Part shown: one piece after another, positions 1 to 64,000 of the stretch
Layout: every line of letters begins with the position of its first letter
Position numbering within the stretch: the first letter of the stretch is position 1
Assembly: GCA_049975385.1 (NCBI GenBank)
Contig: JBNGDO010000001.1
Coordinates: forward strand, 2,600-66,599
Length of the DNA stretch: 64,000 bases
Reading direction: 5' to 3'
Source: Anaerolineae bacterium
GTDB lineage: Bacteria; Chloroflexota; Anaerolineae; B4-G1; SLSP01
Program-made: the position numbers and the translations under genes
Notes under the pieces: generated by a model
What the model saw: the letters and a program-made list of their open reading frames with translations, nothing else
What the model was told of the DNA's origin: nothing
Database searches by the model: none

Positions 1-1541
1 ACGGTCGATTCGGTGGGGCCGTAGAAGTTCCACAGCGGGATGCCCCACGCCAGCACCTTCTGCGCCGGCGCGCGCGGCAGGGCCTCACCGCCGCAGCAGA
101 TCAAGCGCAGGGATAACGGGTCGGCAGTGTCGTAGAGATCGACCAGCCGTTGCAGCGCCGACGGCGTCTGGTTGACGATGGTGACGTGCTCTGCGCGCAG
201 CAGTTCGAGGAACGCTGTGGGCGACTGCGCGACGGCTTGCGGGACGATGACCAACCGGGCTTCACAGAGCAGGGGCGTCCAGAGTTCCCACACCGAGAAA
301 TCGAAGGCGTACGAGTGGAAGACCGTCCACACGTCGGCGGCGTTGAAGCCGAAGACCGGGCGGGTGGCTTCGATGAGGTTGATCACGCTCTGGTGAGCGA
401 TGGCGACGCCTTTGGGTTGGCCCGTCGAACCGGAGGTGTAGATGACGTAGGCCAGGTTGTGCCCCTGCGCGCCGCCATCCAGGTTCGTGTCCGCGTGGGC
501 GGCGATAGCGGGCCACGCGGCGTCCAGGCAGACGATGTGCGCGGGGGTGGGTGGGAGCGTGTCGACGAGCGCGTTCTCGGTCAATAGCACCGGCGTCTGC
601 GTGTCGGCGAGCATAAACGCCTGGCGCTCGGGCGGGTAAGCGGGGTCGATGGGGACGTAAGCGCCGCCGGCCTTGAGGATGCCGAGCATCCCGACGAGCA
701 TCGCCGTCGAGCGCGTGACGTCCATCGCTACGGGGACTTCCGGGCCGACGCCGAGCGCCCGCAGGTGCCGGGCCAATCGGTTGGCGCGGGCGTTCAACTC
801 GCGGTAGGTGAGCGTCTGCCGGGGCTTTCCCGGTTCAGCGCAGACCACGGCGATAGCCTCCGGCGTTCGCGCGGCCTGGCGCTCGAAGCGGCGGTGGATG
901 CACTGTCCGGTATAGCCGGTGTCAGTCGTGGTGTCATTCCAAGCGACGAGGATTTGGTGGCGTTCGGCTTCGGTCAACATGGGGAGGGATTTGAGGGATA
1001 AGTCCGGCGTGGTGACGAAGCCTTCTAGCAGTGTGAGCAGGTGCCCGGCCAACCGCGCGACGGCGGCGGCTTCGAAACGGTCGCCGGCGTAGTCGATGTG
1101 CAGGTGCAGCGCGTCATCGACGGTGATGGTGAAGGGGACGGCGGCGTGTGTGTCCTCCACGCGTGTGCCGAAGACGAGCAGTGTCTCGAGATGGGATAGC
1201 TCCGGCTGGTATGCAGTGGCCGAGTTGGCTTGCAGTGCTGTGAGCCAGGCGCGTGCTTTTTGCTCCGGTTGGATGGTTGTGTGTGTGAGTATGGGAGTTT
1301 GGGTGATATGTACCCCGAAGGCCACGTCTGTTTCGCCGCTGTAGCGGCTGAGGAGTAGCGCCCACGCGCCTTGGATGAGTGTCAGTATATCGAGGGTGTT
1401 CTGGCGGGCAAAGTCACGCAGCGCGGCGGCAAGTTCCGGTGTGGGCGCGACCGCGTAGACTGCGCGCGACGTCACCCCGCCGTTATCCGGCAGGGGTTTG
1501 GCGATAGACAGCGGCGTTGGCGCGGGGAATTCATCAGTCAT
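1..1541 (-). CDS. Non-ribosomal peptide synthetase-like protein, N-terminal part (degenerate condensation-like region + adenylation domain); C-terminus runs off the window start
   Basis: Reverse-complement translation from ATG 1541..1539 gives MTDEFPAPTPL... and shows adenylation core motifs LTYRELNARANRLARHL (A1), AYVIYTSGSTGQPKGV (A3), FDFSVWE (A4) and NFYGPTE (A5). A C-domain-like stretch TLDILTLIQGAWALLLSRYSGETDVAFG precedes them. There is no in-frame stop before position 1, which is why the ORF track does not list it. Confidence 0.8.
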   Translation of the reverse strand, partial: MTDEFPAPTPLSIAKPLPDNGGVTSRAVYAVAPTPELAAALRDFARQNTLDILTLIQGAWALLLSRYSGETDVAFGVHITQTPILTHTTIQPEQKARAWLTALQANSATAYQPELSHLETLLVFGTRVEDTHAAVPFTITVDDALHLHIDYAGDRFEAAAVARLAGHLLTLLEGFVTTPDLSLKSLPMLTEAERHQILVAWNDTTTDTGYTGQCIHRRFERQAARTPEAIAVVCAEPGKPRQTLTYRELNARANRLARHLRALGVGPEVPVAMDVTRSTAMLVGMLGILKAGGAYVPIDPAYPPERQAFMLADTQTPVLLTENALVDTLPPTPAHIVCLDAAWPAIAAHADTNLDGGAQGHNLAYVIYTSGSTGQPKGVAIAHQSVINLIEATRPVFGFNAADVWTVFHSYAFDFSVWELWTPLLCEARLVIVPQAVAQSPTAFLELLRAEHVTIVNQTPSALQRLVDLYDTADPLSLRLICCGGEALPRAPAQKVLAWGIPLWNFYGPTEST

Positions 1542-4500
1542 ATTGATCAAATAGCTTGTTAAGCTGCCGCGGGCGGGCGCGGGTGAGGGCAGCGATGCGG
1601 TCGTTGGATTCGCGGAGCCGCTCACTGAGGACGTTGATGAGCGCCAGCGACATCTCCGGGTTCTGACGCGCCAGGGCGATGAGGGGTTCGCGACGCAGGC
1701 GCAGCGTGAGCGTGTCCTGGATGGCGACGGCGGAGGTGGTGTGCGGGCTGTTATCGAAGAAGTTGGCCTCGCCGAAGTACGAGTGCGCCTCGATGGTTGC
1801 CAGCCGCGCGAAAGAACCGGTGCGCTTCTCCTGCTCGATACCGACGCGCCCGTTGACCACCACGTATAGTGCGCCGCCGGGATCATCGTTGTTGTAGATG
1901 CGCGTGTCTTCCTCGTACATTTCTTCCTCGCAGACGTTCGCCAGAATTTTGAGCTGGTCGATGGTCATCCCCTGGAAGAAGGGGACTTCTTTGAGGAAAA
2001 TGATCTTCTCAATGGCAGAAAGCATAAGGTCCTCCTTCATAAAACCGGTTTGAACGCCGTTTATCAATCGTTTGGCAATCTGGGCCGCGAGACGCACTTC
2101 CTCTTCCGGGTCTTTGAGCGCCGTCACCAGGAGTTCCTCAATCTGGGTGAGGGTGAGGGGGGGAGAGGGAGAGGGAGAGAGAGAGGAGGGGGGAGCGTCT
2201 AGCTTTGGAGTTTCGACGGCTGTGGTCTCGGCTGTTGCCGTTTCGGTTTTGGGGCCGTCGAGCGCGCCGAAGAGGTCGGCGGGGGGGCGACGGCGTGCGC
2301 GCGGCGCGGGCTCGGTGTCGGCGGGCGGCGCGTCAGGCTGGGCCGCCTCCGTCTTTGGCGCGTCGAGGGCGGCGAAGAGATCTTTCGGCGCGGCGCGGCG
2401 CCGGCGACGCCCTTCGGTTTCCGGTGCAGTGGGTGGTGACTCGGGACTCGAAGAGGCTTTGGGCGTGGGCGGGACGAGTGCCGCGCCGAGTTGCCCTAGC
2501 GCAAAGACCGTCATCGTGCGTACCCACGGATCTTCGGGAAGCGTGGCGAGCTTCTGGATGGCTTCGGCGGTATCCGGTGCCTCCATATCCCAGGTTTCCT
2601 TGCTGAGTGTCAAAAGCTTGCTCGTCGGGGTGTCCGGTTCGAAGAGTGGTGCAATCAACTCGGCGGTCTTGGGCGTGGTCAGCGATTCCAGAGCCTCGAC
2701 GGCATTCGCGCGCGTCCGGGAATTGTCGCTGCGTAGGGAATCGTTGATGATTTCTACGCTGTTCGGGTCCTGGATTGCAGAAAGCAGGTAGAAGATTTCC
2801 GTGGTGAGGCGTTGGCTTTGTTCACGCAGCGCGTTTTGCAGCACGGCGAAGCCCGGATGCGTGGCACAAGGTTCCAGAGCTTCGACCAGGCCGTAGTTAC
2901 CGTAGATGGCAAGCAGGTTGCCGGTGATGTTCGCGCCGACGATCAATGGCCCAAACTCCTTAGGGTTGATGCGGCTCAAGACGACGGCGGTCATTTTGCG
3001 CAGTTGTGCGTTTGGCGAATCGAGCTTGGGATGGATGACCGGGATGATCGTCTTGTCGAGTGCCACGAGTGTTGCGGCAGCGGTCTCACGGACTTGCGGG
3101 CTGGTGTCGGTGAGTGCATCGACGATCAGGGGATAGGTTTTGCGGCTGCCTACGCGTCCTAATATGACGAGAGCGGCCCGGCGCGTGCGTTCGACGGGGT
3201 CGTCGAGGCGAGCGCTGACTTTGGCCTCGAGTTCAGTCTTCACCACATCGTTGAGCGATGTCTTCTGCACAGCGGTTTCAATGGCCAGAGCGGCTTCGAG
3301 GCGAACCTCGTCGGCTGGATCATCCAGATAAGCCATCAACCGGTGGAGGGTTTGTTCGCTCTTGATCTGCCCTAGGATGCGGACGCCGTAAGCGCGGTAA
3401 TGGGCATTATCGCCGGTCAGGAGGGCTTCGAACGCATCCGCAGCAGGCTTGAGCGTGTATAGCTGGTCCGATTGCGCCAGGACCGAAAGGACCTGTCCAA
3501 GCACATTGATGTCGGGGTCGTTGACCATATTCGACATTTGGGTGAGGAATTGCGGATCGTTGGGCGCGGCAAGTTGTTGCAGTCCCACAATGGCGGACTG
3601 TCGGACCTGTCCGGAGGGGTCATTGGTAAAGTCGAGATACAGTTGGCGCACGGCATCGCCGCGTAGATCGGCGGCGGCAAGCACGTCGAGGATAGCGGCG
3701 CGGGTGTGGCTTTCGGGTGCGGCGTGGGCGGTCTGGCTCAGGATGGGGATAGCATCGCGCCCGCCGATTCTGCTAATGAGTTGCGCCATAAACACGGTGA
3801 GTTCGTGGCTGGTGCTGCTTTCGAGCTTCTCGCGTAGTTTGCTCAACGTTGCGGGATCGGCGACGGTTAACTCGGAAACACTTTGGGTCAGCAGGAAGGA
3901 GTAGTCCTCTTGTTCGAGCATCTTAACGAGCGCCTGTCCATACTGCCGGCGAACGATAAGTGCATTGGCGATGTAACCGATGGCGAGTGCGAGCGTTAAG
4001 GTAGGCAAGAACCATCGCAGTGCTACAAATGGTGGTAACAAGAGGATACTGCCGATAAACACACCGATGGGGGCGACGAGGCCGTCGATAAAGGCGTGCG
4101 CGCGTCCTTTAATGCGCAAGGGGACAGCGTTGTAGAGCAAACTGTTGATCTGATAGCCAGCGTTGCCATAGAAAGCGGTGCTATCGAAGTAGCCGAAGGC
4201 AGCCATTGGCAAACCGGGGAAGAACGCTAGGCCTGCGGAAATCGCTAGATTGCCGGCTGGGAAGATCAAATAGGCGTTGCCCACCCCAATCCAGCCGATG
4301 ATGCGGCTGAGCAAGAAGAGCTGGAAAGGCAGCATAATCAGGTTCGCCACGCCGGTTACGAGACCGTAGAAATTTGCCATCGCCTCGGTCGTCTGGAGTT
4401 TATCGACAATGATCACGCTGGTCTGATATCCGACAAAGGTGAGGAGAATCACGACGACAAGTGTGCCGGTGGCGATCCAGCGCAGGAAACGTGACTGTGT

Positions 4501-5211
4501 GACGTAATGGTACCCTTCACGTAACTCGTTGAGATATGAGATGCGGGTTTTTTCTGTTGTCTTGGCCTTGACGCCGGATAACCCGGCTGGAAGCGTATCT
4601 CCGGTGGACCTGATTATGCGCGGCATCACCCATGCTCCCAACGCCATCATCCCTAACATACTGAGCCACACGATGATGATACTGTTGGGCGACAGTACTT
4701 TGTTCAGAGACTCCATACTCAACCCGGCGATGATACTACCGATGCTGCCCGCTGTGCCCAGGACGGGCACGATACGCTTGGCCGCTCGTGTGTCGTAGAA
4801 GCCGTTGATGTAAGTGAACCAGTGCGCGGTGAGAATGTCGGTCAGTGGAACGTATATCAACAGATAGAGCAAGGGGTAGGCAACGCGTGTGAGTCCTATA
4901 TTGAGCAGACCAAAGCCAATGAGGATGCCGGTTCCACCGATGAGCAAGATGGCGATCAAAAGCTTGTGACTGGCGATGCGATCGGCGAACGCGGTGTAGA
5001 TAGCGACTGCGGGTATGGAAAGGATGGCTCTAACCATAAAGAACCAGGGCAGTCCCTTCACGCCTACTTGTTCCAGGAAGGCGGCTGCGACGATGGTCTC
5101 GCCCCAGACCGCGCCAAGCGTGACTGCCAGCAGCATCGCATAGAGCAGGAGCAGCCGCGGCCACTCTTCCGATCGAACGTTGAACAGCTTGTTGAGGAAT
5201 TGCACCATAAT
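1534..5211 (-). CDS. Multidomain membrane protein: N-terminal ~12-TM TLC (ATP/ADP-translocase-like)/MFS transporter domain + PBS-lyase-type HEAT repeats + disordered Pro/Arg-rich linker + C-terminal cyclic-nucleotide-binding (CAP-effector) domain
   Basis: Part of the 1261-aa ORF 1534..5319. The likely start is the internal ATG at 5211 (MVQFLNKLF...), which is preceded by AAGGAAGGTG. The N-terminus has hydrophobic TM helices. HEAT-like E..VR..A..AL repeats follow. The C-terminus (FFQGMTIDQLK...GEANFF...TAVAIQDTLTLRL) is a cNMP-binding fold. The stop TGA at 1536..1534 overlaps the next ATG at 1541. Confidence 0.7.
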   Translation of the reverse strand: MMVQFLNKLFNVRSEEWPRLLLLYAMLLAVTLGAVWGETIVAAAFLEQVGVKGLPWFFMVRAILSIPAVAIYTAFADRIASHKLLIAILLIGGTGILIGFGLLNIGLTRVAYPLLYLLIYVPLTDILTAHWFTYINGFYDTRAAKRIVPVLGTAGSIGSIIAGLSMESLNKVLSPNSIIIVWLSMLGMMALGAWVMPRIIRSTGDTLPAGLSGVKAKTTEKTRISYLNELREGYHYVTQSRFLRWIATGTLVVVILLTFVGYQTSVIIVDKLQTTEAMANFYGLVTGVANLIMLPFQLFLLSRIIGWIGVGNAYLIFPAGNLAISAGLAFFPGLPMAAFGYFDSTAFYGNAGYQINSLLYNAVPLRIKGRAHAFIDGLVAPIGVFIGSILLLPPFVALRWFLPTLTLALAIGYIANALIVRRQYGQALVKMLEQEDYSFLLTQSVSELTVADPATLSKLREKLESSTSHELTVFMAQLISRIGGRDAIPILSQTAHAAPESHTRAAILDVLAAADLRGDAVRQLYLDFTNDPSGQVRQSAIVGLQQLAAPNDPQFLTQMSNMVNDPDINVLGQVLSVLAQSDQLYTLKPAADAFEALLTGDNAHYRAYGVRILGQIKSEQTLHRLMAYLDDPADEVRLEAALAIETAVQKTSLNDVVKTELEAKVSARLDDPVERTRRAALVILGRVGSRKTYPLIVDALTDTSPQVRETAAATLVALDKTIIPVIHPKLDSPNAQLRKMTAVVLSRINPKEFGPLIVGANITGNLLAIYGNYGLVEALEPCATHPGFAVLQNALREQSQRLTTEIFYLLSAIQDPNSVEIINDSLRSDNSRTRANAVEALESLTTPKTAELIAPLFEPDTPTSKLLTLSKETWDMEAPDTAEAIQKLATLPEDPWVRTMTVFALGQLGAALVPPTPKASSSPESPPTAPETEGRRRRRAAPKDLFAALDAPKTEAAQPDAPPADTEPAPRARRRPPADLFGALDGPKTETATAETTAVETPKLDAPPSSLSPSPSPPLTLTQIEELLVTALKDPEEEVRLAAQIAKRLINGVQTGFMKEDLMLSAIEKIIFLKEVPFFQGMTIDQLKILANVCEEEMYEEDTRIYNNDDPGGALYVVVNGRVGIEQEKRTGSFARLATIEAHSYFGEANFFDNSPHTTSAVAIQDTLTLRLRREPLIALARQNPEMSLALINVLSERLRESNDRIAALTRARPRQLNKLFDQYD

Positions 5212-5473
5212 CTGCACCTTCCTTAAGGACGCATCGATTGCTATAAGATACTGTCGCTCAGTGTCAGCACAATCGGCCGATGTTGCTACATAATTCCGTT
5301 GACCTTGCTGAACTTTCACAAAGGCGATGACCTTATCATAGCACAGTTTAACTGCGTTAGGATAAAGTTTATGTAGCGGTTTTGTAGCAGTTGTGTTAGG
5401 AAATCACCGTTATGTGAACTTCGCGAAGGTGCACGGGCCTTGGGCTCGCATACTTTCGCAAATCGCGGCAACT

Positions 5474-8400
5474 TCAAAATTTCTCCGGAATGTGGCTCAA
5501 TTGAGGAACTTGGCCGGACTCTGTCAGAATCAATCCCACCCGCGCAGCATACGCGGCACGAATCTCCTGGTGCAGTAGGATGTTCTCCAGATAGGTCCGG
5601 CGGAAGTAGCTATCTGCGGGGATAAGCGCGTGTTTACGCGCCATTTCGTCATAGGCTCTACGGAGATATTTGGTTGCCTCTTCAGGTTGTTCGTTGGCTG
5701 CAAGGGCCTGGCTGTAGCGGAAGAGGATTTCCTCGCTCACGCACTCAGTAATTTGCACAAAACCGAACGTCTGGTAAAGCTCCAGCGCCTTCTGAGCGGT
5801 GTCTAGTGCGTTGTTCAGGTGCTCGTAGACTATGCCGGGCTTGGCGGTGGCGGCATCTTTGGCAAGCATTGCCAGTTTGAGGTGCGCGGCGGTGGCTTTG
5901 CACAGGGCCGCCATCTCATACTGCCGCGAGACCAGGGGGCTTTGAAGGGCAAGCTCTTGGACTTCTTCAGCCAGTTCCAGCGCCATGCGCAGGTGGGCTT
6001 CATCGCCGAGGGCGTTGTAGAGGATGGCCCAAACCAGTTTCAGGCTGGCAAGCCCGCGGTCCTGGACCGGCTCACCGATGTCGCGGATGCGCTCCAGGCT
6101 GGCGAGCGCTTCGGTGTACTGGTATTGCTCGCTTTGAATTTGGGCGATGTGGAACAGCGGGTACACTTCGTCGCGGGAGCCGATCAAGATGCGCTGGCAC
6201 TCTTCCAACAGCGCCAGACCGCCCTGGTAATCACCCAGGTAGATGCCCTGGATCCGCCCGCAGGCCTGCAACGCCTTGCTCTCATTGGGGCGGTGACCGA
6301 TTTCGCGGCTGATGTTAAGACGTTCCTGCTGGTATTCTGTCAGCAGGCGGTAGTAATCGCCGCTGCGTTCAAATTCCAATCCCAGCAGGTTGAGCAGCGA
6401 CATCTGGGTGATCTTGTCGTCGAGGCCCTGGCGCATCGCGAGTGCGGCCGCGGCCTCCAGGTACTCCATACTGAGCGAAGGCTCATCGCTGAAGGCAAAG
6501 ACCCCGCCCATACCGATGAGTAATCGCGCCTCAAAATGCTCGTCCTGCACCTGGCGGGCGAGTTCGAGGGCGCGCTCGGCCAGCGGCTGCCATTCGGGAT
6601 CGCTTAAGGCCAGACGATGGTTGACGATGGCGATGAGGCTTTCCATTTCGCGGCGTTGGTCGCCCAATTCCTGCGCCAGCGCGAGGGCCTGTTGCGCCAT
6701 CGGGATGCCGGCGTCGATTTCTTCTTTGCATTGGTAATCGGCCACGCCCGGCTGTTGGAGCAGCGCGTCGATGGTGAACGTGGGATCGTCGGCTAACTGC
6801 TCTGCCAGCGGCAGCAGCGCCTTGGCATCTTCCCACATCGCTTCGAATTGTCCCATAAGGTAGAAGACCGCGCGCCGCTCGTTGAGGACGCTGAAACGTT
6901 GTATGCGTATGGCGCGGCATTGATCTTCGTCGCTTGCTTTGTGCTCCAATGCGTCGAGGATTTCCAGGGCACGCGTGAACTGTTTGCCTGCTTCGGCGTT
7001 GGCGTAGACGTGCTTGGCGTGCGCAGCGCCCTTGAGAACATAATCCAATTCTTTGTCCGGCAGGCCGGCGTGCCGGAAGTGATAGGCCAAAGCGCCGTAG
7101 AACTGTGGAGAGGGTTCGGTGGCATCCGATTTACAGCAATGGCTTTCGATATACTCGGCAATGCGCAGGTGATAACTGGTTCGTTGGGTGTTGAGTAGAC
7201 GGTCGTAGGCCGCGTCGCGGATCAACGATGATCGGAAGACGTATTCGATGCCTAGCTCCGAAGCGCGCCCGCGCTCGCGGATCAACTGCGCGCGTTGCAA
7301 CGCCGTGAGGTGGGCCTTGACGCGCGCCGGGTGAGTTGCCAAGACTTCGATGATTTTCGACCAGAACACGGTGCCGACCACGGAAGCGATTTGCAGGATG
7401 TGTTGCTCTTCCGGCGTGAGCCGGTCGATGCTTGCCAGAAGTAAGTTCTGCAAGCTATCGGGCAGCGTGAGGGTGGTGACAGCCTGGGTGGTGCGCCAGC
7501 GACCATCCTCCGGCGCACGGGTTAAAATCCCCTCAAAAATCAGCGCGCGCACCAATTCCTGGATGTAATATGGGTTACCCTCGGCTTTGCTGATGATGAG
7601 GTCTTGTGTGGCTTCGGGGAGCACATCCGGCCCGATCAACTTCGCAATCATCTCCTGGCTCTGCTCGGCGGTAAGGGGGGCAAGCGTGAGGCTGGTCAGG
7701 CGATGCGGGTATTCAGTCTCGATGTAGTAGCGAAATTCCCAGATCTGCGAAGTGCGATCTGGCCGGAAGACAAATAGCCACAGCAAGTCAGTGTAATCGC
7801 AGAGTGGGAGGCAGTATTTGAGCAGGTCCAGCGACGTGGCGTCTACCCATTGCATATCGCTGAGGTTGATCACGAGCGGCCCCTGTTGTGTGAGCGCCTC
7901 GACCCAACTGCGCAGCGTGAGGAAGAATTGCTGGCGCAGGCTGTCGGCGTCGAGACGCCTGATCTGCTCGGCGTGGTCAGCTTCCAGTGGAAGTGACAGC
8001 AGCGTCGCCAGGTCGGGATAATACTCATCGGCATGATCGCCCCACAGCATCTCGGCTTGTTGGTAGAGACGGTCGCGCGTTTTCTCCTGCGGCTCGTCCG
8101 AACGGATACCGAGCCAGTTGCGTAGCATGTCTTGCCACACCGCATAGGGTTGCGACTGGGTGTAAGAGCGGCAGCGCCCGCGCAGCCATATGACGCCGAT
8201 CTCCGCATCTGCGGAGGGGGTGGGGTAGGTTGGCTGGCCGACCTCGGCGCCTTTGTCACGCGCTTCGGCCAAGAGCGCGTTTTGCCGGGCGAAATACTGG
8301 CGCACTTCATTGGTGAGCAGTGATTTGCCCATCCCATGTTCGCCCGTAAGGATGACAATGCCGCCAATGCCATCACTTAGGTCTTCGATGCAAGCTTTGA

Positions 8401-9382
8401 GACTGTCAACCTCTGCGTCGCGCCCGATGAGCGGGCTGGGTAGCTCATATTCGGGCTTTTCCAGGCTGACGTAGGGCGCAAGAGGCCGGTAGACAGCGAC
8501 GGGTGTGCTCACGCCCTTGACCTTGATCTCGCCGAGCGGTAGCCACTCGAACTGTGAGGTGGTGAGACGGAACGTGTTCTCACTCACCAGCACGGTGCCG
8601 GGTTCGGCGGCGGTTTCCATGCGCGCGGCAAGCGCGATGGCCTCGCCCATAGCCGTTTCTTCCCGGTACTGGCGGTCGTTGCCCACGCTGGTGACGATGA
8701 CCTCGCCCGTGTTGACGCCCACGCGCAGCGCCAGGCTGATGCCCTCGCGTTTTTCCAGGTCAGCGGCGAACGGTTGCAGTGCCGACTGCATCGCCAGGGC
8801 CGCCAGCACCGCGCGCTCCGGGTCGTCCTCGTGCGCCGTCGTCGTCCCGAAGAAGGCAACCAGGCCATCCCCACGGAATTGATCGACTTTGCCGCCGAAA
8901 CGGTAGATCTCCGTTTCCAGGATCTGGAGGACGCGGTTCATCATCTTGACCCACGCCTCGGTGCCGACCTGTTCCATCAGATCGGTGGAACCTTTGACGT
9001 CCGCGAGGATGATCGTTGCCAGGCGGCGTTCCCCTTCGAGTGGAGCTAGATCGCCGGGTTCTGCTGGGCCGGTCGATGCGCTAGAAAGCGCGCTGGGAGG
9101 CGTGCCAGGAGGCGCACCTTCCGGCACACTTTCTCGGATGCTTTCCGGTGCGCCAGCAAATGCCTGATCTGGTATGCGTTCTGGGGGAACCTCCTGTGTC
9201 CGCAGCGGAATAACGTCGAATGCGGAAGCGGCGCTGAGGGGATTGCCGCACTCGCTGCAAAAGCGATGGGCGCGCGGATTTTTCGTCCCGCAGGCCGGAC
9301 AGACCAGCCGGAGACGCGCGCCGCACATCCCACAGAATTTATGTCGTGCGCGAACCTTGAAGCCGCACTCAGGACACTTCAT
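5474..9382 (-). CDS. Double zinc-ribbon + class III adenylate/guanylate cyclase + STAND (AAA_16/NB-ARC-like) ATPase + TPR-repeat protein
   Basis: The N-terminus has four CxxC pairs (CPECG...CGMCG...CPACG...CSECG). The cyclase domain reads RRLATIILADVKGSTDLMEQ...FRGDGLVAFFG...VGVNTGEVIV. The P-loop is GIVILTGEHGMGKS. The C-terminal ~600 aa are TPR-like helical repeats. Confidence 0.85.
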   Translation of the reverse strand: MKCPECGFKVRARHKFCGMCGARLRLVCPACGTKNPRAHRFCSECGNPLSAASAFDVIPLRTQEVPPERIPDQAFAGAPESIRESVPEGAPPGTPPSALSSASTGPAEPGDLAPLEGERRLATIILADVKGSTDLMEQVGTEAWVKMMNRVLQILETEIYRFGGKVDQFRGDGLVAFFGTTTAHEDDPERAVLAALAMQSALQPFAADLEKREGISLALRVGVNTGEVIVTSVGNDRQYREETAMGEAIALAARMETAAEPGTVLVSENTFRLTTSQFEWLPLGEIKVKGVSTPVAVYRPLAPYVSLEKPEYELPSPLIGRDAEVDSLKACIEDLSDGIGGIVILTGEHGMGKSLLTNEVRQYFARQNALLAEARDKGAEVGQPTYPTPSADAEIGVIWLRGRCRSYTQSQPYAVWQDMLRNWLGIRSDEPQEKTRDRLYQQAEMLWGDHADEYYPDLATLLSLPLEADHAEQIRRLDADSLRQQFFLTLRSWVEALTQQGPLVINLSDMQWVDATSLDLLKYCLPLCDYTDLLWLFVFRPDRTSQIWEFRYYIETEYPHRLTSLTLAPLTAEQSQEMIAKLIGPDVLPEATQDLIISKAEGNPYYIQELVRALIFEGILTRAPEDGRWRTTQAVTTLTLPDSLQNLLLASIDRLTPEEQHILQIASVVGTVFWSKIIEVLATHPARVKAHLTALQRAQLIRERGRASELGIEYVFRSSLIRDAAYDRLLNTQRTSYHLRIAEYIESHCCKSDATEPSPQFYGALAYHFRHAGLPDKELDYVLKGAAHAKHVYANAEAGKQFTRALEILDALEHKASDEDQCRAIRIQRFSVLNERRAVFYLMGQFEAMWEDAKALLPLAEQLADDPTFTIDALLQQPGVADYQCKEEIDAGIPMAQQALALAQELGDQRREMESLIAIVNHRLALSDPEWQPLAERALELARQVQDEHFEARLLIGMGGVFAFSDEPSLSMEYLEAAAALAMRQGLDDKITQMSLLNLLGLEFERSGDYYRLLTEYQQERLNISREIGHRPNESKALQACGRIQGIYLGDYQGGLALLEECQRILIGSRDEVYPLFHIAQIQSEQYQYTEALASLERIRDIGEPVQDRGLASLKLVWAILYNALGDEAHLRMALELAEEVQELALQSPLVSRQYEMAALCKATAAHLKLAMLAKDAATAKPGIVYEHLNNALDTAQKALELYQTFGFVQITECVSEEILFRYSQALAANEQPEEATKYLRRAYDEMARKHALIPADSYFRRTYLENILLHQEIRAAYAARVGLILTESGQVPQLSHIPEKF

Positions 9383-9432
9383 GAATCATGATGAATCATG
9401 AATCATGAATCATGAATCATGATTCATGATTT
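9381..9432. repeat. Tandem heptanucleotide repeat (ATGAATC/ATTCATG units, ~7 copies) filling the whole 49-nt spacer between the cNMP-binding gene and the cyclase gene
   Basis: Reads atgaatcatgatgaatcatgaatcatgaatcatgaatcatgattcatgattta, with direct 7-nt periodicity. On the minus strand it provides in-frame TGA stops two codons upstream of the cyclase ATG. Confidence 0.9.
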
Positions 9433-9868
9433 AGTAATAGGCGTTCAGGGCCATACGGAAACGTTTGGCGAGTTCGACCATGATATCCACGGCCATTTCG
9501 CCATCCCGCCTCAGCACGCCGAGGAAGTTCTCGCGGGGGAGAATGAGGCACTCGGTCGATTCGGTGGCGATAACCGATGCGGTGCGCGGGCCGTTGTCGA
9601 GCAGGGCTAACTCGCCAAAGAAGTCCCCAGGCCCAAAGGTGTTGACTACCGCCTTGCTGCCGTCGGCCTTCTCGCGCACGGCCTCGGCTTTTCCGGATGC
9701 AATGACGAAGAATCCGTACCCATCGCGGCCCTGCGGCACAATCACCTCGCCGGGAGCGCACGTACGATCGACGAAAATCCGCGCTAGGTTTTGGATTTGG
9801 CGCTTCTTCAAATTTTCAAAGAGGGGGACTTTACAGAGAATCTCGATTGCTCGTTCCAGGTCTGCCAT
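9431..9868 (-). CDS. Standalone cyclic-nucleotide-binding domain protein (145 aa)
   Basis: MADLERAIEILCKVPLFENL...GDFFGELALLDNGPRTASVIATE is the canonical CAP/cNMP-binding beta-barrel signature with no fused output domain. An AT-rich promoter-like region lies upstream (9890..9960). Confidence 0.85.
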   Translation of the reverse strand: MADLERAIEILCKVPLFENLKKRQIQNLARIFVDRTCAPGEVIVPQGRDGYGFFVIASGKAEAVREKADGSKAVVNTFGPGDFFGELALLDNGPRTASVIATESTECLILPRENFLGVLRRDGEMAVDIMVELAKRFRMALNAYY

Positions 9869-10041
9869 AATGATTCCTCCTTAAGCTGGGCTGGTAACCT
9901 ATTGTTTTATTATAGTTCAATGATGAAAGTGTGCAACCGGGAATACGTTTAAAGACGCTTGCGCGCCACCTCGTGTCGAGTGCGCCGGAATTGGTTCAGT
10001 GCATTGCCAATTGGAAGAAGGTGCCCCACACTATTAGCCTG

Positions 10042-10653
10042 TCACAGTCCCAGGTGTTGCATATCGTTCAATCTGTTCAACACCGGTCCAATACGCTGAA
10101 ATTCAACCTCTGTTAGCGAAGTGTTGCCCAGCGCGAACTGCCAGTAATCGCCCAGGGACTTATGCAGCAGCAGGCACAGCAGCGCCCGGATCGCGCCGCC
10201 GTGCGAGGCGATGAGCACCGTCTGCTCGGGATGCGCGCGCCGGATGTCATCAAGAGCCGCGTGGACCCGCGCTGCGAGCTGCGCCAACGTCTCGCCGCCC
10301 GGCGGAGCGTGGTGGACGCGGTCGGCATTCCACCAGGCTACCGTCTCCGGGAACGCGGCCTCCATCTGCGGATACGTCAACCCGTGCCATTCCCCAAAGC
10401 TCATCTCCCGCCAGCGCGGATCGAGGCGCACGTCGAGCGTGTGATGCCGCGCAATCGCGTGTGCCGTCTCCGCCGCCCGGCAGAGGTCGCTGGCGTAGAT
10501 CGCGTCCAGCGGCGTCATCGCCAACCGCCCGGCGATGGCCTCCGCCTGCCGCAGTCCCGCCGCGCTCAAGGGTACGTCGGTCTGTCCCTGATAGCGTCCT
10601 TCGGCGTTCCACGCTGTCTCGCCATGGCGGACTAAGAATAATCGTAAACTCAT
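10042..10653 (-). CDS. Histidine phosphatase family protein (phosphoglycerate mutase-like / alpha-ribazole phosphatase-like)
   Basis: The N-terminal RHGET.WN motif (LFLVRHGETAWN) and a later catalytic H (ASHGGAIRAL) match histidine phosphatases. Length is 203 aa. Confidence 0.8.
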   Translation of the reverse strand: MSLRLFLVRHGETAWNAEGRYQGQTDVPLSAAGLRQAEAIAGRLAMTPLDAIYASDLCRAAETAHAIARHHTLDVRLDPRWREMSFGEWHGLTYPQMEAAFPETVAWWNADRVHHAPPGGETLAQLAARVHAALDDIRRAHPEQTVLIASHGGAIRALLCLLLHKSLGDYWQFALGNTSLTEVEFQRIGPVLNRLNDMQHLGL

Positions 10654-10919
10654 ATCAATCCTTCGAAAACATAAGCGGATTATACATAAAATCTGGCGAA
10701 TGAGTATTTTCGCCGGAAGCGGATTGCCAATTTCAGATAAGCGTGTTATATAAACGCTAGTACAGCAAGGCGCAAGTTCTTTCCCGCATAGGGGTACTCA
10801 GAGGGGATCGGCAGATTCCCGACGTCTGCATATAGCCGGTGATCTGGCGATCCCCTTGAAGCTATAAATCAGGATGGGATTTACGCCGCGCCGTAACATG
10901 CATTTTTTAGGAGGCAATC

Positions 10920-12263
10920 ATGACCGGTATCATCATTCAATGGGTTCGTACTGCGCAGGGCGCCGGAGAACGTCTGAAGCATCAGATCCCCCTTCGGTTT
11001 GTAGATCAGCCTGCGCCTGACCTGGCGTCTGTTACGGTGGACGCCGGCACGCGTTTCCAAACCCTCGAAGGGTTCGGCGGCGCGTTCACCGAGGCGGCAG
11101 CGGTCACGTTGTACAAGATGCCGCCGGAGCAGCAGGCCGAAATCCTCAAGGCGTACTTCGATCCCCAGGCGGGACACGGCTACACGCTTTGCCGGACGCA
11201 TATCAACAGTTGCGACTTCTCGCTGGGTAACTACGCTTACGACGAGGTGGATGGCGACGTGGAACTCGTGCATTTCTCCATCGACCGCGACCGGCAAGCG
11301 TTGATGCCCATGATCAAGGCAGCGATGGACGTTGCGGGTGGGGGGCTCAAGCTCTTCGCCTCGCCGTGGAGCCCGCCCGCGTGGATGAAGACCAACGGCG
11401 AGATGAACCACGGCGGCAAGCTCAAGCCGGAATACCGCGACGCCTGGGCGCGCTACTACTGCCGCTACATTCACGAGTACGAGAAAGCGGGGATTCCCAT
11501 CTGGGGCCTGAGCGTGCAGAATGAGCCATTGGCAGTCCAGACCTGGGATTCCTGCATCTACACGGGCGAGGAGGAGCGCGATTTCGTCCGCGATTACCTC
11601 GGCCCGGCGCTGGAACGCGAAGGGCTGGCGGACGTCAACCTCATCATCTGGGACCACAACCGCGACCTGCTCTACGAACGCGCCAAAATCGTGCTGGACG
11701 ATCCGGCGGCGGCGCGCTACGTGTGGGGGACAGGCTTCCACTGGTACGTCGTCGATGCGTTTGACAACGTGCAGCGGGTGCACGATGCCTATCCCGATAA
11801 GCACCTGCTCTTCACCGAAGGTTGCCAGGAAGGCGGGCCGCATCTTGGCGAGTGGGCCGTGGGTGAGCGCTACGCCCGCTCGATGCTCCACGACCTCAAC
11901 CGCTGGACGGTGGGGTGGGTGGATTGGAACCTGGTGCTGGACGAGATCGGCGGGCCGAACCACGTGGGCAACTATTGCAGCGCGCCCATCATCGCCGACA
12001 CGCGCACAGGCGAAGTGCTCTACCAGTATTCCTACGACTACATCGGCCACTTCTCGCGCTACATCCGCCCCGGCGCGCAGCGCATCATCGCCGCGCCGAC
12101 GTGCGACGAATTGGAAACGACGGCGTTCGTCAATCCTGACGGGCAGATCGCCGTCGTCGTGCTCAACCGCACGGAGAAGGATGTGCCCTTCGCGCTCAAG
12201 TTCGCCGGGCAAGTCGCCGTCACCGACAGTCCGGCGCACTCGATCCAGACGTATTGCTGGTGA
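10920..12263 (+). CDS. Glycoside hydrolase family 30 (glucosylceramidase-like O-glycosyl hydrolase)
   Basis: FGGAFTEAAA, SPWSPPAWMK and SVQNEP are GH30 catalytic-region motifs. The RBS is aggagg, 6 nt upstream of the ATG. Confidence 0.8.
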   Translation: MTGIIIQWVRTAQGAGERLKHQIPLRFVDQPAPDLASVTVDAGTRFQTLEGFGGAFTEAAAVTLYKMPPEQQAEILKAYFDPQAGHGYTLCRTHINSCDFSLGNYAYDEVDGDVELVHFSIDRDRQALMPMIKAAMDVAGGGLKLFASPWSPPAWMKTNGEMNHGGKLKPEYRDAWARYYCRYIHEYEKAGIPIWGLSVQNEPLAVQTWDSCIYTGEEERDFVRDYLGPALEREGLADVNLIIWDHNRDLLYERAKIVLDDPAAARYVWGTGFHWYVVDAFDNVQRVHDAYPDKHLLFTEGCQEGGPHLGEWAVGERYARSMLHDLNRWTVGWVDWNLVLDEIGGPNHVGNYCSAPIIADTRTGEVLYQYSYDYIGHFSRYIRPGAQRIIAAPTCDELETTAFVNPDGQIAVVVLNRTEKDVPFALKFAGQVAVTDSPAHSIQTYCW

Positions 12264-12265
12264 TG

Positions 12266-12365
12266 GGTAATTGGAGATTGGGAATCAGTAATCAGTAATC
12301 GGGGATTGGGAATCAAGCTGGCGTCTTTCCCAATCCCCAGTTACCAGTTGCCGATTACCAATCCC
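12266..12365. repeat. Palindromic intergenic element built from 7-nt modules (GGGATTG/GGAATCA/GTAATCA ... CCCCAGT/TACCAGT/TACCAAT)
   Basis: The left arm ggtaattggagattgggaatcagtaatcagtaatcggggattgggaatc and the right arm ccaatccccagttaccagttgccgattaccaatccc are near-perfect reverse complements around a 15-nt loop. It fills the GH30-methyltransferase intergenic space exactly. Confidence 0.85.
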
Positions 12366-12375
12366 TACACTTGTT

Positions 12376-13026
12376 ATGGAATGTCCTTTATGTCTACACT
12401 CAGAGACGGAACGCGTGCAGGGACCGGACGCGCGCCGGTACTATGTGTGCGACACTTGCGCGTTGATCTTTGTCGATCCGGCTCAGCATCTATCGCCGGA
12501 TGAGGAGCGGGCGCGCTATCTGCTTCACCAGAACAGCCGGCAGGATCATGACTACGTGGCGTTTCTGAACCGGCTTCTCCGGCCGCTGTTGCCGTATCTC
12601 GATGCCGGCGCGCGTGGACTCGATTACGGCTGCGGCCCTGTGCCGGTCTTGTCGCATTTAGCGCGGGAGCAGGGTATCGTCTGTGACGATTACGACCCGT
12701 TTTTTGCGGACGGCGCGCTAAATCCACCTTATGGCGTGGTTTTCGCCTCTGAGTGTTTCGAACACTTTCACCGCCCGGCAGCAGAGATGGCGCGCATACT
12801 GGCTTTGTTGCAACCGGGTGGACTTTTGGGGATCATGACCGAACGCTGGACGACGCCGGCGGCGTTTGCAGGGTGGTACTACGCGCAGGCCCCGACGCAC
12901 GTGTGCTTTTATCACGCGGACACGTTCGACTTTCTGTGTGACCGCTTTGGTTTGACGCCCATGTGGCGAGATGAGAAGCGTGTCATCATCCTCCGGCGCA
13001 ATGTGGCCGGAGTGCGTGAACAGTAG
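12376..13026 (+). CDS. Class I SAM-dependent methyltransferase with N-terminal Cys4 zinc-ribbon
   Basis: The N-terminus has CPLC...CDTC. A GCG-containing SAM-binding loop (LDYGCGPV) and an acidic residue after beta2 follow. Substrate is unknown. Confidence 0.55.
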   Translation: MECPLCLHSETERVQGPDARRYYVCDTCALIFVDPAQHLSPDEERARYLLHQNSRQDHDYVAFLNRLLRPLLPYLDAGARGLDYGCGPVPVLSHLAREQGIVCDDYDPFFADGALNPPYGVVFASECFEHFHRPAAEMARILALLQPGGLLGIMTERWTTPAAFAGWYYAQAPTHVCFYHADTFDFLCDRFGLTPMWRDEKRVIILRRNVAGVREQ

Positions 13027-13176
13027 TTACGTACTTATGAACACGAACAAGGATTCTTACCGCGGAGCACGCAGAGTTCGCAGAGTTTTTATGCTTTTTC
13101 TCTGCGTGCTCAGCGATCTCTGCGGTGAAAAAATAAGGGCCGCGCAATGACTGTGTGAACATCAAGGAAATGAGGT

Positions 13177-14265
13177 GTGTCAATGAGCTTGTTATTCAAT
13201 CCTGGCGCCTTTGGTGCATTGAGCTTGCCCAATCGTCTTGTGCGTTCGGCCACTGCGGAGCGCATGGCGGACGATGACGGCCATCCGCTGCCTGAACTTG
13301 CTTCCCTGTACCGCGACCTGGCGCGCGGCGGGGTGGGGCTGATCATCACCGGGCACATGTACGTGCATCCTGCGGGACGGTGTCATCTGGGCATGACGGG
13401 CATCTACGACGACGCGTTGATCCCCGGACTGGCGGCGCTGGTCGATGCTGTGCATCATGAGGGTGGCAAAATCGCCGTGCAGATCAATCACGGCGGGATG
13501 CAATGCGCCCGCGAGAGCGTCGCCGGAACCATAGCGCCCTCGGCGGTGGACGCGTCGTTCCTGCTGCAGCCCGCGCGCGAGATGACGCCGGACGAGATCG
13601 CCACCGCCATCGACGCTTACGCGCAGGCGGCCCGCCGCGCTAAAGCTGCCGGGTTCGACGCGGTGCAACTGCACGGCGCGCACGGCTATCTGATCAACCA
13701 GTTCCTCTCGCCGTTCGTCAATCGTCGCTCCGACGCGTGGGGCGGTGATCTGGAGAATCGGATGCGCTTCCTGCGCGCTGTTTGTACGGCAGTGCGTGCC
13801 CAGGTTGGGCCGGATTACCCGCTGTTCATCAAGTTTGGGATGGTGGACGGCGTCGAGGGCGGCCTGACGCTCGCTGAAAGCGTGCGCGTTGTGGCGGGGC
13901 TGGCGGAGATGGGCCTGGACGCGGTCGAACTCAGCGGCGGGATTACCGCAGGGACCATCCAGAACTCCAAAGCGGGCGTGCGCGCCCCTGAGGATGAGGC
14001 CTACTTTCGCCATTTCGCGCAAGCGGCGCGCCCTGTCACGTCTTTGCCGCTGATGCTCGTCGGCGGTTTCCGTTCGCGGCAGGTGATGGACGATGTGCTG
14101 GACTCTGGCGATGTGGACTTCATCTCGCTGTGCCGTCCGCTCATCGCCGAACCGGACCTTCCACTGCGTCTGCAAGCCGGGCAAACCCGCGCCGCCTGCA
14201 TCTCCGGCAACCGTTGTTGGCCCAAAGCGGAAGGCGAAGGCATTGCTTGCCGGTGTTTGGATTAG
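13177..14265 (+). CDS. Old Yellow Enzyme family NADH:flavin oxidoreductase
   Basis: HGAHGYLINQFLSP...NRRSDAWGG and the overall TIM-barrel layout are typical of OYE / 2,4-dienoyl-CoA-reductase-like flavoproteins. Confidence 0.85.
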   Translation: MSMSLLFNPGAFGALSLPNRLVRSATAERMADDDGHPLPELASLYRDLARGGVGLIITGHMYVHPAGRCHLGMTGIYDDALIPGLAALVDAVHHEGGKIAVQINHGGMQCARESVAGTIAPSAVDASFLLQPAREMTPDEIATAIDAYAQAARRAKAAGFDAVQLHGAHGYLINQFLSPFVNRRSDAWGGDLENRMRFLRAVCTAVRAQVGPDYPLFIKFGMVDGVEGGLTLAESVRVVAGLAEMGLDAVELSGGITAGTIQNSKAGVRAPEDEAYFRHFAQAARPVTSLPLMLVGGFRSRQVMDDVLDSGDVDFISLCRPLIAEPDLPLRLQAGQTRAACISGNRCWPKAEGEGIACRCLD

Positions 14266-14280
14266 CTTTCAGCGGTCAGC

Positions 14281-14390
14281 TATCAGCGATCAGCGGTCAG
14301 CCGGAACGGTAGGTGTTGGCGCATGGTTCAACCACCAAACCACCAAACCACCAAACCACCAAACCACCAAACCACCTAACCACCGAACTG
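14281..14390. repeat. Two adjacent short tandem repeats in the nagB 5' region: (TCAGCGN)x5 then (ACCACCAA)x5
   Basis: Reads cagcggtcagctatcagcgatcagcggtcagcc followed by caaccaccaaaccaccaaaccaccaaaccaccaaaccacctaaccaccgaac, directly upstream of the nagB RBS aaggagg. Confidence 0.85.
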
Positions 14391-14412
14391 CTACTGTGAT
14401 AAGGAGGACACA

Positions 14413-15153
14413 ATGAATCTACACATCTACAAGACAAAAGATGATATGGGCATGGCGGCGGCAGGGCAGACGGCGCAGTGGCTCAACGCGGCGATTGCGG
14501 CGCGTGGAGAGGCGAACTTGATCCTTGCCACAGGCGCGAGCCAGTTTGAGATGTTGGAAAGCCTCGTTCTTCAGGACGTGGATTGGTCGAAGGTGACGGT
14601 CTTCCATCTGGATGAATACATCGGGTTGCCTGAGACACACCCGGCAAGCTTCCGCAAGTATCTCAAGGAGCGTTTCGTGGATAAGCTGCCAGAGTTGCGG
14701 ATGTTCCACTACGTCAACGGCGAGGCCGCCGATCCGGCCGCCGAATGCGCGAGATTGGGCGCCCTCATTGCCGCGCATCCCATCGACGTGGCGTGCATTG
14801 GCATCGGCGAGAACGGGCACCTGGCGTTCAACGATCCGCCCGCCGACTTCGAGACCGAGGAACCCTACATTGTCGTGGACCTGGACGAGGCCTGTCGCCG
14901 CCAGCAGTTGGGCGAAGGCTGGTTCCCCACGCTCGCGGATGTGCCCGCGCAGGCGATTTCGATGAGCATCCGGCAAATCATGAAGAGCGCCGCTATCGTC
15001 TGCACCGTCCCCGACGCGCGCAAGGCGCAGGCCGTGAAAGGCGCGGTCGAAGGCCCGGTGACGAATCTGCATCCCTCGTCGATTTTGCAGCAGCATCCGC
15101 AGTGCGACCTGTTCCTCGACGAACCGGCAGCGGTACTTTTACGTAATGCGTGA
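14413..15153 (+). CDS. nagB: Glucosamine-6-phosphate deaminase
   Basis: Motifs [13 protein letters not shown] and [13 protein letters not shown]. Length is 246 aa. Confidence 0.85.
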
Positions 15154-15170
15154 TGGTTGAGAGGGCAATT

Positions 15171-15200
15171 CACGTATCACGAGTCACGCATCACGCGAAA
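15171..15200. repeat. Heptanucleotide tandem repeat (CACGNNT x4) in the nagB-nagA spacer
   Basis: Reads cacgtatcacgagtcacgcatcacgcg. If translation were to start at the upstream TTG it would encode YHESRIT. Confidence 0.8.
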
Positions 15201-15213
15201 AGGATGTGTCAAG

Positions 15214-16200
15214 GTGAATTATCGCTCTGGTTTTGTGGATTTGCAGGTCAACGGCTTTCTGGGCGTGGATTTCTCCAGCCCAGACTTGACCGAAGTAGAT
15301 TTCGTCCGCGCGTGCCGGGCGTTGTTGGCGCAGGGGACGGCAGCGTTTTTGCCGACGGTGATCACCAGCTCACTCGATGCCTATGCCCATAATTTGCCGT
15401 TGATGGCAGAGGTGATGGCGCGCGAAGAATTCGCGTGCGAGGAATTCCAGGGCCGCCTATTAGGCTTTCACCTGGAAGGTCCTTTTATCTCACGAGTGCC
15501 GGGTGCGGTAGGCGCACACAATCCGGCCTACGTTCGCGATCCCGATACTGCGCTGCTGGAGCAACTGCTCGGTTGGACAGATGGGCGCGTGCGCTTGCTC
15601 ACACTGGCGGCAGAATTGCCCGGCGCGGATGACCTGGCGCGCTGCGCCGTAGAGCGAGGGATCGCCGTCTCGATCGGACATTCGCTCTACACGACTGACG
15701 ATCTGGACCGGCTGGCGGACGCTGGCGCGACGGCGCTCACGCACTTCGGCAACGGCGTACCAAACGTACTGCCGCGCCACGACAACCCTTTGTGGGCCGG
15801 AGTGGCGCACGACGCGTACACGGCGATGTGCATCACGGATGGGCATCACCTGCCTGCGCCGGTGATCAAGACGGTGGCGCGGGTCAAGGGCGCGGACAAG
15901 TTCATCGTTGTCAGCGACGCGTCGCCGGTGGCGGGATTGCCGCCGGGCCGCTATCATTTTCTGGATAACGACGCGATCCTGGAGCCTTCAGGCCTTTTCC
16001 ATAACCCAGATAAACAGTGCCTCGTGGGCTCTTCAGCAACGATGCGACAGTGTATGGCGCACTTAGCCAGCCTCGGAGAACTTTCCATCGCCGAACTGCA
16101 TCAAGTGAGCGTCACGAACCCCCTAGACCTTATCGGCATTGACTACAATGTTGATGGAACGCCAGAATGCTTGACAAATCACCAAGTCACGCTAGAATGA
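15214..16200 (+). CDS. nagA: N-acetylglucosamine-6-phosphate deacetylase
   Basis: DLQVNGFLGVDF, GFHLEGPFIS and a later HxxNG match the NagA amidohydrolase. The start is most likely GTG 15214, which follows aaaagga. The longer TTG-initiated ORF (15157) only adds repeat-encoded residues. Confidence 0.8.
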   Translation: MNYRSGFVDLQVNGFLGVDFSSPDLTEVDFVRACRALLAQGTAAFLPTVITSSLDAYAHNLPLMAEVMAREEFACEEFQGRLLGFHLEGPFISRVPGAVGAHNPAYVRDPDTALLEQLLGWTDGRVRLLTLAAELPGADDLARCAVERGIAVSIGHSLYTTDDLDRLADAGATALTHFGNGVPNVLPRHDNPLWAGVAHDAYTAMCITDGHHLPAPVIKTVARVKGADKFIVVSDASPVAGLPPGRYHFLDNDAILEPSGLFHNPDKQCLVGSSATMRQCMAHLASLGELSIAELHQVSVTNPLDLIGIDYNVDGTPECLTNHQVTLE

Positions 16201-16322
16201 ATTCCGTTCTGAGAGTTTACGAGTATTGATGATTATGCGACCAAACGCAGTGCAAATTTACGATATTCTGGGTGCGAAGAAGCCGGACCGCTAGGTCCGG
16301 GAATTTGTGCTGAACGAGATCG

Positions 16323-16366
16323 AACCGGCCCTAGTCAAAGACAAAGACTAGGGCCGGTTTTTTTGT
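16323..16366 (+). terminator. Rho-independent terminator after nagA
   Basis: Stem aaccggccctagtc / gactagggccggtt with a 9-nt loop, followed by TTTTTTT. Confidence 0.8.
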
Positions 16367-16380
16367 TTCCGAGGAATAAT

Positions 16381-16479
16381 ATGATACATCAGCAGTTGCC
16401 GTATGCGGGTAAAGTCATCAAGGTCAAGCGCGATAAGCCAGACAATGTCTGGATAGCTGCGTTTGCCCAAGACAATTGA
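16381..16479 (+). CDS. Candidate leader peptide (32 aa) with a cluster of 4 Lys codons: MIHQQLPYAGKVIKVKRDKPDNVWIAAFAQDN
   Basis: The ATG is preceded by gaggaa. It has AAA..AAG..AAG..CGC..AAG within nine codons. Its stop lies 13 nt before the terminator hairpin and 95 nt before the homocitrate synthase ATG. Confidence 0.35.
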   Translation: MIHQQLPYAGKVIKVKRDKPDNVWIAAFAQDN

Positions 16480-16492
16480 GGGGGTGTCACAA

Positions 16493-16530
16493 GGCCAGCT
16501 TCCAGATAACGGAGAAGCTGGCCTTTTTTG
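16493..16530 (+). terminator. Intrinsic terminator / putative attenuator hairpin upstream of homocitrate synthase
   Basis: Stem ggccagcttc / gaagctggcc followed by TTTTTT. It lies between the leader ORF and the homocitrate synthase RBS aaaggagagaggg. Confidence 0.7.
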
Positions 16531-16573
16531 TTGTGGCAAAGGTTTCGAATAATCCAAGAAAGGAGAGAGGGAC

Positions 16574-17710
16574 ATGGCATTGGATCAGTTTGCTATCATT
16601 GAATCGACGTTGCGTGAGGGGGAACAGTTCGTGGGGGCGAGCTTTACCACCGCGCAGAAGGTCGAAATCGCGCGGCTTCTGGACGCGTTCGGCGTGGAGT
16701 GTCTGGAGCTGACGTCGCCGTTGGCATCTCCGCAGAGCTACGAGGATGCGAAGGCCATCACGCGACTGGGGCTTAACTGTCACGTGCTGACGCACGTCCG
16801 CTGCCGGATGGAGGATGCCAAACTGGCGCTTGAGACAGGCGTGGACGGACTCGACGTCGTCATCGGAACATCGTCGATGCTGCGCGAATTCAGCCATGGC
16901 AAGGAGATCGACGAGATCATCGATCTTGCGCTTGAGGTCGTCGCGTTTGTGCGCTCGCAGGGGATTCGCGTGCGCTTCAGTACCGAGGACTCGTTTCGCA
17001 GCGACGCGCGCGATCTCTTCCGTATCTATGAGGCGGTGGACAAGATCGGCGTGCATCGTGTAGGGATTGCGGATACGGTAGGTGTTGCGACGCCGCGCCA
17101 GGTCTACGAGCTGGTTCGCGAACTGCGTCAGCGTGTCACCTGCGACATCGAATTCCACGGGCACAACGACGCTGGCTGCGCCATCGCCAACGCCTTCGAG
17201 GCGCTCGATGCTGGCGCGACGCACGTGGACACGACGGTCCTCGGTATCGGCGAGCGCAACGGCATCACGCCGCTGGGGGGATTGATCGCCCGGCTGTACG
17301 CCACCAATCGGGCGTCGGTCGCCAAGTACGATCTGCCGCTTTTACGCGCCATCGACAACACGGTCGCACAATTTGTGGGTGTGGATGTGCCCTTCAACAA
17401 CTACATCACCGGGATCGCGGCCTTTACGCACAAGGCGGGCATTCACGCCAAGGCGATTCTCAACAACCCGGAAACCTACGAAATCCTCGATCCACAGGCC
17501 TTCGGGTTGACCCGCTACATCAGTATCGCGCACCGTCTTACCGGCTGGAATGCGATCAAAAACCGCTCGGAGCAACTCGGCCTGGCGCTGGACGACGATC
17601 ACATCAAAGCGATCACCGCGCATATCAAGGCGCTCGCCGACGAAAAGGCGCTCTCGCTGGATGACGTGGATGCGTTGCTGCGCCGTTGGGCAAATGGTGG
17701 GGGTGGGTAG
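16574..17710 (+). CDS. Homocitrate synthase (alpha-aminoadipate lysine pathway; LeuA/NifV family)
   Basis: Motifs [44 protein letters not shown] and [11 protein letters not shown], at 378 aa (too short for LeuA). This is the architecture of Thermus-type homocitrate synthase. Confidence 0.85.
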
Positions 17711-17722
17711 GTGTAGGAGCAA

Positions 17723-17756
17723 ACAGGGCGTTTCTGCGATCGCAGAAACGCCCTGT
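17723..17756. terminator. Bidirectional terminator (perfect 34-nt palindrome) between convergent homocitrate synthase and cNMP-binding genes
   Basis: Reads acagggcgtttctgcgatcgcagaaacgccctgt and contains a GCGATCGC core. Confidence 0.7.
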
Positions 17757-17790
17757 GCATTGTGAAGAGATGGACTAGATGGAAGATGGA

Positions 17791-18222
17791 CTACATAATG
17801 TCCAGCACGCGGCTGAAGCGGGCCGCCAACTCTTGCAGCACGGCGACAGCCATATCTGCATCTTCACGGAGCAGGCCGAGGAAATCCCATCGTGTCAGGA
17901 CCAGGCAGCACGTTGGCTCGGTCGCCACGACCGAGGCAGTGCGCAGCCGCTCGGTCAGCAGCGCCATCTCGCCGAAGAAATCGCCTACTTCGAGTTCGTG
18001 TAGGGTAACCCCTGTCCCATCCAACTGTTCGCGGATAACCTCGACCTGGCCTTCTATGATGACGAAAAATCCTTCACCGCCTTTGCCTTGCGTGACGATT
18101 GTCTCACCTGGATCATACGTGCGCTCGACGAAGCGTTTCCCCACTTGTTCGATCTGCCGCCGGTTCAGCCCGCGGAACAGCGGCGTGCGTTGCAAGACGA
18201 TCAATCTATCAGCGACAGCCAT
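17791..18222 (-). CDS. Standalone cyclic-nucleotide-binding domain protein (143 aa), paralog of 9431..9868
   Basis: LFRGLNRRQIEQVGK...GDFFGEMALLTERLRTASVVATE has the same domain-only architecture as the first copy. Confidence 0.85.
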   Translation of the reverse strand: MAVADRLIVLQRTPLFRGLNRRQIEQVGKRFVERTYDPGETIVTQGKGGEGFFVIIEGQVEVIREQLDGTGVTLHELEVGDFFGEMALLTERLRTASVVATEPTCCLVLTRWDFLGLLREDADMAVAVLQELAARFSRVLDIM

Positions 18223-18223
18223 A

Positions 18224-19270
18224 TCACACCCCCTTCAGTTTTAGCTCTTCGGCGCGATGACACGCCACGAAGTGATCCGGCTTGAGTTCGCGGAATTCCG
18301 GCGTCTCTATTTCGCATCTTTCTATAGCATAGCGGCACCGGGGATGGAAGTAACAGCCTGACGGTGGGTTGGAAGGATCGGCTACGTCACCCTGCATGAT
18401 GATGCGCTCGGATTTGTACAGCGGGTCGGGCTTCGGCACCGCCGACATTAGTGCCTCGGTATAGGGATGCAACGGGGCGTTGTAGAGCGCGTCGGACTCG
18501 GCCATCTCAGCAATCTTGCCGACGTACATCACCGCGACGCGATCGGAGATGTGCTGCACGACGCTGAGGTCGTGAGCAACGAAGACAAACGCGAGGTTGA
18601 AGTCACTCTGCAAGTCCTGCAACAGATTCAGCGTTTGTGCCTGGATGGAGACATCCAGCGCTGAAACCGGTTCGTCGCAGAAGATGATCTTGGGATTCAG
18701 CGATAACGCGCGCGCGATGCCGATGCGCTGGCGCTGCCCGCCGGAGAACTCGTGAGGATAGCGCCGGATGTGCTCGCGGCGCAGCCCCACCCGTTCCAGC
18801 AGGTTGATCACCGTATCTTCCATTTCCTTACCGACCTTCATCCCATGAATTACCATCGGCTCCGAAACGATATCGAAGACCGACATCCGAGGATTCAGCG
18901 AGTTGACGGGATCCTGAAACACCATCGAAATCTCTCGCCTGACGCGTTTCATCTGGTCTTTGCTAAGATCGAAGAGATTGACAACCTCCTCGGTGTTGCC
19001 AGGCGAGAGAGCGTCGGTTTTGTAATACGCGGCACCGCCGGTAGGTTCGTAGAGGCGGATTACCGTCCGGCTGGCTGTGGTCTTCCCGCAGCCACTCTCC
19101 CCTACGAGACCCAGCGTTTCACCTCTGCGGAGGTAGAAACTGACATCGTCCACGGCCTTTACATTGCCCACGACCTTTCTAAGGAGTCCCTTCTGGATGG
19201 GGAACCACTTCTTCAGTCCCTGCACATCCAATAGAATCGTGTCATCGTTAGTTATCATGCGTTCAGCCAT
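18224..19270 (-). CDS. Oligopeptide/dipeptide-type ABC transporter ATP-binding protein (OppF/DppF-like)
   Basis: Walker A GESGCGKTT, signature FSGGQRQR, and the C-terminal oligopeptide-ABC extension CYFHPRC. Confidence 0.85.
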   Translation of the reverse strand: MAERMITNDDTILLDVQGLKKWFPIQKGLLRKVVGNVKAVDDVSFYLRRGETLGLVGESGCGKTTASRTVIRLYEPTGGAAYYKTDALSPGNTEEVVNLFDLSKDQMKRVRREISMVFQDPVNSLNPRMSVFDIVSEPMVIHGMKVGKEMEDTVINLLERVGLRREHIRRYPHEFSGGQRQRIGIARALSLNPKIIFCDEPVSALDVSIQAQTLNLLQDLQSDFNLAFVFVAHDLSVVQHISDRVAVMYVGKIAEMAESDALYNAPLHPYTEALMSAVPKPDPLYKSERIIMQGDVADPSNPPSGCYFHPRCRYAIERCEIETPEFRELKPDHFVACHRAEELKLKGV

Positions 19271-19284
19271 GTTTGTTCTACCTC

Positions 19285-20352
19285 CTATACATTCTCATAA
19301 AGCAAGCAGCGCGCCCAGTGATCAGGCTCCACCTCAACCCAACTCGGAGCGATCCGGTCGCACTTGCCCGGCATGAATGAGGGACAGCGAGGGTGGAAGA
19401 CGCATCCGGAGGGGAGATGGAAGGGATCGGGCACCATGCCCTTGATGGAAGCCAGGCGCTCACTGCTGCGCTTGCCCACTTTCGGGATGGACTCGAGCAG
19501 CGCGCGCGTATACGGGTGCTTGGGTTCGTAGAAAACCTTGACTGTGCTGGCTTTTTCCACCTGCTTGCCCATATACATCACGACGATCTCGTTAGCCATC
19601 TCTGCGACCACGCCCAGGTTATGGGTGATGAACATGATGGCCATGTCCACTGTCTCTTGCAACTCACGCATCAGGTCGAGGATCTGTGCCTCGATGGAGA
19701 CGTCGAGCGCTGTCGTCGGCTCATCGGCGATTAGCATGAACGGCTCACATGAGAGCGCGATAGCGACCATCACACGCTGCCGCTGCCCGCCGGAGAGCTG
19801 ATGTGGATAGGCATCCACTCGCTCCTCCGGCTTTGGGATCCCCACCTTGCGCAACATATCGATGGAAATCTGGCGAGCCTCTTCCTTTGTCACAGGCCGG
19901 TACTTCGTAATCTTTTCAGCCATCTGTTCCCCGACCGGAATCCGGCGGTGAAGATCTAGCGCCTCGCCGATCAAGGTTCCCGTGGTGTACACGGGCGTCA
20001 GGGAGCTCATCGGCTCCTGAAAGATCATGGCAAATTCGCCACCCCGGATCGAGCGAATCGTGCTGCCGTCCGGATCGAGGTTTGTGATATCTACGATCTC
20101 TGGGGGTTTGCTTGGGTCAAACTTGTCTCGACGATGATAAAGGATCTTGCCGCTCACAATCTTCCCCGGCTTGGGGATCATCCGCATCGCGGCTTTAGCT
20201 GTGACCGATTTCCCACAGCCGCTCTCGCCGATCACGCCTAGCGTTTCCCCTCGGTTTACAGTATAGGTCACGCCATCCACAGCGTGGACCGTCCCGTCGC
20301 GCACTTCGAAGTCCACCCGCACGTCTTTGATTTCAAGTAACGGTTCAGCCAT
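19285..20352 (-). CDS. Oligopeptide/dipeptide-type ABC transporter ATP-binding protein (OppD/DppD-like)
   Basis: Walker A GESGCGKS, signature LSGGQRQR and C-terminal CVFHPRC. Start chosen at MAEPLLEIKD (ATG 20352). The longer ORF to 20520 overlaps the permease gene. Confidence 0.85.
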   Translation of the reverse strand: MAEPLLEIKDVRVDFEVRDGTVHAVDGVTYTVNRGETLGVIGESGCGKSVTAKAAMRMIPKPGKIVSGKILYHRRDKFDPSKPPEIVDITNLDPDGSTIRSIRGGEFAMIFQEPMSSLTPVYTTGTLIGEALDLHRRIPVGEQMAEKITKYRPVTKEEARQISIDMLRKVGIPKPEERVDAYPHQLSGGQRQRVMVAIALSCEPFMLIADEPTTALDVSIEAQILDLMRELQETVDMAIMFITHNLGVVAEMANEIVVMYMGKQVEKASTVKVFYEPKHPYTRALLESIPKVGKRSSERLASIKGMVPDPFHLPSGCVFHPRCPSFMPGKCDRIAPSWVEVEPDHWARCLLYENV

Positions 20353-20363
20353 TGTTCTCTCCT

Positions 20364-21527
20364 TTACCGTCCACCGTAGGGGTCCATCGCATCGCGCAAC
20401 CCGTCCCCAAGCATGTTGAAAGCCAGGACGGCCAGGATGATGAATGGGACCGGGATCAACCACCAGGGCGCGAAGCGGATCGCGCGGATGCTGCTGACTT
20501 CCTGAAGCAGGACGCCCCAACTGGTCAGCGGTGGGCGCAGCCCCAGTCCCAGCCAGCTCAGGGCTGTCTCCGAGAGAATCATGCCGGGGATCATCAGGGT
20601 GGCGGTGACGATAGCGTGGCTCAGCGTGCCCGGCAATAGATGCCGGAACATAATGCGCCGGTCGCTTGCGCCAGCGCTCTGCGCCGCCAGGACGTACTCG
20701 CGTTCACGTAGCGACAGGATAAGGCCGCGGAATTGGCGTGCCAACGTACCCCAGTTGATGAAAACGAGAATCAGCGTCAGCATGAAATACACTACGATAG
20801 GTGACCAGGTAATGGGGATGGCTGCCGACAGCGCCATGAACAGCGGAATTTGCGGGAAGGCGCCCACGAACTCCGTGAGGCGCATAACGAGGATGTCGGT
20901 TACCCCACCATAGTAGCCAGAGATTGCGCCCATCACCATCCCCAAGAAGAGCGTGAGTCCCTGCCCTATCAATCCCAACAGCAGCGAGAGACGCCCGCCA
21001 TAGATGATGCGCGAAAGGACATCGCGTCCCGTGCGATCCGTCCCGAACAGGAAAACGGTGCCCTCTGGGTATTTCTCTGTGTTGATGCCAAACAGATGTA
21101 TCCTGCTGGGAATGAGTCCTAGCAGCTTGTAAGGCTCTGCTTTGACGAAGAAGGAGATCGGGTAGATCTGATTCTTATCCACATTCCATGTCCGCCTGCG
21201 CGCCACAGCGTCGATTTCCACTTCCAGACCGTAGACGGCAGGACGCAAGCTAAACGCTCCATCGGGATTTTTGAAGACCAGGGGTTGTGGGCGCGCCTCC
21301 AGGAGATCGGATTGGGAGTTCACGCGATAGGGTGCAAAGAACTCGGCAAAAAGCCCACAGATCACGTAGAAGAGGATCAGCATGATTCCCCCAACGATCG
21401 CCAGTTTATTCTTTTTGAACCGCCACCAGACCAGGCCCCAATATGCCTGACTTAGATCTCCCTTTTCCTGGCCCACGACGGGTTCAGGTTCTTGTTTTTC
21501 CACGATTAGTGGCTGTTGCTCTGACAT
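20364..21527 (-). CDS. ABC transporter permease (OppC/DppC-like)
   Basis: BPD-transport inner-membrane component with an N-terminal extension typical of OppC. Confidence 0.85.
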   Translation of the reverse strand: MSEQQPLIVEKQEPEPVVGQEKGDLSQAYWGLVWWRFKKNKLAIVGGIMLILFYVICGLFAEFFAPYRVNSQSDLLEARPQPLVFKNPDGAFSLRPAVYGLEVEIDAVARRRTWNVDKNQIYPISFFVKAEPYKLLGLIPSRIHLFGINTEKYPEGTVFLFGTDRTGRDVLSRIIYGGRLSLLLGLIGQGLTLFLGMVMGAISGYYGGVTDILVMRLTEFVGAFPQIPLFMALSAAIPITWSPIVVYFMLTLILVFINWGTLARQFRGLILSLREREYVLAAQSAGASDRRIMFRHLLPGTLSHAIVTATLMIPGMILSETALSWLGLGLRPPLTSWGVLLQEVSSIRAIRFAPWWLIPVPFIILAVLAFNMLGDGLRDAMDPYGGR

Positions 21528-21542
21528 TGTCTCATCCTCCTT

Positions 21543-22529
21543 TCAGTCCAGGCGGATGCGCGGATCGAGCGCAGCCAGCATCAGGTCGCCAACCAGCGTG
21601 CCGACCATCGTCATCAGAACGATAAACACCAGCACCGTTCCGGCAAGGAACATGTCCTGTACCTGTAGAGCCTGCACGAAGAGCGGGCCGATCGTAGGTA
21701 AGTTCAGCACCGTCCCGACCAGCGCATCCCCGGCGATAACACCGGGAAGATAATCGGCCGTCAAGATGACGACGAGCGGGTTGATGGCGACGCGCACCGC
21801 GTGCTTCCAGGTCACTTTCCCGTTTTTTAATCCCCGCGCGCGCGCTGCTTCCACAAAGGGCTGGCCCAACGTCTCCAACAGGTTGCCGCGCATAAGCCGC
21901 ACCAAACCTGCCGTCCCCGTGACCGCGCTGATCAGTGCCGGGATCCAGAGGTGTTTCAGCAGATCGACGACGCGGGCCCAACTCCAGGGTGCATCGATAA
22001 ACTCGCGTGAGAACAGTCCGCCTACTTCTACCTTCAACACCATCATCGAGAAGAAGAGGACCAAGAGGGCTAACAGGAAACCTGGCATTCCCAAACCTAA
22101 GAAACTTAGTGTGGTGACGATCTGATCACCGAGGGAGTACTGGTGCGTAGCGGAGTATACGCCGATGGGGATAGCTAAACACCAGATGATGGTGATACTC
22201 GCCAGAGATAGGATCACCGACATCAGGGCGCGCTGCCCGATGATCTCCTTAACCGGTCGTTCAAACTGAAAGGATTCGCCGAAGTCACCCTTGACGAAAT
22301 TGGTGACCCAGTTCCAGTACCGTACCATGATGGGTTGATCGAGCTTGTACCGCGCGCGATACTCATCAATTCGTTGCGCGGCGCTGCGATCACCACGCGC
22401 CTGGAGCTCCTGAAGCTTCTGGGTGAGGAAGTCGCCTGGCGGCAACTCGATGATGAGGAAGCTGACGAAGGAAACCAGCACTACCATGATCACCATGTAG
22501 AGTATACGCCTCGCGATATATGATAGCAT
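21543..22529 (-). CDS. ABC transporter permease (OppB/DppB-like)
   Basis: Six-TM permease with the conserved EAA-like loop (EAARARGL). Confidence 0.85.
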   Translation of the reverse strand: MLSYIARRILYMVIMVVLVSFVSFLIIELPPGDFLTQKLQELQARGDRSAAQRIDEYRARYKLDQPIMVRYWNWVTNFVKGDFGESFQFERPVKEIIGQRALMSVILSLASITIIWCLAIPIGVYSATHQYSLGDQIVTTLSFLGLGMPGFLLALLVLFFSMMVLKVEVGGLFSREFIDAPWSWARVVDLLKHLWIPALISAVTGTAGLVRLMRGNLLETLGQPFVEAARARGLKNGKVTWKHAVRVAINPLVVILTADYLPGVIAGDALVGTVLNLPTIGPLFVQALQVQDMFLAGTVLVFIVLMTMVGTLVGDLMLAALDPRIRLD

Positions 22530-22657
22530 TCCTACCTCCTTCCTGCGGTTGAGAATACGTTAACCGACGAAAAACGCTCAGCACGCACAGTCGGGCAATG
22601 CGGGCACGATTAGGAAATCGCAGCTATAATTAGATGTTTGTGCGCGCAAATGAAAAT

Positions 22658-22690
22658 CGTGGAGGAGGGAAGTAGCTTCCCCCCTCCACA
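22658..22690 (-). terminator. Hairpin between the binding-protein gene and the permease genes (possible attenuating terminator)
   Basis: Stem gtggaggagggaag / cttcccccctccac, followed on the minus strand by a T-rich stretch. Confidence 0.5.
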
Positions 22691-22698
22691 ATGCTTAC

Positions 22699-24720
22699 CT
22701 ATTTATCCATCCACCACTGCTCAGGATGGCCATTGCCGGGCGTGCCAGGTGCCCAAGGGCCGGTCACGCCGAACTCCAAGATATTGCGCATGTAGTTCTT
22801 AGCGACCACAGGCATGGCCTGATCGCCGGTCGCGCCGAGATAGAAGGGCCCCTGCTCGATGTAGACGTCCACGGCCTCCCAGATCAGCTCGTGGCGCTTC
22901 TCCTCATCGGGCTCCTGTAGGCCTCGCCTGTAGATCTCTTGCAGACGAGCAGCCGGGCTGCCCGGCTCGGGCTCCCATCCTTGCTCGCCACCAGTCGAGT
23001 AATAAGCGCCCTGCCGCGGGAATCCGCGCGTTCCTTCACCAATACCACGGATCGGGAAAATCCAGTCGGGATAGGTCCAGAGGTCGAGCTCAGAAACATG
23101 GCCCGTCTTGAGCATATAGAGACCGTAGTCACTGCGGATCCCGTCCTCCGGTGTGCCGTCCACGTTGTTGATCAACACCTTGACCCCCACATCCTCGAGG
23201 TTCTCCTTGTAGACTTCAAGGAAAGGCGTGTTCAGCATGATGTTGCCCCAGTTGTTGAGATCGATGACAAGGGTGAACTCTGTTCCGCTGGGGAGGTCGC
23301 GCCATCCATCACCGTCGGCGTCCACGAGCCCTGCTTTGTCGAAGTACTCCTTGGCTAGGTCCGGGTTGTACTCCACGTAGGCATTGGCCCACTTGTTGAA
23401 CATCTCTTGCCCCTCCGGGCTGGCGAAGTGCCACGATTGTGGGCTGATGGTCATATTCTTGATGTCGCCGATACCCTCCCAGACTACGTCCAGGACGCGT
23501 TGGCGGTTCATCGCGTGCGACAGCCCGATGCGGAAGTCCTGGTTGCGCAGGAGTTCGCGGATCTCTACTGCCTCATCCGTTTCTTTCGCCGGATCGTACT
23601 CCTGCATTTCGCTGTAGTCCATGTTGATCATGATCCCAGGCCAGGCGCCGGCACCGTTCATCCAACCGGGCACCAGGCGGAAATCGCCGGCTTCAGCGTT
23701 CTCATTGAGCAACGGGATCTGTGTGGGGTCTTCAACGCCACGGAAGACGGCGTCATAGCGACCCTGAGCAACCTGTAGTGTACGAACCTCAGCGTCCTGC
23801 ACGAGTTCGACGCGCAGATAGTCGATGTAGGGCAGTTGGTTGCCTTCCGCGTCGACCTTCCAGTAGTAGGGATTGCGCTCGAAGAGCCAGGACTCTCCCG
23901 GGGTGTACTCCTTGAGACACCACGCGAACAGGCATGGATAACCTGGCGTCTCAGCGTAGCGGTTCATCAAGTCGAGCTCGGTGTACCCATCGTCACCGGG
24001 CTTGCCGTCGTAGTCGGGATGATACTGTTTGAGGAAGTGAGCAGGCGTCATCAGTGGTTCCCACTCCCAGAAGCCCTGGGCCAAGATGTAGGGCATGATG
24101 TAGTTGGGCTTGTCATACTTGAGCACCCAGGTGTAGTCGTCGGGGAACTCCATCGTGATGGGCGTTCCATCGCTGTTGCGGGCATACCACGGGACGTTGC
24201 GGGTTTTGAAGTTTTCGTTCTTTGCCAGATCTTCCCACCAAAATTTCAGGTCGGCAGTGGTCCAAGGCTCGCCGTCGGACCACTTAAGGCCCTTGCGGAA
24301 GTGGAAGGTGATCGTCTTGTCATCATCGGTCCACGTGGGCATCTCGGTCAACAGGCCAGGCTCATACCCCGTCAGGTCGGGTTTCCAGCGGACGGGCGGA
24401 TCGTAAAGCCACATTTTGATGTGACCCATACCACTATCACCTGTCACAGCATTCAACGTGCCGCCGTATTTGCCGATGGAATCGACGACGTCGATGACTT
24501 GCACATCTGCAGGCAGACGTTCCTCAACCGGGGGCAGGCCCATCGAATCCAGCATCGGAGATTGCTTATATTGGCTGGGTGCCGGTTCCTCTTTGGTCTC
24601 CGGAACGGCGGTAGCCGCTGGGGCTTGGGTTGTAGGCTCGGCCGTTGGCTTGGTGCAGGCTGAGGCCAGCATCGACAACGCCATCAACACACTAAACAGT
24701 AGAAACAGTCGCTTCTTCAT
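22699..24720 (-). CDS. ABC transporter substrate-binding lipoprotein, family 5 (Opp/Dpp-type, unusually large ~670 aa)
   Basis: Start at MKKRLFLLFSVLMALSMLASAC, which is a lipoprotein signal with a lipobox Cys. It is preceded by ggagg. The mature part is Pro/Thr/Glu-rich and is followed by the SBP_bac_5 fold. Confidence 0.8.
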   Translation of the reverse strand: MKKRLFLLFSVLMALSMLASACTKPTAEPTTQAPAATAVPETKEEPAPSQYKQSPMLDSMGLPPVEERLPADVQVIDVVDSIGKYGGTLNAVTGDSGMGHIKMWLYDPPVRWKPDLTGYEPGLLTEMPTWTDDDKTITFHFRKGLKWSDGEPWTTADLKFWWEDLAKNENFKTRNVPWYARNSDGTPITMEFPDDYTWVLKYDKPNYIMPYILAQGFWEWEPLMTPAHFLKQYHPDYDGKPGDDGYTELDLMNRYAETPGYPCLFAWCLKEYTPGESWLFERNPYYWKVDAEGNQLPYIDYLRVELVQDAEVRTLQVAQGRYDAVFRGVEDPTQIPLLNENAEAGDFRLVPGWMNGAGAWPGIMINMDYSEMQEYDPAKETDEAVEIRELLRNQDFRIGLSHAMNRQRVLDVVWEGIGDIKNMTISPQSWHFASPEGQEMFNKWANAYVEYNPDLAKEYFDKAGLVDADGDGWRDLPSGTEFTLVIDLNNWGNIMLNTPFLEVYKENLEDVGVKVLINNVDGTPEDGIRSDYGLYMLKTGHVSELDLWTYPDWIFPIRGIGEGTRGFPRQGAYYSTGGEQGWEPEPGSPAARLQEIYRRGLQEPDEEKRHELIWEAVDVYIEQGPFYLGATGDQAMPVVAKNYMRNILEFGVTGPWAPGTPGNGHPEQWWMDK

Positions 24721-24872
24721 TACAAAACCTCCTTCGAGTTTACTATGTGAAATTGGGAAATGGGTTTCATTGTCGTTGTGTATATTTGTATGGTACACCT
24801 CCTTAATTGAACTTGAACCGAAAACATACTTAGATTTACACCCTCCAAAACGGTTTGTCGTTGGCGGAGTGT

Positions 24873-26339
24873 TTACACCAATAAGGCCAGGGCCTGCGTC
24901 GTGCGCTGCACGGTCTCTTCTATCGGTGCATCTTCCCAGAGGATTTTCTGGAGCATATCCTGTAAGAAGAGGGAAGCATGCAGGTAATTGTTCAAAAATG
25001 GACGTGGGCGCGCCAATTCAAGGAATGGGATGATCCGCTCCAGCCAGGGATGCCCGCCGCTGCTCAGGCTGGCGTTGATATCCCGGTGTGGTGCAATTTG
25101 TAAATGTTCTTCGCAATATGCCTTTAGTGTCTCCGGCGTGGAAACTTGTTTGAGAATCTCGGTACAGAGTTCGCCCTCTGGCGACTGTCGTAAAATCGCC
25201 CAACTGGTGCCGCCTAGCGACATCACCTGCGGGGATGCCAGCGTTGGGCGCGGCGCCGGTATGAACCCCAGATGCGCGACGGCGTCTTCTTCCTCGGTCC
25301 AGTCGGACTCGTCCTGGATGTGTGGCCACTCGTAGCTGCCGCCCAGCGTCATCGGAGCCATACCCTTGGCCAGGTGATTGGTGAAGTCCCACCAGTGGAA
25401 GTTGACGACCTCGGACGGCAGATAGTGGCGTCGCCGCACCGAGATCCGGCGCAGAAAACGTAGCGCCTCACTGATGGCCGGATCATCTAACCGTGCATCA
25501 GCCCTCCCCGTCATTTGCGCGCCAGCGGCCCAAAAGAATGGGATCAGCAAATTGATCAACGCTTCTCCAGCGGCTGTACCGACAGGGATGACGACCGCAT
25601 ACTGATTGTTATAGCGCTTTTGTACTTCGGGTAGTGCAAAATGGTCGATTATTCCTAACCAGGTATCCCAAGTTTCCGGTGGCGCGATGCCTTCGGCTTC
25701 AAACCAGTCTCGCCTATACCACAGTCCGGACACGTCCGCTTGCACGGGTACGCCGTAGAGCTGGCCGTCTACGGTGTTGTTGAGGGCTACCGGCGGCTCC
25801 AGGCTTTGGGTCAGTTCGCGCGCCCACTGTTGATCGAGCTTGTCCAGGGGGGCGATGTACCCGGTGCGCGCGTAGTCGGGAATCCATACATAGTCCATTG
25901 GCACAATGTCCGGTGCCTCACCCTGGGCGACCGTCCGCCGCAACTGGCGGTGAAAGTCGTCGCGGGAGCACATCGTCACTTTTAGTTTGACTTCCTGATC
26001 GGGGTGGTGCAGGTTCCAGGCGTGGACGGCGCTTTCCATAGAGCCGAGCCAGAACACGTCATAGTGTGTGAGGACGTGAATGTCGGTTTGCTTTTCTATG
26101 CGTTTCGGCATACCACGCGCGACAAAGGTGCCTTGTCCGGCACGGCGATACAGATAGCCTTCGCGCGCCAGTTCGGTGAGGGCTTGACGTACGGGGGCGC
26201 GGCTCACATGATACAACTCGCATAACTCCATTTCGGTCGGCAAACGGTCGCCTGGCCGCAAAGTATCGGATTCCATTTGCTCTTTGAAATGGAGTTTGAG
26301 TTGGTAGTAGATAGGAACTGGAGAATTTCGATCAACCAT
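24873..26339 (-). CDS. GntR-family HTH regulator fused to a sugar-ABC (family 1) solute-binding domain
   Basis: The N-terminus PIYYQLKLHFKEQMES...LPTEMELCELYHVSRAPVRQAL is a GntR winged helix. The C-terminal ~400 aa resemble an extracytoplasmic sugar-binding protein. Confidence 0.75.
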   Translation of the reverse strand: MVDRNSPVPIYYQLKLHFKEQMESDTLRPGDRLPTEMELCELYHVSRAPVRQALTELAREGYLYRRAGQGTFVARGMPKRIEKQTDIHVLTHYDVFWLGSMESAVHAWNLHHPDQEVKLKVTMCSRDDFHRQLRRTVAQGEAPDIVPMDYVWIPDYARTGYIAPLDKLDQQWARELTQSLEPPVALNNTVDGQLYGVPVQADVSGLWYRRDWFEAEGIAPPETWDTWLGIIDHFALPEVQKRYNNQYAVVIPVGTAAGEALINLLIPFFWAAGAQMTGRADARLDDPAISEALRFLRRISVRRRHYLPSEVVNFHWWDFTNHLAKGMAPMTLGGSYEWPHIQDESDWTEEEDAVAHLGFIPAPRPTLASPQVMSLGGTSWAILRQSPEGELCTEILKQVSTPETLKAYCEEHLQIAPHRDINASLSSGGHPWLERIIPFLELARPRPFLNNYLHASLFLQDMLQKILWEDAPIEETVQRTTQALALLV

Positions 26340-26597
26340 AAATAGCCTAACCCGGATAAACCGGAACTAAGCAGGCCATCGATGCCCGTGTTCTCGCTCA
26401 TTGTGCAAGAATTTAGGTGGTTAGGCCCTGACTTCTTATCCTGAAGGGCACTTTGGTATTTCTTTATAACATTATAACACTGCGATTGCGGTTTGTCAAT
26501 AGGTTTGCCGGGATTTTTGCTGATCTATTTTCAAATGCGCGATTGACTTTGAGCCAAATTGGCGAGAATGGAGACGAAATCATTATCAGGAGGGGGT

Positions 26598-27215
26598 ATG
26601 GACATCTGGCAGGGACAGTGGGTACGTCTGCGCGGCGTGGAGCCGGGCGACGCCGATGTTTTCTTCGCGTGGCGTGACAGTGATATGGGGCGCTTTACGG
26701 ATTTTGTAAAGTTCCCACATTCATTGGAAGCCACCCGCAAGCACTTTGAGAAGATGGCGACGTCGGAAGCAAAGGACGACGCTTTCGATTTCGTCATCGA
26801 GAACGAAGGTGGAGAAGCCGTCGGCATTATCAACTCACATACCTGTGACCGACGGGTGGGGTGCTTTATGTACGGCCTGGCGATTGGCCCGGATTATCGT
26901 CGCAGAGGCTACGCCGCCGAAGCCATCCTCCTGCTGTTGCGCTATTTCTTCGATGAACGCAATTACCAGAAGGTCTCGGCGACAGTCTATTCGAACAATG
27001 AAGCCTCACAGCGCCTCCACGAGCGTCTGGGGTTTACGCTGGAGGGCCGCATCCGCCGCGTGGTCTTTACGCTAGGCCAGCACTTCGATGAGCTCCACTA
27101 CGGGATGACGGTGGAAGAGTTTCGGGCGAATAAGCGAATGAGCGAATGGATGAATCAGCGAATGGATGAATCAGCGAATGAGCGAATAGAAGAATTCCCA
27201 ACCACCAATCGCTGA
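26598..27215 (+). CDS. GNAT family N-acetyltransferase (RimJ/RimL-like) with repeat-encoded C-terminal extension
   Basis: Start at MDIWQGQWVRLR, after aggaggggg. The acetyl-CoA motif is RRRGYAAEAILLLLRYFF. The last ~30 aa (ANKRMSEWMNQRMDESANERIEEF...) are encoded by GCGAATN heptamer repeats. Confidence 0.75.
   Translation: MDIWQGQWVRLRGVEPGDADVFFAWRDSDMGRFTDFVKFPHSLEATRKHFEKMATSEAKDDAFDFVIENEGGEAVGIINSHTCDRRVGCFMYGLAIGPDYRRRGYAAEAILLLLRYFFDERNYQKVSATVYSNNEASQRLHERLGFTLEGRIRRVVFTLGQHFDELHYGMTVEEFRANKRMSEWMNQRMDESANERIEEFPTTNR
27126..27188. repeat. Tandem heptanucleotide repeat (GCGAATN x9) inside the 3' end of the GNAT gene
   Basis: Reads gcgaataagcgaatgagcgaatggatgaatcagcgaatggatgaatcagcgaatgagcgaatag. 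Confidence 0.85.
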
Positions 27216-27225
27216 TCACCAATTA

Positions 27226-27357
27226 CTAATCCCCACTTGCTTTTCTGCGTTGAAAGACAATGGGCAGCAATGGCAAGGCGACCACGTTGAGCGCAGCGAT
27301 GATGACGAACGTCCAGCGGAAACCCCAATACGCTCCCGCCGGGTCGATGAAGTGCTT
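27226..27357 (-). pseudogene. 3' fragment (~43 codons) of an MFS-type transporter gene, truncated at the palindromic repeat element
   Basis: Reverse-complement translation gives TKHFIDPAGAYWGFRWTFVIIAALNVVALPLLPIVFQRRKASGD*, a typical last TM helix plus C-tail. No upstream remainder of the gene exists, and the repeat element starts at 27357. Confidence 0.35.
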
Positions 27358-27469
27358 GGTAATCAGTAATCAGTAATTGGGGATTGGGAATCTGATGGTT
27401 CGTTTGTTCTCCGAACCTGCCAGTTACTAATCCCGAATTACCAATCCCCAATCCCCAATCACCGATTAC
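27357..27469. repeat. Palindromic modular repeat element (same family as 12266..12365)
   Basis: The left arm ggtaatcagtaatcagtaattggggattgggaatc and the right arm ccagttactaatcccgaattaccaatccccaatccccaatcaccgattacc flank an internal hairpin ggttcgtttgttctccgaacc. It overlaps the stop of the GT2 gene. Confidence 0.85.
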
Positions 27470-28403
27470 CGTTTGCCATTCGCAGTTTGCTCTTGAGCAC
27501 CTGACGGTAGGCGGCGATGCGGGCGGCGCGTAGGTCGCGGCGGTGGCCGACGAGCCATTTCGCGCCCTCGACGCCGGTCTGCCAGAGGTATTGGGCGAGC
27601 AGCCAGAGCCGCAGGAGTTCGGCGATGGTGTTGCCGTGGACTTTGCGCGTGTAGCGCACTTTGCTCGATTGGAAGTAGATGTGGCGCGCGGGCACAACCT
27701 GTTCGCTGCTCTTGCCCTCGTGGTGGATGATGCGCGCCTCCGGAAAGTAGACGACGCGCCACCCGGCTTCCCGTATCCGGCGACACCAATCCAGTTCCTC
27801 GGAGTACATAAAGAAGCCCTCGTCCATGCCACCAACTTGCGCGACAACTTCACGGCGTGTCAGCATGGCCGCGCCAGTGATCCAATCCACGTTCTGGATA
27901 AGATCATCGGGTTGCTCTTGCGCGTAGTAATAACGCAACAGCTTGCGCGGCGCGAGTTTTTCGAGCCAGGTGCTTTCGAGGAAAAGCACCGGCAGGGTGG
28001 GGAAGTGACGGCGCGAGGATTGCACGCTGCCGTCGGGATTGAGCAGTTGCGGGCCGGCCATACCTACATCGGGATGCGCCCGGATGTAGTCCACCATGCG
28101 CGGCAGTGCGTCCTCCACGATTTCGGTGTCGGGATTGAGCAGCAGCACGAAGTCGCCTGTGGCGGCGGCGAGGCCCTGATTGTTGCCGCCGGTGAACCCA
28201 CGGTTCTTTGCGTTGGCGATGACGTGCACGTCGGGGAAGGTCGCGCGCAGCATGGCGACGCTCTCATCGTGCGAGGCATTATCGGCGACGATGATTTCTA
28301 ATCCGGGTTTTCCATTCCATGAGGCATAGACGGAGGTGAGGGCACGCTTTAGCAGATCACGCACGTTCCAGCTCACGATAATGACGGACAGAACGGTGTT
28401 CAT
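27459..28403 (-). CDS. Glycosyltransferase family 2
   Basis: VIIVSWN...ADNASHDES...DFVLLLNPDT is the GT-A fold with a DxD-type motif, followed by the later ED..W region. Confidence 0.8.
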   Translation of the reverse strand: MNTVLSVIIVSWNVRDLLKRALTSVYASWNGKPGLEIIVADNASHDESVAMLRATFPDVHVIANAKNRGFTGGNNQGLAAATGDFVLLLNPDTEIVEDALPRMVDYIRAHPDVGMAGPQLLNPDGSVQSSRRHFPTLPVLFLESTWLEKLAPRKLLRYYYAQEQPDDLIQNVDWITGAAMLTRREVVAQVGGMDEGFFMYSEELDWCRRIREAGWRVVYFPEARIIHHEGKSSEQVVPARHIYFQSSKVRYTRKVHGNTIAELLRLWLLAQYLWQTGVEGAKWLVGHRRDLRAARIAAYRQVLKSKLRMANGNR

Positions 28404-28409
28404 CGGGGT

Positions 28410-29423
28410 CTAGTATTGCCGTCGTACGGCAAAGGCGGCGATCTCTTGCATAGCCTGGCGGTAGGGGGTGTCGGGGTAGGTCTCGAGCAGTGCTTGCGCT
28501 TCGGCGCTGCGCGTCTCAGCCTGCTGCATGGCCCACTCGGCGGCGTCAGATTGGCGCAGATCGGCAATCAGGGGTTCAATGATGTTTTCGTCACGCACTT
28601 GTGCGTTGTGCTTATACCCGGCAGTTGCGAGGATAGTGCGGATGCGCACATCATCGGGATGGCGATGGCAGTAGTGCAACACCGGCAAAGTGATGATACC
28701 CTGGCGCAGGTCGCCGCCTATTGGTTTGCCGAGTTTAGCTTCGTCTCCCATAAAATCGAGCACGTCGTCGACGATCTGGAAGGCTTCGCCGAGGAGTTTG
28801 CCGAACGTTTGCAACTTCTGTATATCAGCCTTGGGGCGGCATGCCAGCAGTGGGCCGCTTTCCGCAGCAAGGGCGAAGAGCGAGGCGGTTTTGGCGAAGA
28901 TGCGGTCGTAGTAGCTGGTTTCAGTGGGAAGTTGGTTGCGGTTAGCGAACATCTGGTTGAGTTCGCCGTTGCAGATGACGGCCAGCGTCTCGGAGAAGCG
29001 TTCCACCAGTTTGAGATTCTGGCTGCGCGTAGCCAGCTCCGCGGCCCAGGCGAAGGCCACATCGCCCGTAAGGACGGTCGCGGCGGCGCTCCAGTTCGCG
29101 TTTAGCGTTTGTTTGCCTCGACGCACCAACGCATTGTCGATCAGATCATCGTGGATCAGCGTGGCGGTGTGGAGCATTTCGACTGCGGCAGCGACGGGAA
29201 TGGCGTTTGTCGTGTCTACGTCAAATATGTGGGCCGACAACAATACCAACGCCGGGCGCAGGCGCTTGCCGCCGCCGTTGATGATGCTTGCCAGTGCCGG
29301 GGCGATAGGATCAGGAAGGCGTTGTTGGATTTCGAGCATGGTTGCGTGGACGGCCAGCAACTCATCCTGCAACATCATAGCGTATGGTAGTTCCTTTGAT
29401 TTCATTCGTTCTCGCGCTGGCAC
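28410..29423 (-). CDS. Polyprenyl diphosphate synthase (trans-isoprenyl diphosphate synthase family)
   Basis: First DDxxD motif LIHDDLIDNALVRRGKQT and second motif FQIVDDVLDF. Confidence 0.8.
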   Translation of the reverse strand: MPARERMKSKELPYAMMLQDELLAVHATMLEIQQRLPDPIAPALASIINGGGKRLRPALVLLSAHIFDVDTTNAIPVAAAVEMLHTATLIHDDLIDNALVRRGKQTLNANWSAAATVLTGDVAFAWAAELATRSQNLKLVERFSETLAVICNGELNQMFANRNQLPTETSYYDRIFAKTASLFALAAESGPLLACRPKADIQKLQTFGKLLGEAFQIVDDVLDFMGDEAKLGKPIGGDLRQGIITLPVLHYCHRHPDDVRIRTILATAGYKHNAQVRDENIIEPLIADLRQSDAAEWAMQQAETRSAEAQALLETYPDTPYRQAMQEIAAFAVRRQY

Positions 29424-29488
29424 TGGATTGTGCGCATATTATACCACAATCGTTGGCCGACTGAACGGATTAAGAAGATGTGAATCTG

Positions 29489-30322
29489 TCAATTCCCTGC
29501 CGGATACAGCCGAAAAAGGCGCTGGGCGTTGGCGGTTGTTGCCATAGCGATGGTCTCTACTGCGAGGTCCTTCAATGCAGCGATGCGCTCGGCGACGTAG
29601 GTGACGTAGGCCGGTTCGTTGCGCCGTCCGCGATAGGGATGTGGTGTGAGATAGGGCGCGTCCGTTTCCAGCAGCAGGCGATCCAGCGGCACTTGCCGGG
29701 CGACCTCGTGAAGGCCAGTGGCTTTCTTGAACGTTACCGGGCCATCCATGCCGATGTAGAGGTTCAGCGCCAGCGCTTCTGGCAGTAGCGCCTGCCCGGC
29801 GGCGTAGGCGTGGAGCGTTCCGCTGCGTTCGGGGTGATCGCGCACCCACTCGCGGAGCATATCCAGGATGTCGGCGTGCGCGTCCCGATCGTGGAGAATA
29901 ACCGGCAGCGACAGTTCGGCAGCCAGCGTCAACTGCGCTTCGAGGGCGGCGCGCTGCCGTGCCGGTTCGGCACAGGGCCAGCCCCGGTCGGGGATGTTGG
30001 GCCAGTAGTAGTCGAGACCAATCTCGCCGATGGCGACGACGCTGGGATGGGCAGCGAGTTCGCGCAGTTCAGCCAGCGTCGCGGGCGTGAGACTGTCCGC
30101 CTCTGTCGGGTGGACGCCGACGGCTGCATAGAGCGCGCACGGGGCGGCGTGGCGTTCCGCCAGCGCGACGGCGGCGCGGCTGTCCTCAAGTGTGCTGCCC
30201 GGCACGATGGCAGCGGTCACACCGCACTCGGCGGCGTGCGCCAGCGTCGCGTCCAGGTCGTCCGCAAAACGAGCGTGTTGCAGATGCGCGTGCGTGTCGA
30301 TGAGCATAGGGGCATTATACAC
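29489..30322 (-). CDS. TatD-family metal-dependent hydrolase/DNase
   Basis: The N-terminal LIDTHAHL and the later H..D metal ligands match the TatD TIM-barrel. Length is 277 aa. Confidence 0.8.
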   Translation of the reverse strand: MYNAPMLIDTHAHLQHARFADDLDATLAHAAECGVTAAIVPGSTLEDSRAAVALAERHAAPCALYAAVGVHPTEADSLTPATLAELRELAAHPSVVAIGEIGLDYYWPNIPDRGWPCAEPARQRAALEAQLTLAAELSLPVILHDRDAHADILDMLREWVRDHPERSGTLHAYAAGQALLPEALALNLYIGMDGPVTFKKATGLHEVARQVPLDRLLLETDAPYLTPHPYRGRRNEPAYVTYVAERIAALKDLAVETIAMATTANAQRLFRLYPAGN

Positions 30323-30547
30323 GTCAAGGGGCAGACTACAAAAGTCTCAGCGGATATCCATTCTTTGTGCACTCTCGCGCAACGCACGGGTTTGTTCAAC
30401 CAGACAGATCGTGAGATTTTTGTAGTCTCAGGTGTTTTCGACGATTTATCTACGTACCGCTTATGAAATTCTAATACGACTGTGTTATAATCCTGAAGCT
30501 GAAGATGTACATGATACTGAACTGACCGGATAACCGCGGACTAGACC

Positions 30548-33256
30548 TTGTTAAATCCGTTGGATCCGTGGAGTGATTTTACGGAGGACAATATGTTACC
30601 CTGGTTTAACACACAGGAACAAAATATCGATGACTTGATCCGGCGTATTCCGGAAGTGTTGCCGATTCTTCCATTGCGGAACACTGTAGCTTTTCCTTAT
30701 ATTGTGATGCCGCTCGCGGTAGGGATACCGCGCTCAGTACGATTGATCGAAGATGTGGATCGTGGTGATCGCGTGGTTGGCCTGGTGGCGATGAAGGACC
30801 CATCTGTGGAAGTGCCTTCGACCACGCAGGTGTACCAGGTGGGGACGGCGGCAATCATCCACCGCGTCATGCGTTCCGACGATGGCACGCTGACGGTCTT
30901 CATCCAGGGCCTCGAACGGTTCCGTGTGGTTGAGTGGACCACGGAAGAGCCATATCTCCAAGCGCGCATTCGCTTGACGCCCGACATTGTCGAAGGTTCG
31001 GTGATCGAAGAGGCGCTGCGTCGCAGCCTTTTGGATGTTGCCACGCGTCTGGCCGAACTGATTCCACAGTTCCCCGATGAGGCCGTGCGCTTTATCCAGC
31101 AATTGGAAGACCCGCGCTTGCTCGTCTATTTGTTGGCATCGAACATGCGCATCGATATGTCAGAGGCGCAGCGCCTCCTTGAGGTGGATCGCCTGACGCA
31201 CAAGATGGAGCACTTGGTCAAGGTTTTGACGCACGAGTTGGAAGTGCGCGAAATCGGCCAGCAAATCCAGGAGAAGGCCAAAGAGGAGATCGAGAAGACG
31301 CAGAGGGAGTATTATCTCCGCCAGCAGATGGACGCGATCCGCAAGGAATTAGGCGAAGGCGACGACGGACGCCGCGAGGTGGAGGAGTACCGGCAAAAGA
31401 TCGAAGAATCCGGGATGACAGACGAGGCGAAAGAGGAGGCCGAGCGCGAGTTAGCGCGCCTCGAAAAGATGCCGCCGCAGGCCGCCGAGTATTGGGTCAT
31501 CAAGACGTACCTCGATTGGCTGGTCGCCTTGCCGTGGAAGGCGCTGACCGAAGATCACCTGGACATTTCCGACGCGCGCGCGGTGCTTGACGAAGATCAC
31601 TACGACCTTGAGGACGTCAAGGAGCGCATCTTGGAATTCCTGGCCGTGCGCAAGCTGCGCCAAGAACGCGGTTTGGATGATGACGACTCTGACTTGCAAG
31701 GGCGCAAAGTCGAAGGCTCCGGCGCGATCCTGTCCTTGGTGGGGCCGCCCGGTGTGGGCAAGACTTCGCTGGGGCAATCCATTGCGCGGGCATTAGGACG
31801 TAAGTTCACGCGTATGAGCCTGGGTGGGATGCGGGACGAGGCTGAAATCCGCGGGCACCGTCGCACGTACATTGGCGCGATGCCCGGGCGCATCATGCAG
31901 GCGATCAAACGCGCGGGCGTCAAAAACCCGGTCTTTATGCTCGATGAGGTTGACAAAATCGGCTCGGACTGGCGTGGGGACCCGTCTTCGGCGTTGCTCG
32001 AAGTGCTCGACCCACAGCAAAACCATGCCTTCCGCGATCACTATCTCGACGTGGACTTTGACCTGAGCCAGGTGCTCTTTATCTGCACCGGGAACACGGT
32101 CGCGACGATTCCGGCCCCGCTTTTGGATCGGATGGAGACGATTGAGATCGACGGTTACACGGAATACGACAAGCTGCACATCGCGGAGCAATACCTTGTG
32201 CCGCGCCAGCTTAGGGTGAACGGCTTGCTGCCGGATGAGATCATCTTTGGTGAACCGGCGCTTCGCGCCATCATCCGTGACTTCACACGGGAGGCTGGCG
32301 TGCGCCAGTTGGAGCGCGAGATCGGCAAGGTCTGCCGCAAGGTGGCGACGCAAGTGGCCGAGATGGAAGAGGAACAGTCGGCAGAGGTGGGGGAAGAGGA
32401 GGTTGAAGTGGTCGCTGATACAGCCCCTGGGGCGGTCACCGAAGCCGTCGAGGCTGTTGTTGCAGATGCAAGTGTCCAGACTGAAATGGAAGTCTCTGAA
32501 ACTGAGGCCTCGGATGCGACAGAAACTACTGACGCTTCCGAACCGGTAGAGCCGATTGAGATCACGCCGGAGAAAGTGCGCGAATACCTGGGCAAGCCGC
32601 GTTATCGCTTCGAGGCTGCGCTGCGGACCGAGCGCCCCGGTGTGGCGACGGGTCTGGCGTGGACGCCGACCGGTGGCGAGGTGCTCTTCGTTGAGGCGGC
32701 GACGATGCCTGGTCAGGACGGCAATCTGATCCTCACGGGGCATCTGGGCGATGTGATGCGCGAATCGGCGCGTATCGCCTTGAGTTATGTCGAATCACAC
32801 GTCAAGGACCTGGGATTGGACGATGAGTCTTGCAAAGGCAAAATTCACTTGCACGTCCCAGCCGGGGCCGTGCCCAAAGATGGCCCTTCGGCGGGCATCA
32901 CGATGGTCACGGCACTGGTCTCCTTGCTCACCAGTCGCCCAGTTTCTTCCGATCTCGGTATGACGGGCGAGGTGACGTTGCAAGGCCAGGTGCTTCCCAT
33001 CGGCGGCTTGAAGCTGAAGGTGCTGGCTGCGCATCGTGCAGGGCTGAAGCGTGTCCTTGTGCCCAAGTTGAACGATGTGGACCTGGATGAACTGCCGGAC
33101 AAAATCCGGGATGAGATGGAGTTTGTCCTGGTGGAGGATGTGAACGAGGTGTTGGAACACGCGCTGACGCCCAAAGAGCCGGAGTCAGAATCAGAGGCCA
33201 CACCTGAGACCGAAGCCGCTGAACCTGAGACTCCGCCAGAGTCGGGTGCAGCGTAG
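30548..33256 (+). CDS. lon: ATP-dependent Lon protease (LonA type) with acidic insertion and acidic C-tail
   Basis: LON N-domain LPILPLRNTVAFPYIV, Walker A GPPGVGKTSLGQSIA, GAMPGRIMQAIK..PVFMLDEVDK, and catalytic Ser in DGPSAGITMVTALVSLLT with K in GGLKLKVLAAHRAG. A ~70-aa Glu/Asp/Thr-rich insertion lies at nt 32340..32560. Confidence 0.9.
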   Translation: MLNPLDPWSDFTEDNMLPWFNTQEQNIDDLIRRIPEVLPILPLRNTVAFPYIVMPLAVGIPRSVRLIEDVDRGDRVVGLVAMKDPSVEVPSTTQVYQVGTAAIIHRVMRSDDGTLTVFIQGLERFRVVEWTTEEPYLQARIRLTPDIVEGSVIEEALRRSLLDVATRLAELIPQFPDEAVRFIQQLEDPRLLVYLLASNMRIDMSEAQRLLEVDRLTHKMEHLVKVLTHELEVREIGQQIQEKAKEEIEKTQREYYLRQQMDAIRKELGEGDDGRREVEEYRQKIEESGMTDEAKEEAERELARLEKMPPQAAEYWVIKTYLDWLVALPWKALTEDHLDISDARAVLDEDHYDLEDVKERILEFLAVRKLRQERGLDDDDSDLQGRKVEGSGAILSLVGPPGVGKTSLGQSIARALGRKFTRMSLGGMRDEAEIRGHRRTYIGAMPGRIMQAIKRAGVKNPVFMLDEVDKIGSDWRGDPSSALLEVLDPQQNHAFRDHYLDVDFDLSQVLFICTGNTVATIPAPLLDRMETIEIDGYTEYDKLHIAEQYLVPRQLRVNGLLPDEIIFGEPALRAIIRDFTREAGVRQLEREIGKVCRKVATQVAEMEEEQSAEVGEEEVEVVADTAPGAVTEAVEAVVADASVQTEMEVSETEASDATETTDASEPVEPIEITPEKVREYLGKPRYRFEAALRTERPGVATGLAWTPTGGEVLFVEAATMPGQDGNLILTGHLGDVMRESARIALSYVESHVKDLGLDDESCKGKIHLHVPAGAVPKDGPSAGITMVTALVSLLTSRPVSSDLGMTGEVTLQGQVLPIGGLKLKVLAAHRAGLKRVLVPKLNDVDLDELPDKIRDEMEFVLVEDVNEVLEHALTPKEPESESEATPETEAAEPETPPESGAA

Positions 33257-33287
33257 ACAGACCTTCCAATGCTAAAATAGCAAAATG

Positions 33288-33325
33288 ACGCCGCTACTTC
33301 GCGCGAAGTAGCGGCGTTTTGTTGT
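33288..33325 (+). terminator. Rho-independent terminator after lon
   Basis: A 30-nt perfect palindrome acgccgctacttcgc/gcgaagtagcggcgt followed by TTTGTTGT. Confidence 0.8.
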
Positions 33326-33374
33326 CACGCAGAGTGCAATATGCCACTTTTGCTTTCGTCTGTCTGACGCTATA

Positions 33375-34184
33375 ATGCCTGCTATGACACTCGATACTCC
33401 TGTTGCCGCGTTTGCCGATCGACTCATCGTCGGAGATGCTCTCGATGTACTACCGCGGATTCCATCGGCAAGCGTGCATCTCGTGTGTACCGATCCCCCA
33501 TACAATCTCGGCAAGGACTACGGCGCGATGGTGGACATAAAAGCGTGGGATGCGTACGAACAGTTTACGCGTACGTGGCTGGCGGAGTGTCACCGCATTC
33601 TGCGCGACGACGGAAGCCTTTATGTTTTTATGGGTGTGCGCTTTATCGCCCGGCTGTATCTTATCCTGGAGGAGATGGGGTTCCTTTTCAACGGCTGGAT
33701 CACCTGGCACTACACGCAGGGGACTGGGCGGACGATAGGCTTTTCGCCTCGGCACGAGGACATCTTGTACTTCACGAAGAGCGCCGACTACACGTTCAAC
33801 CTCGACGCGGTACGGATTCCGCAGAAGTACTACCGCGAGCGGAACAACATGCGTGGCGCGAATCCCGGCGATGTGTGGGCGTTCTCGCACGTGCATTACA
33901 GTAACCCAGAACGCGAAGATCACCCCACGCAGAAACCGGAGGCGTTGATCGAGCGTATTGTACGCGCCAGCTCGAATGAAAACGACATCGTGCTCGATCC
34001 GTTTGTGGGCAGCGGGACGACCGCGCGTGTGGCGCAAGCGCTCAACCGGCGCTATATCGGCATCGACGTTACGCCGGAGTACATCGCGATGGCAAAGCGT
34101 CGCCTGGCGCGTCCTTTCGCGGGCTTCGACTCCGTTGATCCCCGCGCGCATCGAAAGTCGCAGGATATGCCGAATGGCTCGTAG
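33375..34184 (+). CDS. DNA methyltransferase, beta-class N4-cytosine/N6-adenine type (N6_N4_Mtase family); no adjacent restriction endonuclease
   Basis: Motif IV DPPY (VCTDPPYNLGKDYG) precedes motif I FVGSGTT (LDPFVGSGTTARVA), which is the beta-class order. Length is 269 aa. Confidence 0.8.
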   Translation: MPAMTLDTPVAAFADRLIVGDALDVLPRIPSASVHLVCTDPPYNLGKDYGAMVDIKAWDAYEQFTRTWLAECHRILRDDGSLYVFMGVRFIARLYLILEEMGFLFNGWITWHYTQGTGRTIGFSPRHEDILYFTKSADYTFNLDAVRIPQKYYRERNNMRGANPGDVWAFSHVHYSNPEREDHPTQKPEALIERIVRASSNENDIVLDPFVGSGTTARVAQALNRRYIGIDVTPEYIAMAKRRLARPFAGFDSVDPRAHRKSQDMPNGS

Positions 34185-34270
34185 ACATTTAACCACGAAT
34201 CTACACAAATTCTTGCTTTTGATTCGTGAAAATTTGTGTAGATTCGTGGTCTATCTTTTTTGAGGTGTAA

Positions 34271-35239
34271 ATGGACGAAATTATTGTATTGACGGAAGGG
34301 TCAGACCTGGAAATCGATTATCTGGCCGACTTTCAGCAGCACAAGAAAGTGCGGCAGAATCTTTTTTACACGCTGGAGGGCGCAGAAACCTTCTACACCT
34401 ATCGTGGCGAGGAGTTACAGGAGATCCGCTCCGACGACGAATACGCTTTCTTCGCCAGACAACCGTTTTGGACGGCGGCTCGCCACCTCGCTTTTGCGAG
34501 TCTGGGATGCGGCAATGCCGGTCCAGAGAAGCCGCTACTGCACGCAGCGTACGCCGAGGGACGAGCTGTGACCTACTTCGGCGTCGATTCCTCACGGGCG
34601 ATGTTGGATTTGGCGCAGCAGAATCTTGCCGATGAGCTTTTCCCCAGGAAATTCGTCCTGGCGGATTTTGTGCGGCCCGATTTTGTGCAACAGTGGCGCC
34701 CGCATCTGGCTGGATTCGATGCGCAGCTTTATGTGTTACTTGGTGGCACGTTCGGCAACTTCGAGCAGGATGTCATCGCCGAGGTAGTGGCACGCATCGT
34801 CCCCGGTGGCCAGTATCTGTACCTGGACGTCGTCCCGCAATACGAGACGGAGGCCCAGAACGCGCAACTGCGCAACCGGTTGATCCATCTTTCCCAGAAC
34901 CTCAGCCGGTTTTTTGAGAATCTGCTGGAAAAGCTTGGTCTCGACCAGACGTGCGGCGAGTTGGTCACTGAAGAGGTCGATGAAGCGGCGACCGGCGCTT
35001 TGCGCTACGTCGTGCAGTTCCATATCCACGAGGCGCTTGATTTCCCTTGTTTTGGTGGTGTTGTTCACCTCATGCCCGGCGAGTCCATCGAACTGATGAA
35101 CGTCCGCGCGTACAAGCCCACCGCCTTGCAGCGGTTTTTAGCGCAGTGGGGCTTTCGCTATATCGACACCTACACCCCGGACGTAGGCCACCTGGCGCAT
35201 TTGTGGCAGCGGTTCTTGTTCCAGAAGCTGGAAGCTTGA
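34271..35239 (+). CDS. EgtD-like (Methyltransf_33 family) SAM-dependent methyltransferase
   Basis: LFYTLEGAETFY, LGCGNAGPEKPLL, YFGVDSSRAMLDLA and VLLGGTFGNF follow the EgtD pattern (FYD..GS.LFE.I / ELGSG..KT..LL / DIS...L / FLGS.IGNF). No egtB/egtC-like neighbours. Confidence 0.55.
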   Translation: MDEIIVLTEGSDLEIDYLADFQQHKKVRQNLFYTLEGAETFYTYRGEELQEIRSDDEYAFFARQPFWTAARHLAFASLGCGNAGPEKPLLHAAYAEGRAVTYFGVDSSRAMLDLAQQNLADELFPRKFVLADFVRPDFVQQWRPHLAGFDAQLYVLLGGTFGNFEQDVIAEVVARIVPGGQYLYLDVVPQYETEAQNAQLRNRLIHLSQNLSRFFENLLEKLGLDQTCGELVTEEVDEAATGALRYVVQFHIHEALDFPCFGGVVHLMPGESIELMNVRAYKPTALQRFLAQWGFRYIDTYTPDVGHLAHLWQRFLFQKLEA

Positions 35240-35299
35240 TACTGGATGCTGGTTCTTAATTCGCTCATTCGCTCATTCTCTATGCGCTGACTCACGCCT

Positions 35300-36451
35300 A
35301 TGACATTCAATTTCCGCTTCTTCGTGAAAGTGTTTGTGACGGTGCTGTTCCGGTCAAAGGCGCCCACTGCCTGGATCTGGCTGCGGCGCGTGGTGGTGTT
35401 GCTGGCTGCCTACGCACTGTTTATCGTTGTGGAGATCGGCAACTGGACCGGATTTTTCCTCGATAACCTTCTTTTTCCCGATCACCGGACGCAGCCTATC
35501 GACGAACCCGTCTTCATCATCGGCAACCCGCGCAGCGGCACGACCTTTCTGCAACGTCTGTTGGCGCGGGATACCGCCAACTTCTCGTGCCTCAAGATGT
35601 GGGAGATTTTCTTCGCGCCGTCGATCACGCAGCGGAAAATCGTCTGGACATTGGGCGCGGTGGATCGCTGGGTGGGTGCCCCGATTAAGCATATCGTCGA
35701 TCGGATAGAAGCGCGCATCCGTGCGTCTACGAAGTTGCACCGGGTAGGCCTGCGCGCACCGGAAGAGGATGAATATCTGCTACTTCACACGGCGTCCACA
35801 ATCGTCGTTGGCTTGCTGTTTGCTGTGCCGGAATTGGCCGCGCCCTACGTTTTCTTCGACCGTGATATTCCGCCGGAGGAGCAAACTCGCGTGATGGCGT
35901 TCTACGCGGCATGCATCCGGCGTCATCTCTATGCGCACAAAGCGCAGGTTCACTTTCTGTCCAAGAATCCGTATTTCACACCAAAGGTAGAAGCGTTACG
36001 CGCATCCTTCCCCGATGCGCATTTCATCGTGCTGGCGCGCAACCCATTGAACGCGATCCCGTCGTATGCGAGTTTGTCGCAGTACGTGTCGCATATCCTG
36101 TACACCAGGAATATACTCTCGGACCACAACTATGTTATCACGGCGACGCAACATTGGTATCGCTATCCGGCAGCGTGTTTGTCCGGCGTATCGGACAGCT
36201 TTATCGAGGTGAAATTCGAGGATATGGTGCACGACCCACGGGCAACGGTGAAAGCGATCTACCAGCACCTTGGTTTTGAGATCAGCCCGGCATTCGATAC
36301 GATTTTGCAACAGGAAACCGAACGAGCACGGACTTACAAGAGCGAACACGAATATTCCCTCGAAAAGATGGGCTTCACCCGCGAGGAAATCTTGACCACA
36401 TACAGCGACATCTTCGAGAAATGGGGGTATGAAAAGAATCATGAATCATGA
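35300..36451 (+). CDS. Membrane-anchored sulfotransferase
   Basis: The N-terminal TM segment is followed by the 5'-PSB motif IIGNPRSGTTFLQRLL and the 3'-PB-like region FIVLARNPLNAIPS. The last codons and the stop are supplied by the heptamer repeat. Confidence 0.65.
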   Translation: MTFNFRFFVKVFVTVLFRSKAPTAWIWLRRVVVLLAAYALFIVVEIGNWTGFFLDNLLFPDHRTQPIDEPVFIIGNPRSGTTFLQRLLARDTANFSCLKMWEIFFAPSITQRKIVWTLGAVDRWVGAPIKHIVDRIEARIRASTKLHRVGLRAPEEDEYLLLHTASTIVVGLLFAVPELAAPYVFFDRDIPPEEQTRVMAFYAACIRRHLYAHKAQVHFLSKNPYFTPKVEALRASFPDAHFIVLARNPLNAIPSYASLSQYVSHILYTRNILSDHNYVITATQHWYRYPAACLSGVSDSFIEVKFEDMVHDPRATVKAIYQHLGFEISPAFDTILQQETERARTYKSEHEYSLEKMGFTREEILTTYSDIFEKWGYEKNHES

Positions 36452-36476
36452 TTCACACATCACGTTTCACGAATCA
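36436..36476. repeat. Heptanucleotide tandem repeat (GAATCAT/TCACNNA) spanning the sulfotransferase stop and the GH4 RBS
   Basis: Reads gaatcatgaatcatgattcacacatcacgtttcacgaatcag. The AATCATG variant supplies the sulfotransferase TGA stop. Confidence 0.85.
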
Positions 36477-36487
36477 GGAGGATCTCT

Positions 36488-37888
36488 ATGATCAAAGTAG
36501 CAGTTATTGGAGCAGGAAGTCTCACTTTTACACGGCGGTTGATGATGGACATTCTGGCCGTTCCGGAACTGCGCGATACCGAGTTCCGCTTCATGGATAT
36601 CAACCCGACGTATCTGGAGATGGTCACGAACGTTTGTCGGAAAATGATGACGGATGCAGACATCCGCGCCGATAGCGGCGTCCCCACCACAATTGTACCC
36701 ACGCTCGACCAGCGCGAAGCGATTGCGAGCGCGGATTACGTCTTTTGTCTGGCGCGGGTGGGCGGCCTGGAAGCGTTCCGTCACGACATCGAAATCCCGC
36801 TGAAGTACGGCGTGGATCAGTGCGTAGGCGACACGTTGGGGCCGGGCGGCATCTTCTACGCGCTGCGCAGCATCCCCGTGCTGCTCGACATCGCCAAAGA
36901 CATGCGCGAGGTCGCGCCGGGCGCGCTGCTGCTCAACTATTCCAATCCCATGGCGATGAACACCTGGGCCGTGCGTCGCGCGGGCGGTGTGCCGATTGTT
37001 GGATTGTGTCACGGCGTCCACGGCGGACATTACCAGATTGCGCAAGTGCTGGACCTGCCGCAAGACGAAGTGGACTTCATCTGCGCGGGGATCAATCACC
37101 AGACGTGGTACATCCAGGTGACGCACAAGGGCAAGGATATGACGCCCTATCTGCTCGAAGCCTTCGAGAAGCATCCCCGGTATTCGCAGACCGAGAAAGT
37201 GCGCATCGACGTGCTGCGGCGCTTCGGCTACTACTCGACGGAGTCTAACGGCCATTTGAGCGAGTATGTGCCGTGGTATCGCAAGCGGCCTGACGAGATC
37301 AAGGACTGGATCTCGCTGGACAGTTGGATCAACGGCGAAACCGGCGGCTATCTGCGGGAGACGACCGAGAAACGCGAAGAATACGAAGAGCTGTACCCCA
37401 AGTACATGAGCGGCGAAGTGGACATGATCCCCCTCGGTGACCGCAGCAGCGAACACGGATCGTACATCATCGAGTCGCTGGAGACCGGGCGGCTGTATCG
37501 CGGGCACTTCAATGTGGCGAATACGGGCCTCATCACCAATCTGCCCGACGGCTGCACCGTCGAGTTGCCCTGCTACGTGGACGGCAACGGCATCAGCCCG
37601 GCGTGGGTGGGCGATTTGCCGATGGCGTGCGCGGCGACGTGCCGCGTCAGCGTCAATGTGCAGGAGATGGCGGTCGAGGCGGCGTTGACGGGCAACCGCG
37701 AACTGGTCAAGCTTGCCGTGCTCCACGACCCGCTGACCGGCGCCGTCTGCAACCCGCCGGAAGTCTGGGCGATGTGCGACGAAATGTTCGACGCCCTGGC
37801 CCCGTGGCTGCCGCAGTTCAACGGTGAAGGACGCACGTGGCCCGACATCCCACAGCCCAACGGCGGCATCTTGCGATTCCCAAAATAA
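36488..37888 (+). CDS. Glycoside hydrolase family 4 (NAD+/Mn2+-dependent alpha-glucosidase/alpha-galactosidase-like)
   Basis: The Rossmann motif KVAVIGAGS, NYSNP, and the Cys-His metal site (GLCHGV) are GH4 hallmarks. The RBS is aggagg. Confidence 0.8.
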   Translation: MIKVAVIGAGSLTFTRRLMMDILAVPELRDTEFRFMDINPTYLEMVTNVCRKMMTDADIRADSGVPTTIVPTLDQREAIASADYVFCLARVGGLEAFRHDIEIPLKYGVDQCVGDTLGPGGIFYALRSIPVLLDIAKDMREVAPGALLLNYSNPMAMNTWAVRRAGGVPIVGLCHGVHGGHYQIAQVLDLPQDEVDFICAGINHQTWYIQVTHKGKDMTPYLLEAFEKHPRYSQTEKVRIDVLRRFGYYSTESNGHLSEYVPWYRKRPDEIKDWISLDSWINGETGGYLRETTEKREEYEELYPKYMSGEVDMIPLGDRSSEHGSYIIESLETGRLYRGHFNVANTGLITNLPDGCTVELPCYVDGNGISPAWVGDLPMACAATCRVSVNVQEMAVEAALTGNRELVKLAVLHDPLTGAVCNPPEVWAMCDEMFDALAPWLPQFNGEGRTWPDIPQPNGGILRFPK

Positions 37889-37889
37889 A

Positions 37890-37953
37890 GTAGACGGTAG
37901 ACAGTAGACGGTAGACGGGGGGGAGTATCCCTGTCTACCGTCTACTGTTTTCT
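37890..37953 (+). terminator. Terminator hairpin built from GTAGACG heptamer repeats
   Basis: gtagacggtagacagtagacggtagacggggggg pairs with ccctgtctaccgtctactg (19-bp stem, one mismatch) and is followed by TTTTCT. Confidence 0.75.
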
Positions 37954-38040
37954 GTCTACCGGTATGCCGTTTAACTTTCAAAGACGGGTATAACTTCAGT
38001 GCAATCTCTTTGCCCTCCTTGCTATACTGTGAAAGCAGGT

Positions 38041-38108
38041 GGGATCAGGGATTAGGGAGCGGGTTGCAGTTGCTTTCCCAATCCCCAGTCCCTAATTCCC
38101 AGTTACCC
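38041..38108. repeat. Palindromic modular repeat element in the 5' leader of the fused oxidoreductase gene
   Basis: gggatcagggattagggagcggg ... cccaatccccagtccctaattcccagttaccc, downstream of a tatact -10-like box. Confidence 0.8.
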
Positions 38109-38125
38109 TTTCAAGAGGAGCACGT

Positions 38126-41100
38126 ATGGCAGACTATCGTATCAAAGCACACCCGATTCTTTCGGTCCTTTCCGATGATTTCGTCGAATTTACCTGGCAG
38201 GGCGAGCCATTGACGGCGCGGCGCGGGGAGATGATCGCGTCGGCGTTGTTCGCGCACGGCATCCACGTCTTCGGGCATCATCACCACGATAGATCGCCGC
38301 AGGGCATCTTCTGCGCGAACGGGCAATGCTCGCAGTGTCTCGTCATCGCCGACGGGCTGCCGGTGAAGGCGTGTATGACACCGGTGACGACTGGTATGGT
38401 CGTCGAGCCTTTGGAAGGATTGCCTGTGTTGCCGCCAGTGGCGGAGCCACCACCCTCACGTGCCTTGGAGACGGTGGACGCGCCCGTGCTCATCATCGGT
38501 GGGGGACCGGCAGGGATGTCGGCGGCGATCCAGTTGGCGGAGTACGGTGTCCGCGTGTTGCTGGTGGATGACAAGGATCGCCTCGGCGGGAAGCTGGTCT
38601 TGCAGACGCACCGCTTCTTCGGCTCCGTGGACGCCGTCTACGCGGGCACACGCGGCATCGACATCGCCACACGGCTCGAAGAAGACGTCCGCCGCCACGA
38701 CAACATCGAAGTCTGGCTCAACAGCACCGCATTGGCGGTTTTTAGCGACGGCAAAGTGGGGATTCTGCGGGGCGCGGATCATGAATCACGAATCACGAAT
38801 CATGAATCACGGATTACGGATCACGCATCACGCCTCACGCGTCACGAGCCGGAGTATGTTCTGGTTCACCCCGAAATCCTCCTCGTCGCCGCGGGCGCGC
38901 GGGAGAAATCGCTGACGTTCAAGGGGAACACGCTGCCGGGTGTCTATGGCGCGGGGGCGTTCCAGACGTTGGTGAACCGCGATTTGGTGCGGGCTGCCGA
39001 GCGGCTGTTTATCGTCGGTGGTGGGAACGTGGGGTTGATCGCGGGGTATCACGCGCTTCAGGCCGGTATCGAGGTGGTGGGGCTGGTCGAGGCGCTGCCG
39101 GAATGTGGCGGGTACAAGGTCCACCGGGACAAGCTGGCGCGTTTTGGCGTGCCGATTTACACATCGCACACAATTCTGTCTGCCAACGGCGACCCCGCCA
39201 ACGGCGGTAACCATGTGGAATCGGTGACAATTGCCCAGGTCGATGAGCATTTCCAGCCAATCCCTGGCACGGAGCAATCCTTTGCCTGCGACACGGTGCT
39301 CATCGCCGTGGGCCTCGATCCGGTGAACGAGTTTACGCAGAAGGCGCGGGACTTCGGGATGACGGTGTTCGACGCGGGCGACGCTCAGGAGATTGCGGAA
39401 GCCTCGGCGGCGATATTTTCCGGCAAGATTCGCGGGCTGGAGATCGCGCGGGCGCTCGGCGCGACGGAGGACGCCGTCCCCGATGAGTGGCGGCGCACTG
39501 GCGACATCCTCAAGTCGCATCCCGGCGCGGTGATTCCGGAGCGCATTCCCGAACAGGAGGAGGGCGTTTTCCCGGTCTTCCACTGCTCGCAGGAGATTCC
39601 GTGCAATCCCTGCACCTCGGTCTGTCCGCAGCAGTTGATCCACATTGACCCAACCGACATCCGCGGTATCCCTACTTACCTGGGCCTGGAGGCGGAGAAG
39701 GCGTGCCTGGGCTGTGAGCAATGCGTCGCCGTGTGCCCCGGGCTGGCGATCACGTTGGTGGATTACCGCAAGGACGCCGAGATGCCGACCGTGACGTTGG
39801 CCTACGAGTTTCTAGCGAGCCGCATCGCCGTTGGCGACCGGGTGACAGCGCTCGATACGGTGGGCAACGTTCTCGGCGAGGCAGAGGTAACAAGTGTGCG
39901 TGCGATCAAGCGCAACGACCGCACTGTGTTGGTCAAATTGCGCGCGCCGAAGGCGATTGCCAAGCTGATCGCCGGGCTGCGTGTGCAAGACCTGGCGGTC
40001 GGTTCGGCGCTGAGCGACGAAGTTGTGAATCTGGACGACGACGCGGATGCAGACATCCGAATCGTCTGCCGCTGCGAGCGCGTGACGGCGGGCGAAATCC
40101 GCGCGCTGATCCGCAAGGGCTACCGCGACGTCAACGAGATCAAGGCCGTCACGCGCGCCGGGATGGGCGCTTGCGGCGGCAAAACGTGCAGCGCGCTCAT
40201 CCTACGTCTCTTCCGCGAGGAAGGCATCCCCCTCGACGAAGTCACCCCAAACATTCCGCGTCCCCTCTTCGTCGAGGTTCCGCTGGGTGTCTTTGCGGCA
40301 AATCAGCGAATGGGCGAATCAGCGAATAGCGGATTACGAGATACGAATCACGAATCACGAATTACGGATCGCGCATCACGCATCACGCATCAAGGCCCCC
40401 TTACTCCTTACTCCGTACTCCCTACTTCTTCTGATGTGATCATCATCGGCGCCGGAAGTGTGGGCGTGCCGGCGGCGCTGGCGATGACGCGGATAGGGCT
40501 GAAGGTGCGCGTGTTCGACGGGGCGGCGAGCCAGGGACAGGGTTCCAACAAATCGGCGATTGGCGGCGTGCGCGCCACACACTCCGATCCGGCGAAGATT
40601 CGCCTGTGCCTGCGCAGTCTGGAGATTTTCTCGACGTGGGAGGAAACCTACGGCCACAACATCGAGTGGACGACCGGGGGCTACACCTTCGTCGCCTACC
40701 GCGAGCGCGAGGCGCAGACGCTCAAGAATCTGCTCAAGGTCCAGCATACCTACGGCCTCGACATCGACTGGTACGACCGCGATGATTTCCTCCGGATCGT
40801 TCCCGATGTGAACCGCGAGGGTCTCCTCGGCGGGACGTTCTCCCCGCACGACGGGCATTGCTCGCCTTTGCTGGCGGGGCACGCTTTCTACGATGCGGCG
40901 AAAGCAGCGGGCGCGCTCTTCCACTTCGACGAGCCGGTGACGGAGATTCTGGTCGACGACACGATCACAGGCCGGCGCATACGCGGCGTGCGGACGAACC
41001 GGGAAACCTACCTCGCGCCAGTCGTCGTCAACGCTGCCGGGGCGTGGGCGCGGGCCGTCGGGCGATGGGTGAACATGGATCATCCCGTGCAACCTGAGTC

Positions 41101-41587
41101 ACACGAGGCTGGAATCACCGAACCGGTGGCGCATTTCCTCGATCCGATGCTGGTAGACATCCGCCCCGCGCCGGGATCGGCCAACTACTACTTCTTCCAA
41201 TTGCGGGATGGGCAGGTCGTTTTCTGCATCACGCCGCAGCCGAGCATCGCGGGCTTCGATCGACGCGAGACGAGCGTTTTCTTGCCGCAGGTTGCGTCGC
41301 GTATGGTGGATTTGGTCCCGCGTCTGGCGAACCTTCGCGTGCGGCGCACTTGGCGCGGCCTCTACCCGATGACGCCGGACGGCTCGCCGCTCGTCGGTTG
41401 GGCGCGGGAGGTGAGCGGTTATCTGATGGCGATCGGCATGTGCGGGCAGGGCTTCATGCTCGGTCCCGGCCTGGGCGAGCTGCTGGCGCGGATGGTCGCG
41501 CAGGAGGAGCTGTCGCCGGAAGATCGGGAGGTGTTGAAGGTGTTGTGGCCGTACCGGGCGTTCGCGGGGGAGGAGGCGTTGAAGTAG
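38126..41587 (+). CDS. Fused HcnA/HcnB/HcnC-like (opine oxidase / heterotetrameric sarcosine oxidase / PDH1-like) FAD and Fe-S oxidoreductase, 1153 aa
   Basis: Residues 1-95 form a 2Fe-2S domain (CANGQCSQC...C). A pyridine-nucleotide-disulfide oxidoreductase follows (VLIIGGGPAGMSAA ... FIVGGGNVGL). Next come two 4Fe-4S-like motifs (CSQEIPCNPCTSVCP, CLGCEQCVAVCP) and a BFD-like 2Fe-2S (CRCERVT...GMGACGGKTC). After a heptamer-encoded linker lies a DAO-family FAD oxidase (VIIIGAGSVGVPAALAM...). There is no stop codon anywhere in the frame. Confidence 0.75.
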   Translation: MADYRIKAHPILSVLSDDFVEFTWQGEPLTARRGEMIASALFAHGIHVFGHHHHDRSPQGIFCANGQCSQCLVIADGLPVKACMTPVTTGMVVEPLEGLPVLPPVAEPPPSRALETVDAPVLIIGGGPAGMSAAIQLAEYGVRVLLVDDKDRLGGKLVLQTHRFFGSVDAVYAGTRGIDIATRLEEDVRRHDNIEVWLNSTALAVFSDGKVGILRGADHESRITNHESRITDHASRLTRHEPEYVLVHPEILLVAAGAREKSLTFKGNTLPGVYGAGAFQTLVNRDLVRAAERLFIVGGGNVGLIAGYHALQAGIEVVGLVEALPECGGYKVHRDKLARFGVPIYTSHTILSANGDPANGGNHVESVTIAQVDEHFQPIPGTEQSFACDTVLIAVGLDPVNEFTQKARDFGMTVFDAGDAQEIAEASAAIFSGKIRGLEIARALGATEDAVPDEWRRTGDILKSHPGAVIPERIPEQEEGVFPVFHCSQEIPCNPCTSVCPQQLIHIDPTDIRGIPTYLGLEAEKACLGCEQCVAVCPGLAITLVDYRKDAEMPTVTLAYEFLASRIAVGDRVTALDTVGNVLGEAEVTSVRAIKRNDRTVLVKLRAPKAIAKLIAGLRVQDLAVGSALSDEVVNLDDDADADIRIVCRCERVTAGEIRALIRKGYRDVNEIKAVTRAGMGACGGKTCSALILRLFREEGIPLDEVTPNIPRPLFVEVPLGVFAANQRMGESANSGLRDTNHESRITDRASRITHQGPLTPYSVLPTSSDVIIIGAGSVGVPAALAMTRIGLKVRVFDGAASQGQGSNKSAIGGVRATHSDPAKIRLCLRSLEIFSTWEETYGHNIEWTTGGYTFVAYREREAQTLKNLLKVQHTYGLDIDWYDRDDFLRIVPDVNREGLLGGTFSPHDGHCSPLLAGHAFYDAAKAAGALFHFDEPVTEILVDDTITGRRIRGVRTNRETYLAPVVVNAAGAWARAVGRWVNMDHPVQPESHEAGITEPVAHFLDPMLVDIRPAPGSANYYFFQLRDGQVVFCITPQPSIAGFDRRETSVFLPQVASRMVDLVPRLANLRVRRTWRGLYPMTPDGSPLVGWAREVSGYLMAIGMCGQGFMLGPGLGELLARMVAQEELSPEDREVLKVLWPYRAFAGEEALK
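38777..38846 (+). repeat. In-frame heptanucleotide repeat inside the FAD/NAD domain, encoding DHESRITNHESRITDHASRLTRHE
   Basis: Reads gatcatgaatcacgaatcacgaatcatgaatcacggattacggatcacgcatcacgcctcacgcgtcacg. The reading frame avoids the TGA present in other frames. Confidence 0.85.
40301..40430 (+). repeat. In-frame heptanucleotide repeats (GCGAATN, GAATCAC, CATCACG, CTTACTC families) forming the linker between the HcnB-like and HcnC-like parts
   Basis: Reads aatcagcgaatgggcgaatcagcgaatagcggattacgagatacgaatcacgaatcacgaattacggatcgcgcatcacgcatcacgcatcaagg...ccttactccttactccgtactccctacttcttct. It encodes NQRMGESANSGLRDTNHESRITDRASRITHQGPLTPYSVLPTSS. Confidence 0.85.
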
Positions 41588-41591
41588 GCGA

Positions 41592-41646
41592 GGATGCAGG
41601 ATGCAGGATGCAAGAGTGTGATTGGATTGCCGGGTGGGGATTGAAT
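41592..41646. repeat. Heptamer repeat (GGATGCA x3) plus GATTGGA-type modules directly after the oxidoreductase stop
   Basis: Reads ggatgcaggatgcaggatgcaag gtgtgattggattgccgggtggggattgaatc. Confidence 0.75.
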
Positions 41647-41729
41647 CTTCACCAGTTAATGATATAATGAATTAAAGAATTTATGTGGAATTACAGAATT
41701 CTGTAAAGCCTGGTGAAAGGAGTTGTCTG

Positions 41730-42002
41730 GTGACTGTCAATATCAAGAATCAAGAGGTGGAGAGTTTATTGGACTCTGTCGTTCAATTGACCGGAGAAAC
41801 CAAAACCGCTGCAATCCGTCAAGCCCTGGCTGAACGGTTGGAGCGTCTCTCTTTGATGCGTGTGGTTCCCCAGGATGCGGCTCGGCTAGAGGCGTTTCTG
41901 CAAGACGAAATCTGGGCTAATATCCCAAAGCATCTGCTTGGAACGTCTTTGACTAAAGCGGAAGAAGAGGCTATTCTGGGCTATGGAGAGCATGGAATAT
42001 GA
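41730..42002 (+). CDS. vapB: VapB-like antitoxin (ribbon-helix-helix/Arc-type) of a VapBC pair
   Basis: The likely start is GTG 41730, preceded by aaaggag (the ORF track starts at ATG 41685). The fragment TKTAAIRQALAERLERL is typical of small antitoxins. Its stop overlaps the vapC start (ATGA at 41999..42002). Confidence 0.6.
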   Translation: MTVNIKNQEVESLLDSVVQLTGETKTAAIRQALAERLERLSLMRVVPQDAARLEAFLQDEIWANIPKHLLGTSLTKAEEEAILGYGEHGI

Positions 42003-42385
42003 TCGTTGATACTTCAGCGATTGCGGCGATCTTTTTTAAGGAATCCGGATATGAGGATCTGCTAGAGAAGCTCGGTCGTGCTCACGAGGTAGGGATCGGT
42101 GCGCCGACATTGGTCGAATGTGGCATTGTCCTGAGTGCGCGGTTGGGGCGCGATGCACGTGGAATGTTGTCTCGTTTCTTGGAAGAGACTCATGTGTTTA
42201 TTGTGCCCTTTGTTGATGTGCATTACAGTACGGCTGTAACGGCGTGGCAGAAATTTGGCAAGGGAAGACATCCTGCTGCATTGAATTTCGGCGATTGTTT
42301 GACCTATGCTGTTGCCAAGCTGGCGGGAGGCCCCCTGTTGTGTGTAGGCGATGACTTTTCGCAAACCGATCTGGAATTAGCGTAA
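41999..42385 (+). CDS. vapC: PIN-domain toxin VapC
   Basis: MIVDTSAIAAIF (first acidic D), NFGDCLTYAVAK and GDDFSQTDL carry the conserved PIN acidic residues. Length is 128 aa. Confidence 0.8.
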   Translation: MIVDTSAIAAIFFKESGYEDLLEKLGRAHEVGIGAPTLVECGIVLSARLGRDARGMLSRFLEETHVFIVPFVDVHYSTAVTAWQKFGKGRHPAALNFGDCLTYAVAKLAGGPLLCVGDDFSQTDLELA

Positions 42386-42430
42386 TCAGCTGGCCACCAA
42401 CAGACGCTTGTCGTATTTGAGAGCAACTAC

Positions 42431-42469
42431 AGGTGCGACGCACTTTCCGAAGTGCGTCGCACCTTTTAT
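42431..42469 (+). terminator. Rho-independent terminator after vapBC
   Basis: Stem aggtgcgacgcactt / agtgcgtcgcacct with loop tccga, followed by TTTTA. Confidence 0.8.
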
Positions 42470-42581
42470 GTCAGTAGTCTATTTTGGGGTATTTGATTAT
42501 AATGAAGGAGTGGGGTGGAATCCACTCCTTCATCTGTTATACGACAGGTAAGTGCGGATTAGCTGCTAGGAGAAATGACTA

Positions 42582-43373
42582 ATGAACGCTAACCGATTTG
42601 ATGAGTTTGTCCAATTACTGACTCAACTCCCGATAGATGTATGGCAAGCGGCAGTGCTGGAGGAGCCTGAGTGGAAATGGATGCTGCCTTTGTCGAAGGT
42701 GTGGGAATTTGGGCATTTTGCGGTTTTGTTTGTTGTTCTCGGACTGAACGATTACCAGACGAAAGGGAAAGCCGACGTTGGATACTGGCCTAAAGTGGTG
42801 CCTTTGATCCGCCAAGGATCTGAGCCGAAGGATCTGTTGCAATTAATTGATGTTCTGGAACCGTTTTTCATCAGAGAGCGATTCGGGCAAAACAAAACCA
42901 AAAGGCTCAAGCGATTTCTGGAAAGTAATCTTTGCCGTGAGATTTGGGTAAGCAGCCCTTCTTCACTTGCGGCAAATTTCGGACGAATTTGGCACTCCCT
43001 TGGACTTGCAATGAGGCAAAAGTCTACTGATAAAACGATAGCTTTTGCGATGAAGTGTTTGGCGCTTGCGCTTCTAATGGCTAATGAAACTAAGTTTGAC
43101 TTTGGAGCTATCCCAGTACCGGTGGATTCACGAATCCGAAATATCTCGACTCGTCTTGGCCTCACTAGCGGGGATGAAGCGACAGAACGTGAAAGGTGGC
43201 GTAGAGTGCTTGATCGCATTCGCGAATCACATCCTGAAATCACAATGGTACATCTTGATAGCCTTCTTTGGCAAATTGGCACTTTGTCTCCGCAAGAGAT
43301 GAAATCTCATCTCGTAAAACTTGGAAGTGGTAGTCTGGCACCGCGCATTTCTCAACTCTTCTACAGGTTTTGA
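42582..43373 (+). CDS. HhH-GPD-superfamily protein, probable AGOG-like N-glycosylase/DNA lyase (8-oxoguanine DNA glycosylase type); located in a low-GC island
   Basis: AFAMKCLALALLMANETKFDFGAIPVPVDSRIRNISTRLGL matches the glycosylase K...P-V-D-[ST]-x-I-x-R-[VI]-x-x-R-L-G pattern (EndoIII: PTIAVDTHIFRVCNRTQF) with a non-canonical hairpin. Local GC is ~45 % against ~62 % in flanking DNA. Confidence 0.4.
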   Translation: MNANRFDEFVQLLTQLPIDVWQAAVLEEPEWKWMLPLSKVWEFGHFAVLFVVLGLNDYQTKGKADVGYWPKVVPLIRQGSEPKDLLQLIDVLEPFFIRERFGQNKTKRLKRFLESNLCREIWVSSPSSLAANFGRIWHSLGLAMRQKSTDKTIAFAMKCLALALLMANETKFDFGAIPVPVDSRIRNISTRLGLTSGDEATERERWRRVLDRIRESHPEITMVHLDSLLWQIGTLSPQEMKSHLVKLGSGSLAPRISQLFYRF

Positions 43374-43415
43374 TACACCAAACTCAAGTAGTCATTACCG
43401 TATATAGGTGGGAAT

Positions 43416-43745
43416 ATGGAATTCACCGACCTTATTCAACGCGCTCTGTCAATTCGCAAGCTGTATAGCGAGTTTGAGGAACAAAACTACGGCACCTCCT
43501 GGACCAACGAAGAACTGGCCCTGGGTTTTGTGGGCGACGTTGGCGATCTGGTCAAACTTGTCATGGCGCAAAGCGGGCGTCGCACGATCCCCGATGCGGA
43601 AAGTAAATTGGCGCACGAATTGGCCGATTGTCTATGGTCCGTCATCGTTCTTGCCGATGTGCATAACATAGACCTGGAAGACGCCTTTTTACGAACAATG
43701 GACGATCTGAAAAATCACATCAAGAAGAATCTGGTTGTAGGATAA
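43416..43745 (+). CDS. MazG-like nucleotide pyrophosphohydrolase (small all-alpha NTP-PPase)
   Basis: 109 aa. WTNEELALGFVGDVGDLVKLVMA and AHELADCLWSVIVLADVHNIDLEDAF fit the MazG/HisE-like EExxE/D metal-binding helix layout. Low GC. Confidence 0.65.
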   Translation: MEFTDLIQRALSIRKLYSEFEEQNYGTSWTNEELALGFVGDVGDLVKLVMAQSGRRTIPDAESKLAHELADCLWSVIVLADVHNIDLEDAFLRTMDDLKNHIKKNLVVG

Positions 43746-43774
43746 CCGGAACATCTCACACGAAAGGACACACA

Positions 43775-45118
43775 ATGCAATCCAATATTACTCTCGACGA
43801 TCTGGCAAAGTTTGCGGCGGCCTTCGACGCCGATCCCAAGAACCGCCTGGCGGCGAACGCTGTGGCGCAGAACGATATCGCGGCGGTGGCGCTCAACCGC
43901 GAGAGCGTCAACCGCATCAATCACACCTACTCGCACCTCATCGAGACGCCGGAGGCGACGGACCAGGGCGCGACCGGGCGTTGCTGGATGTTCGCCGGAC
44001 TCAACGTGATGCGGCTGGCGGCGATCCAGAAGATGAACTTGAAGATGGAGAAGTTCGAGCTTTCTCAGGCCTACCTGATGTACTGGGACAAGCTGGAAAA
44101 GGCCAACTTCTTCCTGGAGAACATCATCGAGACGCGCGATGAACCGTTGGACGGGCGGTTGGTGATGTGGTTGCTCGCCGACCCGCTCCCCGACGCCGGG
44201 CAGTGGGATATGTTCGTGAGTCTGGTGAAGAAATACGGCGTCATCCCCAAAACGATGATGCCGGAGACGAAGAGCAGTAGCGCGTCGCGTCTGATGAATA
44301 GCCGGCTCGTCGCCAAGCTGCGCGAGTTCGCGCAAACGTTGCGCGATACGTCCACGCAGGGCGTCGATGTGGATGGCTTGCGGGAGACCAAGGCTGCGAT
44401 GTTGACGGACTTCCACCGCATGCTCACGATCCACTTCGGCAAACCGCCCGCCAGCTTCGAGTGGGCGTGGCGCGATAAGGACAAGGCGTATCATCTTCAC
44501 GGTGTGATCACGCCGCTGGATTTCTATGCGGAGTATGTCGGTATCGACCTGGACGATATGGTCTGCCTCATCAACGCGCCGACGCAGGACAAGCCCTACA
44601 ATAAGCTTTACACGGTGGCATACCTCGGCAATGTCGTCGGTGGGCAGCCGGTGCGTTATCTCAACGCCGATGTCAAAATCCTCAAGAAAGCGGCCGTGGA
44701 CAGCATCGTCGATGGACAGGCCGTTTGGTTTGGCAGCGACGTGGGCCAGATGCTGGAGCGGGATCTGGGCCTCCTGGATATGGATGTCTACGATTACGAG
44801 CTGGTGTATGGTGTACCGTTTGCCCTCGACAAGGCGGGGCGGCTGGACTATGGTCACAGCCGGATGACCCATGCGATGCTGCTCACCGGCGTCGACCTGG
44901 ACGAGACCGGGCGTCCGGTGAAGTGGCGCGTCGAGAACAGTTGGGGCACGAAACGCGGTGACGAGGGCTATATGTTGATGACCGATCGCTGGTTTGAGGA
45001 GTATCTCTATGAGATCGCCGTGAGCAAGCGCTATCTCTCGCCTGACTTGCTGGCCGTTCTCGAGACCGAACCGGTCGTGCTCCCGCCCTGGGATCCGATG
45101 GGGGCACTGGCCCGGTAA
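43775..45118 (+). CDS. pepC: Aminopeptidase C / bleomycin hydrolase (peptidase C1B)
   Basis: The catalytic triad sits in QGATGRCWMFAGLN (Cys), HAMLLTGVD (His) and VENSWG (Asn). Length is 447 aa. Confidence 0.85.
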   Translation: MQSNITLDDLAKFAAAFDADPKNRLAANAVAQNDIAAVALNRESVNRINHTYSHLIETPEATDQGATGRCWMFAGLNVMRLAAIQKMNLKMEKFELSQAYLMYWDKLEKANFFLENIIETRDEPLDGRLVMWLLADPLPDAGQWDMFVSLVKKYGVIPKTMMPETKSSSASRLMNSRLVAKLREFAQTLRDTSTQGVDVDGLRETKAAMLTDFHRMLTIHFGKPPASFEWAWRDKDKAYHLHGVITPLDFYAEYVGIDLDDMVCLINAPTQDKPYNKLYTVAYLGNVVGGQPVRYLNADVKILKKAAVDSIVDGQAVWFGSDVGQMLERDLGLLDMDVYDYELVYGVPFALDKAGRLDYGHSRMTHAMLLTGVDLDETGRPVKWRVENSWGTKRGDEGYMLMTDRWFEEYLYEIAVSKRYLSPDLLAVLETEPVVLPPWDPMGALAR

Positions 45119-45194
45119 AGCCGCCATCCTTGTGAAGATGCGTGAATCTGTCGCGCACCTGCACTTTTGCAGGCGTTAGTGATACGGAGGGATT

Positions 45195-47519
45195 GTGATG
45201 AAATACCTGCGCGTTTTAACCTGTTTGTGGTTAGTTTTCGCACTGTGCGCCTTGGCCGATCCGGTAAGGGCGGATGTTGTCCCCCCTGTCGATGCAGTGG
45301 ATATGCAACTGGTGGGGCAGTTCGGCGGTGCTTCGTATGCTGTTGCGCTGCAAGGGACCTACGCCTACGTGGGCGTGGGACCACGGCTGGTCGTGCTGGA
45401 CGTGAGCGATCCTGCAAATCTCGTCCTGGTGGGACAGACGGAAGTGCTGCCTGATATCGTCAAGGACGTCGCCGTCGCCACTGGATACGCTTACGTCGCC
45501 GCCGGGGCCAGGATGTTCGTGGTAGATATCGCCGATCCCGCCGCACCTGCGATCCTGGGATTCTGTGCTGCCCCGGACGACGTCAATGGCGTTGTTGTGT
45601 CCGGGTCGTATGCCTATCTCGCTGTTAAGAATGGCAGTCTACGCGTCGTGGACGTGAGTACGCCCGCTACTCCAAGCGAGATCGGCTCTCACGTAGTGGC
45701 GGCTTCAGCGGAAGCGCAGAGTGTAGCCGTAGCCGGAAATTTCGCTTACGTCGTCGCCGGAAACACACTCTATATCGTGAACGTGACGACGCCTTCAAGC
45801 CCTTCTCCGGCCGGGTCGTTGCCGTTTACCCAGCCCCTTCAGGATGTCGTCGTTGTAGGAAGCACGGCCTATGTCGCAGCAGGGAGTCTCGGCTTGCGCA
45901 TTGTGAACGTGGCCGCTCCCGCCACGCCCGCGGAGGTGGGATTTTACGACACACCTGGGTCGGCTTACGGCGTGACGGTGGTAAACAGCTATGCTTATGT
46001 GGCCGATGGCTATCAAGGGCTACAGATTATCGACGTTGCCGTCCCAAGCACGCCGGTCTTTGCGGGAGATGCCGCGACCCACGAGCTGGCCTCGGATGTG
46101 GCCGTGATGGGCACCTACGCCTACGTTGCCGACCGTTTCCGCGGACTGCGCGCGTTCAACGTCAGCACTCCGGCGTCGCCGGTTGAAATCGGGCATTACG
46201 ACATCGTCGGTAATGCCCGGCGAGTGCTGCCGGTCGGCAATCTACTCTACGTCGCCGATGCCGATGGCGGTTTGCGTATACTGAATGTGTCGAACCCCAT
46301 GCGACCGCGCGAGATCGGTCATTACGACTCACCCGGCAATGCGGCGAGTGTGTCGATTGCCGGGAAGTACGCCTACGTTACCGATGGTCTGGACTTGCGC
46401 ATCGTCGACATCTCTGTACCCTCTGCCCCTGTGCCAGAGCCGGAACCGTTCGAAACTTATAATGGTTGGGCGTATGTGGTGATTGTCCAACAGGATTTTG
46501 CTTTCATTGCCGAAGGCGGTGGAGCTAAAGGTCTGCATGTCGCCAGCCTCGCTAATCCAGTTGACCCTATCACAGAAGAATTTGTTGATACCTCCGGTGA
46601 CGCTCTAGATCTGGCAATTGTGGGACAACGTGCTTACCTTGCCGCCGATGTCGGGGGGTTGCGTATTGTCGATATTTCCGCGCCAGTCGATGCCTCGCTT
46701 CTCGGTTTCTGGGATGTGCCCGATATTAATGTATCGGATGTCGCTGTCGAAGGGACGCTGGCCTACGTCGTCGACGGGCAGAATCTATACGCCGTGGATA
46801 CGACGAATCCTGTCGCGCCAACCAGCGTGATGACTTGGACGACAGCCGGTAGTGCCGAGGGCGTGACTGTGCTCAACAGTATCGCTTATCTCGCTGAGGG
46901 GCACGCCGGATTGCGCCTCCTGGATGTTGCGGAACCGTCAGCGCCTGAGGAAATCGGCTACTACAACACGCCCGGTGAAGCCCTGTACAGCGCGCTGGCA
47001 AACCAGTACATCTACGTGGCGGATGGGCATGGTGGTGTGATCGTGCTCTGGTACGGTCCGCTGGCATCAGGCACTGTCTCAACGGGTGGCGGTGCCTTCA
47101 CTTCGGAATTCGATGGCACGACGTACTACTTCCCTACGGGCGCTTTTACTGACACAATCATTCTGCGGCATGCGCCCATACCTGCGGCGGTCGTTCCCTC
47201 GCTCGGTGACCTATCGGGGATCAATCACTTCTTCAACACGACTGCGGTCTACAGCAGTACTGGCCAACTGGCGCAGCTTGTGCCGGGGACGGTTTTCACC
47301 ATCTCTGTCGCCTACACCCCCGAGGAACGTGGCGTGGTCGCTGATTCGACATTGGCCCTCTACTATTGGGATGGCGATGTCTGGTCCACGGAGGGGATCA
47401 CCAAAGTAACGACGGCGCAGGAGAATATGGTGTTCTCGCGGCTCGATCACCTCACGCTGTTTGGCGTACTCGGCGAATCGCGATCCATTTATCTCCCTCT
47501 CGTCATGCGCGCATTTTGA
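45195..47519 (+). CDS. Secreted LVIVD-repeat beta-propeller protein
   Basis: A signal peptide MMKYLRVLTCLWLVFALCALA is followed by ~12 repeats of YAYVA.G..GL.I.DVS.P..P. Confidence 0.75.
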   Translation: MMKYLRVLTCLWLVFALCALADPVRADVVPPVDAVDMQLVGQFGGASYAVALQGTYAYVGVGPRLVVLDVSDPANLVLVGQTEVLPDIVKDVAVATGYAYVAAGARMFVVDIADPAAPAILGFCAAPDDVNGVVVSGSYAYLAVKNGSLRVVDVSTPATPSEIGSHVVAASAEAQSVAVAGNFAYVVAGNTLYIVNVTTPSSPSPAGSLPFTQPLQDVVVVGSTAYVAAGSLGLRIVNVAAPATPAEVGFYDTPGSAYGVTVVNSYAYVADGYQGLQIIDVAVPSTPVFAGDAATHELASDVAVMGTYAYVADRFRGLRAFNVSTPASPVEIGHYDIVGNARRVLPVGNLLYVADADGGLRILNVSNPMRPREIGHYDSPGNAASVSIAGKYAYVTDGLDLRIVDISVPSAPVPEPEPFETYNGWAYVVIVQQDFAFIAEGGGAKGLHVASLANPVDPITEEFVDTSGDALDLAIVGQRAYLAADVGGLRIVDISAPVDASLLGFWDVPDINVSDVAVEGTLAYVVDGQNLYAVDTTNPVAPTSVMTWTTAGSAEGVTVLNSIAYLAEGHAGLRLLDVAEPSAPEEIGYYNTPGEALYSALANQYIYVADGHGGVIVLWYGPLASGTVSTGGGAFTSEFDGTTYYFPTGAFTDTIILRHAPIPAAVVPSLGDLSGINHFFNTTAVYSSTGQLAQLVPGTVFTISVAYTPEERGVVADSTLALYYWDGDVWSTEGITKVTTAQENMVFSRLDHLTLFGVLGESRSIYLPLVMRAF

Positions 47520-47557
47520 CATCTGCCTATTCTAACTCTTTTCGCTAGAGAGGACCG

Positions 47558-48043
47558 ATGTATAGAGACGAGTTATGGTACCGGCAGCTAATCCGAGATA
47601 TCGAGGCAAACCGGTGGGGGTTCACCGATAGGCAACTGCGCGCATACCAGATAGATTTGATGCTGCGCATAGCGCTGCGAGTCAAGGAGCTTTCCGATGC
47701 GTGTGAAACGTGCCGTAGTTTTCAGCGGATCCTAAGCCGTATGGAGGAGGAATTCCCAGAACTGCCGGGGTCTAAGGCGCAGCGAAACTACCATATACAG
47801 CAGTTGCGTATGATGATCGAGCATTTTGTGAAAATCCACCGGTTAGTGCCGGCGCACTACTACACCCGCCTGCTTGCCAACTACGGTTTCGTCGTGGGGC
47901 TTATCTTCGGCATCGCAGTGGGATTGCTGCTGTTGAACAATGGCCTGTATTTGCCCGTGGCCTCGGTTGCCGGCTTGATTCTAGGCGCTACTTTCGGTTG
48001 GATTGTGGATGCCCGTGTGAAGCACGAACAGCGCGTGCTATAA
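47558..48043 (+). CDS. Hypothetical protein with two C-terminal TM helices
   Basis: ORF with a reasonable start context. There are no recognisable motifs apart from the hydrophobic C-terminus (GFVVGLIFGIAVGLLLL...VASVAGLILGATFGWIV). Confidence 0.4.
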   Translation: MYRDELWYRQLIRDIEANRWGFTDRQLRAYQIDLMLRIALRVKELSDACETCRSFQRILSRMEEEFPELPGSKAQRNYHIQQLRMMIEHFVKIHRLVPAHYYTRLLANYGFVVGLIFGIAVGLLLLNNGLYLPVASVAGLILGATFGWIVDARVKHEQRVL

Positions 48044-48155
48044 AGGACAATAACTGCACCGCTCTGGAGTGGCGCTTATTGCCATTGACTTTTACATTTT
48101 TTGCCTTATTATAAGAATAGTGTGATTATATTATGATTTATTCTCAGGTTTTCTT

Positions 48156-49460
48156 GTGATGCGATTCAGAATTTGGTTGATGCTGGCCTTGTGCCTGGCT
48201 TTGCTATGTGCTCGCCCCGTGATGGCGTCGAGTTGTCTCTCCGGCGCGCTCACCTCTTCAGCCGCTCCTCCGGTGGGTGATGATGTGCCGCTATCGGTCG
48301 ACACGAGCACCTGGGCCGCGCACACGTTGCAGTTGGGCGAAGAAGTCGGCTGTCTCGCGCAGCGCAGCGGCATAGACCTGCGTGCCGTTGCTGAAGCGAA
48401 TCGCATCCTCAACCCTACCTTGTTGGGCTCCGGGCAGATAGTTAGCCTTCCTCCCGTCGAACCACGTACGCTCGTGGCCGCTCGCTTGGATGATACGCCA
48501 CTCACTCTCGCTGTGGCGCGTGGGCTGCCGTTATGGGAGGTGCTGCGCCTCAACGCTGAACCGTTTTACACTGGCAAAAGCATACGGCTTCCCGGCGCTG
48601 AGGCGACGACTTGCCTGCCGTATCCCCTGGCAGCTTTGGCCGTCTCGCCGCAGCCGGTTACCCGTGGGAACACGGCCCTGTTCGTTTTTGAAACGCTGAC
48701 ACCGGCCGCCTGCGAGATCAGCTATCTCGATCAGACAGAGCCGTGCTATCCGCTGGACGACGCCCACCTCTACGCGCTGGTGGGGCTTTCGGCGTTGGTG
48801 GATGCGGGTACGTACACGGTGAAGATTGCTGTGCAGACCGATGGGTTGGAAACGGCGTTCACTGTACCGCTGGACGTTAGCGCTGGGCGCTATGGCTATC
48901 AATATATCAATCCGCCGGCCTCGCTTTCGAAGCTGATGGATCCTGATCTTATGCAGGATGAGTCGGACCATCTCGCTCTGTGGCGCACCATTCGCACGCC
49001 TGAACGTGATTGGCAACTCCCCCTCACGTTTCCGTTGCCGTTCCGGGTTTCAGTTTCGGCCAGATACGGCGACCGGCGCTCGTATGGTGGGATGGTCGAT
49101 GGCTATCACTCGGGCGTGGATTACCGCGCGTGGGGCGGGATGCCCGTGCTCGCGCCGGCAGATGGTGTGGTGATCCTCGCCGAACGGTTGGAAGCGCGGG
49201 GAAATGCGGTACTCCTGGATCACGGCGGCGGCCTGATCACCGGTTACTGGCACCTATCGCAGATCGACGTGGAGGTGGGACAGCACGTGCAGCGCGGCGA
49301 AACTTTTGCCTTGGTCGGCAACACCGGTCTTTCGACGGGCTCGCACCTGCATTGGGAGATGTGGGTCAATGGCGTCTCTGTGGATAGCACGCAGTGGTTG
49401 AGCTCTGATGCTTTTACCGGCTTGACCCTTCCCGAACTCGATACTTCCGCTGCGCCGTAA
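48156..49460 (+). CDS. LysM + M23 family peptidoglycan metalloendopeptidase
   Basis: A signal peptide is followed by a LysM-like segment (LGEEVGCLAQRSGIDLRAVAEANRIL) and then M23 motifs HSGVDY and GNTGLSTGSHLHWE. Confidence 0.8.
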   Translation: MMRFRIWLMLALCLALLCARPVMASSCLSGALTSSAAPPVGDDVPLSVDTSTWAAHTLQLGEEVGCLAQRSGIDLRAVAEANRILNPTLLGSGQIVSLPPVEPRTLVAARLDDTPLTLAVARGLPLWEVLRLNAEPFYTGKSIRLPGAEATTCLPYPLAALAVSPQPVTRGNTALFVFETLTPAACEISYLDQTEPCYPLDDAHLYALVGLSALVDAGTYTVKIAVQTDGLETAFTVPLDVSAGRYGYQYINPPASLSKLMDPDLMQDESDHLALWRTIRTPERDWQLPLTFPLPFRVSVSARYGDRRSYGGMVDGYHSGVDYRAWGGMPVLAPADGVVILAERLEARGNAVLLDHGGGLITGYWHLSQIDVEVGQHVQRGETFALVGNTGLSTGSHLHWEMWVNGVSVDSTQWLSSDAFTGLTLPELDTSAAP

Positions 49461-49469
49461 GAGGATAAT

Positions 49470-50033
49470 ATGCAGACTGCGGACAAGGTTTACGCCAGTA
49501 TCTGGCGGCGCATTGTCGCTTATCTCGTTGATTATGTGATTTCATTCGCAGTGCTTATTCCGCTTCAATATCTTTTTTCAGTTGTGACGCGTGGTTTCCC
49601 CTATAGCTTATTCAAAACCGGGCTACAAATTGAACTTTGGATTCTCCTGACTGTTTCGTTGCCGGTTTGGTTGTACTTCATTTTCAGCGAGCATTCGACT
49701 CACCAGGCTACCTTTGGAAAACGGCTGCTAAGGGTGCGGGTCACACGCGTCTCCGGCGAGAGAATGAGTTTTGCACAGGCCATCCTCCGCACTGCGATCA
49801 AGTTGTTGCCGTGGGAACTGACGCATCTCTCGCTGATGCTGCCTGTGCCTATGTGGTGGGATACAACGCCTAATCTACGCGCTGGAATCGTTATCGCGTA
49901 CGTTCTTGTCGGTGTGTATCTTCTGGTGATGTTGTTGAACAGCCGCCGCCAGAGCGTCCACGATATGATCGCGCGAACGGTTGTGGTAGAAGCGCCGAAG
50001 CATGAAGTGCTAACTTCGTCAGTTGAGGTGTGA
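49470..50033 (+). CDS. RDD-family membrane protein
   Basis: WRRIVAYLVDYVI is the RDD signature. It has three TM segments and is 187 aa long. Confidence 0.6.
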   Translation: MQTADKVYASIWRRIVAYLVDYVISFAVLIPLQYLFSVVTRGFPYSLFKTGLQIELWILLTVSLPVWLYFIFSEHSTHQATFGKRLLRVRVTRVSGERMSFAQAILRTAIKLLPWELTHLSLMLPVPMWWDTTPNLRAGIVIAYVLVGVYLLVMLLNSRRQSVHDMIARTVVVEAPKHEVLTSSVEV

Positions 50034-50035
50034 TG

Positions 50036-50704
50036 ATGTGCGGACGTTTTACTTTGGGTGTGAATCTTGATGATCTGATCGAGGCGTTCCCGGACTTTAC
50101 GTTCCCGCCGGAGACGGAGCCGCGCTACAACATCGCGCCGACGCAGAACGTGATGGTCGTCCCCAACAACACTGCCGGGCACGTGAGCTTCTTTCGGTGG
50201 GGGCTAATCCCCTCTTGGGCCAAGGACCCCGCCATCGGCAACCGGCTAATCAACGCGCGCGGCGAGACACTGGCGGAAAAGCCGTCGTTCCGCGCAGCCT
50301 ATCTCCGACGGCGCTGTTTGATCCTCGCGGATGGTTTCTACGAATGGCAAGTGGTACCCGGCAGCAAGACCAAGCAGCCGATGTATATCCAACTGGCGAC
50401 GAAAAAGCCGTTCGCCTTTGCCGGATTGTGGGAACTCTGGCGGCCCGACGACACGCCCATCCTCTCCTGCACCATCATCACCACCGAGCCGAACGCCCTG
50501 CTCGCGCCGATCCACAACCGCATGCCCGTCATCCTGCCGCCGGACGCCTACGCCTTGTGGCTCGATCCCGCCGAACAGAAACCCGCCGCGCTCAATCACC
50601 TGCTCACGCCCTATCCCGCCGGCCTGATGACCGTCTATCCCGTCTCCCGCCTCGTCAACAGCCCGTCGAACGACACACCCGATGTGGTAATCGGTGAGCA
50701 GTAA
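50036..50704 (+). CDS. SOS-response-associated peptidase (SRAP/YedK/HMCES family) abasic-site processing protein
   Basis: The N-terminal MCGRF places the catalytic Cys at position 2 (third ATG of the ORF). FRWGLIPSWAKD and LADGFYEW are conserved SRAP motifs. Confidence 0.85.
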   Translation: MCGRFTLGVNLDDLIEAFPDFTFPPETEPRYNIAPTQNVMVVPNNTAGHVSFFRWGLIPSWAKDPAIGNRLINARGETLAEKPSFRAAYLRRRCLILADGFYEWQVVPGSKTKQPMYIQLATKKPFAFAGLWELWRPDDTPILSCTIITTEPNALLAPIHNRMPVILPPDAYALWLDPAEQKPAALNHLLTPYPAGLMTVYPVSRLVNSPSNDTPDVVIGEQ

Positions 50705-50786
50705 TCGGTAATCGGGGGAGGGGCTGCAGATCGGCGATTTTTGACTGATTACAAGTTACCAGTTACTGATTACCAATCACCAATCA
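50700..50786. repeat. Palindromic modular repeat element (GTAATCG ... GATTACC family) between the SRAP gene and the M20 peptidase gene
   Basis: gtaatcggtaatcggggg ... gattacaagttaccagttactgattaccaatcaccaatcac. The longer M20 ORF reads through it (PVTDYQSPITF). Confidence 0.8.
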
Positions 50787-50803
50787 CTTTTCTGCGAGGT
50801 CCT

Positions 50804-52177
50804 ATGAATTCTATTACATACGCCCAAACCCATCACGACAAATTCCTGGAAGAACTCAAGGCTTTTCTACGTATTCCGAGCATCAGCACACAGCCTGAGC
50901 ACAAGGCCGACATTGAACGTGCGGCGCTTTGGTTGCGCGACGAACTGTTGAACGTCGGTTTTCCCACGGCCGAGGTGATGCCAACGCCGGGCCATCCCAT
51001 CGTCTACGCGGAGTGGATGGCTGCCGGTCCCGATGCACCGACCGTCCTCGTCTACGGGCACTACGACGTGCAGCCGCCCGATCCGGTGGAACAGTGGCGC
51101 ACGCCACCCTTCGAGCCGACGGTGGTGGGCGATGACCTTTTTGCCCGGGGCGCATCCGATGACAAGGGGCAGGTGTTCGTCCACCTGAAGGCCGCTGAGG
51201 CGTTCAAGGCGACGGTGGACGCGCCGCCCGTAAACCTCAAGTGCATCTTCGAAGGCGAGGAGGAGATCGGCAGCCCGAGCTTTAGCCCCTTCGTGTTCGC
51301 GCACACGGATTTGCTGGCGGCGGACGTGGCGCTCATCTCCGATACGCACATCCTGGGAATGGACACGCCGACCATCGTCTACGCGCTGCGCGGGCTGGCC
51401 TATCTCGAGGTGAAAGTGACCGGGCCGGATCACGACCTCCACTCCGGCATCTACGGCGGCGCGGTGCTGAATCCCATCAACGCGCTCTGCCGGATGGTCG
51501 CGCACCTTCAGGATGCGGACGGTCGCATCACGATTCCCGGGTTCTACGACAACGTGCGCGACCTCGTTCCCGACGAGCGCGCGGAACTGGCGAAACTGCC
51601 CTACGATCACGCGACCTGGCTTGAGGAGGCCGGCGTGAAAGCGGATTGGGGCGAACCGGGCTACACCGTCGTCGAGCGCACGTCCGCACGCCCCACGCTG
51701 GATGTGAACGGCATCTGGGGTGGCTACATTCAGCCCGGCGCGAAGACGGTGCTGCCGAGTGAAGCATATGCGAAGGTTTCGATGCGCCTGGTGCCGGATC
51801 AGAACCCGAAGGAGATTGCGCGCCTGGTGACCGATTATTTGCAGCAGATTGCGCCGCCTGCTGTGACCGTCGAGGTCCGCGACCTGCACGGCGGCGACGG
51901 CGCGATTGTGCGCCGCGACAGCCCGGCGATGCAGGCGGCATTCCGCGCCTATGCTGAAACCTTCGGCGTCGAGCCGGTCTTCATGCGCGAGGGCGGCTCT
52001 ATCCCCGTCGTGGCGACGTTCCAGAAGGCGCTCGGCATCGAGACGATCCTGATGGGCTTCGGCTTGCCCGATGACCGGCTACACTCGCCGAATGAGAAGT
52101 TTCACATCCCGGCGTTTTACAAGGGGATCGAGACGGTGATTCGCTTTTTGGAAGGATTGCGGGAAACCGGGGTGTGA
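50804..52177 (+). CDS. M20 family metallopeptidase (dipeptidase/ArgE/DapE-like)
   Basis: Start at MNSITYAQ, after the repeat element. VLVYGHYDVQPP...GASDDKGQ and FEGEEEIGS are M20 metal-ligand motifs. Confidence 0.8.
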   Translation: MNSITYAQTHHDKFLEELKAFLRIPSISTQPEHKADIERAALWLRDELLNVGFPTAEVMPTPGHPIVYAEWMAAGPDAPTVLVYGHYDVQPPDPVEQWRTPPFEPTVVGDDLFARGASDDKGQVFVHLKAAEAFKATVDAPPVNLKCIFEGEEEIGSPSFSPFVFAHTDLLAADVALISDTHILGMDTPTIVYALRGLAYLEVKVTGPDHDLHSGIYGGAVLNPINALCRMVAHLQDADGRITIPGFYDNVRDLVPDERAELAKLPYDHATWLEEAGVKADWGEPGYTVVERTSARPTLDVNGIWGGYIQPGAKTVLPSEAYAKVSMRLVPDQNPKEIARLVTDYLQQIAPPAVTVEVRDLHGGDGAIVRRDSPAMQAAFRAYAETFGVEPVFMREGGSIPVVATFQKALGIETILMGFGLPDDRLHSPNEKFHIPAFYKGIETVIRFLEGLRETGV

Positions 52178-52264
52178 TCGATGTAGTTGCGGTTTCCATA
52201 CCGCGTGCGTAGGTGCGGCTTTCTTGTCAGCAGATTGAGCAGATTAAGCAGATTTTTGGTGTGG

Positions 52265-52296
52265 GCTTGCGGCGGATCGTACGATCCGCCGCAAGC
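52265..52296. terminator. Bidirectional terminator (perfect 32-nt palindrome) between convergent M20 and GNAT genes
   Basis: gcttgcggcggatcgtacgatccgccgcaagc followed by TTTT. It is preceded by the tandem GCAGATT repeat cagcagattgagcagattaagcagatt (52222..52250). Confidence 0.75.
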
Positions 52297-52300
52297 TTTT

Positions 52301-52714
52301 CTATTGTCCAGACTGCCGGTCGAAATTGCGCGTACACATCCCAACGGCGGGGTACATGCCGAACTGCTCGTAGAACGATTGCACGTCTGCGTCGCAGAGC
52401 AGGTCGATCATATACAAGTCCTGCAAGCGTTCCAACATCCGGCGCACCAGCGTTTGGCCGATCCCCTGATATTGGTACGCGGGCAGCACCTCGAGGAACG
52501 GGATGTAAGCCGCGAGCACGCCATCCGTGATCGCCGTGATGAAGCCGACGACCTGCCCGGTTGCCGTGTCCACCGCCAGCACAACCGCGTCGCTGTTGCG
52601 CAGCAGCCGCAGGTGTGTTTCTGGCGTTGGCGGATTCGGCCAGCCGACGAAGAAGCCGTCTAGCTGCGCGGGGGTGATGTCTTCTGCTGAGTTCGGATAT
52701 TCGATTATGTCCAT
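52301..52714 (-). CDS. Small GNAT family N-acetyltransferase (137 aa)
   Basis: VVGFITAI...YIPFLEVLPAYQYQGIGQTLVRRMLERL is the GNAT motif A with the Q/R-x-x-G-x-G/A loop. Confidence 0.75.
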   Translation of the reverse strand: MDIIEYPNSAEDITPAQLDGFFVGWPNPPTPETHLRLLRNSDAVVLAVDTATGQVVGFITAITDGVLAAYIPFLEVLPAYQYQGIGQTLVRRMLERLQDLYMIDLLCDADVQSFYEQFGMYPAVGMCTRNFDRQSGQ

Positions 52715-52749
52715 AAGGATGCCTAAACGACTATCATTTGTTGATCTGC

Positions 52750-53064
52750 TTAGTTTGTAGATCCATAGATCATCATCCTGTCCTGTGCAATCGCTTGCCT
52801 GAAGTAAGGGTTTCTGATTGCTCTTTCCTCTACCAGATCAACCGAGCGTTCGAATAGCTGTTCCAATGCTTCTTTGAACCCGAAGTATTGCTCGAAAGCG
52901 CCCAGTGTATGTGCTTCGGCAAAATCCACGACGAAATCCACATCGCTGTGCTGTGCAGTAAAGTCTCCACGCGCCGCAGAGCCAAATAGCTCCAGCCGTT
53001 TGACGCCGTATTTCCGGCACAACTCGGCTAGTTCATCCATATAGGTGCTGATTTCCAGTGTCAT
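52750..53064 (-). CDS. Minimal nucleotidyltransferase (MNT/MntA-like, DNA-polymerase-beta superfamily), 104 aa
   Basis: LELFGSAARGDFTAQHSDVDFVVDF fits the hG[GS]x9-13Dh[DE]h signature of MNT antitoxins. No HEPN (Rx4HxY) partner was found; the downstream gene is a GNAT. Confidence 0.75.
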   Translation of the reverse strand: MTLEISTYMDELAELCRKYGVKRLELFGSAARGDFTAQHSDVDFVVDFAEAHTLGAFEQYFGFKEALEQLFERSVDLVEERAIRNPYFRQAIAQDRMMIYGSTN

Positions 53065-53084
53065 AGCTTACCTCTCGCTCAAAG

Positions 53085-54770
53085 TCATTGTTGCTGTACC
53101 TTCGCCCAGCTATCCCGCAGCGAGACGGTGAGGTTGAAGACGAGTTTGCCCTCGGCAGTGTCCGGGTCGGTGCAGAAGTAGCCCTTGCGCATAAACTGGT
53201 AGCGGTCGCCGGGTGTTGTGTCTGCCAGGCTGGGTTCGACTTTCACGTCGGCCAGCACGTTCAGCGAGTCGGGGTTCAGATTGGCGATGTAGTCCTGGCC
53301 CTCTTCGACGTCGTTGGGATCGTCCTTCACGTAAAGGTAGTCGTACTCGCGCACCTCGGCGTCCAGCGCGTGGGCGGCGGAGACCCAATGGATTGTCCCG
53401 CGCACCTTGCGTCTGTCAGGCGTTCTACCGCCACGCGATTCTGGATCGTAGGTGCAATGTAGTTCGATCACATTGTCGTCTGCGTCCTTGACCACGTCCA
53501 CGCAGGTGACGTAGTAGGCGTTCATCAGCCGCACCTCGCGCCCTGGCGAAAGGCGATAGTACTTGCGCGGTGGATCCTCCATAAAGTCCTCGCGCTCGAT
53601 GTAGATCTCGCGAGAAAACGGGACTTCACGCGTGCCCATTTCCGGCTTCTGCGGGTGGTTGGGCACTTCGAAGTCCTCCATCTTGTCCTCAGGATAGTTG
53701 TCGATCACGACCTTGACCGGGTCGAGCACGGCCATCACGCGCGGCGCGCGTTCGTTCAAGTCCTGGCGGATGCAGTGTTCGAGCAGCTTGATGTCGACGA
53801 TGCTGTTGGCTTTGGCGATACCGATGCGGTCGCAAAAGTCGACGATGGATTCCGGTGTGTAGCCCCGACGTTTCAGCCCCCGGAGGGTAGGCATACGCGG
53901 GTCGTCCCAGCCGCACACGTGCCCTTCGTTGACCAATCGCAGCAGGAAGCGCTTGCTCAGCACGGTGTAGGTCAGGTTCAGCCGCGCGAACTCGAGCTGC
54001 TGCGGGTGATAGATGCCCAGCGCGTCGAGGAACCAGTCGTAGAGCGGGCGGTGATCTTCGTAGCCCAGGTCGCACAGCGAGTGGGTGATGCCTTCGATAG
54101 AATCTTCCAGACCGTGCGCCCAGTCGTACATCGGGTAGATGTGCCATTCGTCGCCGGTCCGGTAATGTTCGCGGTGCAGGATGCGGTACATCACCGGGTC
54201 GCGCAGGTTGATATTGGGCGAGGCCATATCGATTTTGGCTCGTAGCACGCGGGATTCCTCAGGGAACTCGCCCGCGCGCATCCGGCGGAACAGGTCGAGG
54301 TTTTCCTCTACGGAACGGTCGCGGTACGGGCTGTTTTTCCCCGGTTCGGTGAGCGTGCCGCGATACTCGCGCATCTCGTCGGGGCTGAGGTCATCGACGT
54401 AAGCCAGTCCCTTCTGGATCAAGTCTTCGGCCCACGCGTACATCTGCTCGAAGTAGTCGGAGGCGTAGAAGATATTGTGCTCGCCGACATCGAACCCTAG
54501 CCAGCGGATATCCTCAACCATAGACTGCGCGTACTCGACCTCTTCTTTGGCCGGGTTGGTATCGTCGAAGCGCAGGTTGTACTTGCCGCCGTAGTCCTCC
54601 GCGATGCCGAAGTCGATGCAGATGGCTTTGGCGTGCCCGATGTGCAGGTAGCCGTTCGGCTCCGGCGGGAAGCGCGTGTGGACACGCCCGTCAAAGCGTC
54701 CGCTCTCGATGTCTTCGTCGATGGCCACGCGGATAAAGTCACAGGATATAGTTTCTTCGTTCTCGGTCAT
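53085..54770 (-). CDS. glnS: Glutamine--tRNA ligase
   Basis: HIGH motif in [21 protein letters not shown]-type VLSKR, and a ~560-aa length with C-terminal beta-barrel anticodon-binding domains. Start at MTENEET (ATG 54770), after ggaggag. Confidence 0.85.
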
Positions 54771-54852
54771 ACTCTCCTCCTCGAATAGTCCAAAGTCCCA
54801 CGTCAAAAGCTAAAGCTCTTGAAAGCTCTGCGTCTCTGTGGTGAATTTCTGC

Positions 54853-56271
54853 CTACAAATCGTAGTATAGTTCGATTTCGTAAGGATGTGGCCGGTTATT
54901 GACTTGTTGCTCTTCCCACCGCTTGCGCTCGATCCAACGCTGGATCAGTTCTGCGTTGAACACATCGCCCGCAAGCAGAAACTCGTGATCGGCTTCCAAC
55001 GCATCCATCGCCGCGCCGAGTGACGTGGGCAACGCCTTGATTGTCGCGCGCTTTTCCGCCGGCCACGCGAAGATGTCCTCATCCACCGGCCCGAAGCCCA
55101 TCTCGGTCGGATCGGTCTGCTTGAGGATGCCATCGAGACCGGCGAGCAACTGCGCCGCCATCGCCAGGTAGGGATTGCAGGTCGCATCGGGTGGACGGAA
55201 TTCGAAGCGCGCCGAGTCGGGCTGGTTGGCGTATTTAGGGATGCGAATCGCCGCACTGCGGTTGCCGAGCGAGTAAATGGCGCTGATAGGCGCTTCGTAG
55301 CCTGGCACCAAGCGCCGGAAAGAGTTGGTGCTCGGATTGGTGAAAGCCATCACTGCGCCGCCGTGGTGCAGCAGGCCGCCGATGTAGTACCGGCCCAGGT
55401 CGCTGATCGTCCCGTATTGCTCTGGATCGTAGCACAGGTTCTTGCCATCCTGCCAGAAATACTGGTGGAAGTGCATCCCCGAACCGGCCTCACCGTAGAG
55501 CGGCTTGGGCATGAAGGTCACGGTCATCCCCTCCTTGAACGCCGTCATCCGCGACACATACTTCACCAGCATCGCCCCGTCCGCCGCCTGGATGAGTGGC
55601 AGCATCGGCGTTTCGATCTCGCATTGGCCTGGCCCACCCACTTCGTGATGGTGATATTTGACATCCAGGCCCATGTCCAGCAAGTGCCGACTGATGCGTG
55701 AGCGCAGATTGTAAAGGTGATCCTGAGGTGGGATGGCGTGGTACCCACCGTGACGCGGGATAGTGTAACCGCTGCCCATCTCGTGCGCGTTCCAGTCCGC
55801 TTCTTCCGATTCCACACGGTAAAAGGCTGAGTTCATACTGTTCTGGTAGCCCACACGATCGAACACGTAGAACTCAAACTCCGGTCCCCAAAGGCTGGTG
55901 TCGGCGACGCCGGTAGACTGCATATAAGCCTCAGCGCGCAGGGCGATGTTGCGCGGGTCGTAAGGAAAAGTCGCGCGGGTATCGGCTTCCTTCGCTGAGC
56001 AGATGAAACTCAGCGTAGGCAGGTCCCAAAATGGATCCTGCGCGCCGGTACCGAGATCCGGTACCGCCACCATATCGCCCGCGCAGATCGATTTGAACCC
56101 TACGCTGGAGCCGTCGAAGCCAATGCCTTCGGTCATCAATGCCGGCGTGAATTTTGTGCCAGGGATGGTCACGTGATGCCAACGCCCCCAGAGATCGCAG
56201 AATTTGAGGTCCACCATGGCAATCTCGTGCTCACGGATAAAGCTTTGCGCCTCTTCGAGTGTCTCGAACAC
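54853..56271 (-). CDS. glnA: Glutamine synthetase type I
   Basis: The ATP-binding signature is KPLYGEAGSGMHFHQ. Length is 472 aa. It has a GTG start with ggagg upstream. Confidence 0.9.
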   Translation of the reverse strand: MFETLEEAQSFIREHEIAMVDLKFCDLWGRWHHVTIPGTKFTPALMTEGIGFDGSSVGFKSICAGDMVAVPDLGTGAQDPFWDLPTLSFICSAKEADTRATFPYDPRNIALRAEAYMQSTGVADTSLWGPEFEFYVFDRVGYQNSMNSAFYRVESEEADWNAHEMGSGYTIPRHGGYHAIPPQDHLYNLRSRISRHLLDMGLDVKYHHHEVGGPGQCEIETPMLPLIQAADGAMLVKYVSRMTAFKEGMTVTFMPKPLYGEAGSGMHFHQYFWQDGKNLCYDPEQYGTISDLGRYYIGGLLHHGGAVMAFTNPSTNSFRRLVPGYEAPISAIYSLGNRSAAIRIPKYANQPDSARFEFRPPDATCNPYLAMAAQLLAGLDGILKQTDPTEMGFGPVDEDIFAWPAEKRATIKALPTSLGAAMDALEADHEFLLAGDVFNAELIQRWIERKRWEEQQVNNRPHPYEIELYYDL

Positions 56272-56381
56272 TCCTAATTTCCTCCCAGGTTATTATGTGG
56301 CCTTGCTGACGTTATTATATGCGCCTTTGTTTTGTCGGCAAGAAAAGTCATTTGAACGTTATGCCGAAGTTGTGTATACTT

Positions 56382-56436
56382 TGGGCGTAAGATGTGATAC
56401 GTAAAGCGTGATGTGTGAAACGTGAGCAGAGAATCA
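56382..56436. repeat. Degenerate heptamer repeats (GTGATAC/GTGAAAC/GAATCAC) in the glnA / sugar-isomerase divergent region
   Basis: Reads gatgtgatacgtaaagcgtgatgtgtgaaacgtgagcagagaatcacgtatcag. Confidence 0.65.
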
Positions 56437-56471
56437 CGTATCAGCAAGAAAATTATCTCAAGGAGAACAAA

Positions 56472-57224
56472 ATGACCCGTATTCCCATTGCCCTGCAATT
56501 ATATTCCATTCGCCACGATTGTGAGGAAGACCTGCCTGGTACGCTGAAGGCCGTTGCGGAGATGGGCTACGAAGGTGTGGATTTCGCCGGGTATTATGGC
56601 TACGACGCTCCGACAATCCGCGCGATCCTCGATGATCTGGGCCTTAAGGCTGCGGGATGTCACACCGGCATCCAGACCTTACTCGGCGACGAGTTGCAGA
56701 AGACGGTTGAGTTCAATCGCATTCTCGGCAACAAGTATCTGATCGTGCCCGGCCTGCCAGAATCTTATCGCGATTCCCGCGACGCCTGGCTCAGAACCGC
56801 CGAGGTGTTCAACGAGATCGCGGCCAAACTCAAGCCTGAAGGTATGTTCACCGGCTATCACAACCACCACATCGAGTTCACACCGCTGGATGGTGAACTG
56901 CCGTGGGATACCTTCTTCGGCAACACCGTGCCCGAGGTGGTGATGCAGATCGATCTCGGCAATGCGCTGCACGGTGGGGGCGATCCGGTGGCTTTCCTCA
57001 AACGCTATCCGGGCCGCGCGCGCACGGTGCATCTCAAGGCATACTCCGCGACGAACGACAAGGCGCTCATCGGCGAGGATGACGTGGATTGGACCGAGGT
57101 CTTCCGCGTCTGCGAGGCCGATCCCGTGACCGAGTGGTACATCGTCGAGCAGGAGAGCTACCCGTACTCGCCGCTGGAGAGCGTGGAACGTTGTCTCCAG
57201 GCGCTCAAGGCGATGGGGAAATGA
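56472..57224 (+). CDS. Sugar phosphate isomerase/epimerase (xylose-isomerase-like TIM barrel)
   Basis: Start at MTRIPIALQLYSIR, after aaggag. Metal-binding H/E/D residues are spaced as in the AP-endonuclease-2 / L-ribulose-5-P 3-epimerase fold. Confidence 0.75.
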   Translation: MTRIPIALQLYSIRHDCEEDLPGTLKAVAEMGYEGVDFAGYYGYDAPTIRAILDDLGLKAAGCHTGIQTLLGDELQKTVEFNRILGNKYLIVPGLPESYRDSRDAWLRTAEVFNEIAAKLKPEGMFTGYHNHHIEFTPLDGELPWDTFFGNTVPEVVMQIDLGNALHGGGDPVAFLKRYPGRARTVHLKAYSATNDKALIGEDDVDWTEVFRVCEADPVTEWYIVEQESYPYSPLESVERCLQALKAMGK

Positions 57225-57225
57225 G

Positions 57226-57320
57226 GCAGGATGCAAGAATCAGCGAATCAGCGAATGACTGAATCGGCGGATCACGGATCACGAATCCCCAATTACCAGT
57301 TACCGATTACCAATCATAGA
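57226..57320. repeat. Composite heptamer repeats (GGATGCA, GCGAATC, GGATCAC, then CCAATTACCAGTTACCGATTACC module) between the isomerase gene and uxuA
   Basis: Reads gaggcaggatgcaagaatcagcgaatcagcgaatgactgaatcggcggatcacggatcacgaatccccaattaccagttaccgattaccaatc. Confidence 0.85.
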
Positions 57321-57333
57321 AAAAGGACAAAAA

Positions 57334-58323
57334 ATGATTAAGATTGCTGAAGTATTACCCCCTTATCCGACACCGTTGTGGCGATTGGTCAAGCAGTGCG
57401 GCGTGAATTACGTCGTCGGATCGATGGATTTCCGGCGCGGCCTTAACGTGGATAAAGAATACCTGCCGTGGAGCTATATGTCGCTGGTGCGGATGAAGAC
57501 CGCTTACGAAGATGGTGGCTTCCAATTGGATGTGATCGAAAGCCGTCCACCGCTCAACAAGGCCAAGCTGGGTCTGCCAGGGCGCGACGAGGAAATCCAG
57601 CACGCCATCGATATGATCCGCAACATGGGCGCGCTCGGCATCCCGGTGTGGTGCTACGAGTGGATGCCCGTCTTCAACTGGATGCGCACCTCGACCACGG
57701 CGCCAGCGCGGGGTGGGGCGCTGGCGACCGCCTACGATCACGACCTGATGCGCAATGCGCCGCTCACCGAGTACGGCGTCGTCACCGAGGCGCAGTTGTG
57801 GGAGAACCTGGAATACTTCCTCAAAGCGGTCGTGCCGGAAGCGGAAAAGGCCGGCGTCAAGCTGGCGATGCACCCCGACGATCCCCCGCTCTCTCCGATC
57901 CGTGGATTGGGGCGCATTATGCGCAGCATCGAAAACTACCAGCGGCTGCTCGACCTCGTCCCCAGTCCGGTCAACGGCATCGCGCTGTGCATGGGCAATT
58001 TCACGCTGATGACCGACGACTTGCCCGACGTTATCCGTCATTTCGGCAAGCAGGACAAAATCTTCTTCGTCCACTTCCGCGACGTGCGCGGCACGCCGGA
58101 GAAGTTCGTCGAGACTTTCCACGACGATGGGAAGACCGACATGCTGGCCTGTATGCAGGCCTACCGCGACGTCGGCTACGAGGGCGTCTGCCGTCCCGAT
58201 CACGTCCCCACGATGGAAGGCGACAGCAACGACCGCCCATCATATTCATCGGTGGGTCGGCTCTTTGCCATCGGCTATCTCAAGGGCTTGCGTGAAGCTG
58301 TGTATGGTGGGCAGTCCGGCTAA
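57334..58323 (+). CDS. uxuA: D-mannonate dehydratase
   Basis: [12 protein letters not shown] (E. coli YNFMPVLDWTRT), LAMHPDDPP (MAVHPDDPP), [14 protein letters not shown] and [17 protein letters not shown] match UxuA blocks. Confidence 0.75.
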
Positions 58324-58353
58324 CGACTACCCGACTAATGACTATCTGACTAT
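58321..58353 (+). promoter_or_regulatory. Conserved ~25-nt motif TAACGACTACCCGACTAA(T/C)GACTAT immediately upstream of the GH42 start; a second copy lies at 63784..63825 upstream of the ORF starting at 63834
   Basis: Both copies are near-identical octamer-periodic tandem units (ACGACTAC/CCGACTAA/CGACTATT), and both end 15-30 nt before a start codon on the plus strand. Confidence 0.5.
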
Positions 58354-58367
58354 TTCAGGAGCACACT

Positions 58368-60399
58368 ATGATTACAAAATACCCCCCAATTACGTTGAAA
58401 TTGCCCGTCTTTCTACACGGTGGCGACTACAATCCCGACCAGTGGCCAGCCGAAGTGTGGGAAGAGGATATGCGTCTGATGAAGCTCGCCCACTGCAACG
58501 CGATGTCGGTGGGCATCTTCGCCTGGGCGCGTCTGGAACCTGCCGAGGGCCAGTTCGACTTCGACTGGCTCGACCGTGTGATGGACATGATCGCCGAGAA
58601 CGGCGGCGTGGCCGTGCTCGCGACGCCGAGCGGCGCGCGCCCGCCCCGAAGTGCTGCGCGTTCGCGCCGACCGGCAGCGCAATCTCTTTGGGGGCCGGCA
58701 TAATCACTGTCTCACCTCGCCGGTCTATCGCGAAAAGGTGCGCATCATCAACAGCAAACTGGCCGAGCGCTACGCCGACCACCCCGCGTTGGCCGTGTGG
58801 CACCTTTCCAACGAGTACAGCGGCGATTGTCACTGCGACATGTGCCGCGCGGCTTTCGTCGAATGGCTCAAAGCGAAGTACGGCACGCTGGACGCGCTGA
58901 ATCACGCCTGGTGGACGGCTTTCTGGAGCCACACGTACACGGACTGGGACCTGATCGAACCGCCCAGCCCCATCGGCGAGATGTCGGTGCATGGACTGAA
59001 CCTGGACTGGAGGCGCTTCGTCACCGACCAGACGACGGATTTCATGCGGCACGAGATCGCCGCGCTGCGCGAGTTCACGCCGGACATTCCCGTCACGACC
59101 AACATGATGGGCACCTTCCCCGGCCTCAACTACTGGAAGATGGCGCCGTACCTGGACGTCATCTCGTGGGATAGCTACCCAACGTGGCACAAGGATGATG
59201 ACGTCGTATTGGCTTCTGACGTGGCCTTCGTCCACGACATCAACCGCTGCCTCAAGGGTGGCAAGCCGTTTATGCTGATGGAGAGCGTCCCAAGCGCCAC
59301 CAACTGGGTGCAATCGGCCAAGGTGAAGCGACCAGGCATGCACGCGCTCTCGTCGCTGCAGGCCGTCGCGCACGGCTCGGATACGGTACAGTACTTCCAG
59401 TGGCGCAAAAGCCGCGGCTCGTCGGAGAAGTTCCACGGCGCAGTGGTCGATCACGTAGGGCATGAGAACACGCGCGTCTTCCGTGACGTCGCCGATCTCG
59501 GTGCGAAGCTGGAGAAGCTGGATGACGTGGTGGGGACGACGGTGCGCCCCGATGTGGCCATCATCTACGATTGGGAGAACGTGTGGGCGATGAACGACGC
59601 GCAAGGCCCCCGGCGCGGCGACAAGGGCTACCTGGACGCCTGCAAGCGCCACTACCGCGCGTTTTGGTCGCGCGGCATCCCTGTGGACATCATCGATATG
59701 GAGCAAGATTTGACCCGTTACAAGCTCGTCATCGCGCCGATGCTCTACATGCTGCGTCCCGGTGTGGATGAGCGTATCGCGGACTTCGTCGCAGCAGGTG
59801 GGACGTTCGTTGCCACCTACTGGACGGGCATCGTGGACGAGAACGACCTGGTCTTCCTGGGTGGCTGGCCCGGCGGCAAGCTGCGTGAGGTGCTGGGGAT
59901 TTGGGATGAGGAGATCGACGCATTGTACGAAAACGACCGCAATGCCGCCGTCTTCGAGGCCGGGAACCCCCTTGGCCTCGGTGGGGAATACGAGCTACGC
60001 GACTACTGCGCGCTCGTGCATCTCGAAGGCGCGGAGGTCCTGGCAACGTACCGCGACGACTTCTACGCCGGGCGACCCGTACTCACCGTCAATGCTTTTG
60101 GCGACGGCAAGTCGTACTACCTTGCGTCCAATCCTGACGACCATTGCCTCGCTGATTTCTACGGGGCGATGGACGTAAACCTGGACTTGCTGCACTCGCT
60201 CGACGCGGAATTGCCGCACGGCGTCAGCGCGCAACTGCGCACTGATGCCGAGACGAAATACGTCTTCCTGATGAACTTCAATGCGGAATCGGTCGTTATC
60301 GATCTGGGAGCAGCGACCTACACCGATTTACTTACTGGGGAGACGGTGAGCGGGATGACCGAGCTGGGCGTCTATGACGTGAAGGTGCTCGCGGCGTAA
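58368..60399 (+). pseudogene. GH42 beta-galactosidase, disrupted by a frameshift and small deletion near 58640..58650
   Basis: The N-terminal part (DYNPDQWP...AWARLEP...VLATPSGARP) is in frame 0. The remainder (PEVLRVRADRQRNLFGGRHNHCLTSPVYREK...) continues in frame +1 from 58645. The usually conserved P.W(L/M)...HPE segment between the two is missing, so two ORFs (58368..58703 and 58651..60399) are called. Confidence 0.6.
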
Positions 60400-60453
60400 G
60401 ATTACGGAGTGTGTGTAAGACCCCAAGGGTTTTTGAAACCCTTGGGGTCTTTT

Positions 60454-63400
60454 CTATGTTTTTTGGAATTCGGCCAGTAACGCCGCTGCCACTTCCTCCA
60501 ACGACAAGGCTGAGTCGCACGGCACGCTGAGGCCCAGTTCCTCCAGCAGGTCTTCGGCTTTCTGCTGTGTATCGCATTCGCTGGCCGGATGGCGGCGCAC
60601 CAGGTCGAGCAGCACGGCAGCCCGGTTTCTCAATCCCTGCTGCGCGAAAAGGCGGGCCAGATTCATCAGGATTTTGGTCGCCATCATCAGCGTCTGGGTC
60701 TCTTGGGCGATTTGCAGGGCTTTGGTCAGGTGGGTTTGTGCTTCGACACAGTCGTTGTGCGTACAGGCGATCTCGCCCAGGTTGTTGAGACACGTCATGA
60801 TCGTCCACGGTTCCTGGATGGCGTAGCCGATGGTGAGGCCGTCCTGATAGAACTGGGCTGCTTTCCTGTAGTCGCCCAGCGTATAAGCGATTTCCCCCAG
60901 ATTGCTCAACGCAACGGCCTCACCGTTTTGATCACCAATCTGGCGGCAGATGTCCAGACTCTGCTGATAAAACGATTCGGCTTTTGGATAGTCTTCCGAA
61001 TGGTGGAAGACCGTGCCCAGGTTGTTGAGGTGAATCGACACGTTGAATTGGTCGCCCAGGTCACGGCTTAGCGCCAGACACTCCTCGAAGATACGCTGTG
61101 CTTTCGTATACTCGCCCCGGTGGCAGGCGACGTCGCCCAGGGCATTGAGTTTTGGCATAATGAGCCGCTGATCGCCGAGGCTCCGGCTGAGGGCCAGGCT
61201 TTCTTCGAGCAGCGCTTTGGCTCGGTCCAAATCGCCAGTCCGGTGGTAGATAAGGCCGAGGATTTGGAGCGATTGCGCTGCACCTCTGTGGTCCCCAATC
61301 TGTCTGGACAGGATCAGGCTTCGTTCGGCCAGTTGCAGCGCCTCGTCATTTTGTCCCAGGTGGCGGATCGTATTTGCCAGGTTGACCAGGCTAAAGATTT
61401 GTTCGTCCGGCATCTTCAATCGCTCGAAAATCCTTAGGCTGCGTTCCAAAGCCATCGCCGCCTGTTGGTAGAGGCCCAGATGGTTGCAGAGCGCACCCTG
61501 ACGGGCCAGCAGCTTGCCGAACAATCTCTCCTGACTCGGATCTGCACTCCACCGGTCTATCGCCGGAGCGAGGAGCGCCAACCCGGCTTGAAACCAGCAA
61601 CGGATGTCGTAGAAGTCATAGAGGCTCTCCAGGCTCTGCTCGACCTCGTGGACGTGACCGCCCGTCACGGCCCATTGCCAGGCCTCGCGCACGTTATCGC
61701 GCTCTGGGGCGAGTTCTGCCAGTGCCTGCCTTTGTTCTGTTCCCTTCAGACGTGCTTCTTGTCCTTCCAGGAAAACGGCGAAGTAGCTGGCGTGCTGCAT
61801 ATGCGCGGCTTCGTGTTTCTGCGGATTGTCAGCAAGCTTTTCGGCGGCGTATTGTCTGAGTAACTCATGTATATCGTACCGATCCGGCGAGGTATGGCGG
61901 AGTAAGGACTTATCCAGCAGGCTTGTCAGCGTGGATGGCGATGCCCCGGCGACTGCAATGGCTGCTTCGGCGCGAAACCCTCCCCGGAAGACGGACAGTC
62001 GAGCGAAAAGGTCCTTTTCTGCCTCGCCGAGTTGTTGCCAGGAGTGCTCAAACGTCGCCCGGATATTACGGTGTCGCTCTGGGACGTTGTGCCATCGCGT
62101 CGTCAGGATGTCGAGGTTGTGTTCAATGGCCTGGGCGATCTCCGCGCAGGAATGTACGGATGCCCAGGCGGCGGCCAGTTCGACGCCCAGCGGCATACCT
62201 TCGACCAACTGGCAGATGTGGATGACGGCGGGAAGCTCCGTTTCCGTTACGGAAAAGCGCCGGTTCGCCTGGCGTGCGCGCTGCTGGAACAGGTCTATGG
62301 CGCTGTAGGCTTTTGCCCATCCTTCCTCCGGTTTCTCAGAGGCGGTGGGGTAGATGAGTCCCCCGATCTCGTAAACCCATTCTTCCTGCAAGTTCAGCCG
62401 TTCGCGCGATGTTACCAACAGCGTCGTCTTTGGCGCATGCCGGAGTATCTCGGCGATCAGGCTGACTTCTGGCAGGAGGTGCTCCAGATTGTCCAGTACC
62501 AATAGCATTTCTTTCTCGCGCAGATAGTCTAGAAGCTGGCGCTGAGGTTTCTGTTGGTTGTGGAGACGTAGACCCAGCGCATCAGCTATGCCAGTGACGA
62601 TCGTATCGTTCGAGTTGGTGGCGGCGAGCGGGACGTGGTAGACGCCGTGGGCGAACGCGCCAATCTGCTCCGCCGCCGCCTGCAATGCCAGGCGCGTTTT
62701 GCCGATCCCGCCTGGCCCGCTCAGGGTCAGGAGTCGCGATCTTGGATTGGCAATCATCTCGGCCAATTCTGCCAGCTCGTCTTCCCGACCGACGAAGGGT
62801 GTTGGTAGCGTGGGGAGCGAAGAAGGCGCACTCTCGTTCTCCAGTTCTTCGCTCGCAGCCTTTATCCTTTCGTACAGCGCCATCGTCTCGGCCATCGGCT
62901 CGACGCCCAACTCTTGGGCCAGGATGCGGCGGCAGGTTTCGTATTGGGCCAGCGCTGCACTGCGTTCCCCTTCCATCGCTAGTAGATGCATCAATTGGCG
63001 GTGCGCTTCTTCGCGCCAGGACTCCAACTCCACTTGCCGCCAGGCGGCTTGCCGCGCGCGGGTGAGTTCGCCGCGCCGGGTGTAGTAATCGGTCAGTGTG
63101 AACAGTGCCTCGATGGCCTCGCGGTGCAGCCACTCGCGTTTGAGACTCGCCCATTCCTCGAAAAGCGTGCTGTCACTTACGAAGAACTGTTCCAGGAAGT
63201 CCCCGCGATACAGGTCGGCCATCTGCGCCATACGGCGCAGGCACGGCAGGCAGCTCTCTCTGCGACGGTGTGCGTGCGATTGGCAGGCGGCGCGCAGTGC
63301 CTGGAATTCGGCGACGTCCAGATTATAGTCGCTGGCGGGATTGCGTTGCACAGTATCACGGTCCACGAGTAAGAATGGGGTAGCGCATTGGTCGTCGTTG

Positions 63401-63630
63401 AGCGCCTGGCGCAGGTAGAGTAACGTCTGACGCAGGCTTTGGCGCGCTTTGCGTTCCGGCTGATCGGGCCACAGCAGCGTCGCGAGGGCATCACGGCGCT
63501 GCGGATGGGCGGATTCCAGCGCGAGATAGGCCAGCAGTGCGCGCGCTTTGTCGGTGGCGAACCCGGTCAAAGGGTTGCCATCCAGCGTGACTTCGAATGT
63601 TCCGAGTAGACGTATTTCTAGGTATGCCAT
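60454..63630 (-). CDS. SARP-family (AfsR/DnrI-like) transcriptional regulator with BTAD, NB-ARC/STAND ATPase and TPR repeats
   Basis: Start at MAYLEIRLLGTFEVTLDG, an OmpR/PhoB-type winged helix. The BTAD region is (E)WLHREAIEALF.... The P-loop is LTLSGPGGIGKTRLAL, followed by hhhhD (LLVLDNLEHL) and extensive C-terminal TPRs. Confidence 0.8.
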   Translation of the reverse strand: MAYLEIRLLGTFEVTLDGNPLTGFATDKARALLAYLALESAHPQRRDALATLLWPDQPERKARQSLRQTLLYLRQALNDDQCATPFLLVDRDTVQRNPASDYNLDVAEFQALRAACQSHAHRRRESCLPCLRRMAQMADLYRGDFLEQFFVSDSTLFEEWASLKREWLHREAIEALFTLTDYYTRRGELTRARQAAWRQVELESWREEAHRQLMHLLAMEGERSAALAQYETCRRILAQELGVEPMAETMALYERIKAASEELENESAPSSLPTLPTPFVGREDELAELAEMIANPRSRLLTLSGPGGIGKTRLALQAAAEQIGAFAHGVYHVPLAATNSNDTIVTGIADALGLRLHNQQKPQRQLLDYLREKEMLLVLDNLEHLLPEVSLIAEILRHAPKTTLLVTSRERLNLQEEWVYEIGGLIYPTASEKPEEGWAKAYSAIDLFQQRARQANRRFSVTETELPAVIHICQLVEGMPLGVELAAAWASVHSCAEIAQAIEHNLDILTTRWHNVPERHRNIRATFEHSWQQLGEAEKDLFARLSVFRGGFRAEAAIAVAGASPSTLTSLLDKSLLRHTSPDRYDIHELLRQYAAEKLADNPQKHEAAHMQHASYFAVFLEGQEARLKGTEQRQALAELAPERDNVREAWQWAVTGGHVHEVEQSLESLYDFYDIRCWFQAGLALLAPAIDRWSADPSQERLFGKLLARQGALCNHLGLYQQAAMALERSLRIFERLKMPDEQIFSLVNLANTIRHLGQNDEALQLAERSLILSRQIGDHRGAAQSLQILGLIYHRTGDLDRAKALLEESLALSRSLGDQRLIMPKLNALGDVACHRGEYTKAQRIFEECLALSRDLGDQFNVSIHLNNLGTVFHHSEDYPKAESFYQQSLDICRQIGDQNGEAVALSNLGEIAYTLGDYRKAAQFYQDGLTIGYAIQEPWTIMTCLNNLGEIACTHNDCVEAQTHLTKALQIAQETQTLMMATKILMNLARLFAQQGLRNRAAVLLDLVRRHPASECDTQQKAEDLLEELGLSVPCDSALSLEEVAAALLAEFQKT

Positions 63631-63833
63631 ACTTTCCGTCGCTGTACGTGTTCGTGATGTGCTACTGCTGATTATAATGGCAAGCTTTGTGAAGAGCAAT
63701 TCAGGGATGGCCTTATGACGTTTTTATGACGGTGCTCCATTACGATTACGCTTGTGACCATGTCTGTACCGGCTTGTATTTGTTAACGACTACCCGACTA
63801 ACGACTATTCGACGACTTGACTTGGGGTGAACT

Positions 63834-64000
63834 ATGAAACAACGAGGCTATCTTTCGTATCTACTGCGGTTGTGGGAAACGAGTGACGGGGAAAAAGACG
63901 TTTGGCGTGCTTCCGTGGAGCGTCCGGGCACGGGAGAGCGCCACAGTTTCGCCGACGTCCAGGCATTGTTCGAGTTCCTACAGCGCGAGATGACGACGCA
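63834..64000 (+). CDS. Hypothetical protein, 5' part only (runs off window end)
   Basis: ATG at 63834 (MKQRGYLSYLLRLWETSDGEKDVWRASVERPGTGERHSFADVQALFEFLQREMTT...), preceded by the conserved octamer-repeat motif. Confidence 0.3.
   Translation, partial: MKQRGYLSYLLRLWETSDGEKDVWRASVERPGTGERHSFADVQALFEFLQREMTT

Follow-up and report, generated by a model that had tools for sequence, protein, structure and literature searches.

Two conserved modules, a cyclase with a CNB-only protein and a transporter fusion with an NRPS, adjoin in a larger Chloroflexota locus

The window analyzed here is a 64,000-nt stretch of DNA from an Anaerolineae MAG, and all coordinates are given as window positions. Four genes, designated g1, g2, g3 and the NRPS, lie on its minus strand, and translation and Pfam analysis confirmed that they are co-directional and have the domain architectures previously assigned to them in a sequence-only reading. 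These genes, their parts and a second CNB-only gene are as follows.

9868-9431, minus strand: g1, CNB-only protein of 145 aa
9382-5474, minus strand: g2, zinc-ribbon/class III cyclase/STAND/TPR protein of 1302 aa
9236-9376, minus strand: double zinc ribbon of g2 (Pfam, 6e-11)
8483-9040, minus strand: class III cyclase domain of g2 (Pfam Guanylate_cyc, 4e-18, 66 bits)
7808-8434, minus strand: STAND/AAA_16 NTPase of g2 (Pfam AAA_16, 4e-20)
8321-8344, minus strand: Walker A motif GEHGMGKS within the STAND/AAA_16 NTPase of g2
5477-6892, minus strand: TPR-like C-terminal region of g2 (weak TPR_12 match in Pfam, 1e-3; PADLOC TPR model, 5e-10)
5209-5473, minus strand: g2-g3 intergenic region, 265 nt
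5208-1534, minus strand: g3, NTT-type transporter/HEAT/CNB fusion of 1224 aa
3799-5208, minus strand: NTT/MFS-type membrane domain of g3, about 11-12 hydrophobic segments by hydropathy
2329-3771, minus strand: HEAT repeats of g3 (Pfam HEAT_2, 3e-30)
2257-2409, minus strand: disordered linker of g3 with two RRR-x-DLFxALD motifs
1660-1920, minus strand: C-terminal CNB domain of g3 (Pfam cNMP_binding, 2e-14)
1-1541, minus strand: 5' part of the first NRPS gene, which leaves the window at its left edge
17797-18222, minus strand: CNB2, second CNB-only gene, 141 aa

The spacing of the genes is uneven, with 48 nt between g1 and g2, 265 nt between g2 and g3, and -8 nt between g3 and the NRPS. At the g3/NRPS junction, which contains the string ATGACTGATGA, the NRPS frame opens at the first ATG (1541-1539), the second ATG being out of frame, and g3 stops at TGA 1536-1534; the genes do overlap, but by 8 nt rather than the 3 nt originally stated. 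The most probable start of g3 is ATG 5208, which has the ribosome-binding site AAGGAAGG 8 nt upstream, and not the first GTG (5319). The part of the NRPS within the window encodes a remnant of a condensation-domain C-terminal subdomain and an AMP-binding adenylation domain (4e-74; Pfam/NCBIfam).

The sole domain of g1 is cNMP_binding PF00027 (Pfam; E 2.4e-24, 85.5 bits). Its phosphate-binding cassette, FGELALLDNGPRTASV (9572-9619), is canonical, and its best solved relatives are the CNB domains of PKG and PKA. CNB2 is 51% identical to g1 and has a canonical cassette as well (tblastn, Pfam). It starts 1 nt past the stop of the last ATPase gene in an Opp-type peptide ABC importer operon (18224-24798). 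In the gene order of a relative, L001, the CNB2 ortholog is immediately upstream of the g1 ortholog, and CNB2 is therefore probably a member of the same cNMP module as g1. The CNB cassette of g3, FGEANFFDNSPHTTSA (1729-1776), has a His at the phosphate-binding Arg position, a replacement that cassette residue counts showed to be typical of the window clade. Substitution of this Arg in well-studied CNB domains lowers their affinity. This qualifies the earlier proposal that g3 is a membrane reader of cNMP.

Alignment of eight orthologous g2-g3 intergenic regions defined a clade-conserved element (~5335-5400), in which direct repeats (GCTACAnAAC/GCYACAYAAAC) are followed by an extended -10-like TGTGCTATGAT. 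A motif search of the window and of seven to eight relatives found it only there. No Rfam family matched the intergenic region, and a generic promoter scan of the window did not flag the element. The 265-nt gap is a conserved, promoter-like region, with the g3 module starting at its own candidate promoter. Given this element, the juxtaposition of g2 and g3 could reflect regulatory independence rather than a single circuit.

The synteny survey covered 75 genome loci plus eight additional contigs. Both the linkage of the cyclase to the CNB-only gene and that of g3 to the NRPS proved to be conserved in relatives rather than scattered. Chance does not account for the four-gene arrangement: eight orthologous loci have it, and dozens of others have parts of it. 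In 7 of the 8 clade loci (window included), the gene immediately preceding the cyclase, in the same orientation, is a g1 ortholog. A CNB-only gene of this size (144/145 aa) also occupies that position in four of five distant contexts in which the g2 homologues are 54–59% identical and g3 and the NRPS are absent; the genes downstream of these pairs encode pyruvate phosphate dikinase, PMT_2 or glycosidase proteins. For its part, the g3 family is found full-length in Chloroflexota at 45–91% identity and keeps an NRPS or another small cassette as its partner across the phylum. At 57 g3 loci the downstream sequence covers at least 3 kb; 30 of these have an NRPS, which in 26 is the next gene on the same strand, and 16 of those 26 have a gap of 6 nt or less or an overlap. 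At loci without an NRPS, another small cassette, either an uncharacterized 270-aa protein or a GNAT plus a methyltransferase, precedes the same SBP5/CHASE3-HAMP-GAF/MinD genes. Because the g2-g3 gap is conserved and promoter-like and g1-g2 is also found without g3 or the NRPS, the single four-gene operon of the sequence-only reading is rejected. The region is instead the junction of two independently conserved modules, g1 with g2 and g3 with the NRPS.

Cyclase genes cluster immediately ahead of g3, with an enrichment of about 11-fold: the 2.6 kb upstream contain the ends of 19 CHD genes, 18 of them on the g3 strand, versus only 6 CHD genes in the rest of the g3 flanks (~684 kb). The upstream cyclases have three architectures, namely zinc-ribbon single CHD-STAND, tandem CHD-STAND and tandem CHD only. 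An NRPS is present at 11/12 loci with an upstream cyclase versus 14/31 without one (Fisher p=0.0065, a value that ignores phylogeny), and at 17 of the 43 informative loci no cyclase and no NRPS lies within 10 kb of g3. The orthologous NRPS cluster of relatives consists of three genes (853, 1086 and 1500 aa) with the modules (C*)-A-T, C-A-T, and C-A-T plus a 400-aa terminal domain. In close relatives the genes after the NRPS encode a peptide-binding SBP5 lipoprotein, a CHASE3-HAMP-GAF membrane sensor, a MinD/ParA-like ATPase, a small zinc-ribbon protein, a winged-helix protein and a PrsW protease, and a second STAND cyclase, which is of the tandem-domain (sAC-like) type, is located at the far end of the cluster. 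L083, a close relative, has the entire array in one orientation with a STAND cyclase at each end. The signaling system is therefore much larger than the self-contained four-gene circuit first envisaged, and the earlier reading as a whole is partly supported. The two modules belong to a larger, hitherto uncharacterized signaling and secondary-metabolite locus typical of filamentous Chloroflexota.

We lean slightly toward a scheme in which cNMP from the flanking STAND cyclases controls g3, and g3 handles the product of the adjacent cassette. In the first module, g1 would serve as the dedicated soluble receptor for the cyclic nucleotide made by g2. A ligand sensed by the TPR/STAND part of g2 would cause NTP-dependent oligomerization, pairing single g2 cyclase domains into active dimers, whose cNMP product the CNB-only protein(s) would then capture. 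The second module, expressed from its own conserved candidate promoter, would provide g3 as an MFS-fold NTT-type transporter whose membrane domain is joined to a cytoplasmic HEAT scaffold and to a CNB domain, its gene being predicted to be translationally coupled to a three-module NRPS. The cNMP of the flanking cyclases would then act on g3 through its CNB/HEAT tail, and perhaps also via the small CNB proteins, with export of the non-ribosomal peptide as the simplest form of the scheme. Pointing the other way are the occurrence of g1-g2 without g3 in more distant relatives, the promoter-like gap between g2 and g3, the noncanonical catalytic residues of g2 (see below), the His for Arg in the g3 CNB domain, the association of the NTT family with nucleotide exchange, and the 17 of 43 loci that have neither a cyclase nor an NRPS near g3.

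A possible but doubtful alternative is that the modules are neighbors by accident, with a self-contained g1-g2 pair whose targets are elsewhere (for example, the Opp-linked CNB2) lying beside an unrelated transporter-NRPS unit. This would fit the distant homologues, which keep the CNB gene and the cyclase while the downstream genes differ, as well as the separate promoter-like region ahead of g3 and the missing Arg of its CNB domain. It is harder to reconcile with the recurrence of three cyclase architectures at the same spot upstream of g3 in many families, with the STAND cyclases at both ends of the co-directional L083 array, and with the persistence of g2-g3 adjacency across the window clade at 75–91% protein identity.

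What g3 transports is a separate question. Its membrane domain has no Pfam match of its own, and the only solved structures matched by a g3 family profile are the NTT ADP/ATP carriers 9j3n and 9j3j (E about 1e-10). When 15 family members were searched with Pfam, nine had a generic MFS_1 match and three a TLC match. The NTT-HEAT-cNBD architecture was described by Major et al. (2017, Genome Biol Evol, PMC5381601) with only two Chloroflexi sequences sampled and no function reported; the hypothesis offered there for such fusions is cAMP-tuned ATP uptake, and what NTT proteins are known to do is exchange nucleotides rather than export peptides. Thus, g3 might be a nucleotide transporter (ATP/ADP exchange, or cyclic nucleotide export/import) under CNB control, with the NRPS link reflecting co-regulation. 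The solved relatives, the TLC matches and the published hypothesis all favor this reading, and a carrier of nucleotides beside nucleotide cyclases would be an economical explanation. We nevertheless consider it unlikely, since a biosynthetic cassette (NRPS, GNAT plus methyltransferase, or the uncharacterized protein) always lies directly 3' of g3 and is often translationally coupled to it, a pattern typical of exporter-biosynthesis pairs. The generic MFS_1 scores also count against it.

The catalytic residues of g2 were also inspected. The nearest solved catalytic domain is that of P. aeruginosa CyaB (3r5g, E 8e-26), and alignment of the catalytic positions gave D/Q/D/T/A/R for g2 versus D/K/D/T/N/R for CyaB. 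The two share both metal Asp residues, the Thr at the second substrate position and the Arg, but g2 has Gln in place of Lys and Ala in place of Asn. With two of six canonical residues substituted, the activity and nucleotide specificity of g2 are only putative, and without the Lys and Asn its catalysis may be weak or absent. All 119 aligned cyclase domains from the listed homologues retain the pattern D-Q-D-T-[A/T]-R (51–100% identical; four sequences end short of the first Asp); one homologue, P0121, named 'AAA family ATPase [Anaerolineae bacterium]', is 100% identical to g2. These family-wide substitutions, together with the more canonical tandem cyclase of the L083 cluster (D, K, D in CHD1; T, N, R in CHD2), would suit a pseudo-cyclase in which the CHD serves dimerization or nucleotide binding within a STAND scaffold and cNMP comes from the tandem-domain cyclase or elsewhere. 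Such a role seems improbable to us. The metal Asp pair and Arg are invariant and the Gln and Thr fixed among the listed homologues, which argues for selection on a working site, and a canonical CNB receptor gene is retained beside g2. Also counting against a pseudo-cyclase is Rv0386, which is active despite a Gln at the Lys position. Cyclases lacking the Asn can be active too, the published examples being Rv1900c and XC_0250, the latter with Leu/Ala at the transition-state positions, a TPR domain and an adjacent CNB effector (PMC3770947).

An anti-phage system of the Pycsar/CBASS kind, an analogy drawn in the sequence-only reading, in which infection-triggered cNMP would cause CNB effectors to kill or arrest the cell, is extremely unlikely: g2 does match PADLOC PycC profiles (best 1e-16) and g1 and g3 match the CNB part of PycTIR and effector profiles, but the effector-profile matches span the CNB domain only, the best PycC match (58.9 bits) is below that to the generic Pfam cyclase domain (66 bits) and weaker than that to the solved adenylate cyclase CyaB, Pfam and PADLOC found no TIR, pore or nuclease domain in the genes, no CD-NTase is present with the four genes, and the genes are conserved, with stable neighbors, across several Chloroflexota orders rather than patchy in defense islands. 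The two nearest other-named chains to g2 are 8jsf (1e-6; deposited as a cytidylate cyclase) and 7r65 (9e-4; deposited only as an adenylate/guanylate cyclase, and which we take to be a PycC), versus 8e-26 for CyaB.

Among known systems, Pycsar (a PycC cyclase plus a CNB-fused effector) shares with the locus the logic of a cyclase and a CNB protein and the weak profile matches, but g1-g3 have no toxic effector domain, g2 is closer to adenylate cyclases, and the window context is one of conserved, housekeeping-like signaling genes. Precedents by annotation are found in TIGR03903 ('TOMM system kinase/cyclase fusion protein') and TIGR03896 ('bacteriocin-type transport-associated protein'), NCBIfam names that likewise place a STAND-type cyclase and CNB proteins beside genes for peptide natural-product biosynthesis/export. 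g2 aligns with the STAND part of TIGR03903 (NCBIfam, 5.5e-69), but both TIGR matches fall far short of their cut-offs (233 vs 706 bits; 27 vs 161 bits). Unlike TIGR03903, g2 has no kinase domain, and the window product would be a non-ribosomal rather than a ribosomal TOMM peptide. ADCY10, the mammalian soluble adenylyl cyclase (sAC), and mycobacterial Rv0386/Rv1358/Rv2488c share with g2 the order of cyclase domain(s), P-loop STAND NTPase and TPR repeats. In other lineages, the tandem-CHD cyclases beside g3 split their residues as sAC does, with two Asp in CHD1 and Asn and Arg in CHD2. g2 differs from these proteins in having a single CHD behind a double zinc ribbon, the residue set D/Q/D/T/A/R, and no LuxR-type DNA-binding output.

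The XC_0250/XC_0249 cGMP pathway of Xanthomonas campestris (An et al. 2013, EMBO J, PMC3770947) also combines a class III cyclase-TPR protein with an adjacent CNB receptor, and XC_0250 is active although it, like g2, is missing the transition-state Asn. It has no zinc ribbon or reported STAND NTPase, however; its substrate positions hold Ala where g2 has Gln/Thr, no transporter or NRPS gene adjoins it, and the CNB domain of XC_0249 is coupled to a GGDEF output whereas g1 is CNB-only. Finally, g3 resembles the published NTT-HEAT-cNBD fusions (PMC5381601) in its NTT/TLC-type membrane domain, HEAT repeats and C-terminal cNBD, and the separate adjacent CNB gene of some g3 relatives fits the fusion/fission lability noted for them; the g3 of the window differs in the His at its phosphate-binding Arg position. 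The links to cyclases, an NRPS and SBP5/CHASE3-HAMP-GAF/MinD genes are absent from that paper.

ORF listing and translation placed four co-directional genes on the minus strand. An earlier sequence-only reading had taken them for a single cyclic-nucleotide (cNMP) signalling operon coupled to a non-ribosomal peptide synthetase (NRPS), and the ORF calls together with Pfam bore out the domain architectures that it gave to each gene:

9868-9431, minus strand: g1, 145 aa, a cyclic-nucleotide-binding (CNB) domain alone (Pfam PF00027, E 2.4e-24)
9382-5474, minus strand: g2, 1302 aa, a double zinc ribbon, class III cyclase homology domain (CHD), AAA_16/STAND NTPase and C-terminal helical region with weak TPR
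start ATG 5208, stop TGA 1536-1534, minus strand: g3, a hydrophobic N-terminal half, HEAT repeats and a C-terminal CNB
start ATG 1541-1539, exiting the window, minus strand: 5' part of the NRPS gene, a condensation-domain remnant and an adenylation domain

The junction string ATGACTGATGA is present between g3 and the NRPS, but the overlap is 8 nt rather than the 3 nt originally read from it, since the first ATG (1541-1539) is in frame with the NRPS and the g3 stop occupies 1536-1534. A start at the second ATG, 1534 (1-nt overlap), was ruled out because it lies in the wrong frame. Judging by AAGGAAGG, a ribosome-binding site 8 nt upstream, and by homologues that begin at the same residue, the g3 start appears best placed at ATG 5208, which was preferred over GTG 5319. 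With this start, the spacings are 48 nt (g1-g2), 265 nt (g2-g3) and -8 nt (g3-NRPS), so that the four genes, which had been read as tightly packed, are unevenly spaced. A 76.6-kb contig of an Anaerolineae MAG encodes a protein with 100% identity to g2.

The 265-nt spacer carries a clade-conserved element (5335-5400, minus strand) that recurs upstream of g3 in seven to eight close relatives and was found at no other position. Its direct repeats, of the form GCTACAnAAC (GCTACAAAAC and GCTACATAAAC, 12 nt apart), are followed by CTTTATCCTAAC and, ~20 nt later (about 30 nt on from the repeats), the extended -10-like TGTGCTATGAT. The arrangement would fit a separate promoter or operator for g3-NRPS, and it may combine a promoter with a binding site for a regulator that recognizes direct repeats. 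A generic promoter/terminator scan gave no excess over chance and missed this element, and an Rfam search of 1-10700 with E up to 1 returned no match.

The CNB of g1 scores 85.5 bits against PF00027 and most resembles the CNB domains of PKG/PKA; its cassette, FGELALLDNGPRTASV, is canonical, with the Gly-Glu and the Arg both present. The Arg-Thr pair of this cassette hints at cGMP without being diagnostic. Among contexts of g2 homologues that are 54-59% identical, a 144-aa CNB gene lies directly upstream on the same strand in 4/5, with a second CNB gene nearby in two, and neither g3 nor an NRPS was found downstream of the cyclase in the five contexts examined. Because the pair is kept there without g3 or NRPS, the CNB-only protein and the cyclase form a module of their own, which in the window clade lies next to the g3 unit. 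Of the four-gene arrangement, whose conservation in relatives the sequence-only reading had proposed to check, the g1-g2 and g3-NRPS pairings do recur, but the former is not tied to the latter. A second CNB-only gene of the window, CNB2, adjoins a transporter operon:

17797-18222, minus strand: CNB2, 141 aa, 51% identical to g1, canonical cassette FGEMALLTERLRTASV
18224-24798, minus strand: Opp-type peptide ABC importer operon (SBP5, two permeases, two oligo_HPY ATPases)

CNB2 begins 1 nt past the stop of the last ATPase gene of this operon. At one relative's locus (L001) its counterpart is immediately upstream of the g1 ortholog, and at two others (L080, L082) Opp ATPase genes are also near the CNB-cyclase pair. 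The genes that stand between CNB2 and g1 in the window (10.0-17.7 kb), and not in L001, include a histidine phosphatase, GH30, a methyltransferase, an OYE reductase, a Glucosamine_iso-type and an HMGL-like protein. A minus-strand ORF in this stretch (10881-12239, 452 aa, without family match) is antisense to the clear GH30 glycosidase gene (10920-12263, plus strand) and is almost certainly spurious, a shadow ORF of high-GC DNA. At 42001-44000, GC falls locally to 0.50 vs about 0.58-0.62 elsewhere, around a 263-aa ORF (42582-43373, plus strand).

A g3-anchored synteny scan with one genome per species yielded 75 loci, all from metagenome bins, belonging to Anaerolineae, Caldilineaceae, Thermoflexales, Ardenticatenaceae, Chloroflexaceae, Roseiflexaceae, others and Ca. 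Vecturithrix; their genes were simple ORF picks that were clustered, with the window's domains mapped onto them. Where enough downstream sequence was available (57 loci), an NRPS is present in 30 and directly follows g3 on the same strand in 26, with junctions of ≤6 nt or overlapping in 16 of the latter. These NRPSs are truly multimodular (one opens with a formyltransferase, one with a full starter C domain), and orthologues of the window NRPS, whose part inside the window holds a partial C and an A domain, show the modular arrangements (C*)-A-T, C-A-T and C-A-T-X. Loci lacking an NRPS after g3 have another small cassette in its place, either a 270-aa protein or a GNAT together with a methyltransferase. 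Neither Pfam nor PDB profiles gave a match to two proteins of the alternative cassettes, c8 (270 aa) and c28 (432 aa). Beyond the cassette the same genes follow: an SBP_bac_5 lipoprotein, a CHASE3-HAMP-GAF membrane protein and a MinD/ParA-like ATPase.

Several features of these cassettes were also recorded. The ~270-aa family has many invariant Trp and takes the NRPS position directly downstream of g3 (L009:13666-14478, L036:13341-14165 and six others). A ~430-aa family, rich in Cys/His, is found directly beside g3, downstream in L056 (13237-14535) and upstream in L045 (7426-9986, two tandem copies) and L065 (5320-6588). Past its thiolation domain, the terminal NRPS protein has a final ~400-aa domain (L083:13241-14500; tails of L012:13869-18464 and L014:16863-21425), which lacks a Pfam match, reaches E 1e-104 with the solved 9e4x/9e4s (deposited only as 'Amino acid adenylation domain protein') and weakly matches the N-terminal part of the aminotransferase PigE (4ppm). 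A literature search on the codes 9e4x/9e4s returned nothing relevant.

Given the two modules, their neighbourhood in the window could be accidental, with g1-g2 and g3-NRPS acting independently side by side; we regard this as possible but doubtful. The g1-g2 pair does occur alone in distant contexts. Across the g3 loci, 19 CHD genes end within 2.6 kb upstream of g3, 18 of them on the same strand, and six lie in the remaining ~684 kb of flanks (a count that ignores kinship). These upstream cyclases come in three architectures, namely zinc ribbon-single CHD-STAND-TPR (the window type, eight loci), tandem CHD-CHD-STAND-TPR and short tandem-CHD. An NRPS is present in 11/12 loci with an upstream cyclase vs 14/31 without (Fisher p=0.0065, shared ancestry ignored).

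The left part of the window cluster was inferred from relatives, and its end was taken from L083, a close relative (g3 83% identical) with a complete co-directional array of ten entries. The array begins with a zinc-ribbon cyclase, g3 and NRPS genes of 853, 1086 and 1500 aa, continues with SBP5, CHASE3-HAMP-GAF and the MinD-like ATPase, and closes with a 71-aa zinc-ribbon protein, a winged-helix protein, a PrsW protease and a second STAND cyclase with tandem CHDs. This second cyclase falls in the same cluster as cyclases upstream of g3 in other lineages, and its catalytic residues are split, with D, K, D on CHD1 and T, N, R on CHD2, as in sAC-type enzymes. From the L083 array, the window's four genes appear to be the right-hand end of a ~30-kb locus bracketed by cyclases.

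The membrane domain of the window g3 alone gave no Pfam match. A profile built from 15 family members matched, among solved structures, only the NTT ADP/ATP carriers 9j3n and 9j3j (E 1.6e-10 and 3e-10), on which no paper was found in a literature search, and of the 15 relatives searched individually, three scored as TLC and nine as MFS_1. The membrane half has about 11-12 hydrophobic segments; HEAT_2 reaches 104.7 bits over four stretches, and cNMP_binding is at the C-terminus of the same polypeptide. Based on the profile matches and the scores of its relatives, g3 is assigned to the NTT-HEAT-cNBD fusion family. Major et al. 2017 described such fusions without assigning a function to them; they are widespread in Chloroflexota, cyanobacteria, Chlamydia and oomycetes, and include no characterized member (PMC5381601). 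Full-length g3 homologues (45-91% identity) are abundant in Chloroflexota metagenome bins.

The C-terminal CNB of g3 scores 53.7 bits (cut-off 27.5), and in its cassette, FGEANFFDNSPHTTSA, His occupies the position of the phosphate-binding Arg. Across the family this position is Arg in 41 loci, His in 14, Tyr in two, Gln in one and Thr in one (Arg 93 and His 24 among protein matches). With His in place of Arg, the 'membrane reader' of the sequence-only reading may bind cNMP weakly or differently in the window clade. The Pro/Ala-rich linker that joins the HEAT repeats of g3 to its CNB (2257-2409, minus strand) contains a short motif twice, RRRRRAAPKDLFAALD and RARRRPPADLFGALD; R-x-RR-x4-DL-x2-AL also appears two times in the family consensus and is thus a conserved linear motif.

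Additional CNBs accompany some g3 homologues. In several Anaerolineales lineages (L038, L049, L052, L053, L055, L057, L060) an extra CNB immediately precedes the NTT domain, either fused to it or encoded by its own ~163-aa gene, and is closer to the C-terminal CNB of g3 than to g1; in L063 and L027 it follows the g3 homolog instead. This agrees with the fusion/fission lability noted by Major et al. (PMC5381601). Full g3 homologues outside Chloroflexota bins are found in L018 and L037 (Ca. Vecturithrix / bacterium UASB270) and in a bin labelled Propionivibrio (L052). The Propionivibrio contig is 5 kb long and may be a mis-binned fragment. In Vecturithrix the homologues are flanked by the same kinds of gene (MinD-like, NRPS and SBP5), suggesting horizontal transfer among filamentous bacteria.

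The NTT ancestry of g3 favors a carrier of nucleotides or of cNMP itself, a reading that we consider unlikely. As an MFS-fold carrier that is translationally tied to a variable cassette, g3 would instead handle the cassette product, most simply by export.

The CHD of g2 scores above the curated threshold of Guanylate_cyc (PF00211; 66 bits, cut-off 21.9), and its nearest solved relative is the adenylate cyclase CyaB (3r5g, E 8e-26, 94 bits). Both metal-binding Asp residues, D127 (ILADVKG) and D172 (FRGDG), align with the CyaB pair and are invariant among homologues. The substrate positions are Gln169 and Thr243, which is neither the canonical Lys/Asp-or-Thr for ATP nor Glu/Cys-or-Ser for GTP; the Thr agrees with class IIIb CyaB, and the Lys is replaced by Gln. 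In the canonical transition-state pair of Asn and Arg, the Arg is kept and the Asn has become Ala (Ala or Thr across the family). Aligned to 3r5g over the two metal, two substrate and two transition-state positions, g2 therefore reads D/Q/D/T/A/R vs D/K/D/T/N/R in CyaB. Among the matches listed (51-100% identical), of which four sequences are truncated ahead of the first Asp, D-Q-D-T-[A/T]-R is held in 119/119 aligned cyclase domains. These cyclases thus appear to constitute a large subfamily in which a non-canonical active site is fixed and a CNB-only protein is the dedicated partner. The remainder of g2 has the make-up of a STAND NTPase with a repeat sensor: AAA_16 scores 73.5 bits with a Walker A (GEHGMGKS) at residues 347-354, and the C-terminal ~470 residues are helical with weak TPR matches (TPR_12 1e-3, PADLOC TPR 5e-10).

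The substituted positions raise the alternative that g2 is a pseudo-cyclase scaffold. The invariant metal ligands and Arg, together with the conserved CNB partner, argue for a working enzyme. Published active cyclases also lack the Asn: in the active guanylate cyclase XC_0250 of Xanthomonas, which contains a TPR domain and is encoded next to a CNB effector, the Asn/Arg positions are Leu/Ala (PMC3770947), and Rv1900c is a second case. The Asn loss would thus lower, but not remove, the expected activity of g2. The absence of catalytic residues, on which the sequence-only reading had said that its circuit would fall, was accordingly not what we found; its caution that purine and pyrimidine specificity could not be judged by eye was sound, as specificity is not readable from the Gln/Thr pair either. 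A scaffold role for g2 seems improbable, and it would be compatible with our main model because the tandem cyclase could supply the cNMP.

In that model, towards which we lean with modest confidence, the STAND/TPR parts would sense a ligand and the CHDs would be switched on through oligomerization; the resulting cNMP would be read by the CNB-only proteins and the g3 tail, and g3 would act on the cassette product. The anatomy of the locus is held with much more confidence than the transport substrate. A more specific version, a long shot in our estimation, makes the locus a peptide-based cell-cell or filament-level signalling circuit with the cyclic nucleotide as internal messenger. The NRPS, or a small alternative cassette elsewhere, would make a signal molecule that is released by the cNMP-gated NTT-HEAT-cNBD transporter. 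Outside, it would be detected by the SBP5 lipoprotein with the CHASE3-HAMP-GAF sensor and/or re-imported by the neighbouring Opp importer, and the TPR sensors of the STAND cyclases would convert it to cNMP. Feedback would run through the CNB proteins, with the MinD-like ATPases, the winged-helix protein and PrsW as outputs. If true, this would provide the first function for the NTT-HEAT-cNBD family and the first non-ribosomal-peptide/cNMP signalling loop described.

The Pycsar/CBASS-type logic entertained in the sequence-only reading can be set aside as very improbable indeed: no killing or other effector domain was found in these genes, no CBASS CD-NTase (cGAS/DncV-like) domain was detected in any of them by Pfam or PADLOC, the PycC matches to g2 look generic, and the neighbourhood is conserved across orders. 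A Pycsar effector, in which a CNB is fused to a TIR, a pore-forming TM or similar, was not found, as g1 is a CNB only; PycTIR and effector-profile matches from PADLOC cover the CNB part alone. Nor does g3 have a short pore module; it combines a 12-TM transporter with HEAT repeats. On g2, PycC profiles score at most 58.9 bits, below the generic Pfam cyclase domain (66 bits), and among solved chains CyaB (8e-26) comes ahead of 8jsf (deposited as cytidylate cyclase, 1e-6) and 7r65 (9e-4). The last is presumably a PycC; its deposition name is adenylate/guanylate cyclase only. The TOMM system kinase/cyclase fusion (TIGR03903) differs as well, with g2 scoring 233 bits vs a cut-off of 705.75 and having no kinase domain; the Haft 2010 TOMM paper contains no discussion of cyclases.

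The closest architectural relatives of these cyclases are the sAC and Rv0386 types. For the g1-g2 module, the closest functional precedent is XC_0250/XC_0249 (PMC3770947). Our literature searches found no description of NTT-HEAT-cNBD proteins wired to STAND cyclases, a biosynthetic cassette and the SBP5/CHASE3-HAMP-GAF/MinD set, nor of the D-Q-D-T-A/T-R subfamily with its CNB-only partner. The window and its relatives thus give the NTT-HEAT-cNBD family its first genomic context, with STAND-type cyclases on one or both sides, a translationally coupled cassette (mostly an NRPS) and fixed sensor genes. This turns an 'unknown transporter' into a testable hypothesis, the cNMP-controlled handling of a secondary metabolite or signal. 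Each part comes from a known family (class III cyclase, STAND NTPase, CNB, NTT-HEAT-cNBD, NRPS). Because these are ordinary signalling domains, the value of the locus lies in its conserved wiring: it reveals no new kind of molecule or mechanism, but a concrete, testable context for a widespread protein family.

Follow-up and report, generated by a model that had tools for sequence, protein, structure and literature searches.

Heptanucleotide STRR-like repeat arrays in the spacers and in a flavoprotein gene of an Anaerolineae bacterium

A 64,000-nucleotide stretch of the metagenome-assembled genome of an uncultured Anaerolineae bacterium (Chloroflexota; contig JBNGDO010000001.1; hereafter the window) carries arrays of 7-nt tandem repeats which are concentrated in the spacers between genes, and the two largest of them are translated. 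We consider that they are probably STRR-like heptanucleotide SSRs, in which units are locally duplicated and mutated, with occasional copying between sites, and which are confined by selection. In kind they are the same element as the STRRs of cyanobacteria, the heptameric long SSRs of Mrazek and the GGGAATC repeats of Xanthomonas.

Period and distribution of the arrays

Arrays of period 7 or 8 (and 14 or 16) were called with TRF. The window contains 10-11 period-7 arrays as against none in shuffles; a lag-match scan gave 10 as against 0.0 in 20 dinucleotide shuffles, and 0-1 arrays for each of the control periods 5, 6, 9 and 10. The autocorrelation of intergenic DNA is maximal at lags 7 (0.289), 8 (0.281), 14 (0.273) and 21 (0.284), against a background level near 0.25, and that of coding DNA shows period 3 only. 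With period 7 dominating all three analyses, the arrays are real and non-random. The TRF spans are 9391-9429, 14269-14301, 14330-14388, 15170-15196, 27126-27187, 36436-36476, 37890-37918 (with 37933-37961), 38778-38847, 40301-40430, 41591-41612, 57237-57314 and 63784-63807. An earlier note had listed 14 sites, 12-13 of which do contain a tandem repeat; but none was found at 56382-56436 at a TRF score of at least 30, the repeat listed at 41592-41646 already stops at 41612, and two repeats depart from the 7-8-nt period, with 9 at 52222-52250 (AGCAGATTA, 2.9 copies) and 15 at 58321-58353. At least five arrays were absent from that list (12259-12375, 27356-27481, 35259-35278, 38041-38103 and 50686-50787).

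In the window, arrays cover 7.4% of bases in co-directional spacers, 5.5% in divergent and 3.6% in convergent ones, and 0.6% in coding DNA, which makes co-directional spacers 12-fold richer in array bases than coding DNA. Orientation relative to transcription and to replication is inseparable here because almost all informative genes are on one strand. The arrays had been described as non-coding and placed exactly at gene boundaries: most are indeed intergenic, and some, as at 9379-9431, fill their spacer, but the two largest are translated.

Arrays at gene ends and gene starts

On the minus strand, about seven copies of GAATCAT/ATGAATC occupy the entire 48-nt spacer at 9379-9431, between the stop of a cNMP-binding gene (9431-9868, minus strand) and the ATG (9382) of a zinc-ribbon/adenylate-cyclase/AAA gene (5474-9382, minus strand). 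The proposal that arrays donate stop codons holds at two sites of the plus strand. The GAATCAT/NNNTCAC array at 36436-36479 provides, within its GAATCAT units, the TGA (36449-36451) ending the sulfotransferase gene 35300-36451, and extends to the SD (AGGAGG) preceding the GH4 start codon (ATG 36488). Similarly, the UxuA-like gene 57334-58323 is terminated by the TAA (58321-58323) of a TAACGAC unit; this unit belongs to a TAACGAC TACCCGAC array (7 + 8 = 15 nt) at 58316-58352, which reaches as far as the SD of the gene that follows. The SD sequences themselves were also thought to be supplied by arrays; they come after the arrays instead.

The following arrays are likewise on the plus strand. 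At 14269-14301, (TCAGCGN)4.7 begins 4 nt past the stop of an OYE-type flavin oxidoreductase gene (13183-14265), and an octamer array, (AACCACCA)7.4 at 14330-14388, G-free and unstructured (z -0.2; TRF and folding), lies 25 nt 5' of the start of gene 14413-15153, right before its SD. (TCACGNA)3.9 at 15170-15196 and the octamer array (ATTCGCTC)2.5 at 35259-35278 are located in the spacers 15154-15213 (60 nt) and 35240-35299, respectively, the nonamer array (AGCAGATTA)2.9 at 52229-52254 is in a convergent spacer, and (AGGATGC)3.1 at 41591-41612 stands 4 nt past the stop of ORF 38126-41587. At 50686-50787, (GGTAATC)4 overlaps the stop of an SRAP gene (50033-50704), continues as GATTACA AGTTACC AGTTACT GATTACC AATCACC AATCAC and ends 17 nt 5' of an M20 peptidase start. 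The compound array at 57237-57314, composed of GAATCAGC (about four copies), CGGATCA (three copies) and then CCAATTA/CCAGTTA/CCGATTA, is unstructured (z 0.05) and fills its spacer, beginning 13 nt past the stop codon that ends gene 56415-57224 and leaving about 20 nt in front of ATG 57334. Finally, 63784-63818 is a dispersed copy of the module at 58321-58355 (86%), immediately 5' of a plus-strand gene start.

Folding and a terminator scan confirm the claim that some arrays form terminator-like stems. The array at 37890-37961 (plus strand), (GTAGACG)4 followed by inverted (CNGTCTA)4, begins 2 nt past the GH4 stop and forms a 31-bp terminator-like hairpin with a U-tract (dG -55.1, z -9.8). Compound inverted heptamer arrays at 12259-12375 (plus strand; GGTAATT GGGAATC AGTAATC GGGGATT ... 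CCCAATC CCCAGTT ACCAGTT GCCGATT ACCAATC) fold into a long hairpin 3' of the stop of gene 10920-12263 (dG -47.2 kcal/mol, z -5.0). The z values of such hairpins past stops lie between -5 and -10, with a U-tract behind one of them. Further inverted arrays lie between convergent genes at 27356-27481 (GGTAATC AGTAATC GGGGATT GGGAATC ... CCAATCC CCAATCC CCAATCA CCGATTA; dG -31.6, z -2.8), where they run into the 3' end of 27459-28403 (minus strand), and in the leader of ORF 38126-41587, at 38041-38103 (plus strand; TRF and folding, z -2.7; GGGATCA GGGATTA GGGA ... CCCAATC CCCAGTC CCTAATT CCCAGTT). In start-proximal arrays, the sense strand has 8% G and 31% C, with less G than C in 14 of 17 arrays; in stop-proximal arrays the values are 27% G and 20% C.

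Translated arrays

Three of the arrays reported as non-coding are coded. At 27126-27187 (plus strand), a GCGAATNA octamer/16-mer array is the C-terminal tail (ANKRMSEWMNQRMDESANERIEEF...) of the GNAT ORF 26598-27215, whose GNAT domain stops near residue 166. ORF 38126-41587 (plus strand), a 1153-aa flavoprotein annotated by NCBI as a single protein (P0001), contains the two largest arrays, both of them in frame and translated as repeats of 7 aa. The first (38776-38846) has 10 units drifting from the GAATCAC family to GCGTCAC, translated as DHESRITNHESRITDHASRLTRH, and is an insertion in a Pyr_redox_2 loop which has 2-3 residues in distant homologues; residues 219-240 are predicted with low pLDDT between two strands, in a structure model that is weak. 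The second (40297-40430) is compound, with AATCAGCG-type, then CGAATCA/CGCATCA, then CCTTACT units, and encodes the linker between an alpha-like (Fer2_4/Pyr_redox_2/BFD) and a beta-like (DAO) module. Homologues which lack the fusion stop just ahead of this linker position, and one unfused relative (L089) has there an array-filled spacer, with a stop-containing array and an SD, where fused genes have the linker.

Both sites are in frame and stop-free in at least 14 orthologues, in which protein length varies from 1123 to 1163 aa. In the coding array, the TGA-creating GAATCAT variant occurs in an out-of-frame phase only. Array-coded columns are 11-53% identical among orthologues, as against 78-93% across the remaining protein.

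Turnover, copying and competing explanations

Among 80 comparison loci, a heavy array load is confined to the genome of the window and its closest relatives. Of the 80 GH4-homologue loci, which come from other bacteria (many Anaerolineae among them), about 69 have no array; per 10 kb, there are 1.7 arrays in the window and 3.4 and 1.4 in the related loci L024 and L001, and L081, L083, L085, L086 and L089 are likewise saturated. The comparison of orthologous spacers proposed earlier showed that position and macro-order are kept but units and copy number change, the arrays diverging far faster than their flanks. For example, the hairpin at 37890-37961 is kept, with changes, in L024, L081, L085 and L087, L083 has an expanded and L024 a decayed version of the array at 41591-41612, the L081 spacer orthologous to 50686-50787 contains 69 + 155 nt of different heptamers, and the AGCAGATTA nonamer is present in both orientations in L024 and L001 as well. 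Copy number does not differ between near-identical contigs from different sources; therefore, on short time scales the arrays are not hypermutable.

The 61 arrays comprise about 37 unit families. The further apart two units stand, the larger is their Hamming distance, with a steady increase from 1.49 for neighbours to 3.06 at a separation of at least 6 units, and the 7-nt register holds while the unit sequence changes completely along arrays. AATC/GATT is present in 31% of units as against 3.7% expected, a non-random composition which counts against the explanation preferred here. There is no unit specificity, since in IMG/VR contigs arrays of composition-matched control heptamers (5, 58 and 12) are as common as those of GAATCAC (16) or GTAGACG (17). 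Compound modules, in which five distinct heptamers follow each other in a fixed order, are found again at unlinked positions: 12278-12314 resembles 27356-27392 (95%), 12332-12363 resembles 57284-57315 (94%) and 58321-58355 resembles 63784-63818 (86%). In addition, a subclade bears (CGTCTAC)n at a third coding site, and the nearby terminator hairpin has the matching unit. Such near-identical 32-37-nt modules, together with CGTCTAC at a new coding site, require copying between sites or a shared constraint and not in-situ slippage alone, which also leaves unexplained the preference for 7 nt and the restriction to one lineage.

This recurrence, with the 76% identity of the two intragenic arrays over 87 nt, could suggest that the arrays, and above all the compound ones with a hairpin, belong to the small non-autonomous mobile elements (REP/REPIN/MITE-like, or akin to small dispersed repeats in cyanobacteria), which an enzyme acting in trans would copy to new sites, with tandem growth being secondary. 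Their location agrees with that of REPs, found between unidirectional and convergent ORFs, 3' of genes and sometimes within them (PMC3733652). But the arrays lack a conserved consensus, a terminal tag or a target duplication, the modules are not found in the relatives' loci, and no transposase or RAYT gene was detected in the window by Pfam, which covered 30 of about 47 genes. Moreover, the majority of arrays consist of simple direct repeats whose units diverge in a graded way, as is typical of in-situ growth, and gene conversion among pre-existing arrays would yield the same pattern. We find this explanation unlikely.

An equally doubtful alternative is that of cis-regulatory platforms, on which a protein specific to this lineage, binding RNA or DNA with a footprint of about 7 nt, would set translation or mRNA stability of the flanking genes; a cold-shock-domain, S1 or CsrA-like protein may be a candidate, by analogy with the protein-binding hypothesis for the TAACTGA repeats of Beggiatoaceae (PMC4679880). 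A Nostoc recF/recO preprint is a further precedent, and the sense-strand asymmetry near starts, the adjoining start codons and SDs and the enriched AATC/GAAT core are consistent with binding. Against it, many of the unit families lack this core, close relatives replace units at orthologous junctions, coding sequence tolerates such arrays, the functions of flanking genes are unrelated and control heptamers are equally common in nature.

It is very improbable that the arrays within genes and near promoters act as contingency loci, toggling genes in phase variation by the gain or loss of one unit. Any 7-nt change does shift the reading frame, and the L088 orthologue (P0021, 7 member sequences) is split into ORFs of 294 aa and 878 aa by a frameshift within the first array; but the other evidence disagrees, with at least 14 orthologues in frame, identical arrays in near-identical contigs from different sources, genes that are housekeeping or metabolic and not surface antigens, and degenerate arrays with few identical adjacent units, by which slippage is disfavoured.

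G-quadruplex formation, as for the GGGNATC repeats of Xanthomonas and Nostoc, is largely refuted as a general explanation and has very little chance. Units such as GGGAATC, GGGGATT and GGGATCA at 12298-12314, 27380-27392 and 38041-38063 and the similar positional preferences (PMC4692102) fit it, but in the window only 38041-38063, with its C-rich partner (to 38103), satisfies the four-G-tract motif, and most units (GAATCAC, AACCACCA, GTAGACG, CCTTACT) are incapable of it. The artefact reading, raised in the earlier note and for which an N-run gap beside the arrays of L087 shows that repeats can break assemblies, is already refuted by eight relatives' loci (NCBI, JGI and ENA records), each distinct in sequence, with period-7 arrays at matching junctions, by intact reading frames and by NCBI MAG, JGI and ENA records identical base for base through the arrays, although these may have raw data in common.

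The arrays agree with the heptamers of Xanthomonas and Nostoc in their positional and orientation rules and in their variability between close relatives (PMC4692102). A high-GC genome does not set them apart, since GGGAATC was described in high-GC Xanthomonas (PMC4692102) and heptameric repeats in Burkholderia (Mrazek 2007, as summarised in PMC4679880, which also gives that study's hypothesis that heptameric long SSRs arise by slippage); from Chloroflexus, short satellites have been described (PMC6749651). None of the canonical STRR units CCCCAGT, TTGGTCA and CAACAGT is tandemly repeated here; therefore, the likeness to cyanobacterial STRRs is one of kind and not of family.

As STRR-like SSRs, the arrays would expand and be renewed as 7-nt units are locally duplicated or deleted, whether by replication slippage or by unequal recombination, and as point mutations arise, and a whole compound array would occasionally be copied to a different site. 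Selection probably decides where they survive, which is in co-directional transcribed spacers, directly past stops, up to but not across the SD, and in C-terminal tails. At a few permissive protein sites, survivors would be stop-free, with a length divisible by three, and form 7-aa-periodic disordered loops or linkers. Units with TGA, TAA or TAG would provide stops in all three frames. From folding, inverted array pairs just past stops may form very stable hairpins, acting as terminators or 3'-end protectors, and, from composition and folding, arrays directly 5' of starts, with their G-poor and unstructured sense strand, may keep the leader open ahead of the SD.

Heptameric arrays and their position relative to genes

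TRF gave 56 rows in the window, in which the commonest period is 7, with many also at 8, 14 and 16. The strong arrays include 9391-9429 (ATGAATC, 5.6 copies, 96% matches), 14330-14388 (AACCACCA, 7.4 copies) and 38778-38847 (10 copies), and 40301-40430 is also among the strongest rows. By a lag-match scan we found 10-11 period-7 arrays, against 0.0 in dinucleotide shuffles, together with three arrays of period 8, three of period 14 and two of period 16. Periods 5, 6, 9 and 10 gave 0-1 arrays each and the shuffles 0.0-0.05 arrays at any period. Intergenic DNA (6.1 kb) has autocorrelation peaks at lags 7, 8, 14 and 21, and coding DNA gives a period-3 signal only. The heptamer periodicity proposed in an earlier note is therefore confirmed, with lag-7, -14 and -21 peaks in the spacers and arrays far above the shuffles; head-to-tail 7-nt units exceed chance in length and in number. 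That note had listed 14 coordinates with units of 7-8 nt. Tandem repeats are present in 12-13 of them, but 56382-56436 is without any, at 41592-41646 the repeats extend only to 41612 and the remainder is non-repetitive, and 52222-52250 and 58321-58353 are repetitive but with periods 9 and 15. At least five arrays were absent from its list (12259-12375, 27356-27481, 35259-35278, 38041-38103 and 50686-50787). The LVIVD-repeat beta-propeller protein (45195-47519; 774 aa, 12 repeats) contains 35-nt DNA repeats at 45341, 46097 and 46739, which reflect its ordinary protein-repeat periodicity and are unrelated to the heptamers.

Placement statistics were obtained with a self-trained ORF map on the window and two relatives. 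Arrays cover 0.6% of coding bases, 7.4% of the bases of co-directional spacers, 5.5% of divergent and 3.6% of convergent ones; over the 64 kb and the relatives' loci, they are dispersed, belong to several unit families and are biased towards non-coding DNA. Some spacers are indeed filled from the stop codon to the SD or the start (9383-9430, 36452-36479 and 57225-57314), but the proposal that the arrays lie exactly at gene boundaries does not extend to the two largest ones (38776-38846 and 40297-40430), which are inside a 1153-aa ORF. In addition, an octamer array (27126-27187) codes for the tail of a GNAT protein, past the GNAT domain. Array units donate stop codons, TGA at 36449-36451 and TAA at 58321-58323, as was suggested; the SD motifs, also attributed to the arrays, come after them and outside them.

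The GH42 beta-galactosidase gene (58368-60399) consists of two overlapping ORFs, 58368-58703, which matches positions 1-74 of the Pfam profile, and 58651-60399, which matches positions 83-376. The frameshift near 58650-58700 lies in GC-rich sequence outside the heptamer arrays, and the split gene may be a pseudogene or an assembly error.

At the RNA level, direct arrays are unstructured (z about 0). Inverted array pairs give very stable predicted hairpins at 12264-12375 (dG -47.2 kcal/mol, z -5.0) and, after the stop of the GH4 gene, at 37886-37965 (dG -55.1 kcal/mol, z -9.8), the latter being followed by UUUUCUG and terminator-like by the scan. Two other hairpins are not made of arrays: that at 34190-34262 (-31.6 kcal/mol, z -9.3) has a U tail and contains CACGAATC, not in tandem, and that at 13060-13135 (z -5.7) is built on the 9-nt repeat CGCAGAGTT. 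The related locus L024 has a hairpin similar to the former, but in another spacer (9780-9840). On the sense strand, start-proximal arrays (at most 45 nt upstream) contain 8% G and 31% C, with less G than C in 14 of 17, and stop-proximal arrays (at most 25 nt after the stop) contain 27% G and 20% C, which corresponds to GC skews of -0.59 and +0.14. The heptamers of Xanthomonas and Nostoc follow the same rule, G-rich on the sense strand after stops and C-rich before starts (PMC4692102). The strand orientation of Rehm et al. is thus reproduced here, with a weak depletion in divergent spacers (5.5% vs 7.4%, from few spacers). As nearly all informative genes are on one strand, orientations relative to transcription and to replication are inseparable here. 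Scans of the window matched no Rfam family and no tRNA, which places the arrays outside known RNA families.

Translated arrays in the flavoprotein

The ORF 38126-41587 contains Fer2_4, Pyr_redox_2, Fer4, BFD-like 2Fe-2S and DAO domains, and its product is 100% identical to P0001, annotated at NCBI as "MAG: FAD-dependent oxidoreductase [Anaerolineae bacterium]" on a 76.5-kb contig. Its two arrays (38776-38846 and 40297-40430) are read in frame as DHESRITNHESRITDHASRLTRH and ANQRMGESANSGLRDTNHESRITDRASRITHQGPLTPYSVLPTS. We compared the translated arrays in an alignment of flavoprotein homologues (A1). At the first site, the window protein has an insert of 24 residues where distant homologues have a turn of 2-3 residues, and 13 close orthologues (P0002-P0014) carry inserts of 12-55 residues, mostly with a 7-aa periodicity and with motifs that include HESRITN, YELRITN, NEKVEIR and PKSKIQN. 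All these inserts are open and in frame, in whole proteins of 1123-1163 aa. Array-coded columns are 11-53% identical between orthologues, against 78-93% for the other columns. In the AlphaFold model of the 1153-aa protein, which is too weak to support fold claims (mean pLDDT 60.6), both array-coded segments are among the stretches of lowest confidence and the first one is predicted to sit between two strands. A search with (HESRITN)6 for peptides of this type was uninformative, with six short hypothetical ORFs as the only matches.

The second array concerns the alpha-beta junction. In A1, unfused homologues (about 700 aa) stop just short of its position, and in one unfused relative (L089) the junction spacer consists of inverted CGTAATG/TTACGCA arrays followed by an SD. 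Arrays thus fill a spacer at this junction in some genomes and code for a linker there in others; the direction of change between these two states is inferred.

In the subclade P0012-P0014, a third in-frame array, (CGTCTAC)n (four copies in L085, 2979-3008), encodes PVYRLPSTVYP, and the IVCRCERV motif of the BFD-like 2Fe-2S domain follows immediately. The array shares its unit with the GTAGACG/CGTCTAC terminator hairpin, which lies 2.3 kb upstream, and CGTCTGCC, a native sequence adjoining this coding site, could have seeded it.

The TGA-creating unit GAATCAT is found only as units 1 and 4 of the first coding array, where the TGA is out of frame. In the orthologue of L088 (2780-3100), the frame changes within the first heptamer array, which gives ORFs of 294 aa and 878 aa, the cluster of the 878-aa form having seven member sequences. 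The out-of-frame position of the TGA and the split in L088 indicate that the arrays are translated and not removed. Phase variation, by which changes in the arrays would switch genes, has a low probability. Near-identical contigs show no indels in arrays (these records may share raw data), and one frameshifted orthologue, that of L088, was found. An N-terminal truncation of P0017 by frameshift was rejected, the sequence having a scaffold gap instead. In L087, the sequence of the flavoprotein gene 5' of the first array is replaced by a run of N (2901-3000; scaffold gap or masked). Assemblies of these genomes may be broken by arrays; that the arrays themselves are an assembly artefact has a low probability, beside the 13 orthologues with open inserts.

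Turnover of arrays in related genomes

The nearest genome loci are Chloroflexota MAGs, with GH4 protein identities of 92% (L024) and 90% (L001). Among the 80 GH4-homologue loci and the window, the density of period-7 arrays per 10 kb is 1.7 in the window, 3.4 in L024 and 1.4 in L001; a handful of the other loci have one or two arrays and about 69 of the 80 have none, many Anaerolineae being among the latter. Loci found via the flavoprotein orthologues (L081, L083, L085, L086 and L089) are likewise rich in period 7. Since dense arrays are restricted to close relatives, the load is lineage-specific.

The comparison of orthologous spacers suggested in the earlier note bore out the expected variation. 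L024 is syntenic with 27.2-42.4 kb of the window (74-84% nucleotide identity) and shares the array-bearing junctions, with changed units and copy numbers; orthologous sites also vary between the window and L001, L081, L083, L085 and L086. The GTAGACG/CGTCTAC hairpin 3' of the GH4 gene is kept in L024 with altered units, and of the (AGGATGC)3 array, L024 has a decayed version and L083 an expanded one. The position 5' of the GH4 gene has GAATCAT units in the window, (CCCAATC)6 in L001 and none in L024. In L081, the SRAP and M20 peptidase genes are separated by a spacer (19848-20101) filled with five copies of CGAATAA CGAATGG, then about 22 copies of TTACTCA/TCACTCA over 155 nt, quite unlike the heptamers of the orthologous window spacer (50705-50803). 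Near 42 kb, a low-GC stretch (about 0.50) comes after a PSK_trans_fac/PIN toxin-antitoxin pair (41730-42385); its genes encode an AGOG-like N-glycosylase/DNA lyase (42582-43373) and a MazG-like protein (43416-43745). As L081 and L083 have different genes at this position, this is a variable islet.

Within arrays, the Hamming distance between units increases from 1.49 for adjacent units to 3.06 at six or more units apart, and the 7-nt register is kept over more than 100 nt, even across a complete change of unit. This graded divergence in a constant register is the mark of local duplication combined with point mutation. Other features point to copying from site to site: compound modules, which consist of five different heptamers, are repeated in unchanged order at unlinked sites of the window (95%, 94% and 86% identity), the two intragenic flavoprotein arrays are 76% identical over 87 nt, and (CGTCTAC)n is found at the third coding site. 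None of the compound modules was found in the relatives' loci.

The 61 arrays belong to about 37 unit families, of non-random composition (AATC/GATT in 31% of units vs 3.7% expected). In metagenomes, at least 120 contigs, with GC from 0.30 to 0.75, contain (GAATCAC)3 and are period-7 rich themselves. In IMG/VR, arrays of GAATCAC were found in 16 contigs and those of GTAGACG in 17, and arrays of composition-matched control heptamers in 5, 58 and 12; the controls being as frequent, GAATCAC cannot be given a special status and there is no evidence of a unit-specific process. A regulon in which the arrays would be the platform of a binding protein has, with such a diversity of units, a low probability. 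The viral contigs themselves (L211-L318) carry tandem heptamers of arbitrary unit, with 5-58 contigs per exact 19-mer, and the control unit CAAGCTA was unexpectedly common (58 contigs).

A link with GANTC (CcrM-type) methylation was considered because of the GAATC-rich units and of a syntenic PF01555 methylase, and found no support: GAATC/GATTC is raised 2.4-fold like other AT-rich pentamers, and GAGTC/GACTC is not raised. The gene of this N6/N4 DNA methyltransferase (33375-34184) has no obvious restriction partner and is syntenic in L081 and L083. HIP1 (GCGATCGC), present as a single copy in the window, does not explain the arrays. That the arrays are G-quadruplex elements has a low probability and was rejected, the motif of at least four G3 tracts being found in one array only (38041-38063).

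Comparison with known repeats and interpretation

Like the STRR of heterocystous cyanobacteria (Mazel et al. 1990, as cited in PMC4692102), the arrays are made of tandem 7-nt units, numerous, dispersed, of several unit families per genome and mostly intergenic. Unlike them, they are hosted by a member of the Chloroflexota (Anaerolineae), many are strongly graded or compound, and some are translated. The canonical units CCCCAGT, TTGGTCA and CAACAGT gave no tandem dimer in the window, so that the resemblance to STRR proposed earlier stands for the heptameric tandem kind but not for that family. The arrays also share features with the heptameric LSSR that Mrazek, Guo and Shah (2007) described in large genomes of non-pathogens. 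According to the summaries in PMC4679880 and PMC4692102, these are a class of 5-11 nt units, 7 nt being the commonest, longer than chance and of scattered phylogeny; their hosts include high-GC Burkholderia and Xanthomonas, and slippage is proposed as their origin. By comparison, the window ranks high, both for its array density, with about 7% of the bases of co-directional spacers covered, and for its in-frame coding arrays. High GC was presented as a distinguishing point, which it is not, since heptamers are already known in high-GC Xanthomonas (PMC4692102) and, according to these summaries, Burkholderia.

The GGGAATC and GGGGA(C/T)T repeats of Xanthomonas and Nostoc (Rehm et al. 2015, PMC4692102) are also heptamers with an AATC/GATT core; they are enriched between co-oriented ORFs, can form stem-loops when inverted, and differ in length and sequence between close relatives at conserved junctions. 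The window units are far more diverse and mostly incapable of forming G-quadruplexes, and no preference for four units was seen. As for the TAACTGA repeats of marine Beggiatoaceae (MacGregor 2015, PMC4679880), heptamers lie directly 5' of starts, give stops in three frames in one orientation, overlap upstream stop codons and occasionally form arrays within ORFs, at the periphery of proteins. That system has one dominant unit in 2-6 copies, whereas the window has many units, longer graded arrays, and arrays in the interior of a conserved enzyme domain; TAACTGA does not occur in the window. With neither canonical STRR nor TAACTGA units in tandem, the arrays are of the same kind but outside those specific families. 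Chloroflexus has 14-nt satellites (PMC6749651). Among the papers listed in our literature searches, there was no description of heptameric repeats of this kind in Anaerolineae.

Like REP/BIME (Di Nocera et al. 2013, PMC3733652), the window hairpins lie 3' of genes, between unidirectional or convergent ORFs, with some repeats intragenic; they are probably transcribed and may plausibly contribute to termination or to the stability of the mRNA. Unlike REP/BIME, they are inverted tandem heptamer arrays and no dispersed conserved palindrome. Indeed, no single REP/REPIN-like palindrome recurs: the hairpins differ in sequence, modules are two-copy only, and a GTAG tag is confined to the GTAGACG array, with no general GTAG/CGTC tag. 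No RAYT (Y1 transposase) was found among the 30 proteins scanned in the 64-kb window of the 76.5-kb contig. Mobility of the REP/MITE type has a low probability: the lack of such a palindrome weighs against it, and the REP-like placement for it.

The best-supported reading is that the arrays are STRR-like heptameric simple-sequence repeats. They would be generated by local duplication and deletion of units with mutation, and occasionally by copying between sites, and selection would confine them to transcribed spacers, gene ends and permissive protein loops. Judging from their sequence, some may be put to secondary use as post-stop hairpins and G-poor leaders. We consider it rather improbable that, beyond slippage in situ, they are actively spread by templated copy-and-paste, whether through template switching, ectopic conversion or an unknown enzyme, with compound arrays dropped at stops and into coding loops. 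If this were true, the arrays would be an engine of gene fusion, as in the alpha-beta linker of the flavoprotein, and of fission, as in L088, and would also drive hypervariable protein loops.

Where heptanucleotide repeats come from and what they do has been in question since the description of STRR in 1990, and this locus adds a phylum without a prior report in our literature searches. About a dozen species-level relatives (about 78-93% protein identity outside the arrays) share orthologous arrays, a comparative series for tracing, at each site, how units are born, drift, are replaced and are copied. The depletion of G on the sense strand 5' of starts is a concrete, testable constraint at the RNA level. 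The most instructive additions are the in-frame arrays within a conserved enzyme interior and the correspondence between spacer and linker. The flavoprotein arrays are a natural experiment, in which 7-nt repeats prove able to become fixed within coding sequence, there as 21-nt/7-aa super-repeats; a single unit change can split a gene.

Follow-up and report, generated by a model that had tools for sequence, protein, structure and literature searches.

What are the five palindromic intergenic sequences (E1–E5) that a sequence-only reading had singled out in a 64-kb stretch of an Anaerolineae MAG (64,000 nucleotides in full, hereafter the window) as a family of MITE- or REP-like mobile elements or, alternatively, structured RNAs? 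All five sequences are indeed present, and each is made of 7-nt units, as had been proposed. Their description as long palindromic hairpins holds for E1–E4 (fold z-scores from −2.8 to −9.2), but not for E5, which is one-armed (z +0.2). Approximately 20 arrays of heptamers or octamers are present in the window (Table 1), and the five flagged sequences are only a subset of them. Our analysis suggests that the five elements are probably local degenerate heptanucleotide simple-sequence repeat arrays, which arise and turn over in place, serve mostly as near-neutral filler and are non-mobile. Array counts, word counts and folds refer to the 64-kb window of the source genome, and any genome-wide copy number is an extrapolation from it.

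Table 1. Heptamer and octamer arrays of the window, with the associated gene remnant
Feature	Coordinates	Strand	Context
(ATGAATC)n array	9378–9438	.	Fills spacer between two minus-strand genes
E1	12264–12375	.	Heptamer-built hairpin filling GH30 / methyltransferase spacer
(TCAGCGR)n array, then (AACCACCA)7.4	14264–14392	+	Jointly fill spacer to ribosome-binding site
(ATCACGN)n array	15169–15197	+	Directly after stop codon at 15153
8-nt (GCGAATGA)n array	27126–27187	+	Encodes C-terminal tail of GNAT ORF
Transporter gene remnant	27229–27357	−	Translation: internal stretch FIDPAGAYWGF fused to C-terminal 32 residues
E2	27350–27480	.	Heptamer-built hairpin between decayed transporter gene and GT2 3′ end
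GAAGCTG and ATTCGCTC arrays	35224–35278	+	Gene end and following spacer
GAATCAT/ATCACGN array	36436–36476	+	Fills spacer upstream of GH4
Sixth hairpin, (GTAGACG)4–loop–(GTCTACC)4	37885–37965	+	Directly 3′ of GH4 stop codon
E3	38036–38110	.	Hairpin in leader of 1153-aa dehydrogenase ORF
(ATCACGA)n array	38772–38851	+	In frame, translated inside 1153-aa ORF
(GCGAATCA/ACGAATC)n, then (CCTTACT)n	40294–40431	+	In frame, translated at alpha-like / beta-like dehydrogenase junction
(AGGATGC)3 array	41587–41619	+	At stop codon of 1153-aa ORF
E4	50686–50790	.	Heptamer-built hairpin filling SRAP / M20 peptidase spacer
E5	57225–57320	+	Two-part array, non-hairpin, filling AP-endonuclease-like / UxuA spacer
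CGACTAC/TGACTAT units	58316–58352	+	Fill UxuA / GH42 spacer

The seven-base periodicity is not confined to the flagged elements. A period-7 scan of the window detected 13 arrays versus 0.25 in shuffled sequences, and the same scan at periods 5, 6, 9 and 10 yielded 0–2 arrays, with the 8-nt variants as the exception. The units are diverse and unrelated among the window arrays (ATGAATC, TCAGCGA, GTAGACG, CCTTACT, AGGATGC). Within the E1–E5 set, the left arms are assembled from the modules GGGATTG, GGGAATC, AGTAATC and GGTAATC, and the right arms from AATCCCC, AGTTACC and GATTACC. In the window, modules are over-represented 2–5-fold, and 25–63% of their copies (median ~36%) fall in the non-coding 8% of the sequence. 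The longer word GATTACCAATC occurs 11 times with at most one mismatch, against 0.83 expected, and three copies are exact. The sharing of arms noted previously was borne out, with 95% identity over 37 nt between E1 (12278–12314) and E2 (27356–27392) and 94% over 32 nt between E1 (12332–12363) and E5 (57284–57315). A small set of units reappears at unlinked loci and across species; for instance, an E5-like ‘sentence’ of units is located upstream of a different gene in the relative L004. Words are common to two arrays of one genome no more frequently than to arrays of different genomes. Slippage alone does not explain this recurring vocabulary, which could reflect either copying between loci or selected words, such as a binding site.

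Nearly all arrays in the window are found in spacers between co-directional genes, where they extend from the upstream stop codon, at or inside it, to the ribosome-binding site. None of the four divergent promoter regions of the window contains an array, and ordinary terminators, consisting of a GC-hairpin and a T-run, exist in the window apart from the arrays. There are 24 composite arrays with a length of 60 nt or more, of which 20 display a G-left/C-right arrangement and none the reverse; such strict polarity implies selection or a directional mechanism. The statement that each flagged element occupies an entire intergenic space applies to E1 and E4, but not to the other three: E5 as originally delimited (57280–57320) covers just the right half of a spacer filled with arrays, E3 takes up the final 90 nt of its 237-nt spacer, and the 243-nt spacer of E2 also contains a gene remnant.

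A G-containing array followed by its C-rich inverse can form an imperfect hairpin of 25–40 bp in DNA or RNA, and it is because of this arrangement that E1–E4 are hairpins. E1 (arms 12276–12312 and 12327–12363; 37 nt, 78% complementary) folds as RNA at −47.2 kcal/mol (z −4.99 versus shuffles), with no terminator-like tail. E2 (arms 27357–27391 and 27444–27478; 35 nt, 83% complementary) yields z-scores of −5.6 on the plus strand and −9.2 on the minus strand, whereas E3 and E4 fold at −35.5 kcal/mol (z −3.2) and −38.4 kcal/mol (z −2.76), respectively. Each arm of E3 carries a canonical G-quadruplex motif (38041–38063 on the plus strand, 38077–38100 on the minus strand), and in E4 the SRAP stop codon TAA (50702–50704) is embedded in an AGTAATC unit. 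E5, composed of GAATCAGC/ACGGATC units and then CCCAATT-ACCAGTT-ACCGATT-ACCAATC, forms no hairpin (z +0.20) because its second array is non-complementary, leaving the first without a matching arm.

The position of E2 coincides with the junction of a gene-decay event. The remnant recognized earlier at 27226–27357 proved to be the end of a membrane-transporter gene (400 aa) that has decayed here but is intact in L141 (605–1807) and L082 (331–1521); a tblastn match covers window positions 27229–27324. E2 is missing at the orthologous site in these two relatives; CCGATTACCGTT, at the GT2 stop, is all that is shared there. In the window, the GT2 stop codon (27459–27461) lies within E2, in agreement with the reported overlap with a gene end.

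The sixth hairpin, missed earlier, is stronger than the flagged ones (−55.1 kcal/mol, z −10.5). It resembles a terminator, T-rich tail included, and is kept in L141, L082, L084 and L114 (that is, in five genomes including the window), with little covariation; it does look like a conserved terminator. Other arrays are part of coding regions. The 1153-aa ORF is a fused dehydrogenase gene in which two arrays are translated in frame, and in-frame arrays are found in the window as well as in four distinct relatives, at five loci of which one pair is identical; the resulting peptides are hypervariable and have highly conserved sequence on either side. In the GNAT ORF, the Pfam domain ends at approximately residue 160–179 of 218. 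Arrays similar to the AGGATGC array, of the GGATGCA type in L082 and of the GGGTGCA/AGGTGCA type in L084, are located ~60–90 nt upstream of the next gene in those relatives.

Comparison with related genomes shows how the arrays change. The clade consists of uncultured Anaerolineae (Chloroflexota); over 239 kb of close-clade sequence, the array density is 2.1 per 10 kb. Where the window has arrays, relatives at 92–97% protein identity have them too, but built partly or wholly from other units; most relatives at 80–85% protein identity have no arrays, and the distribution outside the close clade is patchy. Orthologous spacers contain either other heptamer arrays or related ones altered by gain and loss of units and point mutation. 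Upstream of UxuA, the succession ‘...GATTACCAGTTACC...CCAATCAC’ is common to the window, L002, L003 and L006, with units gained or lost, and the right part of E5 is shared with these three genomes by descent; L001 and L005 differ. The spacer orthologous to that of E4 contains CGAGTAG and ATTTCTA arrays in L001 instead, and the position of E3 is taken by different hairpins or arrays in relatives. The heptamer hairpins differ from genome to genome in two spacers, the one before GH4 and the one before the 1153-aa ORF. Those preceding GH4 are E1-like and weaker in L141 and L084 (z −1.7 and −1.2, respectively), and strong and unrelated in sequence in two of four relatives (L085, z −5.4; L082, z −4.5), whereas unrelated hairpins precede the 1153-aa ORF in the window (z −3.2) and, among the four relatives folded, in L141 (z −4.0) and L114 (z −2.75). 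Near-identical strains, L162 versus L163/L164, differ in one heptamer hairpin by an exact inversion of its central 20 nt, which supports template switching. This inversion, along with the location of E2 at a gene-decay junction, lends partial support to the suggestion that the elements are recombinogenic. Few copies and no variation between strains had been named as the signature of non-mobile sequences; the opposite was found, many copies and strong variation between relatives, in a pattern characteristic of simple-sequence repeats and not of transposition.

Could the hairpins nevertheless be copies of a single intergenic-inserting element, a MITE or REP/REPIN moved by a RAYT or an IS200/IS605-type TnpA? 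Several observations would suit such an origin, namely, the arm segments repeated at unlinked loci, the excess of GATTACCAATC, the relatives with an intact transporter gene and no such hairpin at the E2 site, and the E5-like arm before another gene in L004. In overall size and in shape, moreover, the hairpins are similar to REPINs as reported by Bertels and Rainey 2011. However, the flanks of the five flagged elements contain no target-site duplications, and there are no constant termini or full-length near-identical copies among them: only segments of 32–37 nt match, and the ends and lengths vary from copy to copy to the extent that full-length alignment is impossible. Within the arms the sequence is periodic and passes gradually into arrays built from different units, the orthologous spacers of relatives contain different arrays or divergent forms of the same array with no clean filled-versus-empty site, and words are shared within a genome no more than between genomes. 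Finally, a Pfam scan identified no transposase among the ~40 predicted proteins of the window. The lack of duplications, constant termini, clean empty sites and a transposase in the window argues against a MITE or REPIN, and a common mobile origin of the hairpins appears highly improbable; the arrays are, on our reading, not transposable elements.

Among functional readings, it is conceivable, albeit rather unlikely, that the hairpins are selected RNA structures, required as terminators, 3′ exonuclease barriers or RNase III sites, with the heptamers providing just the building route. E1–E4 fold far better than shuffled sequences, the GTAGACG hairpin has a T-rich tail and is kept in five genomes, repeats of the (GGGANTN)n kind are transcribed in Xanthomonas, and the replacement of hairpins by others of unrelated sequence upstream of GH4 and the 1153-aa ORF is what selection on structure would produce. 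Conversely, none of E1–E5 has a U-tract, E5 and about half of the array-bearing spacers of relatives fold no better than shuffles, the sense strand has no consistent folding advantage over the antisense, covariation is scarce in the GTAGACG hairpin, and arrays are also present inside ORFs, where RNA structure is unneeded. We are more doubtful still that the arrays are tracks for a factor reading single-stranded nucleic acid in ~7-nt steps or preferring C-rich, G-poor RNA; the candidates are cold-shock or S1-type proteins or Rho, and such a factor would tie the cistron downstream, in its transcription or translation, to the array. The limited vocabulary recurring over loci and species fits this possibility, as does the G-poor, C-rich half, e.g., (AACCACCA)7 or CCAATTACCAGTTACCGATTACC, that always adjoins the ribosome-binding site, and S1, Csp or CsrA have been proposed for the TAACTGA heptamers by MacGregor 2015 (PMC4679880), who pointed out that each CspB protein binds a single heptamer. 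Nonetheless, relatives have completely different units at a given site, most relatives with the same genes have no arrays, and no candidate protein is linked to arrays within the window. A switch based on G-quadruplexes or i-motifs, as proposed by Rehm et al. for GGGAATC and GGGGAYT repeats, is hardly credible here. Oligonucleotides of such repeats form quadruplexes in vitro (Rehm et al. 2015, PMC4692102), and both arms of E3 contain canonical (G3N1–7)4 motifs, the only non-coding ones in the window, but E1, E2, E4, E5 and most other arrays have no four closely spaced G-tracts, a quadruplex would compete with hairpin formation, and Rehm et al. found no regulatory role (PMC4692102).

For the local simple-sequence arrays that we favour, replication slippage combined with template switching is the most likely origin. 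Slippage would add or remove 7-nt units in place, and intramolecular template switching would make and flip the inverted copies; an excess of heptamers has been attributed to slippage (Mrazek 2007). Purifying selection would restrict the arrays to tolerant sequence, i.e., transcribed co-directional spacers, leaders, dispensable C-terminal tails, and surface loops and linkers of proteins. Most arrays would amount to near-neutral spacer filler transcribed within polycistronic mRNAs. The hairpin versions would form intercistronic or 3′ stem-loops, open to co-option as a terminator stem, possibly so in the GTAGACG hairpin, or as structures for 3′-end protection or processing, and the G-poor 3′ half may keep the ribosome-binding site unstructured.

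Several known repeat systems resemble the arrays. MITEs and REP/REPIN sequences with RAYTs share with them the imperfect intergenic hairpins of roughly 100 nt at many loci; the arrays differ in having no conserved core, fixed ends, target-site duplication or linked transposase, and in their internal 7-nt periodicity and turnover by unit change. The TAACTGA direct repeats of marine Beggiatoaceae, some Cyanobacteria and Bacteroidetes (MacGregor 2015, PMC4679880) are likewise short intergenic heptamer arrays, located directly before start codons and occasionally inside ORFs, with a patchy phylogeny and, in some genomes, an admixture of other heptamers. However, they have one dominant unit in one orientation, whereas the nearest unit here is CCAGTTA, the reverse complement of TAACTGG, in the opposite orientation, and inverted-pair hairpins were described there in just a single case. 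In Calothrix, Anabaena and Nostoc, the heptanucleotides called STRR (short tandemly repeated repetitive; Mazel et al. 1990) are tandem repeats scattered in non-coding spacers, often inside operons, but defined in heterocystous cyanobacteria and mostly composed of homogeneous one-unit runs, unlike the present arrays, which string related units into heterogeneous ‘sentences’ and belong to a different phylum. What we take to be the STRR1-type word, CCCCAGT/AATCCCC, is present in E1, E2, E3 and E5.

There is extensive similarity to the G-rich degenerate heptamers of Xanthomonas campestris and X. axonopodis, (GGGANTN)n, and of Nostoc PCC 7120, GGGGA(C/T)T, which are 89–93% intergenic, found mainly between co-directional ORFs and depleted between divergent ones, form 70–75 convergent inverted pairs capable of stem-loop formation, are transcribed, and vary between sister species (Rehm et al. 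2015, PMC4692102). With these, the window arrays have in common the degenerate 7-nt unit, with GGGAATC and GGGGATT themselves in E1 and E2, the intergenic, co-directional placement near the end of the upstream gene, the rarity between divergent genes, the frequent convergent inverted pairs, and the variation in length and sequence at the same sites between sister species. They differ in the host, a clade of Anaerolineae (Chloroflexota), and in a far broader vocabulary (xGAATC, GGTAATC/GGTAACT, GTAGACG, CCAAAAT, CCCTACT, AGGATGC and 8-nt variants); furthermore, most cannot form G-quadruplexes, they usually occupy the whole spacer between the stop codon and the ribosome-binding site, and some are translated in frame. 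By this comparison, the arrays probably belong to a kind of repeat already described, the same as Xanthomonas (GGGANTN)n, Nostoc GGGGAYT and the cyanobacterial STRRs, here encountered in Anaerolineae.

Reading the sequence at each coordinate confirmed the placement of the five elements (E1-E5) flagged by the sequence-only reading, as well as their assembly from 7-nt modules: all are visibly strings of heptamer units. The left arms of E1 and E2 read GGAGATT-GGGAATC-AGTAATC-AGTAATC-GGGGATT-GGGAATC and GGTAATC-AGTAATC-AGTAATT-GGGGATT-GGGAATC, respectively, and the right arm of E1 is AATCCCC-AGTTACC-AGTTGCC-GATTACC-AATC, with close variants in E2-E5. The claim that arms are shared between loci was also borne out by a repeat finder, which paired segments of E1 with E2 (12278-12314 versus 27356-27392; 95% identity over 37 nt) and with E5 (12332-12363 versus 57284-57315; 94% identity over 32 nt). 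Furthermore, GATTACCAATC with at most one mismatch is present in 11 copies in the window, versus 0.83 expected. The repeat finder detected inverted arms of 37 nt each in E1 (78% complementary, separated by 14 nt) and of 35 nt in E2 (83% complementary). Judged by RNA-fold z-scores, the proposed hairpins held for E1-E4 but not for E5, which is one-armed and, given its z-score of +0.2, is not a hairpin. Similarly, the elements had been described as occupying entire intergenic spaces, which is true of E1 and E4 alone and does not hold for the other flagged elements by themselves. The flagged feature is real, and its description is correct for four of the five elements. Across the whole window, there were no matches to Rfam 15 at the gathering score, and a tRNA scan found nothing.

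E1-E5 are part of a larger population of degenerate tandem arrays. Tandem Repeats Finder and a period scan yielded 13 period-7 arrays in the window versus 0.25 in shuffles; period 7 is dominant, with 0-2 arrays for each of the periods 5, 6, 9, and 10, and several 8-nt variants occur besides the period-7 set. When placed on a gene map built from codon statistics and Pfam domains, the arrays are almost confined to short co-directional spacers on either strand, where they extend from the upstream stop codon, starting at or within it, to the ribosome-binding site. For example, one AGTAATC unit includes the stop codon of SRAP (TAA, 50702-50704). None of the four divergent promoter regions of the window (10654-10919, 26340-26558, 30323-30547, and 56272-56414) carries an array. 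The (ATGAATC)n array, at 9383-9430, supplies several ATGs just 5′ of the cyclase start codon. Genes for cyclic-nucleotide signalling occupy 1534-9868 and 17791-18222 and encode a 1302-aa zinc-ribbon/adenylate-cyclase/AAA_16 protein, a 1261-aa HEAT/cNMP-binding protein, and two small cNMP-binding proteins. The motif GAATC/GATTC, a subset of GANTC, is enriched 15-fold in the arrays (27 per kb versus 1.8 per kb elsewhere). An N6/N4 DNA methylase (PF01555) is encoded at 33375-34184; a link to GANTC methylation was considered, and nothing connects this methylase with the enrichment.

Heptamer elements and arrays in the window. Fold z-scores were computed against 200 dinucleotide shuffles.
Feature	Position	Setting	Fold (kcal/mol)	z-score
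E1	12264-12375	GH30/methyltransferase spacer	-47.2	-5.0
E2, + strand	27350-27480	decayed transporter/GT2 3′ end	-45.4	-5.6
E2, - strand	27350-27480	decayed transporter/GT2 3′ end	-60.5	-9.2
E3	38036-38110	putative leader of dehydrogenase ORF	-35.5	-3.2
E4	50686-50790	SRAP/M20 peptidase spacer	-38.4	-2.8
E5	57225-57320	AP-endonuclease-like/UxuA spacer	-16.2	+0.2
ATGAATC array	9378-9438
TCAGCGR then AACCACCA x7 array	14264-14392
ATCACGN array	15169-15197
GCGAATGA 8-nt array	27126-27187
GAATCAT array	36436-36476
GTAGACG x4 facing GTCTACC x4 hairpin	37885-37965	directly 3′ of GH4 stop codon		-10.5
ATCACGA x10 array	38772-38851	within dehydrogenase ORF
CGAATCA x11 then CCTTACT x4.6 array	40294-40431	within dehydrogenase ORF
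AGGATGC array	41587-41619
CGACTAC array	58316-58352

For comparison, we assembled 165 loci of relatives (1 + 80 + 80 + 4): a single syntenic contig (L001, 95%), UxuA regions of 80 species representatives, 80 metagenome contigs spanning the surroundings of the GH4 gene, and four contigs of closer strains from three further look-ups. The UxuA protein of the window (57334-58323) is 100% identical to a protein labelled “MAG: Anaerolineae bacterium,” and its near relatives are all from Anaerolineae or Chloroflexota MAGs. The close clade contains 50 period-7 arrays in 239 kb (2.1 per 10 kb), and the density is about 2 per 10 kb in the 64-kb window as well. A few other Chloroflexota have arrays sporadically, and most relatives of 80-85% protein identity lack them; when spacers of distant array-less relatives were compared, synteny was found to be lost outside the close clade.

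Arrays at shared sites vary in both length and sequence, as seen in the orthologous spacers of L001-L006, L141, L082, L084, and L114, and heptamer units are gained or lost between species. Thus, in the spacer 5′ of UxuA, which holds E5, three relatives (L002, L003, and L006) keep the string ...CCGATTACCAGTTACC...CCAATCAC-AAAAGGA with units gained, lost, or mutated, and L001 and L005 have GAGGCAA/ATTACGA units instead. The E4 site in L001 is occupied by CGAGTAG and ATTTCTA arrays that fold no better than shuffles. The spacer 5′ of GH4 contains a non-folding GAATCAT array in the window (z = +0.3), an E1-like hairpin (GGTAATCGGTAACTGG...TTACCAGTTACTAATCCC) in L141 and L084 (z = -1.7 and -1.2), a GAAATGG/CCATTTC hairpin in L085 (z = -5.4), and a GCGAATC/GATTCGC hairpin in L082 (z = -4.5). 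Hairpin potential was dismissed as a universal trait of array spacers, about half of which have z-scores of -1.7 to +0.5 in relatives. Between near-identical strains, the sole type of difference observed is loop inversion: in the spacer 5′ of UxuA, the central 20 nt of a heptamer hairpin are exactly inverted in L162 (140-175) with respect to L163 (1000-1035) and L164 (330-365), reading GCGTGAAAGGCAAATTACGC and GCGTAATTTGCCTTTCACGC, respectively. Such a flip is what template switching, or recombination between the arms of a hairpin, classically leaves behind.

Several rearrangements were noted around UxuA. In L004 (1840-1925), an E5-like run of ACGAATC x4 - CCCAATT-ACTGATA-ACCAGTT-ACCGATT is located 5′ of GH42, and the E5 string of the window lies one spacer earlier, 5′ of UxuA; L004 has an additional gene between UxuA and GH42. 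The AP-endonuclease-like gene is missing from a 96% relative (L165, 100-245), in which nothing separates the heptamer leader of UxuA from the counterpart of the divergent promoter region at 56272-56414. The GH42 gene of the window (58368-60399) is in two frames, split at ~58643-58645 in a GC-rich tract with ~7 residues missing compared to L001, and is either a pseudogene or affected by an assembly error.

The E2 site is informative with respect to the origin of an element. As had been claimed, the GT2 stop codon lies within E2, with array units forming the last three GT2 codons, and the adjacent gene remnant is genuine: two relatives carry between GNAT and GT2 an intact gene for a 400-aa membrane transporter (L141, 605-1807; L082, 331-1521), of which an internal part, joined to the 32 residues of the C-terminus, survives in the window on the minus strand at 27229-27357. 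Because these relatives combine the intact gene with a plain spacer and have nothing but “CCGATTACCGTT” at the GT2 stop in common with the window, we conclude that E2 grew in the lineage of the window, at the junction left by gene decay. The neighbouring GNAT ORF (26559-27215) has ~30 final codons encoded by (GCGAATGA)n, beyond the Pfam domain; its orthologue in L141 ends earlier.

Two further arrays are translated. They lie within a 1153-aa ORF (38126-41587) which combines a 2Fe-2S domain, an alpha-like flavoprotein, and a beta-like DAO domain, the latter two being separate chains in the Pyrococcus proline dehydrogenase complex (PDB 1y56). The ORF is present in L141 (11717-15166), L082 (11604-15041), L084 (2678-6163), and L114 (1486-4926), and both arrays remain within a single open frame in five genomes (the window, L141, L082/L083, L084, and L114). 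The predicted array peptides, such as ADHESRITNHESRITDHASRLTRHE (NHESRIT...) and NHESRITNHESRIT, are hypervariable between highly conserved flanks. Located exactly at the alpha-beta junction, at the start of the beta chain, the second array seems to have begun as an intercistronic spacer and become a linker. These arrays show persistence wherever tolerated, and they show that selection keeps the frame. Downstream of the ORF, a low-GC island (41685-43745; GC 0.50 versus 0.59 for the window) encodes a VapB-like/PIN toxin-antitoxin pair, an AGOG-type DNA glycosylase, and a MazG-like protein.

The strongest hairpin of the window, (GTAGACG)4/(GTCTACC)4, had escaped the sequence-only reading. A terminator scan flags it at 37901-37948, with a T-rich tail, and all five genomes (the window and four relatives) share the hairpin, the tail, and, after them, a conserved ~70-nt block. 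Given this conservation in the four relatives, the hairpin is apparently a terminator built from heptamers; a covariation check gave double changes in only 2 of its 37 pairs, too few to be informative. The same scan raised no intrinsic-terminator flag at E1-E5, none of which is followed by a U-tract, and ordinary terminators are present elsewhere in the window, for example, at 33287-33318, 52263-52298, and 60417-60451. The ~70-nt block is followed by a hypervariable leader, which corresponds to E3 in the window, an ACGAAT/ATTCGT hairpin in L114, and other hairpins in L141, with no hairpin in L082 and L084. The conserved TTGCTATACT block 5′ of E3 was not flagged in a promoter consensus scan, so that we infer the location of E3 in a 5′ leader solely from conservation and position.

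Composite arrays have a pronounced polarity. The clade has 24 composite arrays that reach 60 nt or more, not all of which are independent (some are orthologues). In 20 of them, the left half contains G and the right half is C-rich and G-poor, and none has the reverse order. In hairpins, the polarity is identical on both strands; in non-palindromic arrays, the G-poor half adjoins the ribosome-binding site. This order may prevent the exposure of a C-rich stretch that would load Rho before its complement is transcribed or, alternatively, satisfy a requirement for an unstructured region 5′ of the ribosome-binding site.

Collectively, we consider it likely that these heptameric simple-sequence arrays originate on site through slippage and template switching, with selection restricting them to transcribed sequence that tolerates them. 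The convergent array pairs fold into hairpins in RNA-fold calculations; most arrays would be near-neutral filler, and co-option of some as a terminator stem and protein linkers is plausible. The clade-wide recurring vocabulary and the multi-unit “sentences” common to unlinked loci go beyond slippage alone. Genome-specific homogenisation, through concerted evolution or recent spread, was rejected: array pairs sharing at least 11 nt (longest common substring) amount to 13.9% within the same genome versus 14.6% between different genomes, a conservative comparison in that the between-genome class is inflated by orthologous pairs. Given this negative result, we interpret the recurring words as one shared vocabulary under constraint, to which occasional copying from array to array may have contributed.

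The original suggestion of a MITE- or REP-like mobile element did not withstand scrutiny, despite the palindromic, repetitive build: target-site duplications, constant termini, and clean filled-versus-empty sites are all absent. No direct repeats were seen in the flanks of E1-E4, near-identical full-length copies do not exist (only arm segments match), element lengths range from 41 to 113 nt with differing ends, and orthologous sites hold other arrays or, at the E2 site, the flanking DNA is also rearranged. The arms are variable heptamer strings without the common 20-40-nt palindromic core of a REP or REPIN, and a Pfam scan of the ~40 proteins of the 64-kb window found no Y1 transposase, RAYT, or IS200/IS605 TnpA. 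A MITE or REPIN is therefore very unlikely, and E1-E5 are not a new mobile element. A role as G4 switches, for which only E3 qualifies, is extremely unlikely.

Selection for RNA stem-loops, to which the folding of E1-E4 and the conserved GTAGACG hairpin could point, is compatible with an origin by slippage and template switching, and we regard it as a tentative possibility; sense and antisense folding, compared as a sign of RNA-level selection via G-U pairs, gave a mixed picture with no consistent bias. Considering the position of the G-poor halves, the arrays might serve as binding tracks for Csp, S1, or Rho, which we find unlikely. Quite unlikely, too, is an elaborate scheme in which the arrays are not passive slippage products but a clade-wide vocabulary (xGAATC, GRTTACC, AATCCCC, CCAAAAT, and CCCTACT) with its order fixed in transcribed spacers, G-containing then G-poor. 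Under this scheme, a templated process without a transposase would copy the words from locus to locus, and a heptamer-reading single-strand-binding factor (Csp/S1-type or Rho) would read them and thereby set the polarity, processing, or translation of the cistron that follows, with modules co-opted as protein linkers.

Heptanucleotide repeats have been known in cyanobacteria since 1990; to our knowledge, neither a function nor a mechanism of origin has been demonstrated for them. As reported in papers citing Mrazek 2007, many bacteria show a stronger excess of heptanucleotides than of any other long simple repeat, which is attributed there to polymerase slippage. TAACTGA heptamers of Beggiatoaceae, Cyanobacteria, and Bacteroidetes lie just 5′ of start codons and sometimes within ORFs, with S1, Csp, or CsrA binding proposed (MacGregor 2015, PMC4679880), and Chloroflexus aurantiacus has (GATAGRA)n satellites (PMC6749651). 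Our literature searches found no paper on heptamer repeats in Anaerolineae and nothing relevant on an STRR unit CCCCAGT.

The closest parallel, agreeing in anatomy point for point, is provided by (GGGANTN)n of Xanthomonas and GGGGA(C/T)T of Nostoc (Rehm et al. 2015, PMC4692102). These repeats occupy ~185 sites per genome, 89-93% intergenic, mainly in co-directional spacers near the upstream ORF, and are depleted between divergent ORFs; 70-75 convergent inverted pairs have stem-loop potential, the repeats are transcribed, the same gene pairs carry them in sister species with differing length and sequence, and no function was found. The window arrays share with this heptameric class (GGGANTN/GGGGAYT/STRR type) the tandem degenerate 7-nt unit, the non-coding location with co-directional bias and none in divergent regions, the variation of the same sites between close relatives, and convergent inverted pairs with stem-loop potential, here E1-E4 and the GTAGACG hairpin. 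The Rehm-type units GGGAATC and GGGGATT themselves occur in E1 and E2, and the polarity corresponds to the “convergent” arrangement of the Xanthomonas repeats. For annotation, such hairpins should not be named MITEs, and arrays can blur gene ends and create apparent gene fusions. The window arrays are a further lineage, Anaerolineae, of an already known class, adding an uncultured clade in which heptamer repeats dominate operon spacers. Their comparative value lies in sites rewritten with different units in sister species, strict G-first/C-second polarity, a loop flip in near-identical strains, one hairpin apparently co-opted as a terminator stem, and two arrays translated as hypervariable linkers, one fusing two dehydrogenase subunits. 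These snapshots constrain models towards slippage and template switching, filtered by selection on transcripts.
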